Shown piece by piece: positions 1-64,000 of a stretch of 64,000 bases of DNA; positions within the stretch are counted from its first letter, which is position 1; every line of letters begins with the position of its first letter. The notes under the pieces were generated by a model. It had not been told where the DNA came from and did not search any database. It was given only the letters and a program-made list of their open reading frames with translations. The translations under genes were made by a program, and so were the position numbers. This DNA comes from Piromyces finnis finn. Lineage: Eukaryota > Fungi > Neocallimastigomycota. The DNA is taken from positions 1 to 64,000 of the forward strand of contig MCFH01000052.1 in the NCBI GenBank assembly GCA_002104945.1. Direction: 5' to 3'.

Positions 1-645
1 AAAAAATTTAGAAAAGGTTAAGATATGACCTTAACCCTTAATAATTTTTATAATAAATAACTCTAACCCTTATCGTCAAAATTGGATAAGGAAAAACATG
101 CGTATCTCCTCAACGAATGGCGATTTTGGATAATTGTATTTTCGGTAATTATACGTTCGTTAGAAAGCCGCGCTCGAGAACTACAACATATGTTGTAGTT
201 CTCAATACGAGCATGTTATCTCTGTTGGTTCGTGAGATATTAAGGTTTAAAGATAATTATGAACAAATGATTAATGAAAATTCAGAGAATGGTCACCCCT
301 GATATATTAATCATAAATCATTCTGTAAAACTAAATTATCTTTTCCTATTAATTAAAGAGAATTAAATTAAATTACATTATAATAATTCTCCGGAAGATA
401 ATAACTTTATTTTACAACAACTATTTCAATAAGACAAATTATAATCTTTGAATTAAAAGATTAATAACTATTATGATATTCGATGAATTATATTATTATT
501 AATATAATTAATATTATTAATAATATAAACAATACTTAAATTTAATAATCATGAATAAGCTTTAAGTTTAGTTTTAATATTATAAAATATATTATAAATA
601 TAATCATGTATTGAAAAGTTATTTTATTATTAAATGTAAAATTAC
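1..645 (+). repeat. Solo LTR family A, central part (5' end lies off-window; its 3' end is found inverted at 790-1190)
   Basis: Colinear by eye with the complete family-A solo LTR at 36028-37057 from ~36150 to ~36775 (shared GAAAAGGTTAAGATATGACCTTAACCCTTA, GTGAGATAT, GAGAATG..CACCCCTGAT). Confidence 0.85.
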
Positions 646-792
646 AGATATTATTTTAAACTTTAATAAATATAAAATCTTAATAGTTATAATTAATAAA
701 TATCTCTTAAAATATTATTTAATTATGTTTTATAATAAAACATTTCTAATTAAATAAATAATCATGAATCCACTAATATTCATGACACTTGT

Positions 793-948
793 AAAAGTTT
801 TACTAAACTTATAATTTAATATTAAAATATTAAAAGTTTTACTAAACTTATAATTTAATATTAAAATATTAAAAGTTTTACTAAACTTATAATTTAATAT
901 TAAAATATTAAAAGTTTTACTAAACTTATAATTTAATATTAAAATATT
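793..948. repeat. 39-bp tandem repeat x4 at a family-A LTR terminus
   Basis: AAAAGTTTTACTAAACTTATAATTTAATATTAAAATATT starts at 793, 832, 871 and 910. It is single-copy in the other family-A LTRs. Confidence 0.95.
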
Positions 949-1190
949 AAATTAAATGAAAGATTAAAAGATAACTAGGTTAGAAAAAATGTTTTATTAA
1001 AATAATCTTGATTGTTTTATAAATGAATATTTAAATTATATATTGCGGTTAAAATAATTTCTTTATTTTATTTAAATAATATATTAATAAAATATAATAA
1101 TAAGATTATTTAATAGTAAAGTATTAATGTAATAAGTAATAATCTTTACAAAGAATTAAATTTATAAAATATTCTAAACTATTTATACTA

Positions 1191-1802
1191 TCTCTTGTTC
1201 ATTTGATTATGAAGGAAATTAAAATTAAATTATAAAATAATCATTCCTTTTACAAATGATTTATAATATGACTTTATAATTATTAAATATACCACGAGTT
1301 TTTGAAAAGTCATATATAAGTAATTGGTTCGACCCCGCAGATGTCAGTGCCTGTGGATTTTCCCACTGGGTTTGCCATGGGTTGGGTTATGATATTCAGG
1401 TAAGTATAAATGAACTTTCTAATTTACTACTATGATAATTAACACTCGTCTAGCCGGCCTGAGAGGGTCTAGTGTACATGGTAACATTCCAAATTAGAAC
1501 TTAATAAGTGGTGACTTAGGCTATCCAAAAACACATAATATTCCTTAATCAATTTAAGTGTAAACATTTAGGGGGCGGTTGACACGTGATCAAATTGACT
1601 ATAAGAGGCTTAGCATTGTAGTTGTGAAATATCGTACAACGACATGCATCTAATGTACATGGATTAAGTGAGCGTCGAAGCTGAAAGAAACAGTATGACA
1701 GACCAGGAGGGTCACAACCACCTAGCAATAGGAATGAGCCAACGTTTCTCTAAGAACCACCATTGGAGCTAACTCTGATCGATGGGAGAAATGCACTCGG
1801 AA

Positions 1803-1894
<92 letters not shown>

Positions 1895-2210
1895 TAAGTA
1901 ATATATAATTAATTTATAGAATAGTAATTAATATAAACAATTAATCATGTATTAAATTTAAAATGTATTCCTTAAAATATAGATAGTATAAGTACTCAAG
2001 AAATTTCCTATTATTAGGAATTTCGAGAGTTCATTAATTTAAATATTTACTCTAATAAAATAATAAATAAATAAAAATCTTTCTTTAAATAAGAATTTTA
2101 TTAATAAATATAGTTAATTAATAAAATAATATTTATTTATTTAATTATTTATTTAACAATTTAGGGTAAAATAGTACGTTCCGACCCAACAGAAAGTGAA
2201 AAACTTAACA
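1191..2210 (+). repeat. Solo LTR family B (5' ~140 bp inverted at 646-787), interrupted by a SINE-like insert
   Basis: Matches the uninterrupted family-B copy at 43996-44599 (GAAGGAAATTAAAATTAAATTATAAAATAA ... CCGA[C/T]CCAACAGAA..AAAC[T/C]TAACA). Confidence 0.8.
1325..1890 (+). mobile_element. SINE-like non-LTR retroposon: 481-nt body plus 85-nt poly(A), 12-bp TSD, tRNA T-arm/B-box-like 5' end
   Basis: TATATAAGTAAT is duplicated at 1313-1324 and 1891-1902 and is single-copy at the empty paralogous site 44276-44287. Poly(A) 1806-1890 has one T. The body begins GGTTCGACCCCGCAGATGTCA and has no ORF. Confidence 0.85.
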
Positions 2211-2216
2211 GTTAGA

Positions 2217-3296
2217 TGTAAAAGTTTTACTAAGCTTATAATTTAATATTAAAATATTAAATTAAATAAAAAGATTAAAAATAACTAGGTTAAAAAAATA
2301 ATTTATTAAAATAATCTTAATTTGTTTAAAACGATTAATCAAAGGTTTTAGTATTAAATAATTTCTTTATTAATAATATGTTGATAAATTTGTAAAATAA
2401 GATTATTTATTCATAATACTTAAAGTATTAATTTTAATATTATTGGTAGTAATAATAATATTAGTATTAATAATAGTAGTAAAAATAATAATCCTTATAA
2501 AGGATTTAAATTTATAAAATATTATAAAACTATTATACTATTTGTAAAATTACATTTAATAATGAAATCACTTTTCAACACATGATTATATTTATAATAT
2601 ATTTTATAATACTAAAATTCAAACTTAAGTCTTATTCATGATTATTAAATTTAAGTATTATTTATATTATTAATAATATTAATTATATTAATAATAATAT
2701 AATTCATCGAATATCATTATAATAGTTATTAATCTTTTAATTCAAAGATTATAATTTGTCTTATTGAAATAATTGTTATAAAATAAAGTTATTATCTTCC
2801 AGAGAATTATTATAATAAATTTAATTTGCTTTAATCAATGGGAAAAGATATTTTAGTTTTACAGAATGATTTATGATTGATACATCAGGGATGTCCATTC
2901 CTGAATTTTCATTTAGTCATTTGTACATAATTATCTTTAAACCATAATATCTCGTGAACCAGCAGAGATATCATGCCCATATTAACATATGTTGTAGTTA
3001 TCGAGCGTGGCTTTCTAACATATGTACAATTACCCAAACAAAATTATCCATAATCGTAATTTGTTGTTGAGTTATGGTTGTTTTTCGTTATAAATTATGA
3101 CCTTAAGGGTTAAAGGTGTTTATAATAATTTCTGAAAGGGTTAATGTCTTATTACTTGATTTTTTAATATTTCTGATGTTCTTCAGTATTGTTTTGTATA
3201 TTTTTTTTAAAATTGAATTAATTTTTCGTTATATTAAAAGTAATTTCACAATTTCAAGTGATCTTGAAATTGCAAATTCCACTAGTATCCGTGACA
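2217..3296 (-). repeat. Solo LTR family A (inverted copy)
   Basis: TG...CA termini (TGTAAAAGTTTTAC / CCGTGACA); reverse complement of 36028-37057. No clean TSD. Confidence 0.85.
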
Positions 3297-4168
3297 AGAT
3301 ATATCAAGATTCTAAGTGGATTTAAGTTTATACTTGTGAAAATAAAATACATTCCAAAATAATATTTTATATGTTCGTATTTTATAGAATTATAAATTAG
3401 TATTGTACCACATTTTTTATTCTTAGGTTATTTTTAAAAAGATTTAAGAAATTTACAATATTTATATTATGAAAATAAATATAAATAAATAAAAGAATAA
3501 TAAACTCTAATTTTATAAATAAATTTAAGTATAAGTAAATTTATTCCTGACAATAATTAAGTCTACTAGGTTAGGATAGGCTTAATTATATAGTATAAAA
3601 TAATAAGTTTTAAGATTAGGAACAATAAATATAGTTTTTAAAGAATTATTTTATTTAACTTTTTATTTACATATAAATAATAATTATTAAATTTAAGTAT
3701 TTAGTTTACTATATAAAAATGAGTATTAATAATATCACAAAGAACCTTTTAAAGTTGTTCTTTGTTCCATTTATTTATACTTTTACTTTTAATATAATAT
3801 TAATATTAATAAAGTATATAATAATAATATTTAAGTTATACATGTATAATATATAAATATAATATAAATATTAATAAAACATAATAATAATATAATATAA
3901 TTTTTCTTTAAATATCGATATTAATAAGTTGTTAAAAATAATATTAATAATTATTTAAATGAATATTATTTTACTAATTGGTTTGTTTAATATTAATTAA
4001 TTGTTACACTATTTATCTCCGGATAATAAATAGCTTTTCAATTATATTAAATAAACTATTATTAGTAAAATATTATTAAATTAATATTTTAATTAATTTA
4101 ACTAATAATTCAAAATTATGAAATTTCATGAAATGTCAAATTTCATGAATTGTGATTTTGACAAGTCT

Positions 4169-5141
4169 TGTTAAGTTTTGGGATTTGGTTATGCGGCCAG
4201 GTCAGAATGTTATTAATTATATAGTAAATATGTTTTTTAAGAAATTAAATTTAAATATAAAATAATACTTTAAACTTCCAAATGAAAAATTAAATATTTA
4301 TTTTTTAGAATAACTTTTTATAAAATTTTATTTATTTAGTAATAATAATATAAATGACAATATATTTAATAACTATATAATTAAGATTATAACTATAATC
4401 TTTACAAAGGACTAAAATCGAATTCAAATTATTCTATTTTATATTCTTTGTTCAGATTATTAAATTGATAAAAATAAAGTATTACATGTAATATATTAAT
4501 AATATAATAAGATTGTTTGTTTGTTTGTTTGTTTTGTCATGACATAAAATAAAATAAACATATGATTAATCATTTAAACACTTGATCCGTTAACCTATTT
4601 TATAATAGTTAGAATTATTTAATTTATAGATGTTAACTGTTACACCTAAATGGTTTAGTTCTATTTTTAGTAACAGTTACTATCATTAATTAAATTAATA
4701 TAATTAAAATTTCTATTGATATATTTTTAATTTTCGTCAAGTCATAAAAAATGTCTATGATCCATACTTGATATCATATTGATTTTAATTTACTTATTAA
4801 AATCTTCAAATGACCAGTTAGAAGGACCGCGATTGTACCAAAATATAGCTTTTTCCTTAAGCTTTCTAATAAACCTGGTTTCACAGCCGTAGCACTTACA
4901 GCCGTAGCGATCGTTTTTGGCGAGTTATGCCTTGTTTCGTATTTGTTTATTTTTGGCTAAGGGTTATAGTGTATTGATATTAAATTTTTGAAATCATAAC
5001 CTTTTCACTGAATCAAAATTTAAAAGGTGACTTTTAAAGGTGTTTTAAAATAATTATTGAAATTATTTAATTCTAATTATTATGTTTAATTAATTATAGA
5101 TATTATCTGAATTTGTTTTAAATCCAGTTAATATCTTCGCA
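4169..5141. repeat. Solo LTR family I, 973 bp, TSD AGTCT
   Basis: TGTTAAG...TTCGCA flanked by AGTCT at 4164-4168 and 5142-5146. Inverted homologs at 33072-34046 and 44605-44876. Confidence 0.9.
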
Positions 5142-5148
5142 AGTCTAA

Positions 5149-6352
5149 TGTAAAGTGGGCTAGGATTGGTATGTAACTTGGTCAGAATGTTTTATATAAT
5201 ATAACTTAATTTACCAATAAAATATTAAACTTACTTATTATTAAATCTTTTCTCAGAACTTATTAAAGAATTTAAATGATACTAATTTAAAAATTAAATA
5301 GGTTTTTATATTTAAAATAAAAATTTTAATATAATTTAATTATGAAATTTGTTTATTAATTATTTATTTATTAAGATAATATTTATTAAGTTATATTATA
5401 GTTAATAATTAATAATTAATAATTTTACAAAGATTCAATTCTTTGTTTAAATACTTTTTTCTTACATATAATAAAATTACATTGATATTAATATTGATAT
5501 TAATAATAAAGATAAAAATAAAATAATTTTAAATTAAAATATTAATAATTGATATTGATATTAATAATATGAATTCATATGATAGATCTTAAGATTAATC
5601 TTTTAAATTACTTTTAAAATAAAAGTATTGTTTAACCATTTTAAATTGTAAATACTTAATATTATAAATTGAGAATAACAATTACTGATACTAATTATAT
5701 ATTCTCATGATCAATTAATTAATAATTATAATTAATGATTTTTGATCCAAAGGCTTTTTGGTTTGATTATGATTGAGGTTATTAATCAAAATTATTTGAA
5801 AAATTATTAATTAATTTTTATAATTGATTAGGTTTATAATCAAGAATATTTATTATCTAACCTTATTTAATAATAATGGAGAATTTTTAAATTGAATTAT
5901 TTATAGAAAGTTGGATGACTTGAATAATGACTTTAATTATATAAATTAATATTAATCATTTTAATATATATTATTATATATTTATTGGAACTAATTAATT
6001 CTTTAAATAGCTATATCTCAAGAACTAGTGGTCTAAATTAGCTGAAAATTTGTGTGAATATAGATCTCGACTAGTACTTTCTAATAAAATTAATTTGAAG
6101 TCTCTAGAAAATGAAATAGGACGCGAGATTCGGAAGTTATCGCTAGTTTCGTATATTGCATTTTCTTCTCAAGGGTTAATTTATTGAAAATTAAATTTTT
6201 GTGATCCTTAACCCTTTTCAATATTAAATTTTTACAAGTGATCTTTTTAATTATTTTTAAAAGTGTTTTATACTTTTTGAAATATAAATTTGATTTTTAA
6301 GTTGTTTATTTGAACATTTAATTTATTTTTTAATCGTCTTCTATTCTTGACA
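5149..6352. repeat. Solo LTR family K, 1204 bp, TSD TCTAA
   Basis: TGTAAAG...CTTGACA flanked by TCTAA at 5144-5148 and 6353-6357. Partial homolog at ~7940-8640. Confidence 0.88.
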
Positions 6353-6416
6353 TCTAACCTCGTGTAATTAAATAATTTGTATTTAAGATTGGTTGTTAGC
6401 AAAAAAATTTTGACCA

Positions 6417-6509
6417 GCTCGTGTAGCCTAGAGGTTTAAGGCGTCGTGCTTATAAGGGTGATCCTCTTATGCAACGCGAAGATCGCGGGTTCGACCCCCG
6501 CCATGAGCA
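6417..6509 (+). tRNA. trnI-UAU: tRNA-Ile(TAT) with 19-nt intron (6455-6473)
   Basis: Cloverleaf: acceptor GCTCGTG/CATGAGC, D-stem GCCT/AGGC, anticodon stem TCGTG/CGCGA with TAT at 6451-6453, T-arm GCGGG-TTCGACC-CCCGC. Intron at the canonical 37/38 position. Confidence 0.97.
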
Positions 6510-7939
6510 AATAATTTTTAGTTTAACTTTATTTTTTGTTTTTATTTTATATTATTAAATTAATATTGTATATTAAAGAATAAGAATTTAATTTCTTAAT
6601 ATAGTGGATAAATATTAAGTTTCTTTTTTATTTACTAAATAAATTTAAAAAAAAATAAATAATGTTTTATATAGATATTAAAAACAAGCATGAACTCATT
6701 TTTATTTTTATTTATTAATATAATATAATATATAATATATTTAAGTAAAATAAATTTTATAAAAACAATATTTATAGCTAACTAAAAAATTAAAATAAAA
6801 AAATAAGTATTTTTAAAATTGAGCAATGTTAAAATAAAGTAAACACATTTATGTTTAACAATTTTTCTAATAAAATTTACGTTAGCCGCTTAATCCATTA
6901 TTTTAAATATTTATTTAATGATTAAGTTTTATAATGAATATTTATTAATTATTACCTTTCTTTTAATTAATTTATTTAAATGTAGAATATTTTTAAAATA
7001 CTCTATTGTACTTTTTTATTTAAATATAGTTTATAAACAAAATATTTTCTGTATAATTTTTACAGTAGAAGTAAAATATATTAAACAAATTTTTCGTTTA
7101 ACAATAGTATTGTATTAAAGTATAAATCCAAAACTGCTTTTATACAAAAGTAAAAAATTAAATAAATATCAAATTTTCATTTTATTTCTAGTTTATTAAT
7201 CTTAAAAAATTATTAACTAGATGTAACGATTATATATCTTAATATTATTTAATAATAAAAATTAATTATTAATTATTAAATAATAAAATTATTTACAAAA
7301 ATTGAAATTATTAAATTGTTTTAAAATAATGATTCAATAAATTTTTTAGCATGGTTTAAAAAATAAACTTGTCTACATTTCAATAGAAAATATATTGTAA
7401 TTAGTACCATAATATATCAAAATAAAATATAACCATGAAAAAATATAAATACATGTGAATTTTCATAAAAATTGATATAATTATTTTTTTTTAAAATAGT
7501 AATAAAATAAATAAAATTTATAAAAAGATATTTAACTATATTTTATTTTAAATCTAGTGTTCAATGTTTTATTGTTAAAATACAATTTGGTTTAGATATA
7601 TATATTTACATTAACTATATAATAATTTAGTTTAAAGTCAATAACAATTATATTGATTATATTAATTACATTTTTGAAAAATTACATATATTTATATTTT
7701 TTATTATCATTCTAATATATTATCTTATTTAACTAAATATTTATCCAACATAAAAAAAAACAAAATTAATCTAAATGTTTAATAAAATAATAAGATTAAA
7801 TTATATTTTTTTATAATTTTTTCGAATTTAATTTTTTTGTGATTTTAACCTTTTTGAATAAGAATGTTAAAAAGTAACCTTTAAAAGTGTTTTAAAATAA
7901 TTATAATTTATTTTAAACCCGGTTAATGACTTCACAATT

Positions 7940-8640
7940 TGTAAAGTTGTACTGGTTGAGTACGTAACTTGGTCAGAATGTTTCTTTAATATAACTTAAT
8001 TTAGTAATTAATATGAATTAAAATTATTAAATTAAATAATTAAATAAATAGTTTTTATTTGATTTAATTATTAAAACAATATTTTTAAGTTATATTATTA
8101 ATTTAATAATCTTATAAAGAATTTCAAAAATGATTTCAATGCTTGGTTTAATTTAATAAACATTGACATTAAAATAAAGATAAAGATAAAATAATTTCAA
8201 ATTAAAATATTAATAATCAATATTAATATGAATTCATATGTTAACATGATAAATCTTAAGATTAATCTTTTAAATATTTTTTAAATAAAATTTATCGTCT
8301 TAAACACATTAAATTGCAAACATTTAATATCATAATTTGATAATAACAATTTGATGATACTAATTATATATTTTCATGATGGATTAATAATTTTTATTAA
8401 TTGTTTTTGATCAAAAAGTTTTTTTTTTTTTTTTTTTTTTTTTTGATTTTGATTTTGATTGAAGTTATATTAATCAAAAATTATTTGAAAAATTATTAAT
8501 TTTTTTGATTGATTAATTTTATATCAAGAATATTTATTAAAATTTATAATCTAACCTTATTTAATCATAATGGAGAAATTTTACATCAAATTATTTATAG
8601 TAAATTGAATGACTTGAATAATGCTTTTAATAATATAATT
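7940..8640. repeat. Partial solo LTR, family K-like
   Basis: TGTAAAGTTG..GTAACTTGGTCAGAATG start and internal blocks shared with 5149-5950. Right boundary is approximate. Confidence 0.7.
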
Positions 8641-8981
8641 TATAAAAATTGTAAGATTGCCTATGTTAAAATGAAGAAAATCAAAGAACTATGAAATAGA
8701 TGAGGCAACAAACTGTGGAATCTGAATAAAACGTCTGTATACAGCAAAGATAAATTCAAAGAAATAATGAAATTAATTAATAAATTATAGAAATCTATAA
8801 ACAACTAAAAGAAAACTCAATGGAACAGAAAATAGATTTAAATCATCCATCATCATTAAAGAGAGAAGTATTTTCACTATATAATAAAGTTTATAAGGAG
8901 ATTGAATATAAACAGAATAAATTCATAAATAATGTAGAAGTTGATAATCTACTATAGCGTAACTAAAACAATAATATCAGT

Positions 8982-9357
8982 AAGTATAAGATATGTTTAG
9001 TAGCAAGAAAATTTTCGCAAAATTTTTTTACGGATTATGATTTAACATGATTTAACATATTTCCTGATTCTCAAATTAGCCTTAGCAACAAAAATTACAA
9101 GTGGAAACTTCAACAATTGAACATAAAATCAATTAAATGCTAAGTTGGACAAAGAAATATATACCACTATATCACTGAAACAACAAAAGATATTGGAAAC
9201 TCTGTAAAGCACTCTATGCTCTATGGGCTTAAATAATCAGGAAGACAGTGGTTCAATGCTATATCAGAATTTATCTTACAAAATGATTTTAAATAATTGA
9301 AATCAGAACTCCGCACATTCTATAAAAGCAAAATTTGATATAAAAATAATATGTGAC
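8982..9357 (+). pseudogene. Degraded Ty1/Copia reverse transcriptase fragment
   Basis: Broken-frame translation gives KYKICLVAR, DYDLT, WKLQQLNIK, LNAKLDKEIY and KALY..GLK*SGRQWF, matching Copia RT motifs (KYKARLVARG, QLDVK, LxGxLxEEIY, KSLYGLKQSGRxW). Confidence 0.85.
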
Positions 9358-9647
9358 TGTAAGGGTATCTAACGCCACTACTTGATATCTTTAATGTAAC
9401 TTAAGTCAAGAATGTTATTACTTAAGTTACACAAATTATATTTCAGAAAAATGAAAAGAAAATAAGGCATTATATGTTTGTTAATAATTAAAGCTTAAAA
9501 CAAAATAAATTACTAATTTATTTTTAATATTTAACAAATAGATTAAATTCTCAATTTAATTCCTTAGTTTTAGTATTGTTTTTTAATAGAAATAGATAAA
9601 TAGTATATGATTATTAAATGATTATTATATAAATAATACATGGGCAC
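9358..9647 (+). repeat. Partial LTR related to family D, cut by another LTR starting TGTAAAAG at 9648
   Basis: Shares TTGATATCTTTAATGTAACTTAAG..TTAAGTTACACAAATTATA and ATACATGGGCAC with the LTR at 17778-18381. Confidence 0.8.
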
Positions 9648-10486
9648 TGTAAAAGTTTTATTATCAAAAAACAAATTATAAAATTTTACAATAAAACAAG
9701 AACACGAAAAATAAAAAAATAAAAACAAAAACATCTTTTTTAAAATATTTTTTTTATCAAATTTATTTAGTTATTAATTAAATTATAGTTAGTGACAGTT
9801 ACATCATTTTTATTGATACATATTACATGTATTTATATTTTTTTCATATTATATTTAAATAAATTATTTTATTCAATTATGCAAATATTCAATATAGGAT
9901 AAACAAAACTAATTTAATATTAATTTAAGTAAATAATAAAATAATAAAACTACGCTAAAGCTAATTAAATACACTTTCGATTCAGTTTGAGTAAACTACA
10001 AATTGAATACAGTTCTGTATTTTATCTTTAAAAATGTTATTATTGTTCTATTTCCAGGTTTTAAGTATATCACTTTTAGTAATAATTATTCAATTGTTTA
10101 ATTATTAGTTTGTAAATATAATTTTGAAGGAATTTCTAAAGAACATTTGGATAAAACACTAATTTGATATACACAATTTTATTTGAGCTTATTTATTCAT
10201 TTTTATTTATTATTTTACTATTTTAATATAGTAATACACTATTTAATTAAGTTGTCTTATTTAATAATTTATTTATATTTATTTTTATTAATTAAGTCAT
10301 TTACTCAGAATTTGTTATTATTTAATAAAGAGAATATCATTTATTTAAAAGGGTTATATTTTTATAGAATTATTATTCATTTATTTTAAAGGTTATTGTT
10401 ATATATTTTTATTAAAAGTCACTATGGGTTAAGTCGTGTTTATTCAATTAGTTTTTATTATATTTTTGTGTGAGTAGCGTATCATT

Positions 10487-11622
10487 TGTAATGTAATAAT
10501 AATTATTATTTATCTTAAAGAGTTTATTATAAGCGAGTATAATAAACAAAACACAGAAAAGGGTAATTATTATTAGAATTTTTATAATTAATTATTTTAT
10601 TAGTTTATCTGCTATTTATTATAATTAATGCCTATAATAATAAATTTGGATTCTTTAGTGGAATCCAAGAGTTCTATTATTTATATTTTTATCAAAATTT
10701 AAAGTTTAATGAATAATTTCTAATTTCAACAAATAATCCTTTTAGGAAAAGATTAGAAGAAAAACTTAAAAAGAAATTCGATTGATATTCTAGACATATC
10801 AATCATCGTAATATTAAGTAAAACCTAATAAAGGAAAAACCTTAATATCCAATATTTCTAATGTATTATACAAAATAAAATAAAATGTATAATTTATGAA
10901 AATTTTGTATAATAATTTTACTAATAAATAAATGGATAATTAATCTCTAAATAAATACTATTAATTAAACTAAATATACGTAAAACTAATGTATTAAATA
11001 AATTTACTATATTATTTAAATGAATGAATAAATATATTTTAAGTATTTATAATATAATTAAATATATAAATAATTAATGCACTAAATAAACTCACTATGT
11101 TATATTAATAAATAAATAAATATATATTAAATAAATTCAATGAGTTTTTATATAATGTCAAATTAAATAATATAACTAAGAATGAATATTAAGTAATTTA
11201 ATATTAATTCTTACATTGTTCCTCTTCAAATGATTCTTTAAGTTCAGGATTCCTTTTTACACATACTTCTAATTTTGAAATATGAAATACAGGATGAAGG
11301 TGTAAGTTTTCTAGCAATTCTAGGCGGTATTTCATTTTTTCCCTCTTCTCAATGATTTTAAATGGCCCTAAATATTGTGAAGATAATTTTCTAGAAAGTT
11401 CATTGGAAAAATAGTATCCCTTTAGCCAAACCATGTCATTCATCTTAAGGTCAGGACCAGTGGTTTTTTTTGGATTACCGAATTTCTTGAAATCTTCCTT
11501 AGCTTTGACTAAATAGGTTTTTAGTCCATCAAAATGATAAGCCCAGTTCCTAGAAAGGTTTGAAGCATTATCCTTAAGGAGAACTGAAGGTGAGTCTATG
11601 ATACAAAATTAATGATGATATA
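10487..11622 (-). mobile_element. Truncated Ty3/Gypsy element: 3' LTR (10487-11215), PPT and integrase C-terminal remnant
   Basis: ORF 11204-11443 (LGPFKIIEK..YRLEL..LHPVFHISKLE) closely parallels the end of ORF 13315-14703. Purine tract AAGAGGAACAA precedes TGTAAGAA on the minus strand. LTR resembles family C. Confidence 0.85.
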
Positions 11623-11686
11623 CAAAAAAAAAAAAAAATTTCTAATATAAATTTGAAATTTTTAAAAAGTTATTTAAAAATATTCA

Positions 11687-11757
11687 TGCGTTAACCGGGA
11701 ATCGAACCCGGGCCATTTGCTTGGAAGGCAAATATTCTACCTCTATACTATTAACGC
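11687..11757 (-). tRNA. trnG-UCC: tRNA-Gly(TCC)
   Basis: Reverse complement GCGTTAATAGTATAGAGGTAGAATATTTGCCTTCCAAGCAAATGGCCCGGGTTCGATTCCCGGTTAACGCA folds to a complete 71-nt cloverleaf with anticodon TCC. Confidence 0.97.
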
Positions 11758-11770
11758 ATTATATATTAAT

Positions 11771-12269
11771 TGCAAGAAATATTTGTGGCCATAAGTTTGC
11801 CCACAAATATTTCAATTGAAACCATATATTCTGGTCACCATTTATTGGCCAAATATATGTATAACCATATATTAATGGTTATTAATTAAATAGGAAGTTT
11901 ATTTGCTTTACCCAATCAAGTGGTAAAGAAAATAAACTCATATAGTTAAATAGTATAGTCAAAACTAACGTTAAATACTTTAGCGTTAGTATTAAAGTAA
12001 ATTAGTAACTATAATAATAATTAATGTAGATAATTATAATTAATAAATAAAAGATATAATTAATATAAAATTATTTAAGTAAACATTATTTCATAAAATC
12101 TTTATACGTTTGTTTGTAATTATTTTAGTGTTATAATATTTATTTTATTTCTTTTATTATTTTTTATAAAACTTTATTTAGTTATTAACTCGTATAGAGA
12201 GGTAATAACTAACTTAATTAGCTAAATATTAATAACTTATTAACTAATATTATAAAAACACCTTTTACA
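11771..12269. repeat. Solo LTR family L, 499 bp, TSD TTAAT, 13 nt upstream of tRNA-Gly
   Basis: TGCAAG...TTTTACA flanked by TTAAT at 11766-11770 and 12270-12274. No second copy in the window, so the call rests on TG..CA termini plus TSD. Confidence 0.7.
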
Positions 12270-12904
12270 TTAATTTTGTGTAGTAATTATATTGTAATGT
12301 ATATAATAAATAGTACAATATAATTACTTATTGATAACTCAATATTAAAATTTAATATTAAATTATATGTATATAGAAAGAAAAAAAATAATAAAAAATT
12401 AAATATAGAATTAAGATTAGAACTTAGCGAGTTTATTATAAGGATTTATAATAAACAACAAAAACACAAATGGGAAGGAGGATAAGAGTGAGATGTATTA
12501 AAATTATGTTTTAATAATATGTTTTTTATTAAAATAGAATTATTTGTTATTTATTATAATTAATTTTTTTCTTATAATAATAACTCTTGAATTTCTAAAG
12601 AATTTCAAGAGTGTCTTATTTATATTTTTATTAGAAATTAAGGTTAAATAAATGGGTTCTAATCTTAACAAATTAAATGTTTAGGAAAAGACTAGAAGAA
12701 AAACCTAAACAAGTTTTCGACCAATATTCTAATCATATTAGTCATCGTGTAAATTTTAAGTAAAACCAATTATAATAATCGGGAAAACCTTAAAATACCG
12801 ATTTCCTAAAGTAAATCCGTGTTTAGATATAATATGTAAATTAATTAGTAATACACAATTAAATTACAGGATTCTTATATATAAATATTATTTAAAAATC
12901 AAAT

Positions 12905-13248
12905 GTATAAAATATTATTTAACTAAATAAATTAAATAAATAAATTAAGTGCATAAAATATTATTTAACTAAATAAATTAAATAAATAAATTAAGTGCAT
13001 AAAATATTATTTAACTAAATAAATTAAATAAATAAATTAAGTGCATAAAATATTATTTAACTAAATAAATTAAATAAGTAAATTAAGTGCATAAAATATT
13101 ATTTAACTAAATAAATTAAATAAATAAATTAAGTGTATAAAATATTATTTAACTAAATAAATTAAATAAATAAATTAAGTGCATAAATTATTATTTAACT
13201 AAATAAATTAAATAAATAAATTAAGTGTATAGAATATTATGTAACTAA
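12905..13248. repeat. 46-bp tandem repeat x7 inside LTR C (x5 in the partner LTR, ~30740-30990)
   Basis: GTG[C/T]AT marker at 12949, 12995, 13041, 13087, 13133, 13179 and 13225, versus 30782, 30828, 30874, 30920 and 30965. Confidence 0.95.
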
Positions 13249-13314
13249 ATAAATAAATAAATTATTAAACTAATAAGAAATATTAATTATTTAGATTGAA
13301 ATAATTATTATTTC

Positions 13315-14703
13315 TTACATTACCCCTTTTATATCTGGTTCCTTCAAATCGTCGTTTCTATTTATATATGGCTCTAATTGGGATATATGAAATACCGGAT
13401 GTAGGTGTAAGTTTTCTGGTAATTCCAAGCGGTAGTTCATTCTTTCCCTCTTCTCCAAAATACGAAATGGTCCAAGATATTGAGTGGAAAGTTTCTTAGA
13501 AGGTTCGTTAGAAAAATAATGTCTTCTCAACATTACTAAATCATTAATTTGTAAAGAGGGTCCAACGGATTTTTTTCTATCACCAAATTTTTTGAAATCC
13601 TCTTTAGCTTTCATAAGGTGTTGTCGAAGTGCGTCAAAATGAGAGGCCCAATTTCTTGTTAGTACAGAAGCATTATCCTTTAGGAGAATCGGAGGGGAAT
13701 CAATAGTGCAATTGGGATGGAATCCATAATTAGCGTGAAATGGTGTTTGATTAATTGATCTATTAATAGAGTTGTTATATGCCATTTCACAGAGAGGGAG
13801 ATAGTAGCACCATTCATTTTGGGATGAAGAACAATAACATCTAAGATACTGTTCGATGACAGCATTCGCTCTCTCAATTTGTCCATTGGATTGTTGATGG
13901 AAAGCGGTAGCAAGACTTGGTTTAGCATGAATAGCGGAGCATAAAGAAGTCCAAAATTGAGATGAAAATTGAGAGCCATGGTCAGAAACTATTACTTTAG
14001 GAAATCCATGATATCTGAACACTTGGGACAATAGGAGTTTAGCAGTGAGGTCAGCAGAGGGGATGTCTGCACAAGGCACTAGATGAACCATCTTTGTTAG
14101 ATGATCAGCAGCAACCATGATGCATGTACAATCTTTAGATGGAGGCAAAGAGACAATAAAATCAACGCCAATAACTTCCCAGGGTTTTGTAGGAATAGGA
14201 AGAGGTAATAATTTACCATAAGGCTTATGTCTACGAATCTTACCTCTACTGCAGACATCACACGAAAGAACATAATTTGAGATATCTTTCTTCATATTAG
14301 GCCACCAGTAGGATCTTTTGAGTTTTTCAAAAGTCCTATCTACCCCCTGATGGCCACTAGTTGGAGCATCATGGAAGGATTTAAGTAATCTTACCTTGAG
14401 TGAAGATGGAACGATGATGCGTTTTTGGAAATGTAAAACACCATCAATAAGACTAAATAATGAACTATTAATGTTTCCGGAGCTCGATTTAATTTTATTT
14501 AAAGTATTTCGACAAAATTTGTCGCCTTTTTGAGCACTGATAAGGTTGTCAATATTATCATTCATTGAGCAACAAAATACATCATTATTATTAAATATCG
14601 TTACAGGTTTCATATTAGTTTTTTTTTTTATAGTCTGGTCGTCTTGATAACGCGTCGGATTTCCCACTTTTTGAACCTGGCCTGAATGCAATTCTAAAAT
14701 CAA
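13315..14703 (-). CDS. Element 1 integrase portion of pol (frameshift-separated; no chromodomain)
   Basis: HHCC finger (HDAPTSGH..CDVC), DDE core (GVDFI, SDHGSQF, QIER) and GPY/F motif. The stop codon lies inside the LTR. Confidence 0.92.
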   Translation of the reverse strand: MILELHSGQVQKVGNPTRYQDDQTIKKKTNMKPVTIFNNNDVFCCSMNDNIDNLISAQKGDKFCRNTLNKIKSSSGNINSSLFSLIDGVLHFQKRIIVPSSLKVRLLKSFHDAPTSGHQGVDRTFEKLKRSYWWPNMKKDISNYVLSCDVCSRGKIRRHKPYGKLLPLPIPTKPWEVIGVDFIVSLPPSKDCTCIMVAADHLTKMVHLVPCADIPSADLTAKLLLSQVFRYHGFPKVIVSDHGSQFSSQFWTSLCSAIHAKPSLATAFHQQSNGQIERANAVIEQYLRCYCSSSQNEWCYYLPLCEMAYNNSINRSINQTPFHANYGFHPNCTIDSPPILLKDNASVLTRNWASHFDALRQHLMKAKEDFKKFGDRKKSVGPSLQINDLVMLRRHYFSNEPSKKLSTQYLGPFRILEKRERMNYRLELPENLHLHPVFHISQLEPYINRNDDLKEPDIKGVM

Positions 14704-17128
14704 ATTTAGAAAGAAAAAGGCTCCAGCGTATCTGCCTTTGGTTTAGATGCTGAGGCTTCTTAAGATATAACAGATTTTTGTGATCTGTAATTATCTGAAC
14801 GGGGTACTTAGCACCTTCCAGATGGTGTCTCCAGGTATCGAAAGCAGTTATAATTGCCAAAAGTTCTTTATCGTATATAGTATAATTAGTTTCGGCATTG
14901 TTAAGTGATCTGGAGTGGAAGGCAACTGGATGTAATAAATTATCAAGATCGCTGATTTGGGAGAGAACACAACCAACAGCAAAATCGCTTGCGTCGGTTT
15001 CGACAATATACTCTTTTTCCGGATCAGGAAAGATTAATATTTCTCCGACTCTAAATGCGTCCTTTAATTTATTAAAAGAGTTTTCAGCACAGTCATCCCA
15101 AATAAATTCATTACCCTTTTTTAGCAATTTACGCAAAGGTTCCATGTAAGAAGCGAAATCTTTGATGAATTTTCTGTAGAAATTACAAAGACCAAGAAAG
15201 CTTTGTAATTCCTTAATATTTTTTGGTATCGGCCAGTCTAATACTGACTTAACCTTATTCTTATCCATAGACAAACCCTTAGTAGAAACAGTAAAACCTA
15301 AGAATGTAGTTTCAGAAACATGAAAGTCACATTTCTCCAACTTAACGTATAATCCATTATCCAGGAGTAATTTAAGAACTATCCGAACGTGATTTATATG
15401 CTCTTGGAGGGAACAAGAGTAGATGATGATATCATCAAGATATACTTGCACAAAGGATCCTATGGTGTTGTTAAGGGTATCTTGGACAAAACGTTGAAAT
15501 ACAGATGGAGCATTTCTTAATCCAAAAGGCATCACCAGATATTCGAAATGCCCTAACGGTGTCCTGAAAGCAGTGAGATATTCGTGACCTTCTTTAACCC
15601 TTACCAAATTGTATGCAGATCTGAGGTCTAAGCGGGTATAAATATTAGCGCCTTTAAAAGATTCAATTAGATCATTGATTCTTGGGATCGGGTAGCTATT
15701 ACGAATGGTGATGGCATTCAGACGTCTGTAATCAACACACAATCTAAGGGTTCCATCGTGTTTCTTAACAAAGAGAACTGGGGCTCCAGCAGGCGATTTG
15801 GATTTTCTAATGAAGTTCTTTTTTAAATTATCTTTAATATACTCCTTTAACGTGTTCATTTCGGGTACAGTGAGGGAGTATATTGGTCCAAAATATAATT
15901 GACCACCAGGGATAAGGTCTATAGAAATATCATATTCCCGGTGAGGTGGTAGTTTCTCGGCTTCTTTCTTTTCAAAAACTGATTTAAGGTCAGAGTAATA
16001 CTGGCTAATTATCACATACTTAGTCTGATCATTGTTATTTGTTTCTTCACCAATAGGCATAGCTGCGCAAAAGTCTGTATCAAGAAGATCATCCTCAGAG
16101 ATCATATCAGGAATAATAGAATCAAGATTATTTTTCTTATTTGCTTCCTTATCTTCTACCATGGAAGCAGTAATATTATCATATTGTCTAAAAATTTTGT
16201 TCTTTTTTGAGGAGGGACAGTGAGACCCACAGAAACTACCGATGAAGTAAATTTTATTGGTTTTATAATTGATGAAGGGGTTGTGTAAGGATAACCAATC
16301 CCTTCCGAGAATTCCATTAATACCTTGAAGAGAGAGGTCAGCAATGCAAAACTCAAAAGTCTCTGAATGGTCCATTATCTTCAACTTCAGAGGTTTGGTA
16401 GTTTGCTTTATTGTCATACTCTTTCCGTTTGGAAGTTGAATGTTTATGGGAGAGGAGAGTCCAGAAGTTTGAATTTTGGTATTGTTAGCAAAGTTCTTAC
16501 ATATAAAACTTCTTGCAGAACCTGAATCTATTAGTAAATTTACCTTTACGTTTTTTCCATTTACAAATAGGTAAAATGATGTAGTAATGGATGTCTTCCT
16601 ATTCGGAGTATAATTTGCAGAGAGTATGTCATTTTTGAATTTATTTTTCCTTTGATGAAAGTGCTTTGAGTGTTTTTCTATTTTGTTTAGTTCTTTTCTC
16701 CTTTTAAAATAGGATTTGCTATCTCTAGAATTTCTGTTCTTTTCCCTTAGACAATTTTCTAAATAACATTTCTTATCTAATCCTATGATTATGTTAGTTG
16801 CATCAAATAATGAATTGGGTTTTTCTAACTTATCAAATTCGTCACGAACACGATTATCAAGACCTTTTCCAATTATATCAATTAGTACTTCATCAGGCCA
16901 TCCTAGACGTCCAGCCAACCTTCGAAATTCGATAGTGTATTCAACAACACTACCTAACTGGAGTTGCTTAAGTTTCCACAGCTTTTCCATTATCACATAT
17001 TTCTGCTTCCTTTCACTTCCAACATCGAAATTATCCAGTAGAAGATTCTTAAATTGATCATAGCTTATTTTCTTAATAGTTCCATCTATTAAGAGGGAGA
17101 GTCCCCATTTTCTTGCATTTCCAGACAA
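14615..17128 (-). CDS. Element 1 Gag C-terminus, aspartic protease, RT and RNase H
   Basis: LIDSGSA protease motif, YLDDII RT motif, ETDASDFAVG/DKELLAI RNase H. The frame is open upstream to ~17275 and joins the 17400 ATG by a one-base frameshift. Confidence 0.95.
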   Translation of the reverse strand: MSGNARKWGLSLLIDGTIKKISYDQFKNLLLDNFDVGSERKQKYVIMEKLWKLKQLQLGSVVEYTIEFRRLAGRLGWPDEVLIDIIGKGLDNRVRDEFDKLEKPNSLFDATNIIIGLDKKCYLENCLREKNRNSRDSKSYFKRRKELNKIEKHSKHFHQRKNKFKNDILSANYTPNRKTSITTSFYLFVNGKNVKVNLLIDSGSARSFICKNFANNTKIQTSGLSSPINIQLPNGKSMTIKQTTKPLKLKIMDHSETFEFCIADLSLQGINGILGRDWLSLHNPFINYKTNKIYFIGSFCGSHCPSSKKNKIFRQYDNITASMVEDKEANKKNNLDSIIPDMISEDDLLDTDFCAAMPIGEETNNNDQTKYVIISQYYSDLKSVFEKKEAEKLPPHREYDISIDLIPGGQLYFGPIYSLTVPEMNTLKEYIKDNLKKNFIRKSKSPAGAPVLFVKKHDGTLRLCVDYRRLNAITIRNSYPIPRINDLIESFKGANIYTRLDLRSAYNLVRVKEGHEYLTAFRTPLGHFEYLVMPFGLRNAPSVFQRFVQDTLNNTIGSFVQVYLDDIIIYSCSLQEHINHVRIVLKLLLDNGLYVKLEKCDFHVSETTFLGFTVSTKGLSMDKNKVKSVLDWPIPKNIKELQSFLGLCNFYRKFIKDFASYMEPLRKLLKKGNEFIWDDCAENSFNKLKDAFRVGEILIFPDPEKEYIVETDASDFAVGCVLSQISDLDNLLHPVAFHSRSLNNAETNYTIYDKELLAIITAFDTWRHHLEGAKYPVQIITDHKNLLYLKKPQHLNQRQIRWSLFLSKFDFRIAFRPGSKSGKSDALSRRPDYKKKN

Positions 17129-17208
17129 TTTATTGATTACAAAAGAGGTTCTTGATTCTTCATTTCTAAAGGATTCTGGATGTTCCTTAAAAAATTCTTC
17201 ACTTTGAA

Positions 17209-17400
17209 TTAAAGTTTCAAGTATATTTGCTGGATTTTTTGTTTCATTCTCTTTAGAAAGGATGCCATTAGGGGAAAAAAAGCAGGAATGAAATCAGTAA
17301 TAGCTGTGATAAGCTTGGAAGTTTGGGGATCTTGTACTCCATTATTTTTTTCATTAATATTTTGAGCAATATTTATTTCATTACGTTCGGGGTAGTCCAT
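17209..17400 (-). CDS. Element 1 Gag N-terminus (frameshifted at A7 run 17275-17281)
   Basis: Removing one base of the run fuses MDYPER..IPAF to SPNGILSKENET..LSGNARKWG of the next ORF. Confidence 0.75.
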   Translation of the reverse strand: MDYPERNEINIAQNINEKNNGVQDPQTSKLITAITDFIPAFFPLMASFLKRMKQKIQQIYLKL

Positions 17401-18432
17401 ATTATTTTTTCCAATATTATTGAAATAATATATTATATATAAAAAAAAATAGTATTAGTGATGGAAATATATATAAATATATAATTATTTTATTTTATTT
17501 TATTTTTTTTTTTTTTTTTATTATTCTAATTATTATTATTCTAATTCTAATTATTATTATTATTATTCTTTTTTTTTTTTTTTTTTTTTTTATATATATA
17601 TATATATCTTGTTTGATTGATTGGTTTTAAAAAAAAAAAAAATAAAATAAAATAAAATAATTATATATTTATATATATTTCCATCACTAATACTATTTTT
17701 TTTTTTTTTCAATGTTTGTTGGAGAAGAGTTATTATTGTAGTAATTATATTGTAATGTATATAATAAATAGTACAATTGTAAAGATATCAAACGCCTCTG
17801 TTTGATATCTTTAATGTAACTTAAGCCACAAGTATTATTGTTTAAGTTACACAAATTATATTCAGAAAAAGAAAATGAGACATAATTTATTTATTAATAA
17901 TTAAAGTTTAAAACAAAATAAATTATTAGTTTATTTTTAATGTTTAACAAGTAAATTAATATTCTCAATTTAAATCCCTAGTTTTAGTATTTTTTTTTCA
18001 TAGAAATAAATAAATAATAAATGATTAATATATCAATAATACATGGGCACATATTCAAATTGAATAGTACTTAATTTGAATTGCCAATTGTATTTTACTA
18101 AAAATAGTTATAGTTTAAATATTTATTAATAATTAAGATTTTAGTGTAGATTTTAAATAATAATATATAAGAAATAAATAGTTATAATATAATATAAATG
18201 TATTTAGGAAAAATATAAATAGAAGATATTTTTCATCATTTTATCGATGTAATTGTTATTATTAAAATTCTATTATAATAAAAGATATTTTTAATAAAAC
18301 AATTTTTTATTTTTATTTTAAATTTAGTGTTATTGTAATAGAATAGATATCCTAATCTATTCTTTCTGTGTCGCCATTACAATAACAATTACCTAACTAC
18401 TTCAAGAGTACGTTAGGATATCTACTACTGTC

Positions 18433-18554
18433 AGAAGAAGAATTTATAGAAGAACTTGGTTGCTACCATAGAAGAAGAATCTACCGAAGTACTTGGTTGC
18501 TACCACAGAAGAAGAATTTATAGAAGAACTTGGTTGCTACCATAGAAGAAGAAT
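18433..18554 (+). repeat. 37-bp tandem repeat x3.3 in the element 3 leader
   Basis: AGAAGAAGAAT...CTTGGTTGCTACC unit starts at 18433, 18470, 18507 and 18544. Confidence 0.9.
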
Positions 18555-18780
18555 TACTGAAACAATTATAGGTTAAACTCTGTTGCTGCCCTTATTAAAG
18601 GAATTCTACCGAAGGAATCAATATATAGATACAAAACTTGTTCGACACTGCTTTGCAGAACGCGTTTGAATAACTTTTGTATTTAAATAGATTGTATTAG
18701 TGTAAAAAAAAAAAAAAATTAAGATTACATACTTGAAACAGTAGTAAGAAAACATTTTTTATTTTATTTAATAGTTTACG

Positions 18781-19312
18781 TTGGAGGCCTTAATTAGTGA
18801 GTTTGAAAGTTTAAATTTAGAGATGGGTGATAGGACTGTGGGTGTTTCTGGGAATTCGGGGAACATTATTAATGCTCCACCGATATTTTCTGGTAAACAA
18901 AGAGAATTGGATGGATTTTTAACCAGAGTTGAGTTGGTATTTCGTACTCGACCGACACTGTATAATACAGATCGAGTCAAGGTCGACTTCGTTATATCAT
19001 ACTTCTCTGGTAAACCTTTGGAATGGACTTCAGTGTTGATGAAGAATAATAGTGGGGTTTTAAATCATTATGATGAATTTGTAGATAGGTTGAAGGCTAA
19101 TTTTGGCAGTTATAGATACGATACCGTTGTAGCTAACGGTAAATTAGATAATCTTCGCCAAAGGAAACTTGGTCAGGTATTAGATTACATTACCGAGTTT
19201 CAACGTATTAGCCAAAATTCAAGCTTTAATGATAGCGCAAAAATCTACATGTTTCTGAAAGGTTTATTACCACCACTTAGGGAGAAGTTGGCTTTCATTG
19301 AATCAAACCCAA
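18781..19312 (+). CDS. Element 3 Gag N-terminal part (interrupted by element 2)
   Basis: Retrotransposon-gag motifs (PPIFSG..LDGFLTRVELVF, YFSGKPLEW). Joins in frame to 25447 after removing element 2 and one TSD (..ESNP-T-SIEQLISS..). First ATG is at 18823; 18781 is TTG. Confidence 0.92.
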
Positions 19313-19819
19313 TGTAAAGAACTAATGTTCAATAAATAAAAACACAAATATATAAAAAGGAAAATAATAAAAGCAAATAAAAATTTTATTATTGAACACT
19401 TAACAAAATTATAACAGGTTAGTGTTTAATAATTTTATTTTTATTATAAAATTTCTTTGTTAATAAAAACTCGAATTCAAAATAATTTTTTGAGAAATTT
19501 CACTCGTATTTATATAAATGTTTTTAAAAGTAAATTTATAAAAATTTTACAACTTAATTTTTTAAGCCAATCAGAAATTATCTTCTTTGGTAAAATTTCG
19601 TTATAAAATATTTTAATAATTAAAAAAAAGATATTAATGAGGTTTCGAACTCGAGTAGTTCAAACCAAGGTCTTAGTTACTAACCACTAAGACAGGTTAC
19701 TAATTTCTATGATTCGTTACATGGTCCTCCTCCAGGATTCGGATACCAGACGAATCAACTAAATTTATTTGTTACTTTATTATAAAAGAAATAATTGAAA
19801 CGAGTGAATACATTTTGAA

Positions 19820-19861
<42 letters not shown>

Positions 19862-22800
19862 TGAATATTAAATTATAAATATATTTTTTCATTTTCTATT
19901 TTCTATTTTCTATTCTCTTTTTCTCTTATCAATTACTAATTTTTTTTTTAAATTAATAACTATTACTAATGTGAATTATTAAAGTTTTTAATTAGTTCAT
20001 CGCAGTTTAAATTACTTTCAGGTTCCCAAGATGCTTCTGAAAGCGGATAACCTTTCCATTTTATTAGATATTGAATCTTCCCATAATGCTTTCTTTTATC
20101 AAGTATTTCTTCTACTTCGTATTCTTCTTCTTCATTTACTATTATAGGTGGAGGTGGATCTTTGATTCTTCCAAAACTATCTTCATAATACGGTTCTAGG
20201 TTTGAAACATGAACAATTGGGTAAATCTTCAGCGATTTTGGTAATTCTAATTTATAAGTGAGATTAGAGATTTTACTAATTATCCTAAACGGGCCAAGTT
20301 TCCTAGGATTAAATTTTTTATTTCCTTTATGAATTATCAAGGAGCTATCCAACCATACTTTGTCACCAGTCTTGAATGTCGGAGGTTCTTGTCTATACTT
20401 GTCGGCATATTTCTTTTGAACTTGGATGGCCTTCTTTAAGTTTTCTTTTAGTTTCTCCATTAGGTCTTCAAAGTCTCTTGTAAACTCTTCAGCTCTTGGA
20501 ACATTCGTTTGGTCAGGAATTACCGGAGAGTATTTTGGGTGATAACCATAATTTAGGAAGAATGGTGAGAATTTTGTTGAGTCTTGAACAGCATTATTGT
20601 AACTGAATTCTGCCAATGGAAGAAAGTTGATCCAGTTTGTTCCTTTATAATTAGAAAAGCATCTTAAATATTGTTCAACAACGGAGTTTACCCTCTCCGT
20701 TTGGCCATTGGATTGATGATGATATGGTGAAGAATATTTAACATTGACGTCCAAAGATTGACAAATAGATTTCCAAAATTTCGAAGTGAATTGCGCGCCT
20801 CTATCGGAAATAATTTCAGAGGGGAGACCGTGAATTTTGAAAATATAATTCAAAAAAGCAAAAGCAGTATCAGAAGCAGAAGGAATACCTTTAAAGGGAA
20901 TGAGGTGGCACATTTTAGTAAGGCGGTCAACTACAACAAGAATAGTGTTAAATCCATCCGAAGGAGGGAGGTCAGTAATGAAATCCATAGAAATAGAAGC
21001 CCAAGGATGGTCACTAATCTCAAGGGGTTGAAGTAAACCATATGGTTTATGACGAGAAGGCTTGGAGCGGCAACAAATCTCGCAAGATCGGATATAATTC
21101 TTAACATCAATAGAAATGGATGGCCACCAAAAGTCACGAGAGATCAAAGAAATAGTTTTGCGGATACCAAAATGACCGGCAGAGGGGGAATCATGACAGA
21201 GTTTCAAAACGGAGGGACGGCATTTTAAAGGGACATAGATTCTACTATCAAAAAGAAGAAAACTATTACTAAGGGAGAATTTATTACTTTGTGGATGTGG
21301 AGCTGGGAGATTCTTATTTTCAAGAAAATTGCAAATGTCAATGTAAAAAGAGTCGTTCACATATTCAGATAATATTTCATCATTAAGAGAAGAAATGGAA
21401 CAAATCAAAGCGCAGAAATTCTCAGGGCGTAAAACCGAAAAAGGAGCATCAGAAGGAAGAGAGGAATCCATATAATCAGGTCTTCGTGAAAGCGCATCAG
21501 GTTTACCATTAGATGAACCAGAGCGGTAGAGAATTTTAAAGTTAAATTCGGAAAGGAAAAGGGCCCAACGAACAAGACGTTGTGACATTTTTTCCGGTTT
21601 CTTTTGATATAGTAAGTTTCGATGATCTGAATAAATAGTAAACGGGGTTAAAGCACCTTTGAGAAAATGTCGCCAAGTTTCAAGAGCATTAACAATAGCT
21701 AAAAGTTCTTTATCGTATATAGGATAGTTTCTTTCAGCGGAAGTAAGAGATCTTGAATAGAAAGCGACAGGATGGATCATTTTATCATCAGGAGATTTTT
21801 GAGACAGAACTGCTCCTATAGCAAAGTTGCTAGAGTCGGTTTCAACAATAAAGGGAAGATCACGATTTGGGTGAGACAGGATGGGAGCAGATGAAATTAA
21901 TGATTTAATGGTATTAAATGCATCAAGAGCTTCAGAGGAAAAATCAAATTTAACGTTTTTACGAAGTAGTCTGTGAAGGGGTTGTGCAACTTTGGCAAAA
22001 TTAGGAATAAACCGACGATAGTAGTTGGCTAGGCCAATAAAAGATTGAACTTCCTTGACACTGGACGGAACTGGCCAATTAATAATAGCAGAAACTTTAT
22101 TGGGGTCCATATGTATACCTTCAGAGGATATCCGATGACCAAGGAAATCAATAGAGGAAACAAAGAATTCACACTTTTCAAGCTTAGCATAAAGACCAGC
22201 ATTTCTTAAGCGATCCAGGACTTCGATAACGTGCTTAATGTGGGATTTATGGTTTTCAGAAAAAATAATTAAATCGTCAATATATGAATAAACAAAAATC
22301 CCTAGAATATTTTCCAGAACATCATTGATAAAATGCTGAAAAACAGCCGGGGCGTTTTTCAGTCCGAATGGCATTACCAGGTATTCAAAGTGGCCGAATT
22401 TGCAGGTGAAAGCTGTTTTATATTCATCACCCTTTTTGATTCGGACCAAATTATATGCTGATCGTAAATCCAATTTTGAGAAGATTTTCGCTTTACCAAG
22501 ATGCTCTAGCATATCTTGAATCAGAGGTAGAGGATAGGAATCTCTAATGGTAATTTTGTTGAGTTCCCTATAATCTTGACAAAGACGGAGTTCACCATTC
22601 TTTTTAGGAACGAAAAGTACAGGCGCACCAGCAGGAGATTTGGATTTCCTAATGAAACCCTTTTTGAGGTTTTCATCGATATAATCCTTCAAAACTCTTG
22701 TTTCTTCGTCTGTTAGTGGGTAGATTGGTCCATAAAATAGCTTGGCATTTTCGATTAGGTTTATTTGGCAATCATAAGGACGATGAGGTGGTAATTGAGC

Positions 22801-25441
22801 AGCAGAAGATTCGCTAAAGACGTCCATATATGATTCTAATTCCTTCGGAAGTTTAGTAGTAGGATTTGAGTCTTTAAAAGAGTTTTTTGGTGAACAAGAA
22901 TCAACTTTAGAAAGAGATATATTAGAAGCCATGACAGTACAAGTCTCTTGTGATAAAGGATCGTTAACAGATTCATTGTTAATTAAGACAGATTTAGAAC
23001 GATTTTCTTTGGGATTACGAGAATGAGATAACTTAGAATTTGAAAAAGAAGATTTAGGTTTGTCAATAAAAATAGGCAAAGAAACGGAAGAAGAGTTATT
23101 GCAATCAGTAGAAAAAACAGAAGTTTCCTGATGGAATTCGGGAACATTCGAAGGGAGAGTCATACAATGATCCAAGCAATATGAAGAACCAAAGGATAAT
23201 TTATTATTTTCAAAGTCAATACTTGGATTATGTTCCTTAAGCCAACGTAGACCTAGAATACAAGGATATACAGGTAGATCAGTAACGTAAAAGACAGTAC
23301 GGCATAGGTGATCCATGTAGCGAAGATTAAGAAGTGGAGTAACTCCGAACAGTTTTTGGCTACCACCAATACCGAATACGTTGGGTAAATCTTCTTCATA
23401 GTGGTAGGGAATATTGTGATCGTTGCAATAGTCGACATCTATTAGATTAAGTGTAGAACCGGAGTCTATAAGAATTTTTGTGTCTAGTTCAAACGATAAT
23501 TTAAAATTTGAGGTTACCCTATCTTGTTGATTTTTCTTGGAATTGGTAGAATTATTTTGTAGAGAAACTAAAGATTCGAATGCTGAGTTTTTATTTCTTC
23601 TCTTATGACAATCTTTCAGTTGGTGTCCTGGAGATCCACAATAGACACATAAGTTTTCCTTACTTCTTCTTTCTTTTTCTTCCTTGGATAACGGACCAAA
23701 GTATCTTTTCTTCTTGGGATGTTCTTTTAGATTTGTGGAAGCCTTTCTGGAGCCATTGCTGGAATTAGAACTTGGTCCCTTAGTATTTTTGTCAAAAAAT
23801 AATCCCCTGGTAGCAAGTCTGGAGTCTATTCTAGCTGCAATAGTTTGGAGGGAAAACAAATCTCTTGGTCCTGGGAACATCTCTAATATCTTCATTGCAA
23901 CTTCTTGGTTGAGCCCAGCGATAAAAGCATCCATCTTAGCCTCTTCATTCCAGTTAGATTCATCAGAGTATTTGTTAAATTCAAGGATGTATCCTCTGAT
24001 GCCGCCCAAACGATGTTGCTTGAGAGTACGTAGCATTTGATTGGCTACGTAGACTGCATCATTGTTCCCGTAGAATGCCTTTAGTCTTTCCTTGAATGCT
24101 TGGTAGTTGGTCAGACATGGATCATGGTTGTCAATAAGCGTAGCGGCCCAATTTAATGCATTTCCATAAAGGCGAGAAATCAGGTAGATAACCTTGCTCT
24201 CTTCATCTTGATATCTTTCGGGATAAAGGAGAAAAACAAGTTCTATTTTGGCTAAGAAACCTTTGAGATATTTTCTGTCTCCTGCGAAACCGTCTTTTAG
24301 TGAGGCGTTATCAAATATTTGTCCTTCCATTAAAATTAAAAAAATATAATTGTTTGAAAATAAAAATTATGTAAATAAGATAAAGTTATGTTTGAAGAAA
24401 TTAAGAAAGAAAAAAAAAATTAAATCTTTATTATTATTTATTGATTAAAATATTTTAAATATAGACAAAGAGTCAAATTAAATAGTATTGGACCATCAAA
24501 TATTTAATTTTATTAGTATTCAATACTAGGTCCCTTGTAGCTCTTTGTTGATAACGTAGATATTATCAATTGTTAATATTGGAAATGAAAATTTTCAATA
24601 AAAGGAATTAACGGTATTAGTTTCTTTATTGTCACTTACTTAATTAAGCGGAAAGAAAAAAAATAGGTTTAATTCCCCGATTATTAATAATATCTAAACA
24701 ACAAAGTATTACGTATAGGTGTCCAACTATCCACGCTAAGGGAGGTATTGAATCCTAACTTCTTTGTTATTTTAATATTTTTTCAAAAATAATAAATAAA
24801 ATTTAATTTTATTTATTAAAAGTAGAAAACGTTTTATTAGAAAAAGAATTTTTTCTTTATTATTAAATTAAGCGTCCTGGCGCTCCCCTTATAATAACTG
24901 TGGGTTTTACTTTTGTTTTCAGTACCCTTATTGTTAAAATAAGCTTCACTGACTTACTTAATTTTTTAATAAATTAAAAATTCTTCCTTTTTTAAACACT
25001 AAGGTGTTATTATATATTTTAGGAGTTTTTATTGTAAAGAACTAATGTTCAATAAATAAAAACACAAATATATAAAAAGGAAAATAATAAAAGCAAATAA
25101 AAATTTTATTATTGAACACTTAACAAAATTATAACAGGTTAGTGTTTAATAATTTTATTTTTATTATAAAATTTCTTTGTTAATAAAAACTCGAATTCAA
25201 AATAATTTTTTGAGAAATTTCACTCGTATTTATATAAATGTTTTTAAAAGTAAATTTATAAAAATTTTACAACTTAATTTTTTAAGCCAATCAGAAATTA
25301 TCTTCTTTGGTAAAATTTCGTTATAAAATATTTTAATAATTAAAAAAAAGATATTAATGAGGTTTCGAACTCGAGTAGTTCAAACCAAGGTCTTAGTTAC
25401 TAACCACTAAGACAGGTTACTAATTTCTATGATTCGTTACA
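19313..25441 (-). mobile_element. Ty3/Gypsy chromovirus element 2 (LTR family E), intact, TSD CCCAA, inserted in gag of element 3
   Basis: 409-bp LTRs at 19313-19721 and 25033-25441, identical by eye. CCCAA at 19308-19312 and 25442-25446. PPT GGAGGAGGACCA next to 19722. Confidence 0.97.
19966..24330 (-). CDS. Element 2 Gag-Pol polyprotein, 1454 aa, with C-terminal chromodomain
   Basis: CCHC knuckle CVYCGSPGHQLKDC, LIDSGST, YIDDLI, RNase H, HHCC/DDE integrase, and chromodomain EYEVEEILDKR..YLIKWKGY..SWEPESNL. Confidence 0.97.
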   Translation of the reverse strand: MEGQIFDNASLKDGFAGDRKYLKGFLAKIELVFLLYPERYQDEESKVIYLISRLYGNALNWAATLIDNHDPCLTNYQAFKERLKAFYGNNDAVYVANQMLRTLKQHRLGGIRGYILEFNKYSDESNWNEEAKMDAFIAGLNQEVAMKILEMFPGPRDLFSLQTIAARIDSRLATRGLFFDKNTKGPSSNSSNGSRKASTNLKEHPKKKRYFGPLSKEEKERRSKENLCVYCGSPGHQLKDCHKRRNKNSAFESLVSLQNNSTNSKKNQQDRVTSNFKLSFELDTKILIDSGSTLNLIDVDYCNDHNIPYHYEEDLPNVFGIGGSQKLFGVTPLLNLRYMDHLCRTVFYVTDLPVYPCILGLRWLKEHNPSIDFENNKLSFGSSYCLDHCMTLPSNVPEFHQETSVFSTDCNNSSSVSLPIFIDKPKSSFSNSKLSHSRNPKENRSKSVLINNESVNDPLSQETCTVMASNISLSKVDSCSPKNSFKDSNPTTKLPKELESYMDVFSESSAAQLPPHRPYDCQINLIENAKLFYGPIYPLTDEETRVLKDYIDENLKKGFIRKSKSPAGAPVLFVPKKNGELRLCQDYRELNKITIRDSYPLPLIQDMLEHLGKAKIFSKLDLRSAYNLVRIKKGDEYKTAFTCKFGHFEYLVMPFGLKNAPAVFQHFINDVLENILGIFVYSYIDDLIIFSENHKSHIKHVIEVLDRLRNAGLYAKLEKCEFFVSSIDFLGHRISSEGIHMDPNKVSAIINWPVPSSVKEVQSFIGLANYYRRFIPNFAKVAQPLHRLLRKNVKFDFSSEALDAFNTIKSLISSAPILSHPNRDLPFIVETDSSNFAIGAVLSQKSPDDKMIHPVAFYSRSLTSAERNYPIYDKELLAIVNALETWRHFLKGALTPFTIYSDHRNLLYQKKPEKMSQRLVRWALFLSEFNFKILYRSGSSNGKPDALSRRPDYMDSSLPSDAPFSVLRPENFCALICSISSLNDEILSEYVNDSFYIDICNFLENKNLPAPHPQSNKFSLSNSFLLFDSRIYVPLKCRPSVLKLCHDSPSAGHFGIRKTISLISRDFWWPSISIDVKNYIRSCEICCRSKPSRHKPYGLLQPLEISDHPWASISMDFITDLPPSDGFNTILVVVDRLTKMCHLIPFKGIPSASDTAFAFLNYIFKIHGLPSEIISDRGAQFTSKFWKSICQSLDVNVKYSSPYHHQSNGQTERVNSVVEQYLRCFSNYKGTNWINFLPLAEFSYNNAVQDSTKFSPFFLNYGYHPKYSPVIPDQTNVPRAEEFTRDFEDLMEKLKENLKKAIQVQKKYADKYRQEPPTFKTGDKVWLDSSLIIHKGNKKFNPRKLGPFRIISKISNLTYKLELPKSLKIYPIVHVSNLEPYYEDSFGRIKDPPPPIIVNEEEEYEVEEILDKRKHYGKIQYLIKWKGYPLSEASWEPESNLNCDELIKNFNNSH

Positions 25442-25446
25442 CCCAA

Positions 25447-28400
25447 CTTCAATTGAACAATTGATTTCTTCAACTATTTTAATTGAAGATATGATGAAAA
25501 GGAATTCTTTAAGTGAATTTTATTTTAATGGTAGAAGGGCTAATGATCCTATGGATGTGGATGTATTTAAAATTAGTAGAGAGAATAAACGAAAAAGGTA
25601 TGTGAATATTCAAGGATCAAGTAAAAATTACAATGAAAACATAGATAACTTTGAAGAAGAAAAGAAAAAAGGGTTATGTTTTCTTTGTAAACAACCGGGA
25701 CATTTAAAATTTAATTGTCCTAATAGAGTAAATCCCAGAAAAGTGTTAAGAATTGTTAAAGAAAGGACTCCAAAAATTGTTAATCCAAAAATTTACAAAG
25801 TTGGAGTCAAGGGAGTGAAAAGTGATTTAAACCTTGTGGATTTTTACTTGAGTACCAATGAAGTTTCGGAAGTTAAAATTAAGGTTTTAATTGATTCCGG
25901 TTCTGAATTAAATTTCATTAATCCAAGTCTTGCTGAAGACCTTGGTATTAATTTGGAAAAAGTAGAACCATTCCGTGTATCTGGTGTTAGTGATGGAGTT
26001 GTTAGTGTTTGGGAAAGGACTGAGAAGTGCATGCTCCGTTGCAAAAATCACTTCGAAGTAATTCAACTTTATGGATTACAAGTCCCCGGTGTTGATGTTA
26101 TTCTTGGTTTGCCGTGGATAAAGAAGCATAATCCAAATGCTTTCTACGACTCTAAGAAAATCGCTTTTAGTTCTGGTTATTGTGCCAGACATTGTAATAA
26201 AGGCAAAAGAAAGAGAAAACCAAGAAAGAAGTCAAAGAATGATCAGTTAGATCATGATGTTCTCGACCGAAGCTTGACCAAAAAGCCGAAAGTAGATCCC
26301 TCTGTCCCAAAAAATGAAGAAAAAGAATATGTTAAAGGCCGCCTTGTTAGAACCATCAATGATGAAGATGATAGCGATGATGAATATATTAGTTTTAATA
26401 AAAAAGTTAAATGTATTGTAACAAAAATTAATGAAACATGTAATAATGATAACGAATCATGTAGTAATAATAATAATAATGGAAAAGATATTAATAAAGA
26501 TAAATTGGTCGCCGTACCAACCCAATATTTAGAATTTAGTGAAGTGTTTAATGAAAAAAATTGTGAAGTGTTACCTCCTCATAGATCTTATGATTGTGAA
26601 ATCAAACTTAAAGATGATTCGACTTTATTTTATGGACCTTTGTATCCATTAACTGAAGTTGAAAGAGAGGAACTTAAAAAATATATTGATGATAATTTAA
26701 ATAAAGGTTTTATTAGGAAATCATCGTCTCCTGCTGGTGCCCCAATTTTATTTGTTAAAAAAAAGGATGGCTCCCTAAGACTTTGTATCGATTATAGAAA
26801 GTTGAATGATATTACCATTCGTAATTCATATCCTTTACCTTTAATTAGTGACCTTTTGGATAGGGTGAAAAATGCTAAGATTTTTACTAAATTAGACCTT
26901 AAATCCGCTTATAATCTTGTTCGTATTAAAGAAGGTGACGAATACAAAACGGCTTTTCGTACTAGATATGGTCATTTTGAATATCTGGTTATGCCTTTTG
27001 GATTAAAGAATGCACCTGCAACTTTTCAACACTTCATTAACGATGTCCTTAGTGACTATTTAGACGATTTTGTTATCTCATATATTGACGATATTCTTAT
27101 TTATTCTAATAATATCGAAGAACATCATGAGCATGTTAAAAAGGTACTTAAGAAACTACTTGAAAATAATCTTTATGTTAAATTAGAAAAATGTGAGTTT
27201 GATGTTGAGAAAACCACTTTTCTTGGTTATGTCATTTCAAAGGATGGATTGCAAATGGATGAAAATAAAGTTAAAGCAATTCTCGATTGGCCGGTTCCCA
27301 AGAATGTTAAAGAGGTTCAGTCTTTTATTGGTTTATGCAATTATTACAGAATTTTTATTAAAGACTTTGCTAAAATTGCAAACCCTCTTCACAAACTCAC
27401 TAGAAAGAATGTTGCTTTTAACTGGGTGAAAGAAGATCAGGACGCTTTTATTTTATTAAAAACTTTGTTCACGTCAGCTCCTATTCTGAAACATGCGGAT
27501 AGTAATAAACAATTTATTGTTGAAACTGATGCTAGTAATTATGCTGTCGGTGCTATTCTCTCTCAAGAGTTTGACGGCAAATTACATCCCATTGCATTTC
27601 TTTCTAAAAGTTTGACGAGTTGTCAAAGAAACTATCCTATATATGACAAGGAACTCTTAGCTATTATAGTTGCTCTTGAAGAATGGCGTCATTACTTAGA
27701 GGGTGCACGCCATCAGTTCATAATTTATACCGATCACAAGAACTTAACATTTCCTAGAAAACCTGAAATGTTATCTCAGAGACAAATTAGATGGAATTTG
27801 TTCTTATCCAGATTTGACTTTAAACTCATCTATAGAGCTGGAAAGAAATCTGGAAAGCCTGACATTCTGTCTCGTAGAAGTGATCATTTAGTGAATGATA
27901 TTAACTCTAATGTTTCTTGTCTTACAATTTCACTTCATCATAGCGATAACAAACCTTTAATAGATTCTATTTTATCAGAACTTAAAAATGACGATTTGTA
28001 CAATTCCATTGTTCAATTTAAAATGAATGGTTCTACAAGTAATGCACCTATTAAAAACATTGATAAAGTTATTATTGATGGTGAAGGATTTTTGTTATTT
28101 AACAATCTTATTTATGTTCCTAAATCTCTTAGGACTAGAGTTTTAGAACTCCATCATGATTCTGTTGCTGCTGGCCATTTCGGCATTAAGAAAACCGTTG
28201 AACTTATTTCAAGAAACTTTTGGTGGCCAAGATTTCATTCAGATGTTAAATCCTTTATTAAATCTTGCGTGACTTGTTGCAAATCCAAAGTCCCTAGACA
28301 TAAGCCTTATGGTTTGTTATCCCCTTTGGACACTCCTAGTAGGCCTTGGTCTGATATCTCTATCGACTTTATTGTTGATCTTCCTAAGTCCAGAGATATG

Positions 28401-29507
28401 ACTACACTTATGGTTGTTGTCGATAGATTTACTAAATTTGCTCACGCCATTCCTTTACGTTGTCTTCCTACTGCTTCGATTGCTGCTGATGCTTTTATTG
28501 CCAATGTCTTCCGTTTGCATGGTCTTCCTAATTCCATCATTTCTGATAGAGGCTCGCAATTTACTTCTGATTTCTGGTCAAGACTTTGTGACCTTCTTAA
28601 TATCAATCATTCATTGTCAACTGCTAACCATCCGCAGACAGATGGTCAAACGGAGAGGGTGAACGGCATATTAGAACAATATTTCCGTTGTTTTATCAAT
28701 AAGAAGCAGAATAACTGGGTTGATCTTATTCCATTTGCTGAATTTGCATATAATAACACTTTACAGCAATCTATAAATCAATCCCCATTCTTTGCTAATT
28801 ATGGTTTTCATCCAAAGTTCAGCTTGGAAATCCCGGCTAATGATAGACCTAGTAGAGCTGAACAAAGAGTAATTAATATGAATAAAAACTTTAAATTATT
28901 AAAAGAAAGCTTAGAAAAAGCAAAAGAAACATATAAGAAATATGCCGATATGAAAAGAATGAGTCCCCCGGAATTTGAAGTGGGAAAGAAGGTATGGTTA
29001 TTGAAAGATTCTCCGGGAACTAACTTGAAGAAGAAATTAGCACCTCAAATGCTTGGTCCATTTGAGATAATTGGAAAAGTTAGTTCTCTTGCTTTCAAAT
29101 TGAAACTTCCAAAGACAATGAGATGTCATCCAGTCTTTCATGTTTCATTGTTAGAACCATACTTTGAAAACAAGTTTAACGACAGGTCTAATCGTAGGAA
29201 GAGGAACATTCACCTTAACACAGATTTAATTGAAAAAATTCCAGAGAAAATTGAAAAGATGAAATCTGTTAATGGTGAAACATTTTATAAGTTATCATGG
29301 AAAGGATTTGACAAATCCACTTGGATTTCTGAAGATCAGATTCCAGATAAACAATTAATACAAGAGTTTGAAAGAAACTCTAAAAAGTCAAAATATAAGT
29401 CGAACGACTCCTCCATGAAAATTAGAAAGAATAAAGTTGGTAATCTAATCAAGCACAGATACCAACCATTTGTAATTGAAATTCCTTCGAGAAAAGATTC
29501 CTTATAA
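25447..29507 (+). CDS. Element 3 Gag-Pol remainder (knuckle, PR, RT, RH, IN, divergent chromodomain-like tail)
   Basis: CFLCKQPGHLKFNC, LIDSGSE, YIDDIL, ETDASNYAVG, HDSVAAGH..CVTC, and tail FYKLSWKGFDKSTWISEDQI. Confidence 0.95.
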
Positions 29508-31062
29508 ATTAATCTCGCAGGAGCTCGACTTAGAGAGAGAGATTGTAAAGATATCAAACGCCTCTGTTTGATATCTTTAATGTAACTTAAGCCACAAGTA
29601 TTATTGTTTAAGTTACACAAATTATATTCAGAAAAAGAAAATGAGACATAATTTATTTATTAATAATTAAAGTTTAAAACAAAATAAATTATTAGTTTAT
29701 TTTTAATGTTTAACAAGTAAATTAATATTCTCAATTTAAATCCCTAGTTTTAGTATTTTTTTTTCATAGAAATAAATAAATAATAAATGATTAATATATC
29801 AATAATACATGGGCACATATTCAAATTGAATAGTACTTAATTTGAATTGCCAATTGTATTTTACTAAAAATAGTTATAGTTTAAATATTTATTAATAATT
29901 AAGATTTTAGTGTAGATTTTAAATAATAATATATAAGAAATAAATAGTTATAATATAATATAAATGTATTTAGGAAAAATATAAATAGAAGATATTTTTC
30001 ATCATTTTATCGATGTAATTGTTATTATTAAAATTCTATTATAATAAAAGATATTTTTAATAAAACAATTTTTTATTTTTATTTTAAATTTAGTGTTATT
30101 GTAATAGAATAGATATCCTAATCTATTCTTTCTGTGTCGCCATTACAACAATATAATTACTTATTGATAACTCAATATTAAAATTTAATATTAAATTATA
30201 TGTATATAGAAAGAAAAAAAATAATAAAAAATTAAATATAGAATTAAGATTAGAACTTAGCGAGTTTATTATAAGGATTTATAATAAACAACAAAAACAC
30301 AAATGGGAAGGAGGATAAGAGTGAGATGTATTAAAATTATGTTTTAATAATATGTTTTTTATTAAAATAGAATTATTTGTTATTTATTATAATTAATTTT
30401 TTTCTTATAATAATAACTCTTGAATTTCTAAAGAATTTCAAGAGTGTCTTATTTATATTTTTATTAGAAATTAAGGTTAAATAAATGGGTTCTAATCTTA
30501 ACAAATTAAATGTTTAGGAAAAGACTAGAAGAAAAACCTAAACAAGTTTTCGACCAATATTCTAATCATATTAGTCATCGTGTAAATTTTAAGTAAAACC
30601 AATTATAATAATCGGGAAAACCTTAAAATACCGATTTCCTAAAGTAAATCCGTGTTTAGATATAATATGTAAATTAATTAGTAATACACAATTAAATTAC
30701 AGGATTCTTATATATAAATATTATTTAAAAATCAAATGTATAAAATATTATTTAACTAAATAAATTAAATAAATAAATTAAGTGCATAAAATATTATTTA
30801 ACTAAATAAATTAAATAAATAAATTAAGTGCATAAAATATTATTTAACTAAATAAATTAAATAAATAAATTAAGTGTATAAAATATTATTTAACTAAATA
30901 AATTAAATAAATAAATTAAGTGCATAATTATTATTTAACTAAATAAATTAAATAAATAAATTAAGTGTATAGAATATTATGTAACTAAATAAATAAATAA
31001 ATTATTAAACTAATAAGAAATATTAATTATTTAGATTGAAATAATTATTATTTCTTACATTT

Positions 31063-31683
31063 TGATAACGGATTGGTAGTTATATTATAACTTTTTAACT
31101 ACTTCTTCTGTTATCTTATATTGTTTTATCTCGACAGCTATTGTACGAGCTTTAACAATATCTACTAGTTTTATTAATTTATTTTAAGTTATTTTATAAT
31201 TTTAATAGTTTTATTATTTTAATAATATTTATATAGAATAATAACACCAGATTTATTCTATAAAATATTATTTATTATTAACACAATAATTACAAATTAG
31301 ACAAGTTTAATTTCGTTTTTATATTTTCTTTTATTTATTGTTCTTACGCTCTTTTTAACAATAATTTTTATTATATAAAAACTTATTTTTTGTCTTTTAA
31401 ATATTATTATGTATTCACTAATTAATTATATTAACTATTATTAAAATTTAACTTATTATTAGTAATCTAAGTCTCTCATTTTCTACTAAAAATTATTATT
31501 ATTCTTTATATTAAAAATTATTTTTATAATTTAACCCAATCAAATATATAAATTTATAAAATATTTGATTTTATGTAAATTATATTTTTATAATAAACTA
31601 TATAAAATTATTTAATAATTATTTTATAATAAAATTTTCTACTAATATCAAATTTATAATATATTTATAATTATTATTTATCA
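31063..31683. repeat. Solo LTR family F, copy 1 (TGATAAC...TTATCA)
   Basis: 621 bp, colinear with 38638-39257. TG..CA termini, followed by ATTT. Confidence 0.8.
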
Positions 31684-31687
31684 ATTT

Positions 31688-33013
31688 TGATATAAAATGA
31701 ACCTAAAAACCTTAATTAATAATATAATTGAATATTACTATAAATGTTATATAAGCATAAAATAATGTAATATTGGAATAGATTATAATATAGTTTTTAG
31801 TACATTTTATTTAGTACATTAATGTATTTATCATATTTTTATAATCATGTGATAAATTAAAGTATTTATAGTAATTATAGTATTTAATATAAACAGATAA
31901 ACAAACAAACTTTATAGTTAGATTTTGATATAAATTAGTAGAAAATATAGTAAATTAGTCTCTATCTAAGAATATAATAGTTAGGAGAAGATATTCTTAA
32001 GATCATATAATATTAAGTATGTATTTGAATAATTTATAAATAAAGTATATAAGTCAACCCACAAATCCTGAGTGTATTGAACCGAATTGTATCAATTGGT
32101 GGAGATATCGGTCTCAGGGAGGGATGAGAACTTATATCAAATTTTTTTTTAGTTTATTATAAGTTTTGTTATTTTTTTAGTAAAATATTGGATTATGATT
32201 ATAATGAAGATATAAGAAGAAGTTGTAGAAGATATCGAAGTATAATATAATGACAATATATTTATCAACCTATATATATATATACAATATATATATTATT
32301 TAAGTAGCTAAATTGGAAAATTTAAGCTAAAATTGCATTCCTATAACCAAGAACTCAAGAGAAATCTTAAAGAGAAAAATCCATAATGAAATAACCATTC
32401 TAGGAGTTTCTATAGTTAATATGCTAATGGAGCTACCAGAAAACCAATTATAGACTTTATTTCTGGATTTAATACAGAATACAAGCAAATTGCTATAATT
32501 AAGACAAAAATGCTAAGAAGAGGTTTAAATTTGAAGATAAAAATATAATAAATTCATACCTTTGTCATGATCAACTTGGACAAGTTGAATTTTAAGGAGG
32601 GAGATATGATATAAAATGAACCTAAAAACCTTAATTAATAATATAATTGAATATTACTATAAATGTTATATAAACATAAAATAATGTAATATTGGAATAG
32701 ATTATAATATAGTTTTTAGTACATTTTATTTAGTACATTAATGTATTTATCATATTTTTATAATCATGTGATAAATTAAAGTATTTATAGTAATTATAGT
32801 ATTTAATATAAACAGATAAACAAACAAACTTTATAGTTAGATTTTGATATAAATTAGTAGAAAATATAGTAAATTAGTCTCTATCTAAGAATATAATAGT
32901 TAGGAGAAGATATTCTTAAGATCATATAATATTAAGTATGTATTTGAATAATTTATAAATAAAGTATATAAGTCAATCCACAAATCTTGAGTGTATTGAA
33001 CCGAGTTGTATCA
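31688..33013 (+). mobile_element. Miniature non-autonomous LTR element (TRIM-like, family G): 407-bp LTRs, 512-bp non-coding interior, tRNA-Ala-type PBS, PPT
   Basis: LTRs at 31688-32094 and 32607-33013 (TGAT..ATCA, at least 4 transitions apart). PBS TGGTGGAGAT from 32097. PPT AAGGAGGGAGATA at 32594-32606. ATTT on both sides. Confidence 0.88.
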
Positions 33014-33071
33014 ATTTTGATACAATAGAAAAATATTATCTTAATTCTATAAATGAATATAGAAAAAGTGA

Positions 33072-34046
33072 TGTGAAGATATTAAGTGGATTTAAAACAA
33101 ATTCAGATAATATCTATAATTAATTAAACATAATAATTAGAATTAAATGATCCCAATAATTATTTTGAAACACCTTTAAAAGTCACCTTTTAAATTTTGA
33201 TTCAGTGAAAGGGTTATGATTTCAAAAATTTAATATCAATACACTATAACCCTTAACCAAAAATAAACAAACACGAAACAAGGCGTAACTCGCCAAAAAC
33301 GATCGCTACGGCTGTAAGTGCTACGGCTATGAAACCAGGTTTATTAGAAAGCTTAAGGAAAAAGCTATATTTTGGTACAATCGCGGTCCTTCTAACTGGT
33401 CATTTAAGGAAGATATGGTCATTTGAAGATTTTAATAGGTAAATTAAAATTAATATGATATCAAGTATGGATCATAGACATTTCTTATGACTTGACGAAA
33501 AATTAAAAAGATATCAATATAGAAATTTTAATTATATTAATTTAATTAATGATAGTGACTGTTACTAAAAATAGAACTAAACCATTTAGGTGTAACAGTT
33601 AACATTTATAAATTAAATAATTCTAATTATTATAAATTAGGTTAACGGATCAAGTGTTTAAATGATTAATCATATGTTTATTTCATTTTATGTCATGACA
33701 AAACAAACAAACAAACAAACAAACAAGCAATCTTATTATGTTATTAATATATTACATGTAATACTTTATTTTTATCAATTTAATAATCTGAACAAAGAAT
33801 ATAAATTAGAATGAATTGAATTCGATTTTAATTCTTTGTAAAGATTATAGTTATAATCTTAATTATATAGTTATTAAATATATTATCATTTATATTATTA
33901 TTACTAAATAAATAAAATTTTATAAAAAAAAGTTATTCTAAAGAATAAATATTAATTTTTCATTTGGAAGTTTAAAGTGTTATTTTATATTTAAATTTAA
34001 TTTCTTAAAAAACATATTTACTATATAATTGATAACATTCTGACCT
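33072..34046. repeat. Solo LTR family I (inverted relative to 4169-5141, end truncated)
   Basis: Reverse complement match including GCTACGGCTGTAAGTGCTACGGCT and AACATTCTGACCTG. Confidence 0.88.
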
Positions 34047-34543
34047 GATATCACTTAACAAGTGATAATATTTGTATCTAAAAAAAAAAATAAAAAAAAA
34101 TAAAATAAATGAAAATAGAATAAATGATTTTTATACTTGTTCATTTGCAAGTATTAGTTAATGTTTAAAAATATAAAGTTTATTTAATTATAAAATTATA
34201 TCATTATTTAATAACTCTAGTATTATTAAATAAAAAAATGTATGTTTTATATTCTAATTTTCAGGGATTATTAGTAACCCTTTTAAAAATAAGTTTTATT
34301 ATAAAATCATTTTTGAATTTAATATTTAAAAATATATATCTAATTTTTCGCTCTGGATTATTAGGAACATCTTTTAAAATAAAGTAATTCTATCACTATT
34401 TATACAAAATTATTATTTTAAAGTATAATTATAAACAAATATAAACTATTTAATTTAAAAATAAGTAAACAATTAAATAAACAAAAAGTTTACAATTTAA
34501 TAATTTTATACATGTTAATTATTTTAGTTTTTAACTATCTGTG

Positions 34544-34847
<304 letters not shown>

Positions 34848-36027
34848 AATTCATAATTTATAAATTTAATTATTTATCAATTTTTGATACGCTACTCATA
34901 TAAAAACATAATAAAAACTAGCTGAATAAACACGACTTAACCTATAGTAACTTATAATAAAAATAAACGATAGTAACCCTTAAAAATGAATGAATAATAA
35001 TTTTATGAAAATATAACCCTTTTTTAAATAAATAATATTCTCTTTATTATATAATAAATTCTGAGTAAAAACGACCTAATAGTGATAATAATAAAATAAA
35101 TTATTAAATAAAATAAAACGACTTAATCCAATAATGTACTAAAATAATAAAATAATAATAAATAAATAAAAATGAATAAATAAACTAAAAATAAAATGGT
35201 ATACATCAAATTATTAATTCTAGTGTTTATCCAAGTGTTCTTTAGAAATTCTCTTAAACTTATAAATTAATAAATAACTAATTGAGTAATTATTACTAAA
35301 ATGATAAACTTAAAACCTGGAAATAGAACAATAATAACAATTCCAAAGATAAAATACAGAACTCTTTTATGTTTCTGTATAAAATGAATGTTTATAATAA
35401 TTGATACTTTTAATATTTTAATTTTGTTAAATTTTTATTTTAATTTTATTTTAATTTTATTTTAATATTATTTTAATTTTAAAATTTAATTATTTTATTC
35501 AAGGTATTATACATTTAATGATAGTCAATGATAATTTATAATAATTTTTCTAAATTTAAACATTTTGAAGTAATAAGAAAATCAAATAAGTAATATTCTA
35601 TAATATTTTATAATACTAAGACATAATTTTAATTTATTCTTTTAATTTTAATAAATAATAACAATAGTAATAATAATATTTAATAGTTAAAAATAATAAT
35701 ACATATAATAAATGAAAATGTATAAAAGGAAGATAAAATTCTTCTTTATAAAGGGGCGGACAATAAATAGATAATAAATAAATTATAAAATATAATAAAG
35801 ATTTAATTTAAAACATAATAAGAGTTTATTTTCGAGTTTTGAGTGATTTATTTGTTAATTATAAAACATATTTTTATTTTATTTTAAATTTATTGTTTCA
35901 TCATAATAATATAGAATTTATTATTTATTAAAAACATTATATTATTCAAAAATATATCGGTCAACGCATCATTTTTGTTAAGGAACCAACAAATAATGTT
36001 ATTCTTGTCATAATTAATGATTATGAC

Positions 36028-37057
36028 TGTCACGAATACTAGTGGAATCTGCAATTTCAAGATCACTTGAAATTGTGAAATTACTTATAAAATTTCAAAA
36101 TCAATAATTTATTTTCAAATAAATTATAAAATTATATTAAGAAATATTTAAAAAATTTAGAAAAGGTTAAGATATGACCTTAACCCTTAATAATTTTATA
36201 ACAAATAACTTTAACCCTTATCGTTAAAATTAAATAAGGAAAAACACCCGTATCTCCTTAACGAATGGCGATTTTTGGGAAATTATGATTGGTTGGGAGA
36301 TTATGGGTTCGTTAGAAAGCCACGCTTGAGATAAACAACATATCTTAAAATCAGGTCAATATCTCTGCTGGTTCACGAGATATTCCAATTTAAAGATATT
36401 TTGTTAGTAATGATTAATTGTTTATTCAGAGAATGATCACCCCTGATGTATTGAACATAAATCATTCACCCAAAAGTATAAAAATTATTGTTTAATTAAA
36501 TTAAAATTATTTTCAGGAATTAATTAACTTTATTTTATAATAATTATTTTCAATAACATATCTTATAATCTTTGAATTAAAAGATTATAATTATTAATAT
36601 TATATACAATGAATTATATTATAATTAAGAAATAATTAATATTATGAATATATAAACAATAGTTATTTTTAATAATTAGTAATAAATCTTAAGTTTAGCC
36701 TTAGTATTATAAAATATATTATAAAAATAATCATGTATTAAAAAGTTATTTTATTATTAAATGTAAAATTACAATTAGTATAAATAGTTTAGAATAGTTT
36801 TATGAATTAAATCTTTGTAAAGATTATTATCTTATTAATACTTAATAAGTATTACTATTGAATAATCTTTTTATTATATATATGATTTAAATAAAATAAA
36901 AGAAATTATTTTAACCACAATACATAATTTAATTATTCATTTATAAAACAATTAAGATTATTTTAATAAAACATTTTTTTCCTAACCTAGTTATCTTTAA
37001 TCTTTTATTTAATTTAATATTTTAATATTAAATTATAAGTTTAACAAAACTTTTACA
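36028..37057 (+). repeat. Solo LTR family A, complete, 1030 bp, TSD ATGAC
   Basis: TGTCACG...CTTTTACA flanked by ATGAC at 36023-36027 and 37058-37062. Confidence 0.93.
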
Positions 37058-37704
37058 ATGACCTAATCCATTATTGTTCCTAAATGTATGAAAACTTTAC
37101 AATATTCTTATTTGTAAATTAATGTATCACTTAAATTATATTTAAAATTATTAATAATTATTTTTATTGAACTTAAATTTTATTTTATTAAACTTAAAAA
37201 TTAATTTAGTAATAATAATATATTGAAAATTATAGTTTATTGAACTATTAGTTTAATTTATCAAGTTAATGAATTTTTATTAATTAAAATTATGAATAAT
37301 ATTTCTGTAAAATAGTAAAATTCTTTAGTTAAATATATTTAAAGTAAACTTTTAATGTATGTTAATCAATTTAATAATATGTATAAATATTTATTATAAT
37401 AGTAATGTAATCTTATTATTCCTTTAAAAGTAATTTAAATACTAAAATTAATGTAAATAATTAAAGACTAATTCTTTTAATTAACACTACTTAAATTTCC
37501 ACAAAGAGTATAAAAAGGTGTATATTATAAGAATTAGAGAATATACAGATATTTTTATTTTTATTTTTATTTTATTTTATAATTTTATATTAATATCTTA
37601 ATAAAACAATTTTTCTTATTTCATTTTAATATTATTTTTGAGTATTAATAAATTTATTAATATTTTATAAATAAAATTAAATTCCTCGAACCATAACAAT
37701 TTTG

Positions 37705-38634
37705 TGTAAGAAATAATAATTATTTCAATCTAAATAATTAATATTTCTTATTTCTTATTAATTTAATAATTTAGTTAATAATATTTTATACACTTAAATT
37801 ATTTATTTAATTTATTTTGTTAAATATAAATTATACATTCATATACTTTATTTAATTTATTTAGTTAAATATAAATTATACATTCATATACTTTATTTAA
37901 TTTATTTAGTTAAATATATTTCATATATTTATATAATTTATTTAATTTATTTAATTAAATAATAATTTGTTCATTTGATTTTTAAATAATATTTATATAC
38001 AAGAATCCGTAATTTTACCCTTTAATTATATATTACTAATTAATTTACCTGTTATATCTAAACACGGATTTACTTTAGGAAATCGGTATTTTAAGAATTT
38101 TCCGATTATTATTACAAATAATTGGTTTTACTTAAAATTTACACGATGACCAATATGATTAGAATATTGGTTGAAAACTTGTTTAGGTTTTTCTTCTAGT
38201 CTTTTCCTAAACATTTTATTTGTTAAGATTAGAACTCATTTATTTAACTTTATATTTTTTAATAAAAATATAAATAAAACACTCTTGAAATTCTTTAGAA
38301 TTCAAGAGTTATTATTATAAGAAAAAATAATTATAATAAATAACAAATATTTCTATTTAATAAAAATTAACTAAAAAAAAAACATATTATTAATAAACAT
38401 AATTCTTATATTATACATTTCATTCTCATCCCTCTTCCCATTTGCGTTTTTTGTTGTTTATTATAAATCCTTATAATAAACTCGTTAAGTTCTAGTTTTT
38501 TTTTAATTTCATATTTAATTTTTTATTATTTTCTTTCCATATACATATAATTTAATATTAAATTTTAATATTGAGTTATCGATAAGTAATTGTATTATAC
38601 TATTTATTATAAATATTATAATAAAATTACTACA
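37705..38634 (+). repeat. Solo LTR family C (opposite orientation to element 1), TSD TTTTG
   Basis: TGTAAGAAATAATAATTATTTC...ATTACTACA is a diverged reverse complement of 12279-13319. TTTTG at 37700-37704 and 38635-38639. Confidence 0.92.
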
Positions 38635-38637
38635 TTT

Positions 38638-39257
38638 TGATAACGGATTAGTAGTTATATTATAACTTTTTAACTACTTCTTCTGTTATCTTATATTGTT
38701 TTATCTCGACAGTTATTGTACGAGCTTTAACAATATCTATTATTTTATGAATTTATTTTAGTTTATTTTATAATATTTATAGTTTTATTATTTAATAATA
38801 TTTATATAGAATAATAACACCAGATTTATTCTATAAAATAATATTTATTTTCAACACAATAATTAAAAATTAGACAAGTTTAATTTCGTTTTTATATTTT
38901 CTTTTATTTATTGTTTTTACACTCTTTTTAACAATAATTTTTATTATATAAAAACTTATTTTTGTCTTTTAATTATTATTATGTATTCTTTAATTAACTA
39001 TATTAATTGTTATTAAAATTAACTTATATCTTAATATTCTAAGTCTTCTTATTTTGTACTAAAAATTATTATTATTTTTTATATTAAAAATGATTTTTAT
39101 AATTTAACCCAATCAAATATATAAATTTAAAAAATAATTGATTTTATGTAAATTATATTTTTGTACTAAACTATATAAAATTATTTAATAATTATTTTTA
39201 TAATAAAATCTTCTACTAATATCAAATTTATAATATATTTATAATTATTATTTATCA
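38638..39257. repeat. Solo LTR family F, copy 2
   Basis: 620 bp, a few percent diverged from 31063-31683 by eye. Followed by ATTT then TGATAAGG. Confidence 0.8.
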
Positions 39258-39439
39258 ATTTTGATAAGGAATAATGATATAATGTTTTTATTATTAAAAT
39301 AACTTAACCATTTATCATTATTATCATATTTAAGTTAGATAAATAATATTAATTTATTAATTAAAAATTTAGTTAAGTGTAAATATTTTAATTAAATTTT
39401 ATTTTTATTAAATTGAACTAATATTATATTCTAAATTAT

Positions 39440-40455
39440 AGTGAAATCTGCAATTTCAAGATCACTTGAAATTGTGAAATTACTTATAAAATTTCAAAAG
39501 CAACAATATTTTATTTTCAAATAAATTATAAAATTTTATTAAGAAATATTTAAAAATTTAGAAAAGGTTAAGATATGACCTTAACCCTTAATAATTTTTA
39601 TAATAAATAACTTTAACCCTTACCATCATAATTTAATAATGAAAAGCAATCGTATCTCCTCAACAAATGGCGATTTTTGGGAAATCATGGTTAGGAAATT
39701 ATGGTCTCGTTAGAAAGCCACGCTCGAGATAAATAACATATCTTAAAATCAGGTTAATATCTCTGCTGGTTCACGAGATATTCCAATTTAAAGATATTTT
39801 GTTAGTAATGATTAATTGTTTATTCAGAGAATGATCACCCCTGATGTATTGAACATAAATCATTCACCCAAAAGGATATAAATTACTGTTTTAATTAAAT
39901 TAAAATTATTTTCCGGAATTAATTAACTTTATTTTATAATAATTACTTCAATAACATAACTTATAATCTTTGAATTAAAAGATTATAATTATTAATATTA
40001 TATTCAATGAATTATATTAGAATTAAGAAATGATTAATATTATAAATATATAAACAATAGTTACTCTTAATAATTAGTAATAAGTCTTAAGTTTAGTTTT
40101 AGTATTATAAAATATATTATGAATATAATCATGTATTAAAAAATTATTTTATTATTAAATGTAAAATTACAATTAGTATAAATAGTTTAGAATAGTTTAT
40201 GAAATTAAAATCTTTGTAAAGATTATTATCTTATTAATACTTAATAAGTATTACTATTAAATAATCTTTTTATTATATATATGATTTAAATAAAATAAAA
40301 GAAATTATTTTAACCATAATACATAATTTAATTATTCATTTATAAAACAATTAAGATTATTTTAATAAAACATTTTTTTCTAACCTAGTTATCTTTAATC
40401 TTTTATTTAATTTAATATTTTAGTATTAAATTATAAGTTTAGTAAAACTTTTACA
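39440..40455 (+). repeat. Solo LTR family A, 5' terminus missing
   Basis: Colinear with 36040-37057 and ends ...AAAACTTTTACA. Left boundary is approximate. Confidence 0.85.
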
Positions 40456-41206
40456 TTTTAAGTTAACCCTAAAAGTAACTTAAAACAAGTTATAGTTTAA
40501 TTAATTACTGTACCAAAATTCTAAAATAAAATTAATCCTTAACACTACATATATTTTGATTATTGAAAGAAAATAATAAACTTTAATTAATCGAGATCAA
40601 AATATATAACTTTTGTTAAATTAATTGTTAAATTAAATATTTAATAACTTCGTTAGTAAATTACACTTTAAAAGTAAAAAAATATAATAATTCATGTTAT
40701 AAAATAATATAATTAAACACTTTTATTAAAATATTAAAAATAATTATTACTTTAATTGTAAAATAAACAACTTTTTATATTCTTTAACTTTTAATTGTTT
40801 CTTTTATTGTTATTTTTAATTACTTTTAATTACTGTTATTGTAAATAGTTATTAATTTTATTATTTTAATGTAAATAGTTTAAACTTAAAAGAAAATATA
40901 AATACATGTAAATATTCTTATTTTAATCATTATTATTATTATTAATAAAGAAATATTATATAGTTTAGTTAATATTTTTGTAATTTTAATAATCACTTTT
41001 ATAATTAAATAAATAAACTTTTAAATAATTAAATATTAGAAAAACGAGTGTTTCTAATAAAACAATTTAGTGTTTTAATAAAACAATTTTATTAATTTTT
41101 ATAAAAACAATTTTAAGTCTTAAATAATATAACTTATACAGATATAATATAATAATCACTTTTTGAAGTAAAATTCAAAATTAAGATTATTATCAAATTA
41201 TATCAA

Positions 41207-41223
41207 TGGTCCTTCGAACCGGA
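41207..41223 (+). promoter_or_regulatory. Primer-binding site complementary to the tRNA-Tyr 3' end, after an LTR end (..TATCA at 41205)
   Basis: TGGTCCTTCGAACCGGA. Eukaryotic tRNA-Tyr typically ends ..TCCGGCTCGAAGGA-CCA, giving one mismatch to that reference. Confidence 0.7.
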
Positions 41224-43995
41224 GAATCAAAATAAGGTAAATACATAAAATTTTCTTTATATAAAAATTTCATATAGAATAGTAAAATATTGAAATTAAT
41301 TAAATAATCAAGTTATAATAGTATAGAATAGATAGTTAATAGAATAGTTAAATATTCTCAATATTTTATCTATTTAGAAATCATAACTTATTAAATAATA
41401 AAATAATATTAAAATAATAAATCAATATTCAATATTGAAATATTATTTAAATATTATTAAAACAATATTAAAATAAAATAAATAAATTATAATACTTAAT
41501 AGTATAGTATTAATATAGTAAATTGATATATAAACATTATATATTAGATAAAATATATAGATATTTTAAATAAGAAAAGAATTTAAAAAAAAATAGTATA
41601 GAAGAATTATTAGATAAATAGATTGATAATATTATAAATAAGATAGTTGAAAGAATTAATTATAATAATAAAATAGGTATATATATATTAGGTATATATA
41701 CATAAAAATAAATATATAATAAAAATAAATTAAAATAATAATAAATAAAGATTTAAGTATATATATATATAAAAATATATATACACCAAACAAACCAAAA
41801 AAAAAAAATATAAATATAAAACTTTATAAATAAAAAAAAATACTTGTAAAAATATACTAGGAGCGTATAGAGCTCATATACAGAGTTTCAGTGTATAATT
41901 AACTAGTTTCAGTTGGTTAGAAACTATAGCTGTTAATCACTGAAGTATTTGTAAAAGTAGGACGAGTGTGAATAGCACGCTTACTTGGGGGAAGAGATTG
42001 TTAGTGTGATAAAAAGCACGCAATACAGGACTCTCAAGTTGAATACTTTAGTGAACTCTGGCGAATAAGGAACTTTAGTCACCGAAGGTTAAAGGTTTGT
42101 CGTGAAGGTAAAGCGACATAAAAATTGTAAAAGTATAAAATTTAAAACAGATTTCATACTTAAAGCAAAACAATCTTTATTAACACAAAAATAAAAAATA
42201 AAACATTAAATTTTTATTTAAAAAAACATTTTTATTTAAACTCTTAAAAATATTATTAACTATATAATAGTTATTAATTAAAAAATTGAAAATAACAATT
42301 ACATCGATTTAATAAACAAAAATTACATGTATTTATATTTTTTCATAATTATATTCTTATATATTATTCTATTTAAATAAACATATATTTAATATAAAAT
42401 AAACAACACTAATCTAATTAAATAATAAAATAACAAAACTAAACTAAAACTAATTCATTATACTTTTAATTCAATTTGAGTAAACTCAAAGTTGAATAAA
42501 GCCCATGTATTTTCTATAAATTAATTTAATATTATCAATACTATTCTTAATATATTTCTTATTGAAATATAAACAAATCTATTTTTTAAAACTAAGTTAA
42601 AATTATTAAATATTCTAAATTTAAATAAAAAAGTATAATGTTATTAAACTATTCTAAAATTAAATAAAAAGTATTTAAAAAATATTTTAATTATTTAAAA
42701 TATTTGAAATATAATTCTTTTATTCCTTAAATTTAAATATTTATCTTAATTTAAATTAACGGAATTATTATAAAATAATTTATTATTAGATTATTCCATA
42801 AAATTTATTCAAAAATTTTATAATCAATTTTACTAAATATTAATTTATTATTTAATAATTAATAATTCATTATTAAATAATCTAAAGATATATATTATAT
42901 CTTTACAAAAATATATAGTTTAAATTTATTTTAAGGTCTAGTATATCACCTCTAGTTAGTAGCTTTTGCCGGTTAATTAAATTGTTGTAAGGCATTAAAA
43001 AGCGAAAAATAAATCCTGTAAATAAAGTTTTATATTTAATTATTTTTTTTTTAAGAAAAAGAAATACATAAATTGTAATTATAAAATAATAATTATAATT
43101 TATAAATAAAAATTATTTAATAAAAATTATTCAATAAAAATTATTATAGATTTTATCACTGGTTCGAAACCGACTGTTTCCTTTTTATAAAATTAACATT
43201 GAAATAATATTGTTATATTTTTATATAATAACCAATCATGTAATTTAGAATAGATATATTGAATATAAAAACCATGCATTATTTTTATTTTATGCTCTTT
43301 GAGCTATTATTAACATTCAATAATAATAAATAAAATAATATAAAATCCAAAATAATAATATTTAATTCTGTGTTTTTATTTATTTATTTATTTTATTTAT
43401 TGTTAATTCCTACAACAACCTAGTGGTTATCACTAGTTCTTGTTACATTTTATAATTAAACAATAATTAATTAAAATTAAAAAATGTATTAAATAAAATA
43501 GTTCAGGTATAAAAAGAACAAAAATTACAAAAATTACGAAGCTTTAGTGTTAGTAATTTTTTAACTTAAAGTTAAAAAAATTTATAAACTCCTATAAAAC
43601 CTAAAATTTTAAAAATTTTAATATTTTTAATAACTTAATATATGCTGATATTAAGTTATTGCTAAAATAAAAATATTATTTAATTTTCTTTATATAAATA
43701 TTATTAGCTTTACGCCTTCAATAAGAAAGCGTATTATATTTGTTAATTAATATAACTGGTGTGCTTACCACACTTTTCTTTAATAAAAAATCGCTTTTTG
43801 ACAATTTATATTTATGTAGTAATTATTATTATATATTTAATAATAATTATTATCTACAATATAATAATTCAATATGTATTATGTAATATTATATTGAAAA
43901 GTTTCTTAAAATAAAATAATAAAACAAATACTTATCTTAAAGAGTTTATTATAAGTGAGTTATAATAAGCAACACGGAATTTTAAGGATATTTTT

Positions 43996-44599
43996 AGTCA
44001 TGAATATTTGTGGATTCATGATTATTTATTTAAATAATGTTTTATTTATTTAATTAATTAGAAATATTTTGTTATAAAACATTATTAAATAATATTTAAG
44101 AGATATTATTATTTTATAATTATTAAGATTTTATATTTATTAAAGTTTGAATTAATATCTCTTTGTTCATTTGAAGGAAATTAAAATTAAATTATAAAAT
44201 AAGCATTCCTTCTACAAATGATTTACAATATGACTTTATAATTATTAAATAAAACACGAGTTTAAGAAAAAGTCATATATAAGTAATATATATTTAATTT
44301 ATAGAATAGTTAATTAATATAAACAATTAATCATGTATTAAATATTAAATGTATTCCTTTAATATTAAAGATAGTATAAATACTCAAGAAATTTCCTATC
44401 ATTAGGAATTTCGAGAGTTCATTAATTTAAATATTTACTCTAATAAAAAATAATAATTAATAAATAAAAAATTTTTCTTTAAATAAAAATTTTATTAATA
44501 AATAAAATTAATAAAATAGTATTTATTTATTTAATTATTTATTTAACAATTTAGGGTAAAATAGTACATTCCGATCCAACAGAAGTGGAAAACCTAACA
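43996..44599 (+). repeat. Solo LTR family B, uninterrupted (empty site for the SINE-like insert)
   Basis: Matches rc(646-787) + 1191-1324 + 1903-2210. Confidence 0.85.
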
Positions 44600-44604
44600 A
44601 TAAT

Positions 44605-44876
44605 TGTGAAGATATTAACTGGATCTAAAATAAATTCAGATAATATCTACAATTAATTAAACATAATAATTATAATTAAATAATTTCAATAATTATTTTA
44701 AAATACCTTTAAAAGTCACCTTTTAAATTTTGATTCAGTGAAAGGGTTATAATTTCAAAAATTTAATATCAATACACTATAACCCATAGCCAAAAATAAA
44801 CAAACACGAAACAGGACGTAACTCGCCAAAAACGAGTGCTACAGCTGTAAGTGCTACGGCTGTAAAACTAAGTTTA
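44605..44876. repeat. Partial LTR family I
   Basis: TGTGAAGATATTAACTGG start, colinear with 33072-33335. Confidence 0.85.
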
Positions 44877-46237
44877 TGTAACGAAATGTATTCGACAATC
44901 ATACTTCAACACAAAAATATAAATACATTTTATGTATTAAAGTAATAAAAAGAATAAAGCTTTATTATCGAACACAAACTACTTTACAGGTTAGTGTTAA
45001 ATAATATTTTATTTTTTTTTTTTTTTAAAATAAAAACTCAATTATCTAAAATATTTTGGGAAAATTCACTCATATTTATACCAAAATAATTTTAATTAAT
45101 TTATAGATTTTTATAACTTAATGTAAAGATATAAAATATATCTTTAAATTATTTAATAATTAATTAATAATTATTAAATAATAATTTTGATATTTTAATA
45201 AAAAATTATTTATAAAATTTATTATATAAGTTTTATGGAATAATTAAATAAAGATTAATTTTAAAATATCAAAGTTAGAAATGAAATTTGGATAAATATT
45301 TAAATTAATGGATAATTAAATTTAAATATTTTAAATATTCAAATTAAATCTTAAAAAGTTTTTATTTAATTAAAATTAGTTTAATAACTTTAGCGTAGTT
45401 TTAAATTAGCATTTTTTAATAGCAAAGATCTAATAAATAGTATTATTAATATTTAATTAATGTATAGGTAATACATGGACTGTATTCAATTTGTAGTTTA
45501 CTCAAATTGAATCAAAAGTGTATTGAATTAGTTTTAGTTTAGTTTTATTATTTTATTATTTAATTAAATTAGTATCACATTAGTTTTGTTTATTTTATAT
45601 TAAATATATGTATAATTGAATAGAATAATATATTAAAATATAATTTACAAAAAATATAAATACATGTAAATTTTCTTAATTAAAACGATGTAATTGTTAT
45701 TGACTATAATTTAGGTAATAACTAAATAAAGCAAATAAAAGAGAATTTTAAATATATTTTTTTTTATTTTGTGTTGTTTTATTATAAAATTTTATAATCT
45801 GTTTTTTAGTATAAAACCTTTACAGATATTGTTAACAAAAACATCATCCATATTAATAATAGTATTGATAATATTAAATTAATTTATAGATAATACATGG
45901 ACCTGATTTAATTTTGAGTTTACTCAAAATGAATTAAAAATGTAATGAATTAATTTTTGTTTAGTTTTATTATTTTACTACTTTATTAGATTAGTTTTGT
46001 TTATTTTATATTAAATATATATTTATTTAAATAAGACAGTATATTAGAATATAATAATTAAAAAAATATAAAATACATATAATTTTTTATCAATTGAATC
46101 GATGTAATTGTTATTTTAAATTTTAATAATTAATAAAGTGATAATTTGTAATAAAAAATATTCTTTTATTTTTTCATTTTTATGTTTAGTTGTTTTATTG
46201 TTAAATATATAATCTGTCTTAAGATTAATATTTTACA

Positions 46238-47256
46238 TCATGTCTTTGGATTTTGGAAGCTCGACAATAAAATATCCATTAACAATTCAGACCATGTTCT
46301 ATTAGGAGTGGAAAGAGGAGAAAGCAAACCATATAGTTGATGTCTAGGAGCTTTAGCTTTACAACAAGTTTCACAAGACTTTATAAACTTTTTAGCATCA
46401 TAACTAAATTTTAGCCACCAAAAATTTCTACTAATTAATTCAATAATTTTATTAACACCAAAGTGACTAGCAGAAATAGAGTCATGATGTAATTCTAAAA
46501 TCTTAGTTCTTAATGAAGAAGGAAAATAGATTAAATTATCAAAAAGTAAAAATCCTTCATTATCAATCTTAACTTTATCAATATTCTTAATCGAAAGGGA
46601 CGAAGAATTTTTATTATTTAAAAATAAACAAACTTTGTTCTATAGTTCATCATTTTTTAAAGAACATAGAATGGAATTGATTAGAAAATCATTCTTATTA
46701 AAAGAATTAATATCATTACATGAAATATGATTACAACTAAAATTATTACATTCGATTTTTTCATTAATTTTATTACTATTACTATCATTATAAATATGAT
46801 TAGTACTTCTGGATACCAAGTCAGGTTTGCCAGACTTTTTTCCAGCTCTATAGATTAATTTAAAATCAAATCTAAATAAGAATTCATACTATCTTATCTG
46901 TCTTTGTGAAAGTATTTCAGGCTTTCTTGGGAAAGTTAAATTCTTATGGTCTGTATAAATGGTGAATTGATGTTTAGCACCTTCTAAGTAGTGCCTCCAT
47001 TCTTCAAGAACCACTTTGGTAATTTCTTTGGGACTTGGTTAAGCTAAATAAAATAAAAGCAATAGGAAGTAATTGCCCTTCAAATTCTTGTGAAAGAATT
47101 GCACCAACTGCAAAAATACTAGTATCAGTCTCAACAATAAATGGTTTGTTTCTATCAGGATTCATTAAGATGGGAGCTGAAATGAAAGCCTTTTGAAGCG
47201 TAACAAATGCATTTTGATGCTCAGGAACCCAATTAAAAGGAACATTTTTTCTAGTA
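46238..47256 (-). pseudogene. Degraded Ty3/Gypsy RNase H-integrase fragment related to element 3
   Basis: Reverse complement aligns by eye to ~27400-28395 (ETDTSIFAVG-like, KSGKPDLVSR, LELHHDSISASHFG) with stops and frameshifts. Confidence 0.88.
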
Positions 47257-47409
47257 GATGTAACGAAATATTATAATAATAAAAACACAGACGTAATTTT
47301 ACTTTTTATTTTATTATTTTATTTTACTAAATTTTATTATTATAACACAACTAACTCGCTAGGTCAGTGTATTATCAAATTAATCGAATTATAGTTTTCC
47401 ATTTGAAAC

Positions 47410-47675
47410 AAGGGTATCATTATTCGGGTCTCCGAAATTGGTACGAAGGGTAGTAATAAATGGATCATAGTTTTTTTTTTTTTAGAATGGCATTGTTGTT
47501 TTGGTTTAAACAAGCGGTCCATTCTAAAGGTCTATTAATAAAGTAGGAAATTAAGAAGCGAACTCTCCCCTCATCATTAGTGAGTCTATCAGGGTTGGTT
47601 TCAATAGCTAGGTCAACCCTAGTCAAGAACCCCATCTAGTTCTTGTCTGCAGCCTAAGAAAACTGGAGGATCATT
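47410..47675 (-). pseudogene. Degraded Ty3/Gypsy gag fragment
   Basis: Translates NDPPVFLG..QELDG/FLTRVDLAIET..RVRFLISYFINRPLEWT, paralogous to gag at 18781. Confidence 0.82.
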
Positions 47676-48021
47676 GACTATCCTCAAGAACGCTCCTTGG
47701 TATTCCATGTTTTCGTTTTAAGTGTAAATTATCTAAGAGGTGATATATTTCTTCCAATATGATTATATTCTAAGTATTAAATTTATTATAATATTTCAGT
47801 TAAGATATTGTCGTAACTTTATCCTATCAAACGGTGTTAGACGAGCTCTTAAAAATATTATAATAGAATTAAATATACTTAAGATATGGAAGATTTTTTG
47901 AGTAATAGGTACTACATTGACTAATTTCCAGAAAGCACGGTAAAACTCCAAAACGCAGTAGATTTTCCTAGAAACGCGGTAGATTTTTAAAATGTTTTAT
48001 TGCAACATTTTATAGCGTGCT

Positions 48022-48788
48022 TTATTAAAAAAAAGTAATTGTAAAAGGTTTTATTATCAAAAAACAGATTATAAAATTTTACAATAAAATAAAATACACA
48101 AAAAATAAAAAAAAAATGCAAAAACAAAAAAAAATTTTTTCTTTTTTAAATTCTCTTTTATTAAATTTATTTAGTTATTAACCAAATTTTAGTCAATAAC
48201 AATTACTTTGTTTTTATTAAGAAAAATTACATGTATTTATATTTTTTTACTTATTATATTTTAATATATTATTTTATTATTAAAAAAAAGTAATTGTAAA
48301 AGGTTTTATTATCAAAAAACAGATTATAAAATTTTACAATAAAATAAAATACACAAAAAATAAAAAAAAAATGCAAAAACAAAAAAAAATTTTTTCTTTT
48401 TTAAATTCTCTTTTATTAAATTTATTTAGTTATTAACCAAATTTTAGTCAATAACAATTACTTTGTTTTTATTAAGAAAAATTACATGTATTTATATTTT
48501 TTTACTTATTATATTTTAATATATTATTTTATTATTAAAAAAAAGTAATTGTAAAAGGTTTTATTATCAAAAAACAGATTATAAAATTTTACAATAAAAT
48601 AAAATACACAAAAAATAAAAAAAAAATGCAAAAACAAAAAAAATTTTTTTCTTTTTTAAATTCTCTTTTATTAAATTTATTTAGTTATTAACCAAATTTT
48701 AGTCAATAACAATTACTTTGTTTTTATTAAGAAAAATTACATGTATTTATATTTTTTTACTTATTATATTTTAATATATTATTTTATT
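48022..48788. repeat. 255-bp tandem repeat x3 covering an LTR terminus
   Basis: TGTAAAAGGTTTTTATTATC starts at 48040, 48295 and 48550. Units are identical by eye. Confidence 0.93.
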
Positions 48789-49022
48789 TAGTCATACTCC
48801 TTTATTATAATATATAATTTTTAATAATGCATTGATAAAATGACGAAAAATATTTTTTATTTATATTTTTCCTAAATAAAATTACATTACATTATATTTA
48901 TTTATATATTGTATATTATTATTTAAAAACTATACTAAAATCTTAATTATTAATAAAATATTTAAACTAAAACTATTTTGGTAACATAAAATTGCCAATG
49001 AAGTACTATTCAATTTGAATAT

Positions 49023-49517
49023 GTGCCCATGTATTATTTATATAATAATCATTTAATAATCATATACTATTTATCTATTTCTATTAAAAAACAATACTAA
49101 AACTAAGGAATTAAATTGAGAATTTAATCTATTTGTTAAATATTAAAAATAAATTAGTAATTTATTTTGTTTTAAGCTTTAATTATTAACAAACGTATAA
49201 TGCCTTATTTTCTTTTCATTTTTCTGAAATATAATTTGTGTAACTTAAGTCGTAACATTCGTGATTTAAGTTACATTAAAGATATCAAGTAGCGGCGTTA
49301 GATACCCTTACAGTCACATATTATTTTTATATCAAAGTATTTTGCTTTTACAGAATATTCAGGGTTCTGATTTCAATTATTTAAAATCATTTTGTAGGAT
49401 AAATACTGATATAGCATTGAACCACTGTCTTCCTGATTATTCAAGTCCAGAGAGTGCTTTATCGAGTTTCCAATATCTTTTGTTGTTTCATCACCTGGTG
49501 ATATAGTGGTATATATT
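49023..49517 (-). repeat. Inverted duplicate of the Copia-RT / D-like LTR junction at 9156-9647
   Basis: Reverse complement match across the same junction (GTGAC|TGTAAGGGTATC; LTR terminus at 49312 and 9358). Confidence 0.88.
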
Positions 49518-49851
49518 AATTATAAATGACTTTTCCTTAAACTCGTGTTATATTTAATGATTATAAAGTCATTATTTGTGAATAATTATTTTATAATTTA
49601 ATTTTATAATTTCCATTATAAATTATTTGTGAATAATTATTTTATAATTTAATTTTATAATTTCCTTCTGAATCAAATGAACCAAGAGATAGTTACACAA
49701 ACTTTAATAAATATAAAATTTTAATAATTATAAAATAATAAGATCTCTTGCCTATTATTTAACACTGCTTTATAATAAAATGTTCCTAATTAATTAAACA
49801 AATAAAACATTATTTAAATAAATGATCATGAATCCATTAATATTCACGACA
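49518..49851 (-). repeat. Partial LTR family B ending 64 nt upstream of tRNA-Ile
   Basis: Reverse complement of the first ~290 bp of 43996-44599; terminus ..TATTCACGACA at 49851. Confidence 0.8.
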
Positions 49852-49915
49852 CCTAACCCATTAATATTAAATAATTTGTATTTAAGATTGGTTGTTAACA
49901 AAAAATTTTTGACCA

Positions 49916-50008
49916 GCTCGTGTAGCCTAGAGGTTTAAGGCGTCGTGCTTATAAGGGTGATCCTCTTATGCAACGCGAAGATCGCGGGTTCGACCCCCGC
50001 CATGAGCA
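49916..50008 (+). tRNA. trnI-UAU: tRNA-Ile(TAT) with 19-nt intron, identical to 6417-6509
   Basis: 93/93 nt identical, intron included. About 55 nt upstream and 80 nt downstream are also similar. Confidence 0.97.
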
Positions 50009-50091
50009 ATTAACTTTTGTTTTAACTTTTTTATTTTATATTATTAAATTAATATTATCAATTAAAGAATAAGAATTTAATATATAATTAA

Positions 50092-50166
<75 letters not shown>

Positions 50167-50212
50167 GATAATAATAATAATAATAATAATACTGATAATA
50201 ATAATAATACTG

Positions 50213-50250
<38 letters not shown>

Positions 50251-50293
50251 GATAATAATAATAATACTGATAATAATAATAATAATAATAATA
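50092..50293. repeat. (AAT)n microsatellite with recurrent ACTGAT interruptions
   Basis: Direct reading of the sequence. Confidence 0.95.
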
Positions 50294-50694
50294 AAAAACT
50301 AATCTCACGAGTGAGTTGTTTAATTAGTTTTGTTAGGCAAGAAATAAAAAATTCATTTTTAAAGATAAAATAATAATAATAATAATAATTTTTTTTTTCA
50401 TCTCTTTTTATTATCCATTATTATTAATCAAGGTTTGTTGACTATTAATTTTGATTTATTATCATTATCCATTATAATAAATCTTGATTTTACAAAGAAA
50501 CAGTTTTTAATTGTTTATTCTATTTTTTTTTTTTTCTTCTTCTATTATTATTTTAAATAATAATTTAAAGAGGAGAGCCTAATCTATTCATGTCATATTT
50601 TAAAAAAAAAAAAAAAATTGTTTAATACTACAATAAATAATTTTATTCCTCTGATAAATTTTGAATTTCCCAATTGAATATTTCCTTAACACTG

Positions 50695-50727
<33 letters not shown>

Positions 50728-52819
50728 AAAAAACAATTTTTTTTTTTTCAACGTTAGCCCTGATCAACTTGAACGGCTAATGATGATTAATACTTTCATT
50801 CCATTCAAAAATCTTTTATTTTTATTCTCAGAACAACAACACTTTTTTTTTTTTTTCTTCCCTACACACTTTATATATTTTTAAATATTTGCTTTTTTTA
50901 TTTATTTTATTATTATTATTTTTTTTAAATATTGTATTAATCCTTTTTTTTTTTTTTTTTTTCCTTAATAAATATAGAATTTATATAATAATTACTTTTT
51001 TTTTTTTTAAACTTTAAAAATATTCATAAATAGTTTTGTTAATGTAATTTAAAAAAGTGAAAAAAAAAAAAAATTTAAATCAATTTTTTTTTTTTTTTTT
51101 TGATATTTTTAATTCAAAATATTATTTAAAATTTCTGTGGTATTTTTTTTTTTCCTTTGAAATGAGAATAATAGAATAAATTAAAATAAAGACTATTTTT
51201 ATAATTTAAAATTTCAATTAATATTATATAAAACTATAGTTTAAAATTTTTTCTCATAATATATAGCGGTAGTTTTTGGTTTATATATACATCTTATAAA
51301 ATATATATATTATTAAAAAGTACATAGTACCAGAGTCTGAAATGAAAGAAAATGTTGATTATAAAAATTAAAACTCAATACCTTAGAAAAATCAAATAAT
51401 CTTTTTAAATATCAGATGCGCATTTTTTTTTTTAAATTCTGATTTATGTTTATAAAAGAAAAATAAAAATAAGAAAAAAAGGAATAAAGAAAAACCTATC
51501 ATTTTATTTCTTTTCCTTTTTTTTAACTTATCCTTACTAGATTTTTCTAACTTTGAGTCTTAATTGCAAAAAATATAGAGACTATTTTTTGAAATAAAAT
51601 AAAGGGAATTAAGGGAATTTCACCATTCTCCGGTTTCCATATGTCTCTTTCTCTTAAAATACATGATACATAGTATACCTGACATGCATTTTTTTTTTTT
51701 TTGCTCTATATTATATTAAATATCTATTTTCATATTTTTTTTCTTTTAATTTTATTTTTAGTTTTATATATATTTTAATTTGATTTCTTTTAGTGTTTTA
51801 TAATTTTTCAATGTATATCTTTTTTAATTTTCTATTGGTAATGGGGGGTATCAAATAATGTTGATAATATATAAAAGGATAAAAGTGATTAGTAATGGAT
51901 AAAGAAATTTTAAATTATAATATTTTTTTCTTTTTTAAAAATTAAACTATTTAAAATAATAATAATAAAAAAAAATAATAATAAAATAAATATTTAAAAA
52001 ACAACTTTTTTTTTTTAAAAATATGAATTATATATACGAAAAATTTAAAATGGATTTAAAATAAATTTATATAGATATACAAGAATTTTATAATGTCTAT
52101 CCATTCATATAATCTATATATAAATTTATTTTAATATCAAACTATGGGTAATTTGATGATTACTACTCTAATATTAAAATAATAGTAGAATTAGAAATTT
52201 ACCTATAATCTCTTTTCATTTTAATAAATGCGTGTTTTCTTTTTAAATATTCCGATTTCTTGGAAGGTATTATTAGTTTATAATAAATATAGGGTATGGG
52301 TATATCATTTTTTTTTAAAAATTCATTTAATATAACTTTAAAAGTTTTTTTTTTTCGTTACTATAAAACGAAATTGTCATATAACGTCTGGATATTAAAA
52401 ATTAAAGTTATTTCCATGATATAATATTACTATAAACTAATTTTTTTTTTTACCATTTCTTCTTAATTTCAAATATTTGTATTTTAACATTAATACAATG
52501 AAATTAGTATTATAAAATAAATAGGTAGGTAGATATAAAATAAAAATATTTCATTCATTTGTATTAAAAATATTTTTTTTAAAAAATAAATTTTTGATTT
52601 TTTTCGTTTTTGAATTTTTTCTTTTGATATTTTTCTCAAATCCCATTTTAAAATATATAAATATAATTTGATTTTTAAAATACTACTAAATTAATTTTCA
52701 TTTCTATAGGGGTTGGGTATTTAATTCTTTTTTTTTTTTTTTTAAAAAAAAAAGATATTTTTTTTAAAAATAAAAACTTTTCTTGTAAGTTATTTTTTTT
52801 TCTTACAGATAAAGCTTAT

Positions 52820-53869
52820 TTAGATATTTTGATTGATTAAATCAACTCTGTAACTATTTCCATCCCAGAATTCTGCATCAACATGTTGGACTACTATTCT
52901 TTTTCCCTTAAAGAATCTTTTCTTTTCCATCATATATTTCTTGGCTTCTTCAGCGTAAGCTGGTAAAATATAAACTAAAGAAAGATGACCTGGACCATCA
53001 TATGGAATCTTTCCTTGAGTTTCTTGAGAAGCTTTTTCACGTAAAGCTCTTAATGTACCATCCTTATCACCAACAGCAATACCAATACAATGAATACCTT
53101 GAATTTCACGAATTCTATCAACTCTTGAGAAGAATAATTCACCAAATCTTTTTTTATTTATTATTTTATTTTTATTAAAAAACATCAAGACAAAAACAAA
53201 ACAATTAATATTTAATTTTTACATTTTATCTATTGTTCTTTTTTTTTTTTTAATATTTTTTAACTATTTTTAATTAATAAATACCTAATAGAGAAAGCTG
53301 GAGTTGATCCAAGTAAAGATTCAAGATTTTGAATAACTTGTTCTTGTTTTCTAGCTGGAAGATTTAATAAGAAAGTAATATTTGTACTAGTATTATCTTC
53401 AGAACTTTCACTTAAAGGTCTTCCATAGTAATCACACTTTTTTTTTTTTTTTTAAAAAAAAATAAATTAGATTTGATTTGGTAAAGTTTAACAAATTTTA
53501 TTATTATACATTTTATCTATTATCTATTTATTATTATTATTATTATTCATTATTATTATTACTCTAATTATTACTATTGTAGTGATTATGTCAATACAAA
53601 ATAAACAAACATTTTCATATATATATTTAAAAAGAGAGTTATTTGTTTATACATTTTTTTTTTTTATAAATGTTTTGTTTATTTTAGTTCAACTCTAACA
53701 ATAAAAAAGTATTCCTTTATTCGTTTTTTTTTATAATAATAATAATAGGAAGGAATAGGTAACTTTTTATTTTATTTACCTGCCATTCTCTTGGAATATT
53801 TTTCTTAAAATTAATAATATCATTTTTAAGTTCACCAGTTAAAGGAATGTAAGCCCAGTTTGATGGCAT
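52820..53869 (-). CDS. 3-exon gene, 189 aa, 2H-phosphoesterase (LigT / cyclic phosphodiesterase)-like
   Basis: Exons 53869-53780, 53436-53285 and 53147-52820 with GT-AG introns give an open 570-nt frame (MPSNWAYIPL..). Motif GHLSLVY at H135 and NITF at N49, spaced like the two HxS/T motifs of the 2H fold. Confidence 0.7.
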
Positions 53870-56280
53870 TTTTTGTATTTTATATTTAAGTAGTTATTTT
53901 AAAATGGTTTTTTTACTTTTTTTTACTTTTTATTTTATTTCAATATTTAATGAGTGAAGAAATAGTAACGACACCTTCTTCTTCCTTTTTTTAAAAGTGT
54001 TTTTAAAAAAAAAAGAAAAAGAAAAAAAAGAAAACTTTTTTTTTTTTTTAAATTATTAATGATGATACAAAAAAAAAAAAAAATTTTTTTAAATTAAATT
54101 TTTATTCATTAAATTCATAGAATAAATTTTAAATAAATAATAATTAATTATAATAAATGAAATTATTATAATAGAATAGAATGGTCCATAAATAAAAATA
54201 TATTAAAAATAGCTTCATTTTGTAATAAATAAATGGATGAATAACTATATAAATAAATAAATTTTAAAAACAAAGTTTTATTTTGGGTATGACAAAAATC
54301 AATAAATGTATAAACAATAAATTAAATAATTTATTACAATGCATTCTAATATATATTAAATTAAATTAATAATTTATATTAACAATAGTAAAAAGAATCA
54401 TTTTTAGTCAAGGTAACACCACAATTTATTTACATATTTATTTATTTACTATAATAAATTTATTTAAACTATTAGTATTTATTCATTAATATTTTATTTA
54501 CCAGCAAGAAGAAAGCGTAACTAACAAAAAAAAAAATAAAATAGAAAAAAGCAATGATACGGAATCAAAAGATTTTTATTATAACAACATATAATTCTTT
54601 ACAGAGTCATATTCATATTCATATTCCCATTAGATCTTTTTTTTTTTAATCATGATGATACCGTGTAATCCTTACTTTTTATGAATGATTTAAATAAAAC
54701 ATCATCCATAGGATCACGACAAAAAAAGTTTATTCAACTTTCATTAATAACATTTCATTGTTGTAAAAGCAAACCATTATTCTTGATAAAATGAACCAAA
54801 AAAAGTTTTTACATGAAAACAATCATGGAATGCACCTTGAAAGTGATCATAAATCCATAAATGCACCATGAAAACAATCATGAAAACAAATCAACCACAA
54901 GTTTTGTGGTTACTACCATCCTTTTTCTTGCCTGTTTTTTTTGGTAAATTTCTCTTTTAAAGAGAAAATGGCTTTTAAAAATTGATGATGGATGAAATTT
55001 TTTTTTATTTTTTATTATTAAATAAAATTATAAAATTATATTAAATTAAAATTTAATTATTTAATAAATGAATTATATATATTAAATAAACTTTATAATA
55101 TATAAAGTTTATGAGTAATCAAATAAAAAATACAAAAAAAAACATATTTTTCATTTAAATTAATATATTATAAATCAATGAATAGTTTATTTAATAATAT
55201 ATTACTTGTATTGAAATACATAAATTAATAATTATTTAACTTTTATAAAAAATTTCCATTTTTGATAGCATCATCAAGATAAAGTTCTCTACATTAATGA
55301 GTGAATGAATACTTATAAAATAAATAAATTTCTATAAATTAACAAGGAAATAAATAAAGTCTTCTTCATTAATAAATAAATGAATAACTATAAAATAAAT
55401 ATTTTTTTCTACATTATTATATTTTTCTATCAATATAATTACATAATGTACTACAATATAATACAATACATTAACATAATACATTAACATAATACATTAA
55501 TACAATACATTAATATTACTTTTTAGAAGAAAAAAAAGGACAAAAAGAGAGAAGGGGGGTATAAGATATTTATTAAATATTATAATTATCAAGAGATAAG
55601 GAATGGAATAATATTAAAATGTTTATTTTCATTATAACAATACCCACTCTCAATTCTTATGAACAATCACGTAGGAACAATCAAACATTTTTTAAAGAAT
55701 AAGAAATATAAAGAATAGGGAGGTATATTTAATGAAAAATAAAGTAAATTAATAACACTGTTTCATCCTATAAAAAAGTATGGTATAGGATTATTTAAAT
55801 TCATCTTTAATAGGAATATCAACAACAACGGCAACTGCAACAACATTATTTAAAATAAGAAAAAAAAAAAGAATCCTAAATTAAAACAAAACACTAGATT
55901 TCATTACAAACTTTGTAATTATTTGGAAATGATTTTTTTTTTTTTTTTTTTTTTATATCTTTTCTTAAAGCATAAAAACTTAATTTATTTTTTATACAAT
56001 ATAATCGGAATAAATATACCTATAATGTCAATAATATCATTGATACATAAATGTATATATATATTGTTTTCTTTAAAAAAAAAATATTAATAAAAGTACT
56101 ATAGTAAAATTATCAATTTCGGTATTTCTTGCTTTTTTTTTTAGAAAAGTTAAATTAGAATTGAATTAACGACAATATTTTTAATTTGATGTTTTGGTTA
56201 TTATTATTATTATTATTGTTGTTGTTTTATTGTTTATAAACAAATACCGATAAAATCCTTTTTATTAGAACGAATCTATT

Positions 56281-56903
56281 TTATTGTATTTTTTCTCTTC
56301 TTGCAATTTCTCTTCTACATATTGGACAATAATGAACAACATCTTTCAAATCTTCAATACAAAATGGAATACAACATAAAAATGTAAACAAGAAAAGAAT
56401 GATACATAAACACCATATAAGAACATTATCTTCATATTGAACTGACGTATTTACAGTTTTTTTACAATTTGGACAGTACATTTTTGTAGGATGTCTTGGA
56501 ATTTCATTTGGACCTACACTGTATTTTATTTAAAAAATAAATATATTATTAGTTATTTTTTTTTTTTTAAAGGGTATGAATATACTTTTTTTTTTTTATT
56601 AAAAAATAATAAAAAATAAAATAATATTTACATTATGTAAATTGGTTGTTGTTGTTGCTGATTATCTAATATATCACTTTTTTTATTGGATTCATTAAAT
56701 GTTGACATTATGGTTTGTTGGTAGGTAGGTGGTGGTTGAATAGGCATGCTTGGATTAATTTGAGGCATAGAGATATTTCCTTGTGATGGTTGTTCATTTG
56801 GTGGATAAATATTAATTGCATATTCTTGAGCATTTACTGGTTGTACTATATTTTGATTCATAGCAGGAGAACTTGGAACATTATTATTGTTTTCGTTATT
56901 CAT
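56281..56903 (-). CDS. 2-exon LITAF-domain protein, 169 aa
   Basis: Exons 56903-56632 and 56518-56281 (GT-AG, in frame). Pro/Gln-rich N-terminus, then CPNC - hydrophobic stretch - HYCPIC zinc motif typical of LITAF/SIMPLE. Confidence 0.9.
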
Positions 56904-57856
56904 TTTTATATAGCTTTATTTTCTGTATTAAAAAGTATTTAATTTATTCTTTTTTTTTTATAATTTCTATTGTTGTTGTTGATGTTGTTGTTTTTGTTGT
57001 TGTTTTTGTTGTTGTTATTGTTACTGAATATATAAAAATTATCTTTTTTTTTTTAAATATAAATTTGCTCCCTTTTTTTTAAAGGATTACTTTAATTTCG
57101 TTTTTTTTTTTCAAAAATTTTAAATAATAAAGTGAAATTTTTTTAATTATATCTATTTCAAATTCTAACCCTTACACTATATTAAATTTAATTTATTTTG
57201 TATTTCACAAATCAAACTTTAATTACTATTATTTTTAAAATATTAAATTTAATTTTAAACCAATAAAATTAATGCTTCGACTGCCTTTTATTCTTTAAAA
57301 AAGGCAGTAGAAGTTTTTTTAAAAAAAGTTAACTTGAAAAACAAACATTTTAAATAGAATGATAATAAAAAAAAAAAAAGTGTTTATTGATACTTTTTTA
57401 TTTAATATTTAATTTATAACAATTGCTTAGACTCTTGATGTTAAAATTACATTTTCAAACTTTTACTTTTTTTTTTTTTTCTACAATAGACAATGTAGTT
57501 ATACTTTTTTTTTTTTCTACAAATGAATAATAGACATTTTAGTTTATTATTGTTTAATTAATTTATTAATTTATCGTCAATTTTTAATAATATTTAATAA
57601 AGAAAAGATAAAAAAAAAAAAGTATGGAAAGAAATAGATATATACGATAGAATTATGGTATAGTCATTAGGTAGGATAGTATAGTGTTAAAACATAATAT
57701 ATATATATATATGTATGAATGAGATATAATACTTTTATGAATATTGTAAGGATTATATATACTTTGTAATAAGGAGAAAATAATTTTTTTTTTTTTTTTT
57801 TTTTTTTAGATAAATCATTGTTTTTTTTTTTTTCCTTCCTTTTTGTCCCGTCTTTA

Positions 57857-60800
57857 TTACAAGGCAATAGAAAGTGCGGAAATACCGGTATTAACAATGG
57901 GGGCGGCTGTATTCATAATTTTTTCTTTTTTAAGCTCTTTACTTCTATTTTCGAGAAGGGTTACAATTTCTGAATGATTATTTAATTTTGCTAATTCTTT
58001 TGCTTTTTTACCTTTTAGATGTTCTTGTTCATCCAATCCATCACGCGTACGTTCATTAATATTAACTTCATGAAGAATTAATGCTTCAACAATATCCGTA
58101 TCCCCTTTATAACTTGCCCAATGAAGCGCTGTCCAGCCATGTCGATCAAGATATTCTAATCCAATTTTATTTGATTTAATGATATTTAATGCATTGGTGG
58201 TACGATTCATTTTAATTTCATGAATTAATAATTCATACTTTTCCTGATACCCTTTCCATTTAATGTAGTATCGATGAAGTAGATGACAAAGATGATCATT
58301 CTTACTGGCTATGGCTATATCCAGTGGAGTTTTACCCTTTTTATTAACCTTATCAAGATTGGGTTGATAGGTGAATAGTAGGGTGACTAAACTGGTATAG
58401 TTATGTTGAACGGCATAGTGAAGCGGTGTCCAGCCTTCAAAGGTTTTGGCATTAATATTGGCACCATGGTCAAGTAGTAGTCTGGCAATCGTTTTATTAT
58501 TGGTTTCACAGGCAAAATGAAGTGGCGTTTTTTGTTCATGGGTGGTGGCATCAATGAAGGCTCCATTCTCTATTAATAATTTAACCGTATAAATTTGCCC
58601 TTGTTGACTGGCTAAATGAAGTGGGGTGAAGCCTTTCTTGTTTTTGAAATTCATCATGATATCGTATCGAAGCATCATTTGAACAAATTGTGTACGTCCA
58701 TACTCACTCGCTAAATGAAGTGGGGTGTTGTAGGCGTGATCCACTTCATTTAAATCTAAATAGTCATTTCGGATAAGCGAACGAGCTATGGCGTATTCAT
58801 TACGTTGGGTAAGAATGTGGAAAAGGGTCATTCCTTCTTGATTTTTTGAATTAATGTCAAACATCCCTTTCTTTAATAAAAGATGGATCATTCTCACGTT
58901 TTTATTCTTTGCGGCCATTTGAAATAATTCATTTTCATTTTCGGTATCTAAATCATAACTTGCACCATGATCTAGTAACGCTTCAACCACCGTATAATGA
59001 TTATAATAACAGGCAACATGAAGTGCTGTAATGCTATGGTCATTCGCTTCACTAATATCGGCCTTATTTTTAAGTAGTAAAAGGACCATGTCTAAATGCC
59101 CATTTCTACTGGCAAAGTATAATGGGGTATAACCGTGACATTTAAGGTTAACGTCAAATCCTTGTTCCAAAAGATACGTTGCAATCTCTAACCGATTAAA
59201 ATAGGCTGCAATATGAAGGACGGACCAACCATCCTGAGTTTCTTCCGAAATATCTTCTTCTTCTTCTTCTTCTTCTTGTCGTTCCACGATTTCTTTTAAT
59301 TTCTCTATATTACCATTGCGACAATACAAATGAATTTCCTTCCAATCCGGTTGACGTTGAATATCCTTATCACTACTGATGTCATAGGTTTTACGTTTGA
59401 AATTCTTGATCATCATTTCTATCTCCGTGAATTCCATATCATGGGCAATACCTAAGGCATATCGACCTTGTTGATCTTTTAAATCTAAATTAGCCCCTTC
59501 TTCCATTAACAACTTTACCACATCCTCTTGGCCATTTTCACAGGCATACATTAATGCTGTACGATCATTCGTATCACTAAAATCAAGGTCAGCAGAGTGT
59601 TTAATAAGATATTCCACTATATTCTCATACCCGTATTGAGAGGCATACATTAAGGCGGTACAACCATTCATATTGGCGGTATTAACGTCTACTCCTTTTT
59701 CAATTAAAATTTTGACTGTACGAAAACGATGGTAGCAACAAGCTAGAATAAGGGCGGATAGCTCTTGATTCACTAGAATGTGAATGTCTGCTCCTTGATC
59801 CATTAAATATTCACTGATATCTTCAAAACCTTTATCAATAGATATCGTTAAGGATGTCCATCCATCAATATCCTTAGCATTAATTTCAGCACCATGTTCA
59901 ATTAAATAGATAACAATTTCTTTGTGACCGTTATAACATGCTAACATAAGCGCCGTCCATTCTTTTGTATTTTTGGCATTGATATCGATCTCTCGTGTAA
60001 CTAAATATTCCACTACACTCTTGTACCCTTTTTTACAAGCAAGCATTAACGCCGTATTAAACTCATTATCTCTCAAATCAATACTGGCTCCCATTTTGTC
60101 TAATAATTGGAGAATTTCTTTATGCCCATTTTTAGCTGCCGATAAAAAAGCCGTGCAATTATTCATATCTTTGGCATTTACATTAATATCTTTATTGAGA
60201 AAAAGCTCGACTATACTTTTATGTCCATTTTGACTGGCATATATAAACGCTTTCTTACTATTCTCATCCTCAACATTAAAATCCGCATCTATTTTAATTA
60301 AATATTCTGCAATGGCTTCTTGACCATTGATACATGCAATGGTTAAGGCATTATTTTCATCCTTATTTTTGGCTTTGGCATCAGCTCCATTTTCTATTAA
60401 ATAAGTTACTATGGACCAACTTCCGAGTTTACTTGCTATCATTAATGCATTCCAACCCTCCTTATTTTGATAGTTTACATCCAATCCTTTTTCCACCAAA
60501 AATCTGACTAATTTTAAATTATTATACAAGGTTGAGACAATCAAGGCATTATTTCCATTATTATCAACGGTATTCATATCCGCTTTATACATTAATAAAT
60601 AATCGATACAGGACTGCGCTTGATATACACAGGCATAGATAAATGCCGTATTGCCTGCTTTATTTTTGTGATCCACTTCTGCTCCCTTCTCTAGTAAAAG
60701 TTTTACAACTTCGTAGGAACCATTTTGACATGCTAAAATTAAACCAGTGTTACCTTCATTGTCTTCAAGGTTAACATTGGCTTCTTTGTAGATTAAAAAA

Positions 60801-61321
60801 TCAATAAGAAATCGATTATTTTCTTTACAAAAATATATTAGGGCTGTTGAATTTTTGTTATCCTGATGGTCAATATCCGCACCTAGTTCAATTAATTTTT
60901 TGGCAATTTCTGATTGATTTTTTGAGCTAGCTAAAGTTAGCGCACTACAATTTTGGTTATTTTTACTATCAATCTTTTCCATTCTTTCTATTAAATAGTT
61001 TGCAATGTCAAAATGATCATCTTGTAGGGCTAACATTAAGGCTGTATTTCCTGCTTCATTTTGAACATAGACATTAGCCTGATGTTCAATAAGAAATTTC
61101 ACTATATTAAAATGTCCTTCTTGACTGGCAATTAATAAACCTGTCTCTCCTTTCTCATTAACGATTTCAATGTCAAAATTGTTTTTGATAAAGTCTTGAA
61201 CAACTAAAAAATTATCTTCTTTAATAGCATTAAACCATACTATTTTTTCATCCAAATTTTTTATTTGATTCTCTCTTGCTTTTTTGTTTAATTCTACTAA
61301 ATTTAAAATATACGTTAACAT
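57857..61321 (-). CDS. Intronless ankyrin-repeat protein, 1154 aa (more than 20 repeats)
   Basis: Recurrent G.TAL..A...G/TPLH.A motifs throughout, in two blocks separated by an acidic linker EEEEEEED. Confidence 0.93.
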   Translation of the reverse strand: MLTYILNLVELNKKARENQIKNLDEKIVWFNAIKEDNFLVVQDFIKNNFDIEIVNEKGETGLLIASQEGHFNIVKFLIEHQANVYVQNEAGNTALMLALQDDHFDIANYLIERMEKIDSKNNQNCSALTLASSKNQSEIAKKLIELGADIDHQDNKNSTALIYFCKENNRFLIDFLIYKEANVNLEDNEGNTGLILACQNGSYEVVKLLLEKGAEVDHKNKAGNTAFIYACVYQAQSCIDYLLMYKADMNTVDNNGNNALIVSTLYNNLKLVRFLVEKGLDVNYQNKEGWNALMIASKLGSWSIVTYLIENGADAKAKNKDENNALTIACINGQEAIAEYLIKIDADFNVEDENSKKAFIYASQNGHKSIVELFLNKDINVNAKDMNNCTAFLSAAKNGHKEILQLLDKMGASIDLRDNEFNTALMLACKKGYKSVVEYLVTREIDINAKNTKEWTALMLACYNGHKEIVIYLIEHGAEINAKDIDGWTSLTISIDKGFEDISEYLMDQGADIHILVNQELSALILACCYHRFRTVKILIEKGVDVNTANMNGCTALMYASQYGYENIVEYLIKHSADLDFSDTNDRTALMYACENGQEDVVKLLMEEGANLDLKDQQGRYALGIAHDMEFTEIEMMIKNFKRKTYDISSDKDIQRQPDWKEIHLYCRNGNIEKLKEIVERQEEEEEEEDISEETQDGWSVLHIAAYFNRLEIATYLLEQGFDVNLKCHGYTPLYFASRNGHLDMVLLLLKNKADISEANDHSITALHVACYYNHYTVVEALLDHGASYDLDTENENELFQMAAKNKNVRMIHLLLKKGMFDINSKNQEGMTLFHILTQRNEYAIARSLIRNDYLDLNEVDHAYNTPLHLASEYGRTQFVQMMLRYDIMMNFKNKKGFTPLHLASQQGQIYTVKLLIENGAFIDATTHEQKTPLHFACETNNKTIARLLLDHGANINAKTFEGWTPLHYAVQHNYTSLVTLLFTYQPNLDKVNKKGKTPLDIAIASKNDHLCHLLHRYYIKWKGYQEKYELLIHEIKMNRTTNALNIIKSNKIGLEYLDRHGWTALHWASYKGDTDIVEALILHEVNINERTRDGLDEQEHLKGKKAKELAKLNNHSEIVTLLENRSKELKKEKIMNTAAPIVNTGISALSIAL

Positions 61322-62334
61322 TTTTTTTTTTTTTTTTTTAACAATTAATTTATTAATTATAATATTTGTAATTGAAATTGAAAATTTATGTGTGTGTGGT
61401 TATTTTTAAATTGAAATTAATTAAATATTTCGATAAAAAGTAAATACATAAATAAAAGTTGATAATCAATCAATTCTGGATGATAATAAAAGTTGTTTAT
61501 ATATATTGGATATATTGGATATTGGTATGCTTATATTATTAATTTATTATTAGATTAGTTTTGTTTATAACAATTTATGATTATAAATATTAATGAATTT
61601 AATGAATTGGAACTTTAATTGTTAAAAGAAATGGTTGAATGAAATTTTAAAGTATCTTTTATATGATGATTTCTTTTCTTCTTCTTCTTCTTCTTCTTCT
61701 TTTTTTTTTTTTTGCAGTCAATAAGTTAATCTTTATATTAAAGCTTTTATATTTATCGAAATAATTATTGGATATTTGGTTAATGTAATTTACAAATGTT
61801 AATTTGAAATTTTATAAAATTCTCATTTTTTTTATATTTATTGAAAAGATAGTCTTTCTTAGTTATAATTAAAATGAATCCTGGTATAAATAAATATTTA
61901 AATTTATTAGATTTTATTTCTTTTTAAAGTATTAATAACAACAGTAATAATAACAATAACAAATACTAATAGGACTAATAGGTATATTTATATTTATTTA
62001 AACATTTATAAATTGGTGAATTTGTATTTTATTTATTTATTTATTTATTTATTTTTTTTTCTCTTTTGATTTTAGGCAGGTAAATTTAATAAATTTAAAA
62101 GAAAATTCGATGAAAAAAAAAAAAAAAAAAAAAATATATTTTATTCATAAAATTAAAATTAAAATTAAAATACAAAAATTAAAAGTGTTGCTTAAAGTTG
62201 GTTGAATACTTGTTATTAATTGTTAATATCTACTTATAATAATAAGTACAGTAATTTTCAAAGTTTATTTTTTTATTTCTTTTTTTTAAAAAAAAGAAAA
62301 GACTAATAATTTTATTTTATATCGCGATAGCTTT

Positions 62335-62449
62335 ACATTTATTACTACTAATGGAGATTGGTATCATTGTCAATGAATTGTTTTCATACATTTATTACTA
62401 CTATTGGAGATTGATATCATTGTCAATGAATTGTTTTCATACATTTATT
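62335..62449. repeat. 53-bp tandem duplication
   Basis: ACATTTATT starts at 62335, 62388 and 62441. The two units differ at 2 positions. Confidence 0.9.
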
Positions 62450-63565
62450 TCACCACAAATTATTATTCATAAGAAAAGAATAGTCACAAGAAATTAAAGG
62501 TTATGTTAATAGAAAAGTAGTGAGAAAAATGAAAACAAGCATATTTTATTTTATCTCTATGTATTTTAATTTTTTTTATTTATTAACACTGGCTAAAAAG
62601 TTGTTCTAGAAGGTTTACTAAATTATCTAATTTCTATCAATGATCAATAGGTATTATTACTAAATATAATATAAAATTTGTAAATTGATTATGAGAAAAA
62701 ATGTGCTTATTTCTACAGATTTGGTTAGACCATTAAACTTTTTTATGTAAAGAACACATCAGGTTACTATTTTTCTAAAGTATAATCATTGTATATCTAT
62801 CTTTCCAATGAAATTCAGTATTAAGGATAAAATATTAATTATTATTTCCAGATTCTCTTTCAGGCACTTCAGGTGATATATACTCTAATCCTTCTTCAGG
62901 TAATATTAGCTCAGATTCATTAGCATCTACTTATTAAATGTATAATGAATTTTTTATTTTTTTTTTATATATTTATTACTCTTTTAATCGGGAGATAAAT
63001 AAAAAAATGTGTAAAAATACATTCAAATATTTCAATTATTGCTTTTTTGATATTAAAAAACTATTTTAAATTATTAAAATACTGTTTTAATACGGGAAGC
63101 TACTTATAACCAGTAGTAAAATATTTCAGTAAATACTGAAAAAAAAAAGCTAATGCATTATATTATGTATTATCAAAAACAAATTTTATTTTGATTCTAT
63201 TTATTCTAATATAAAGTTATTATTTTTTTTTATTTTATGAAAATATTATAATTTATTAAAAATACCTAATAAAATCAATTATATTTTTTTTTGCTTTATT
63301 TTTTGAAAACAATTATAAAAAAAATATTATTTTAAAGATAATAAAAATAAAAAAAATATTGATTTTTTAATAAATCATATGATTGTTAAATAAAAAATAT
63401 TTATATAATGTCTTTATTTCAATTAAATTATAAATATAATAATAAAAATAAAAAATAGAAAGATAATATATATATATATAGTAAAATAAGAATAGTAAAA
63501 TAAAAATATATATTTATATTTTATATATTGATAATTATTCATATTTATATTTTTTTTTTTCATTT

Positions 63566-64000
63566 TTAGCTATCAGTATCTGGTGCAGAGTAGTAGTATT
63601 CACTATCATCAGATACAAAGTCGTCCGAATCATAAGTAAAGCTATTAATATTAATATTATTAAATTTTTCAAAATAGATATTACAGTACATTGATGCATA
63701 TTTAGAATCCGTATTTTTCTTAATATCTTCAATAGCCATATATTTCTCAATCATATTATTATTAAATTTATTCATTATTATGTTTGTAAATATTTGATTT
63801 ATAATATCCTCTATGTATGTATTGTTAATTCTGTCTAAAAATTTTAATACTTCATTCTGATCATAATTAAGGATATTAAAATGACTAAATATGGTTTCAA
63901 AACTGGTTATTAGTTTATTTTTCAATGAATTATCAGAATAAAATTCGTTAATTAATTCTTCTGTACAAAGGATACGTAATAACTCTATTCTATAGATTTC
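63566..64000 (-). CDS. C-terminal part of an unknown protein with an acidic tail; frame open to the window edge
   Basis: The frame of ORF 63566-63925 continues without a stop to 64000 (EIYRIELLRILCTEELINEFYSDNSL..). No recognisable domain. Confidence 0.55.
   Translation of the reverse strand, partial: EIYRIELLRILCTEELINEFYSDNSLKNKLITSFETIFSHFNILNYDQNEVLKFLDRINNTYIEDIINQIFTNIIMNKFNNNMIEKYMAIEDIKKNTDSKYASMYCNIYFEKFNNININSFTYDSDDFVSDDSEYYYSAPDTDS

Follow-up and report, generated by a model that had tools for sequence, protein, structure and literature searches.

Integration directed to tRNA genes is the textbook case of safe-site choice and has been reported from ascomycete yeasts and from Dictyostelium. 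Ty3 of Saccharomyces cerevisiae, which integrates in both orientations, as well as Ty3p, Tj1 (Schizosaccharomyces japonicus), Tca8 and Tyl3/Ylt1 are, like the elements described here, Ty3/gypsy elements found upstream of tRNA genes. Insertions of these elements fall within a few-bp window immediately upstream of where Pol III starts, a point ~10 bp ahead of the mature tRNA 5' end (PMC5911963, Table 1), and Ty3 is tethered to TFIIIB (bioRxiv 10.1101/2021.07.27.453949). The genome of Dictyostelium discoideum is AT-rich, and in it DGLT-A and TRE5-A, which are of independent origin, keep set distances from the tRNA genes downstream of them (PMC5006619, PMC6101501); no register-preserving stacks were found in the reports consulted. 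TRE5-A is a non-LTR element and, in that respect, differs from those considered here. The insertion window of DGLT-A spans 13-33 bp and is broader than the one observed here.

When examining 64,000 nucleotides of DNA from the anaerobic fungus Piromyces finnis (positions 1 to 64,000 of contig MCFH01000052.1; hereafter, the window), we observed that at least seven LTR retrotransposon units had inserted in turn at one 4-base site, positions -12 to -15 of a tRNA-Gly gene. Integration directed to Pol III genes is an already known phenomenon, to which this array adds an instance. Unlike Ty3 and its yeast analogues, the host belongs outside Ascomycota, and a literature search found no paper on such elements in Neocallimastigomycota. 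In contrast to Ty3, a single site is used here by many families, most of them non-autonomous, the target duplication (TSD) is 4 bp rather than 5 bp long, and the stacks are 7-10 units deep, with the register kept.

Architecture of the array

The upstream side of the tRNA-Gly gene faces right in the window, that is, toward the array, and the units follow outward from the gene in the order B1, G, H, K, N, B2 and E (Table 1). The seven junctions of the array read ATTT in five cases, ATTTT in one and TTTT in one, with the LTR boundaries fixed independently of the junctions, from other genomic copies of each family and, for G alone, from the PBS/PPT anatomy. ATTT accounts for 2.5% of the 4-mers in the window, and the chance that at least four of six further junctions would repeat it is ~6e-6. 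The TTTT that flanks K was counted against a single ATTT site. The raw 8-mers ATCAATTT and ATTTTGAT showed no window-wide enrichment; what carries the signal is thus their location at LTR ends. The contigs built from reads were short and none spanned any junction; the array structure is given as assembled.

Table 1. Features of the array and its tRNA landmark, in coordinates of the window
Feature	Position	Strand	Description
tRNA-Gly(UCC)	11687..11757	(-)	Rfam RF00005, 67 bits; ARAGORN
C	11771..12269	(+)	solo LTR, TGC/TGT..ACA; TSD TTAAT at 11766-70 and 12270-74
ATTT copy 1	12273..12276	(+)	left TSD of B1, with C and A removed via their TSDs
A	12279..31059	(-)	autonomous Ty3/gypsy, gag-PR-RT-RH-IN; TSD TTTTG at 12274-78 and 31060-64
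Y	17778-30147		nested in A; TSD ACAAT
X	19313-25441		nested in Y; chromodomain integrase
B1	31063..31683	(-)	solo LTR, non-autonomous B family; 4-bp TSD ATTT; first 4-bp-class unit
ATTT copy 2	31684..31687	(+)	
G	31688..33013	(+)	1.3-kb non-autonomous LTR element; 407-bp LTRs, TGG-type PBS ~32097, polypurine tract before 32607
ATTT copy 3	33014..33017	(+)	
H	33018..34879	(+)	solo LTR, split (33018-33071 + 34061-34879)
P	33072-34060		solo LTR inside H; 5-bp TSD AGTGA at H positions 50-54
Junction ATTTT	34880..34884	(+)	ATTT plus one T
K	34885..35971	(+)	solo LTR, TGATACGC..GCATCA, 1087 bp
Junction TTTT	35972..35975	(+)	one base off ATTT
N	35976..37698	(+)	solo LTR of the autonomous N family (35976-36027 + 37058-37698); TGTTA..TAACA ends
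Q	36028-37057		solo LTR inside N; TSD ATGAC at N positions 48-52
ATTT copy 4	37699..37702	(+)	left TSD of B2
A'	37705..38634	(-)	solo A-type LTR; TSD TTTTG at 37700-04 and 38635-39
B2	38638..39257	(-)	old solo B LTR
ATTT copy 5	39258..39261	(+)	
E	39262..43130	(+)	outermost unit; internal sequence to at least 43130
Q'	39439-40455		solo LTR within the E 5' LTR
Solo LTR	42126-42907		within the E internal region; 5-bp TSD AAAAT

An earlier, sequence-only reading of this DNA had placed ATTT at five LTR termini and proposed repeated use of one 4-bp site; all five copies are present, each at an independently set terminus, and they are joined by two one-base variants. That reading also equated ATTT with the -12 to -15 sequence of the tRNA-Gly upstream flank, and this holds with C and A removed: after their excision, ATTT copy 1 occupies -12 to -15 relative to the Rfam-defined 5' end of the tRNA. 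Two segments that it had taken for single elements turned out to be composite, namely F1 (12277-31683), which is A lodged in the first bases of the solo LTR B1, and F2, which is the solo LTR A' lodged at the same spot in B2. Its suspicion that 33018-37698 might hold more than one element was correct, this segment consisting of H (with P), K and N (with Q) and adding two junctions. The array, previously taken to end at 39263, continues as the E element, whose 5' LTR spans 39262-41205, with the PBS from 41207; we followed the array to at least 43130 and found neither its distal end, with the last ATTT, nor a 3' LTR of E.

The array also contains later insertions with 5-bp TSDs, namely C (TTAAT), A with the nested Y and X (TTTTG), A' (TTTTG), P inside H, Q inside N and Q' inside E. 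C, with private substitutions at 1 of 496 positions, arrived last and, at -10 to -14, lies closest to the tRNA. A entered across the ATTT|TG boundary of B1; A', although inverted relative to A, hit the same boundary in B2.

Array structures of this kind could also originate, for the most part, from pre-built LTR blocks that recombined or underwent segmental duplication, as opposed to serial insertion in place, an explanation that we consider highly improbable even though such blocks do occur. Specifically, the block that extends from the end of H via K and the start of N to Q has further copies, 88-95% identical, on C187, C165 and C13, and is also present in 5.57-kb tandem units on C74 and C79; repeated tandem-unit junctions are present on C47, C74 and C79; and mismatched B flanks (GTTT/ACAA on C167, ATAG/T on C8) point to ectopic LTR recombination. 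However, duplicated foreign blocks would bring their own 4-mers, whereas ATTT or its one-base variant is found at all seven junctions of the array. Moreover, the K|N junction in the exact form seen in the window occurs nowhere else in the genome: among the three junctions between a K end and TGNTAAGG elsewhere, two contain other 4-mers, and the one on C46 contains TTTT followed by an E-type start. Copies of K elsewhere have the flanks GTTT/GTTT, TTTT/TTTT and ACGT/ATGT. The block copies are ~90% similar, as against 98% for independent K copies compared to the K of the window, which fits independent stacking of the same families.

Evidence for a positional target

The elements B, G, K, N and E all have 4-bp target duplications, and the sequence of these duplications varies from locus to locus. 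Other B copies have at least 13 different 4-mer TSDs, including ACGT, TTCT, GAAA, AAAA, TTTA, ACAA, TAAA, ATAG and TTGT, and searches of the genome with short junction patterns yielded 76 junctions of the form 'B end + 4 nt + TGWTA' (4 in the control), of which only 3 contain ATTT, two of these in the present array. These data rule out ATTT being a part of the LTR or a preferred sequence, and contradict the possibility, raised beforehand, that it flanks such LTRs everywhere regardless of tRNA context. What is conserved is the distance. The B TSDs elsewhere lie 10-14 nt from genes for tRNA-Trp (two), tRNA-Thr (two), tRNA-Glu, tRNA-Ser-UGA and tRNA-Ser-GCU, with B found in either orientation relative to the tRNA, and the distance from TSD to tRNA is 10-14 nt at eight tRNA genes of five kinds. 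In 18 of the 28 other tRNA-Gly genes, TGATA or TGTTA begins 13-16 nt upstream, with 11 distinct flanks and none with the reversed-pattern control. Other copies of C are located 14 nt from a tRNA-Arg. At these loci, the insertions keep to an interval of a few bp whose spacing from the 5' end of the tRNA gene is fixed, as in Pol III start-site targeting.

Stacks with other repeated 4-mers are found at other tRNA genes: TAAA five times at a tRNA-Thr (C155); ACGT, ACGT, ATG(T) and ATGT at a tRNA-Ser (C154); AAAA three times at a tRNA-Ser (C205); and TTTA, together with the nested A-type TSD AAATG, at a tRNA-Trp (C214). The targeting had been proposed to be nucleotide-precise; the fixed register is real, but the precision is about +/-1 nt, as attested by ATTTT and TTTT in the array and by ATTC versus TTCT at a tRNA-Glu.

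The occurrence of B exactly 4 nt from another LTR end at 76 sites, compared to 4 in the control, also fits a model in which integrases are attracted to LTR termini or LTR-LTR junctions, for example, by the terminal inverted repeat or bent DNA, such that the tRNA seeds the first insertion only and later units enter any junction. This alternative, which appears unlikely to us, would also accommodate two independent B insertions that hit a C LTR in its first bases, with the TSD TTGT, three A-type insertions on NNN|TG of a TGATAA-type LTR, and stacks with no tRNA in reach. In particular, neither a tRNA gene nor any other Pol III gene in Rfam lies in the DNA examined around the stacks on C219 (TTGT three times), C167, C208 and C187:284k, with no 5S, U6 or 7SL beside the stacks at the Rfam gathering score, and on C219, a young B adjoins a C LTR, not at an obvious tRNA side. 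However, these stacks were viewed over only 3.6-10 kb, so that a full element, 4.5-6.5 kb long, may conceal a tRNA. Furthermore, B on C90 is adjacent to a tRNA although its outer flank has no other recognised LTR end, and in the six B elements with both LTRs examined, the inner LTR boundaries are intact.

Polarity and relative age

Attraction to LTR ends and growth from the tRNA side make different predictions for age and polarity. As the proxy of age we adopted private substitutions because identity to B1, the measure that was considered and dropped, misleads for the B' copies, which comprise a young subfamily of their own, 99.7% alike. With 4 to 34 family copies compared, a number on which the proxy depends, the private substitutions amount to 0.2% for C, 0 for B1, 0.7% for P, 0.4% for K, 0.9% for N, 2.0% for A', 4.0% for B2 (25 of 620 positions) and 3.2% for E. 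B1 is 99-100% identical to at least 40 copies, whereas the identity of B2 to each of 33 other copies does not exceed 94%. Distance from the tRNA correlates with private substitutions (Spearman rho 0.91, permutation p 3e-4), so the predicted gradient, with the newest units at the tRNA, is observed and supports growth at the tRNA-proximal end; under homing to LTR ends, no gradient is expected. The divergence of LTR pairs was also as described earlier, with 4 differences in 407 positions for G (~1%) and none in 947 for A; the LTR pairs of Y and X likewise have 0 substitutions each.

The secondary insertions A, A', P and Q are each located at the tRNA-facing end of the host LTR, whereas homing predicts insertion at either end; likewise, on C155, P is found at the end of B' that faces the tRNA-Thr. 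To explain P and Q, homing would have to be supplemented by a second rule that sets them 50 nt from an end, whereas their placement follows directly from that of Q at L039, 67 nt upstream of a bare tRNA-Arg with no intervening LTR. A case that favors homing is C8, where a younger B is distal to an older B', the flanks of the latter being mismatched.

The 4-bp lineage and its relationship to Ty3

Although N is present in the array as a solo LTR, an intact N element found elsewhere (L042) encodes gag with a CCHC knuckle and a pol of 1328 aa with the domains RVT_1, RT_RNaseH, Integrase_H2C2 and rve, so that N is an autonomous Ty3/gypsy (Metaviridae) element. A, X and Y all have the pol order PR-RT-RNase H-IN and a separate gag, and are 40-47% identical to one another, compared to the 27-39% identity of N pol to them; the 4-bp-TSD elements thus form a lineage separate from that of the 5-bp-TSD TGT..ACA elements. 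The proposal of a distinct clade agrees with this separation, and the autonomous member that was sought has been found, but the TGAT..ATCA ends predicted for both do not apply to N, with its TGTTA..TAACA ends. The contrast that had been drawn with the 5-bp-TSD elements stands with regard to lineage, but not with regard to targeting, given that 5-bp-TSD families are positioned by tRNA as well.

G, B and E have a PBS that begins with TGG 1-2 nt past the LTR, and purine tracts precede the 3' LTRs, in agreement with the LTR, PBS and PPT organization of Ty3/gypsy. In B and G, the PBS matches the 3' end of tRNA-Trp plus CCA over its initial 9 nt, with no longer match among the tRNAs compared.

In comparisons with Ty3 Gag-Pol (7q5b), N pol scored 347 bits and Y pol 524 bits; by these scores, N is not close kin of Ty3, and Y, which is nearer in sequence, has no tRNA-relative position. 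Ty3 integrase has a vestigial chromodomain, whereas N pol, judged by sequence alone, ends 20-30 residues past an SH3-like motif, with no Pfam chromo or SH3_Tf2-1 match and no chromodomain-like tail. The traits of the Ty3 lineage proper, namely a 5-bp TSD, a vestigial chromodomain and the closest kinship (assessed by bit scores rather than a tree), are not seen in N.

A probable polar stack and its significance

The interpretation that we favor, with a probability of roughly three in four, is a polar LTR stack that grew as elements integrated at one specific position on the upstream side of a Pol III gene. It combines anatomy, register, tRNA association and age gradient, which are all observed here, with putative tethering to the Pol III initiation complex, proposed by analogy to that of Ty3 to TFIIIB. 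Under this scenario, a 4-bp-TSD Ty3/gypsy lineage, including the autonomous N, the non-autonomous B and G, and the solo-LTR families H, K and E, would integrate at about -11 to -18 of the tRNA 5' end, depending on the gene. Each insertion would copy ATTT, and the tRNA-side copy alone would keep the correct distance, so that the next element would enter there and the older ones would be displaced outward. The units would have arrived in the order E, B2, N, K, H, G, B1. The 5-bp-TSD families would gauge distance in the same way, in slightly shifted registers: -13 to -17 for the A type, A' having entered when B2 was proximal and A when B1 was; -10 to -14 for C; and about -63 to -69 for the P and Q types, which would place these ~50 nt inside the LTR that was proximal at the time. 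The last of these registers is paralleled by that of TRE5-A, at about -48.

CRISPR and integron arrays similarly grow by addition at one end next to a fixed landmark, with short repeats between units and an order that reflects time. Here, however, the 'repeat' is the target duplication only, the units are selfish elements, and nothing in the window suggests host machinery for acquisition or read-out of a record; target-site geometry accounts for the polar order. The analogy that had been drawn to such arrays captures the polar addition and is otherwise formal, there being no sign that the host uses the record.

Targeting of tRNA genes is seen here in a very AT-rich genome of an anaerobic fungus with many autonomous and parasitic families, and with precision high enough for successive insertions to hold one 4-base register. 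The stacks provide relative dates for family bursts without a molecular clock and a natural test of the exactness of targeting, and indicate that an integrase can be directed to Pol III genes while lacking the domain used by Ty3. Stacking accounts for much of the repeat architecture around tRNA genes in this genome, including composite satellites. Conceivably, although we are somewhat more inclined to doubt this broader proposition than to accept it, several unrelated LTR lineages of this early-diverging fungus use the Pol III complex as a ruler, with three discrete registers (two proximal classes at about -10 to -17 and a third at about -63 to -69), every tRNA gene would be a register-preserving ledger in chronological order, and the precision of the 4-bp-TSD lineage without a chromodomain ruler would represent a new solution to tethering. 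If the three-register reading is true, the whole transposon history of the genome would be legible from its tRNA genes.

A chronological stack of LTR elements upstream of tRNA-Gly

In the 56.46-Mb assembly of 232 contigs that was searched, the window (C181:1-64000) shows a G+C content ranging from 15 to 36% and contains three tRNA genes. The one relevant to the array, tRNA-Gly(UCC), is encoded on the minus strand, so its upstream side faces higher coordinates. Two 93-nt tRNA genes, at 6417-6509 and 49916-50008 (anticodon TGC according to ARAGORN with introns; 55 bits each with Rfam), belong to a 250-bp duplicated segment and both have LTR material nearby; a 1154-aa ORF (minus strand, 57857-61321) occupies a G+C-richer stretch outside the array.

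All five positions at which the sequence-only reading had placed ATTT between LTR termini indeed harbor this tetranucleotide. The neighboring LTR ends were fixed independently of ATTT by three routes, namely, comparison of the window with itself, about 40 further genomic copies of one family, and a search of 33018-37698 against the genome followed by annotation of the loci with an LTR library. Two members previously treated as single elements (F1, 12277-31683, and F2, ending at 39257) turned out to be composites: in F1, an A element (domain order gag-PR-RT-RH-IN) is inserted in a solo B LTR (B1), and in F2, a solo A' LTR is inserted in a second B LTR (B2). Excision of A restores ATTT followed by TGATAACGG, a solo B LTR. 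The earlier caution that 33018-37698 might hold more than one element was justified, given that this interval comprises three array units (H, K and N). Outward from tRNA-Gly, the order of the units with 4-bp duplications (hereinafter class I) is B1, G, H, K, N, B2, E; a copy on C124 has the same internal sequence as E up to 42125 and from 42907 onward. Five of the seven array junctions are ATTT and the other two are one-base variants; since ATTT accounts for 2.5% of the 4-mers in the window, the probability of such repetition by chance is approximately 6e-6. When A and the solo LTR C are excised by their duplications, the tRNA 5' end is followed by 11 bases, ATTT and B1, which puts ATTT at -12 to -15, exactly as claimed.

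Features of the tRNA-Gly array and of related insertions and stacks in the assembly
Feature	Location	Strand	Context	Duplication or junction
tRNA-Gly(UCC)	11687-11757	minus	gene relevant to array	
C, solo LTR, TGT..ACA type	11771-12269		between tRNA-Gly and B1	TTAAT, 11766-70 and 12270-74
A, Ty3/gypsy element (A-type), LTR pair	12279-13319 and 17737-17777 + 30153-31059	minus	boundary insertion in B1	TTTTG, 12274-78 and 31060-64
Y	17778-30147		nested in A	ACAAT
X	19313-25441		nested in Y	
B1, solo B LTR	31063-31683			ATTT at either flank
H	33018-34879		interrupted by P at H positions 50-54	
P, solo LTR (third class)	33072-34060		inside H	AGTGA
Additional junction	34880-84			ATTTT
K	34885-35971			
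Additional junction	35972-75			TTTT
N	35976-37698		interrupted by Q at N positions 48-52	
Q, solo LTR (third class)	36028-37057		inside N	ATGAC
A', solo LTR (A-type)	37705-38634	inverted	boundary insertion, at B2 spot identical to that of A in B1	TTTTG, 37700-04 and 38635-39
B2, second B LTR	38638-39257			ATTT at either flank
E	LTR to 41205; PBS from 41207		next unit past 39261; Q' LTR within	
Third-class solo LTR	39439-40455 (Q')		window	
A-type boundary insertion	C214:164.9 kb, L010			AAATG
Third-class solo LTRs	L039:2285; L033:4016-5111; L034:2501-3602			
Stack	C155		tRNA-Thr, 10 nt, then R, full B, B' with P LTR, B fragment	TAAA before each of the four
Stack	C154		tRNA-Ser, 13 nt, then full B, K, E, H-like LTR	ACGT, ACGT, ATG(T), ATGT
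Stack	C205		tRNA-Ser, then B, K	AAAA before, between and after
Stack	C214		tRNA-Trp, then full B, A-type solo LTR, E	TTTA; A-type AAATG
Stack	C200		tRNA-Glu, then B, E; register off by one base	TTCT (B), ATTC (E)
Tandem stack units, period ~5.57 kb	C74:2.7-21.6 kb; C79:830-849 kb; repeated junctions C47:4.8-23.4 kb		H end, K, N start, Q, two B-type LTRs	AGGT/GGGT

The target is a position

The possibility that ATTT is a special sequence is ruled out by the behavior of B elsewhere: approximately 22 independent B insertions display at least 13 distinct 4-bp duplications, and a genome-wide search for a B end, 4 nt and TGWTA gave 76 matches, compared to 4 in the control, with 4-mers of many kinds and ATTT in only three, two of these in the window's array. 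Thus, ATTT does not accompany these LTRs irrespective of the tRNA context. The B duplications lie 10-14 nt off the 5' ends of tRNA-Trp (TTTA and ACAA), tRNA-Thr (GAAA and TAAA), tRNA-Glu (TTCT), tRNA-Ser-UGA (ACGT) and tRNA-Ser-GCU (AAAA); in at least one such case, on C90, the outer flank of B adjoins no recognized LTR end. Among 29 tRNA-Gly genes with the same 5' sequence as that in the window, in 18 of the other 28 a TGATA or TGTTA starts 13-16 nt before the gene (11 different flanks), against a chance expectation of about 5% (a rough estimate from base composition) and none with the reversed pattern. Taken together with the tRNA-linked B duplications, this shows that class-I elements target a position with respect to tRNA genes, which ranges from about -11 to -18 depending on the gene and is precise to about one base at any one gene. 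Stacks of the same logic are found at other tRNA genes (see table); the older junction copies on C154 look like products of CpG-to-TpG decay.

Polarity and possible further registers

Age was assessed by LTR-pair differences and by private substitutions, that is, bases absent from every other copy compared of the family. The LTRs of G differ at 4/407 positions and those of the more proximal A at 0/947, in agreement with the earlier estimates of about 1% and identity, respectively. Private substitutions, in order from the tRNA, amount to 0.2% in C, 0% in B1, 0.7% in P, 0.4% in K, 0.9% in N (1.1% in Q), 2.0% in A', 4.0% in B2 and 3.2% in E (2.1% in Q'). The predicted age gradient is, accordingly, present, with older units farther from the tRNA (Spearman rho 0.91, permutation p 3e-4; rho 0.89 for the six class-I units only). 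None of 33 further B copies, the young, separate B' subfamily among them, is more than 94% identical to B2. The same polarity is seen in the secondary insertions. A and A' entered B1 and B2 at the first bases on the tRNA side, and H and N carry P and Q, respectively, about 50 nt in from the end that faces the tRNA; in the C155 stack, P lies 47-50 nt from the B' end that faces tRNA-Thr. In the A/Y/X nest, with X innermost, all three LTR pairs are free of substitutions, so these elements represent very recent activity.

Three A-type insertions, in both orientations, match the NNN/TG boundary of a TGATAA-type LTR. A -13 to -17 register explains them best, better than recognition of the B sequence does; A-type elements would target this register, A and A' each having entered while the host B was proximal. 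Solo LTRs of a third class (P, Q and one further family, all with 5-bp TSDs) sit 47-55 nt within the tRNA-facing end of the then-proximal LTR, and at one locus (L039:2285) a Q LTR is found 67 nt from a tRNA-Arg, on its upstream side and with no LTR intervening, which suggests a further register of roughly -63 to -69.

The elements and their lineage

The B element (4.5 kb) encodes gag and a protease-like ORF and contains neither RT nor IN, and so is non-autonomous. Identity among at least 40 B LTRs is 99%, and in six full copies the two LTRs are 0-1 substitution apart, with an additional single gap in one pair. G (1.3 kb) is also non-autonomous; three runs that may be RNA yielded contigs of 750-950 nt that span its internal part and parts of the LTRs (31710-33004), so that G may be transcribed, the library type being the tool's guess. 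N, whose gag contains a CCHC knuckle and whose 1328-aa pol comprises RT, RNase H and IN, is autonomous. The second ORF of B weakly resembles the N-terminal part of N pol (23%), whereas it has no similarity to A, X or Y. Identity of N pol to the pol proteins of A, X and Y ranges from 27 to 39%, compared to 40-47% among the latter, so that the 4-bp-TSD group is a separate lineage, in line with the distinct clade originally proposed. N is not close to Ty3: in comparison with Ty3 Gag-Pol, N scores 347 bits and Y 524 bits. The N integrase ends just past the SH3-like domain; X (19966-24330) encodes a chromodomain integrase (Pfam Chromo, 61 bits).

Cases that do not fit

Several stacks with a repeated 4-mer (C219, TTGT three times; C167, GTTT twice; C208, AAAA; C187:284k) lack a tRNA gene, or any other Pol III gene in Rfam, within the 3.6-10 kb examined. 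On C219, a C LTR adjoins a young full B, and P in K together with another LTR at C position 53 imply a tRNA on the opposite side. On C8, a younger B is distal to a B' with mismatched flanks. Mismatched flanks of some B copies (GTTT/ACAA on C167, ATAG/T on C8; B flanks at L031/L032/L037 and C24), together with a 40-nt segment beginning with ACAATTTTGGTG next to B in both orientations at two loci, are probably the result of ectopic recombination among LTRs that are 99% identical. Elsewhere in the genome there are further blocks similar to the H end, K, N start and Q, which on C74 and C79 form 5.57-kb tandem units; the junctions of such units are repeated on C47, C74 and C79, and the C74/C79 repeats look like a satellite derived from a tRNA-type stack. 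Collectively, these cases leave room for contributions of LTR-end homing or rearrangement.

Relation to known systems

The behavior described here matches the targeting of Pol III start sites by Ty3 and its yeast analogues and the convergent cases of Pol III targeting in Dictyostelium (PMC5911963, PMC5006619, PMC6101501). It differs in TSD length, in the lack of close kinship to Ty3, in the integrase C-terminus, and in the number of families per site together with the depth of register-preserving stacks. Past the SH3-like domain, Ty3 has a vestigial chromodomain that contacts Brf1 (bioRxiv 10.1101/2021.07.27.453949), which the N integrase lacks. A literature search returned no paper describing elements of this kind in Neocallimastigomycota. 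The proposed likeness to CRISPR or integron arrays holds for the geometry and does not extend beyond it. The original observation is confirmed and its interpretation, as corrected here, is supported; the stack gives a clear chronological record of insertions.
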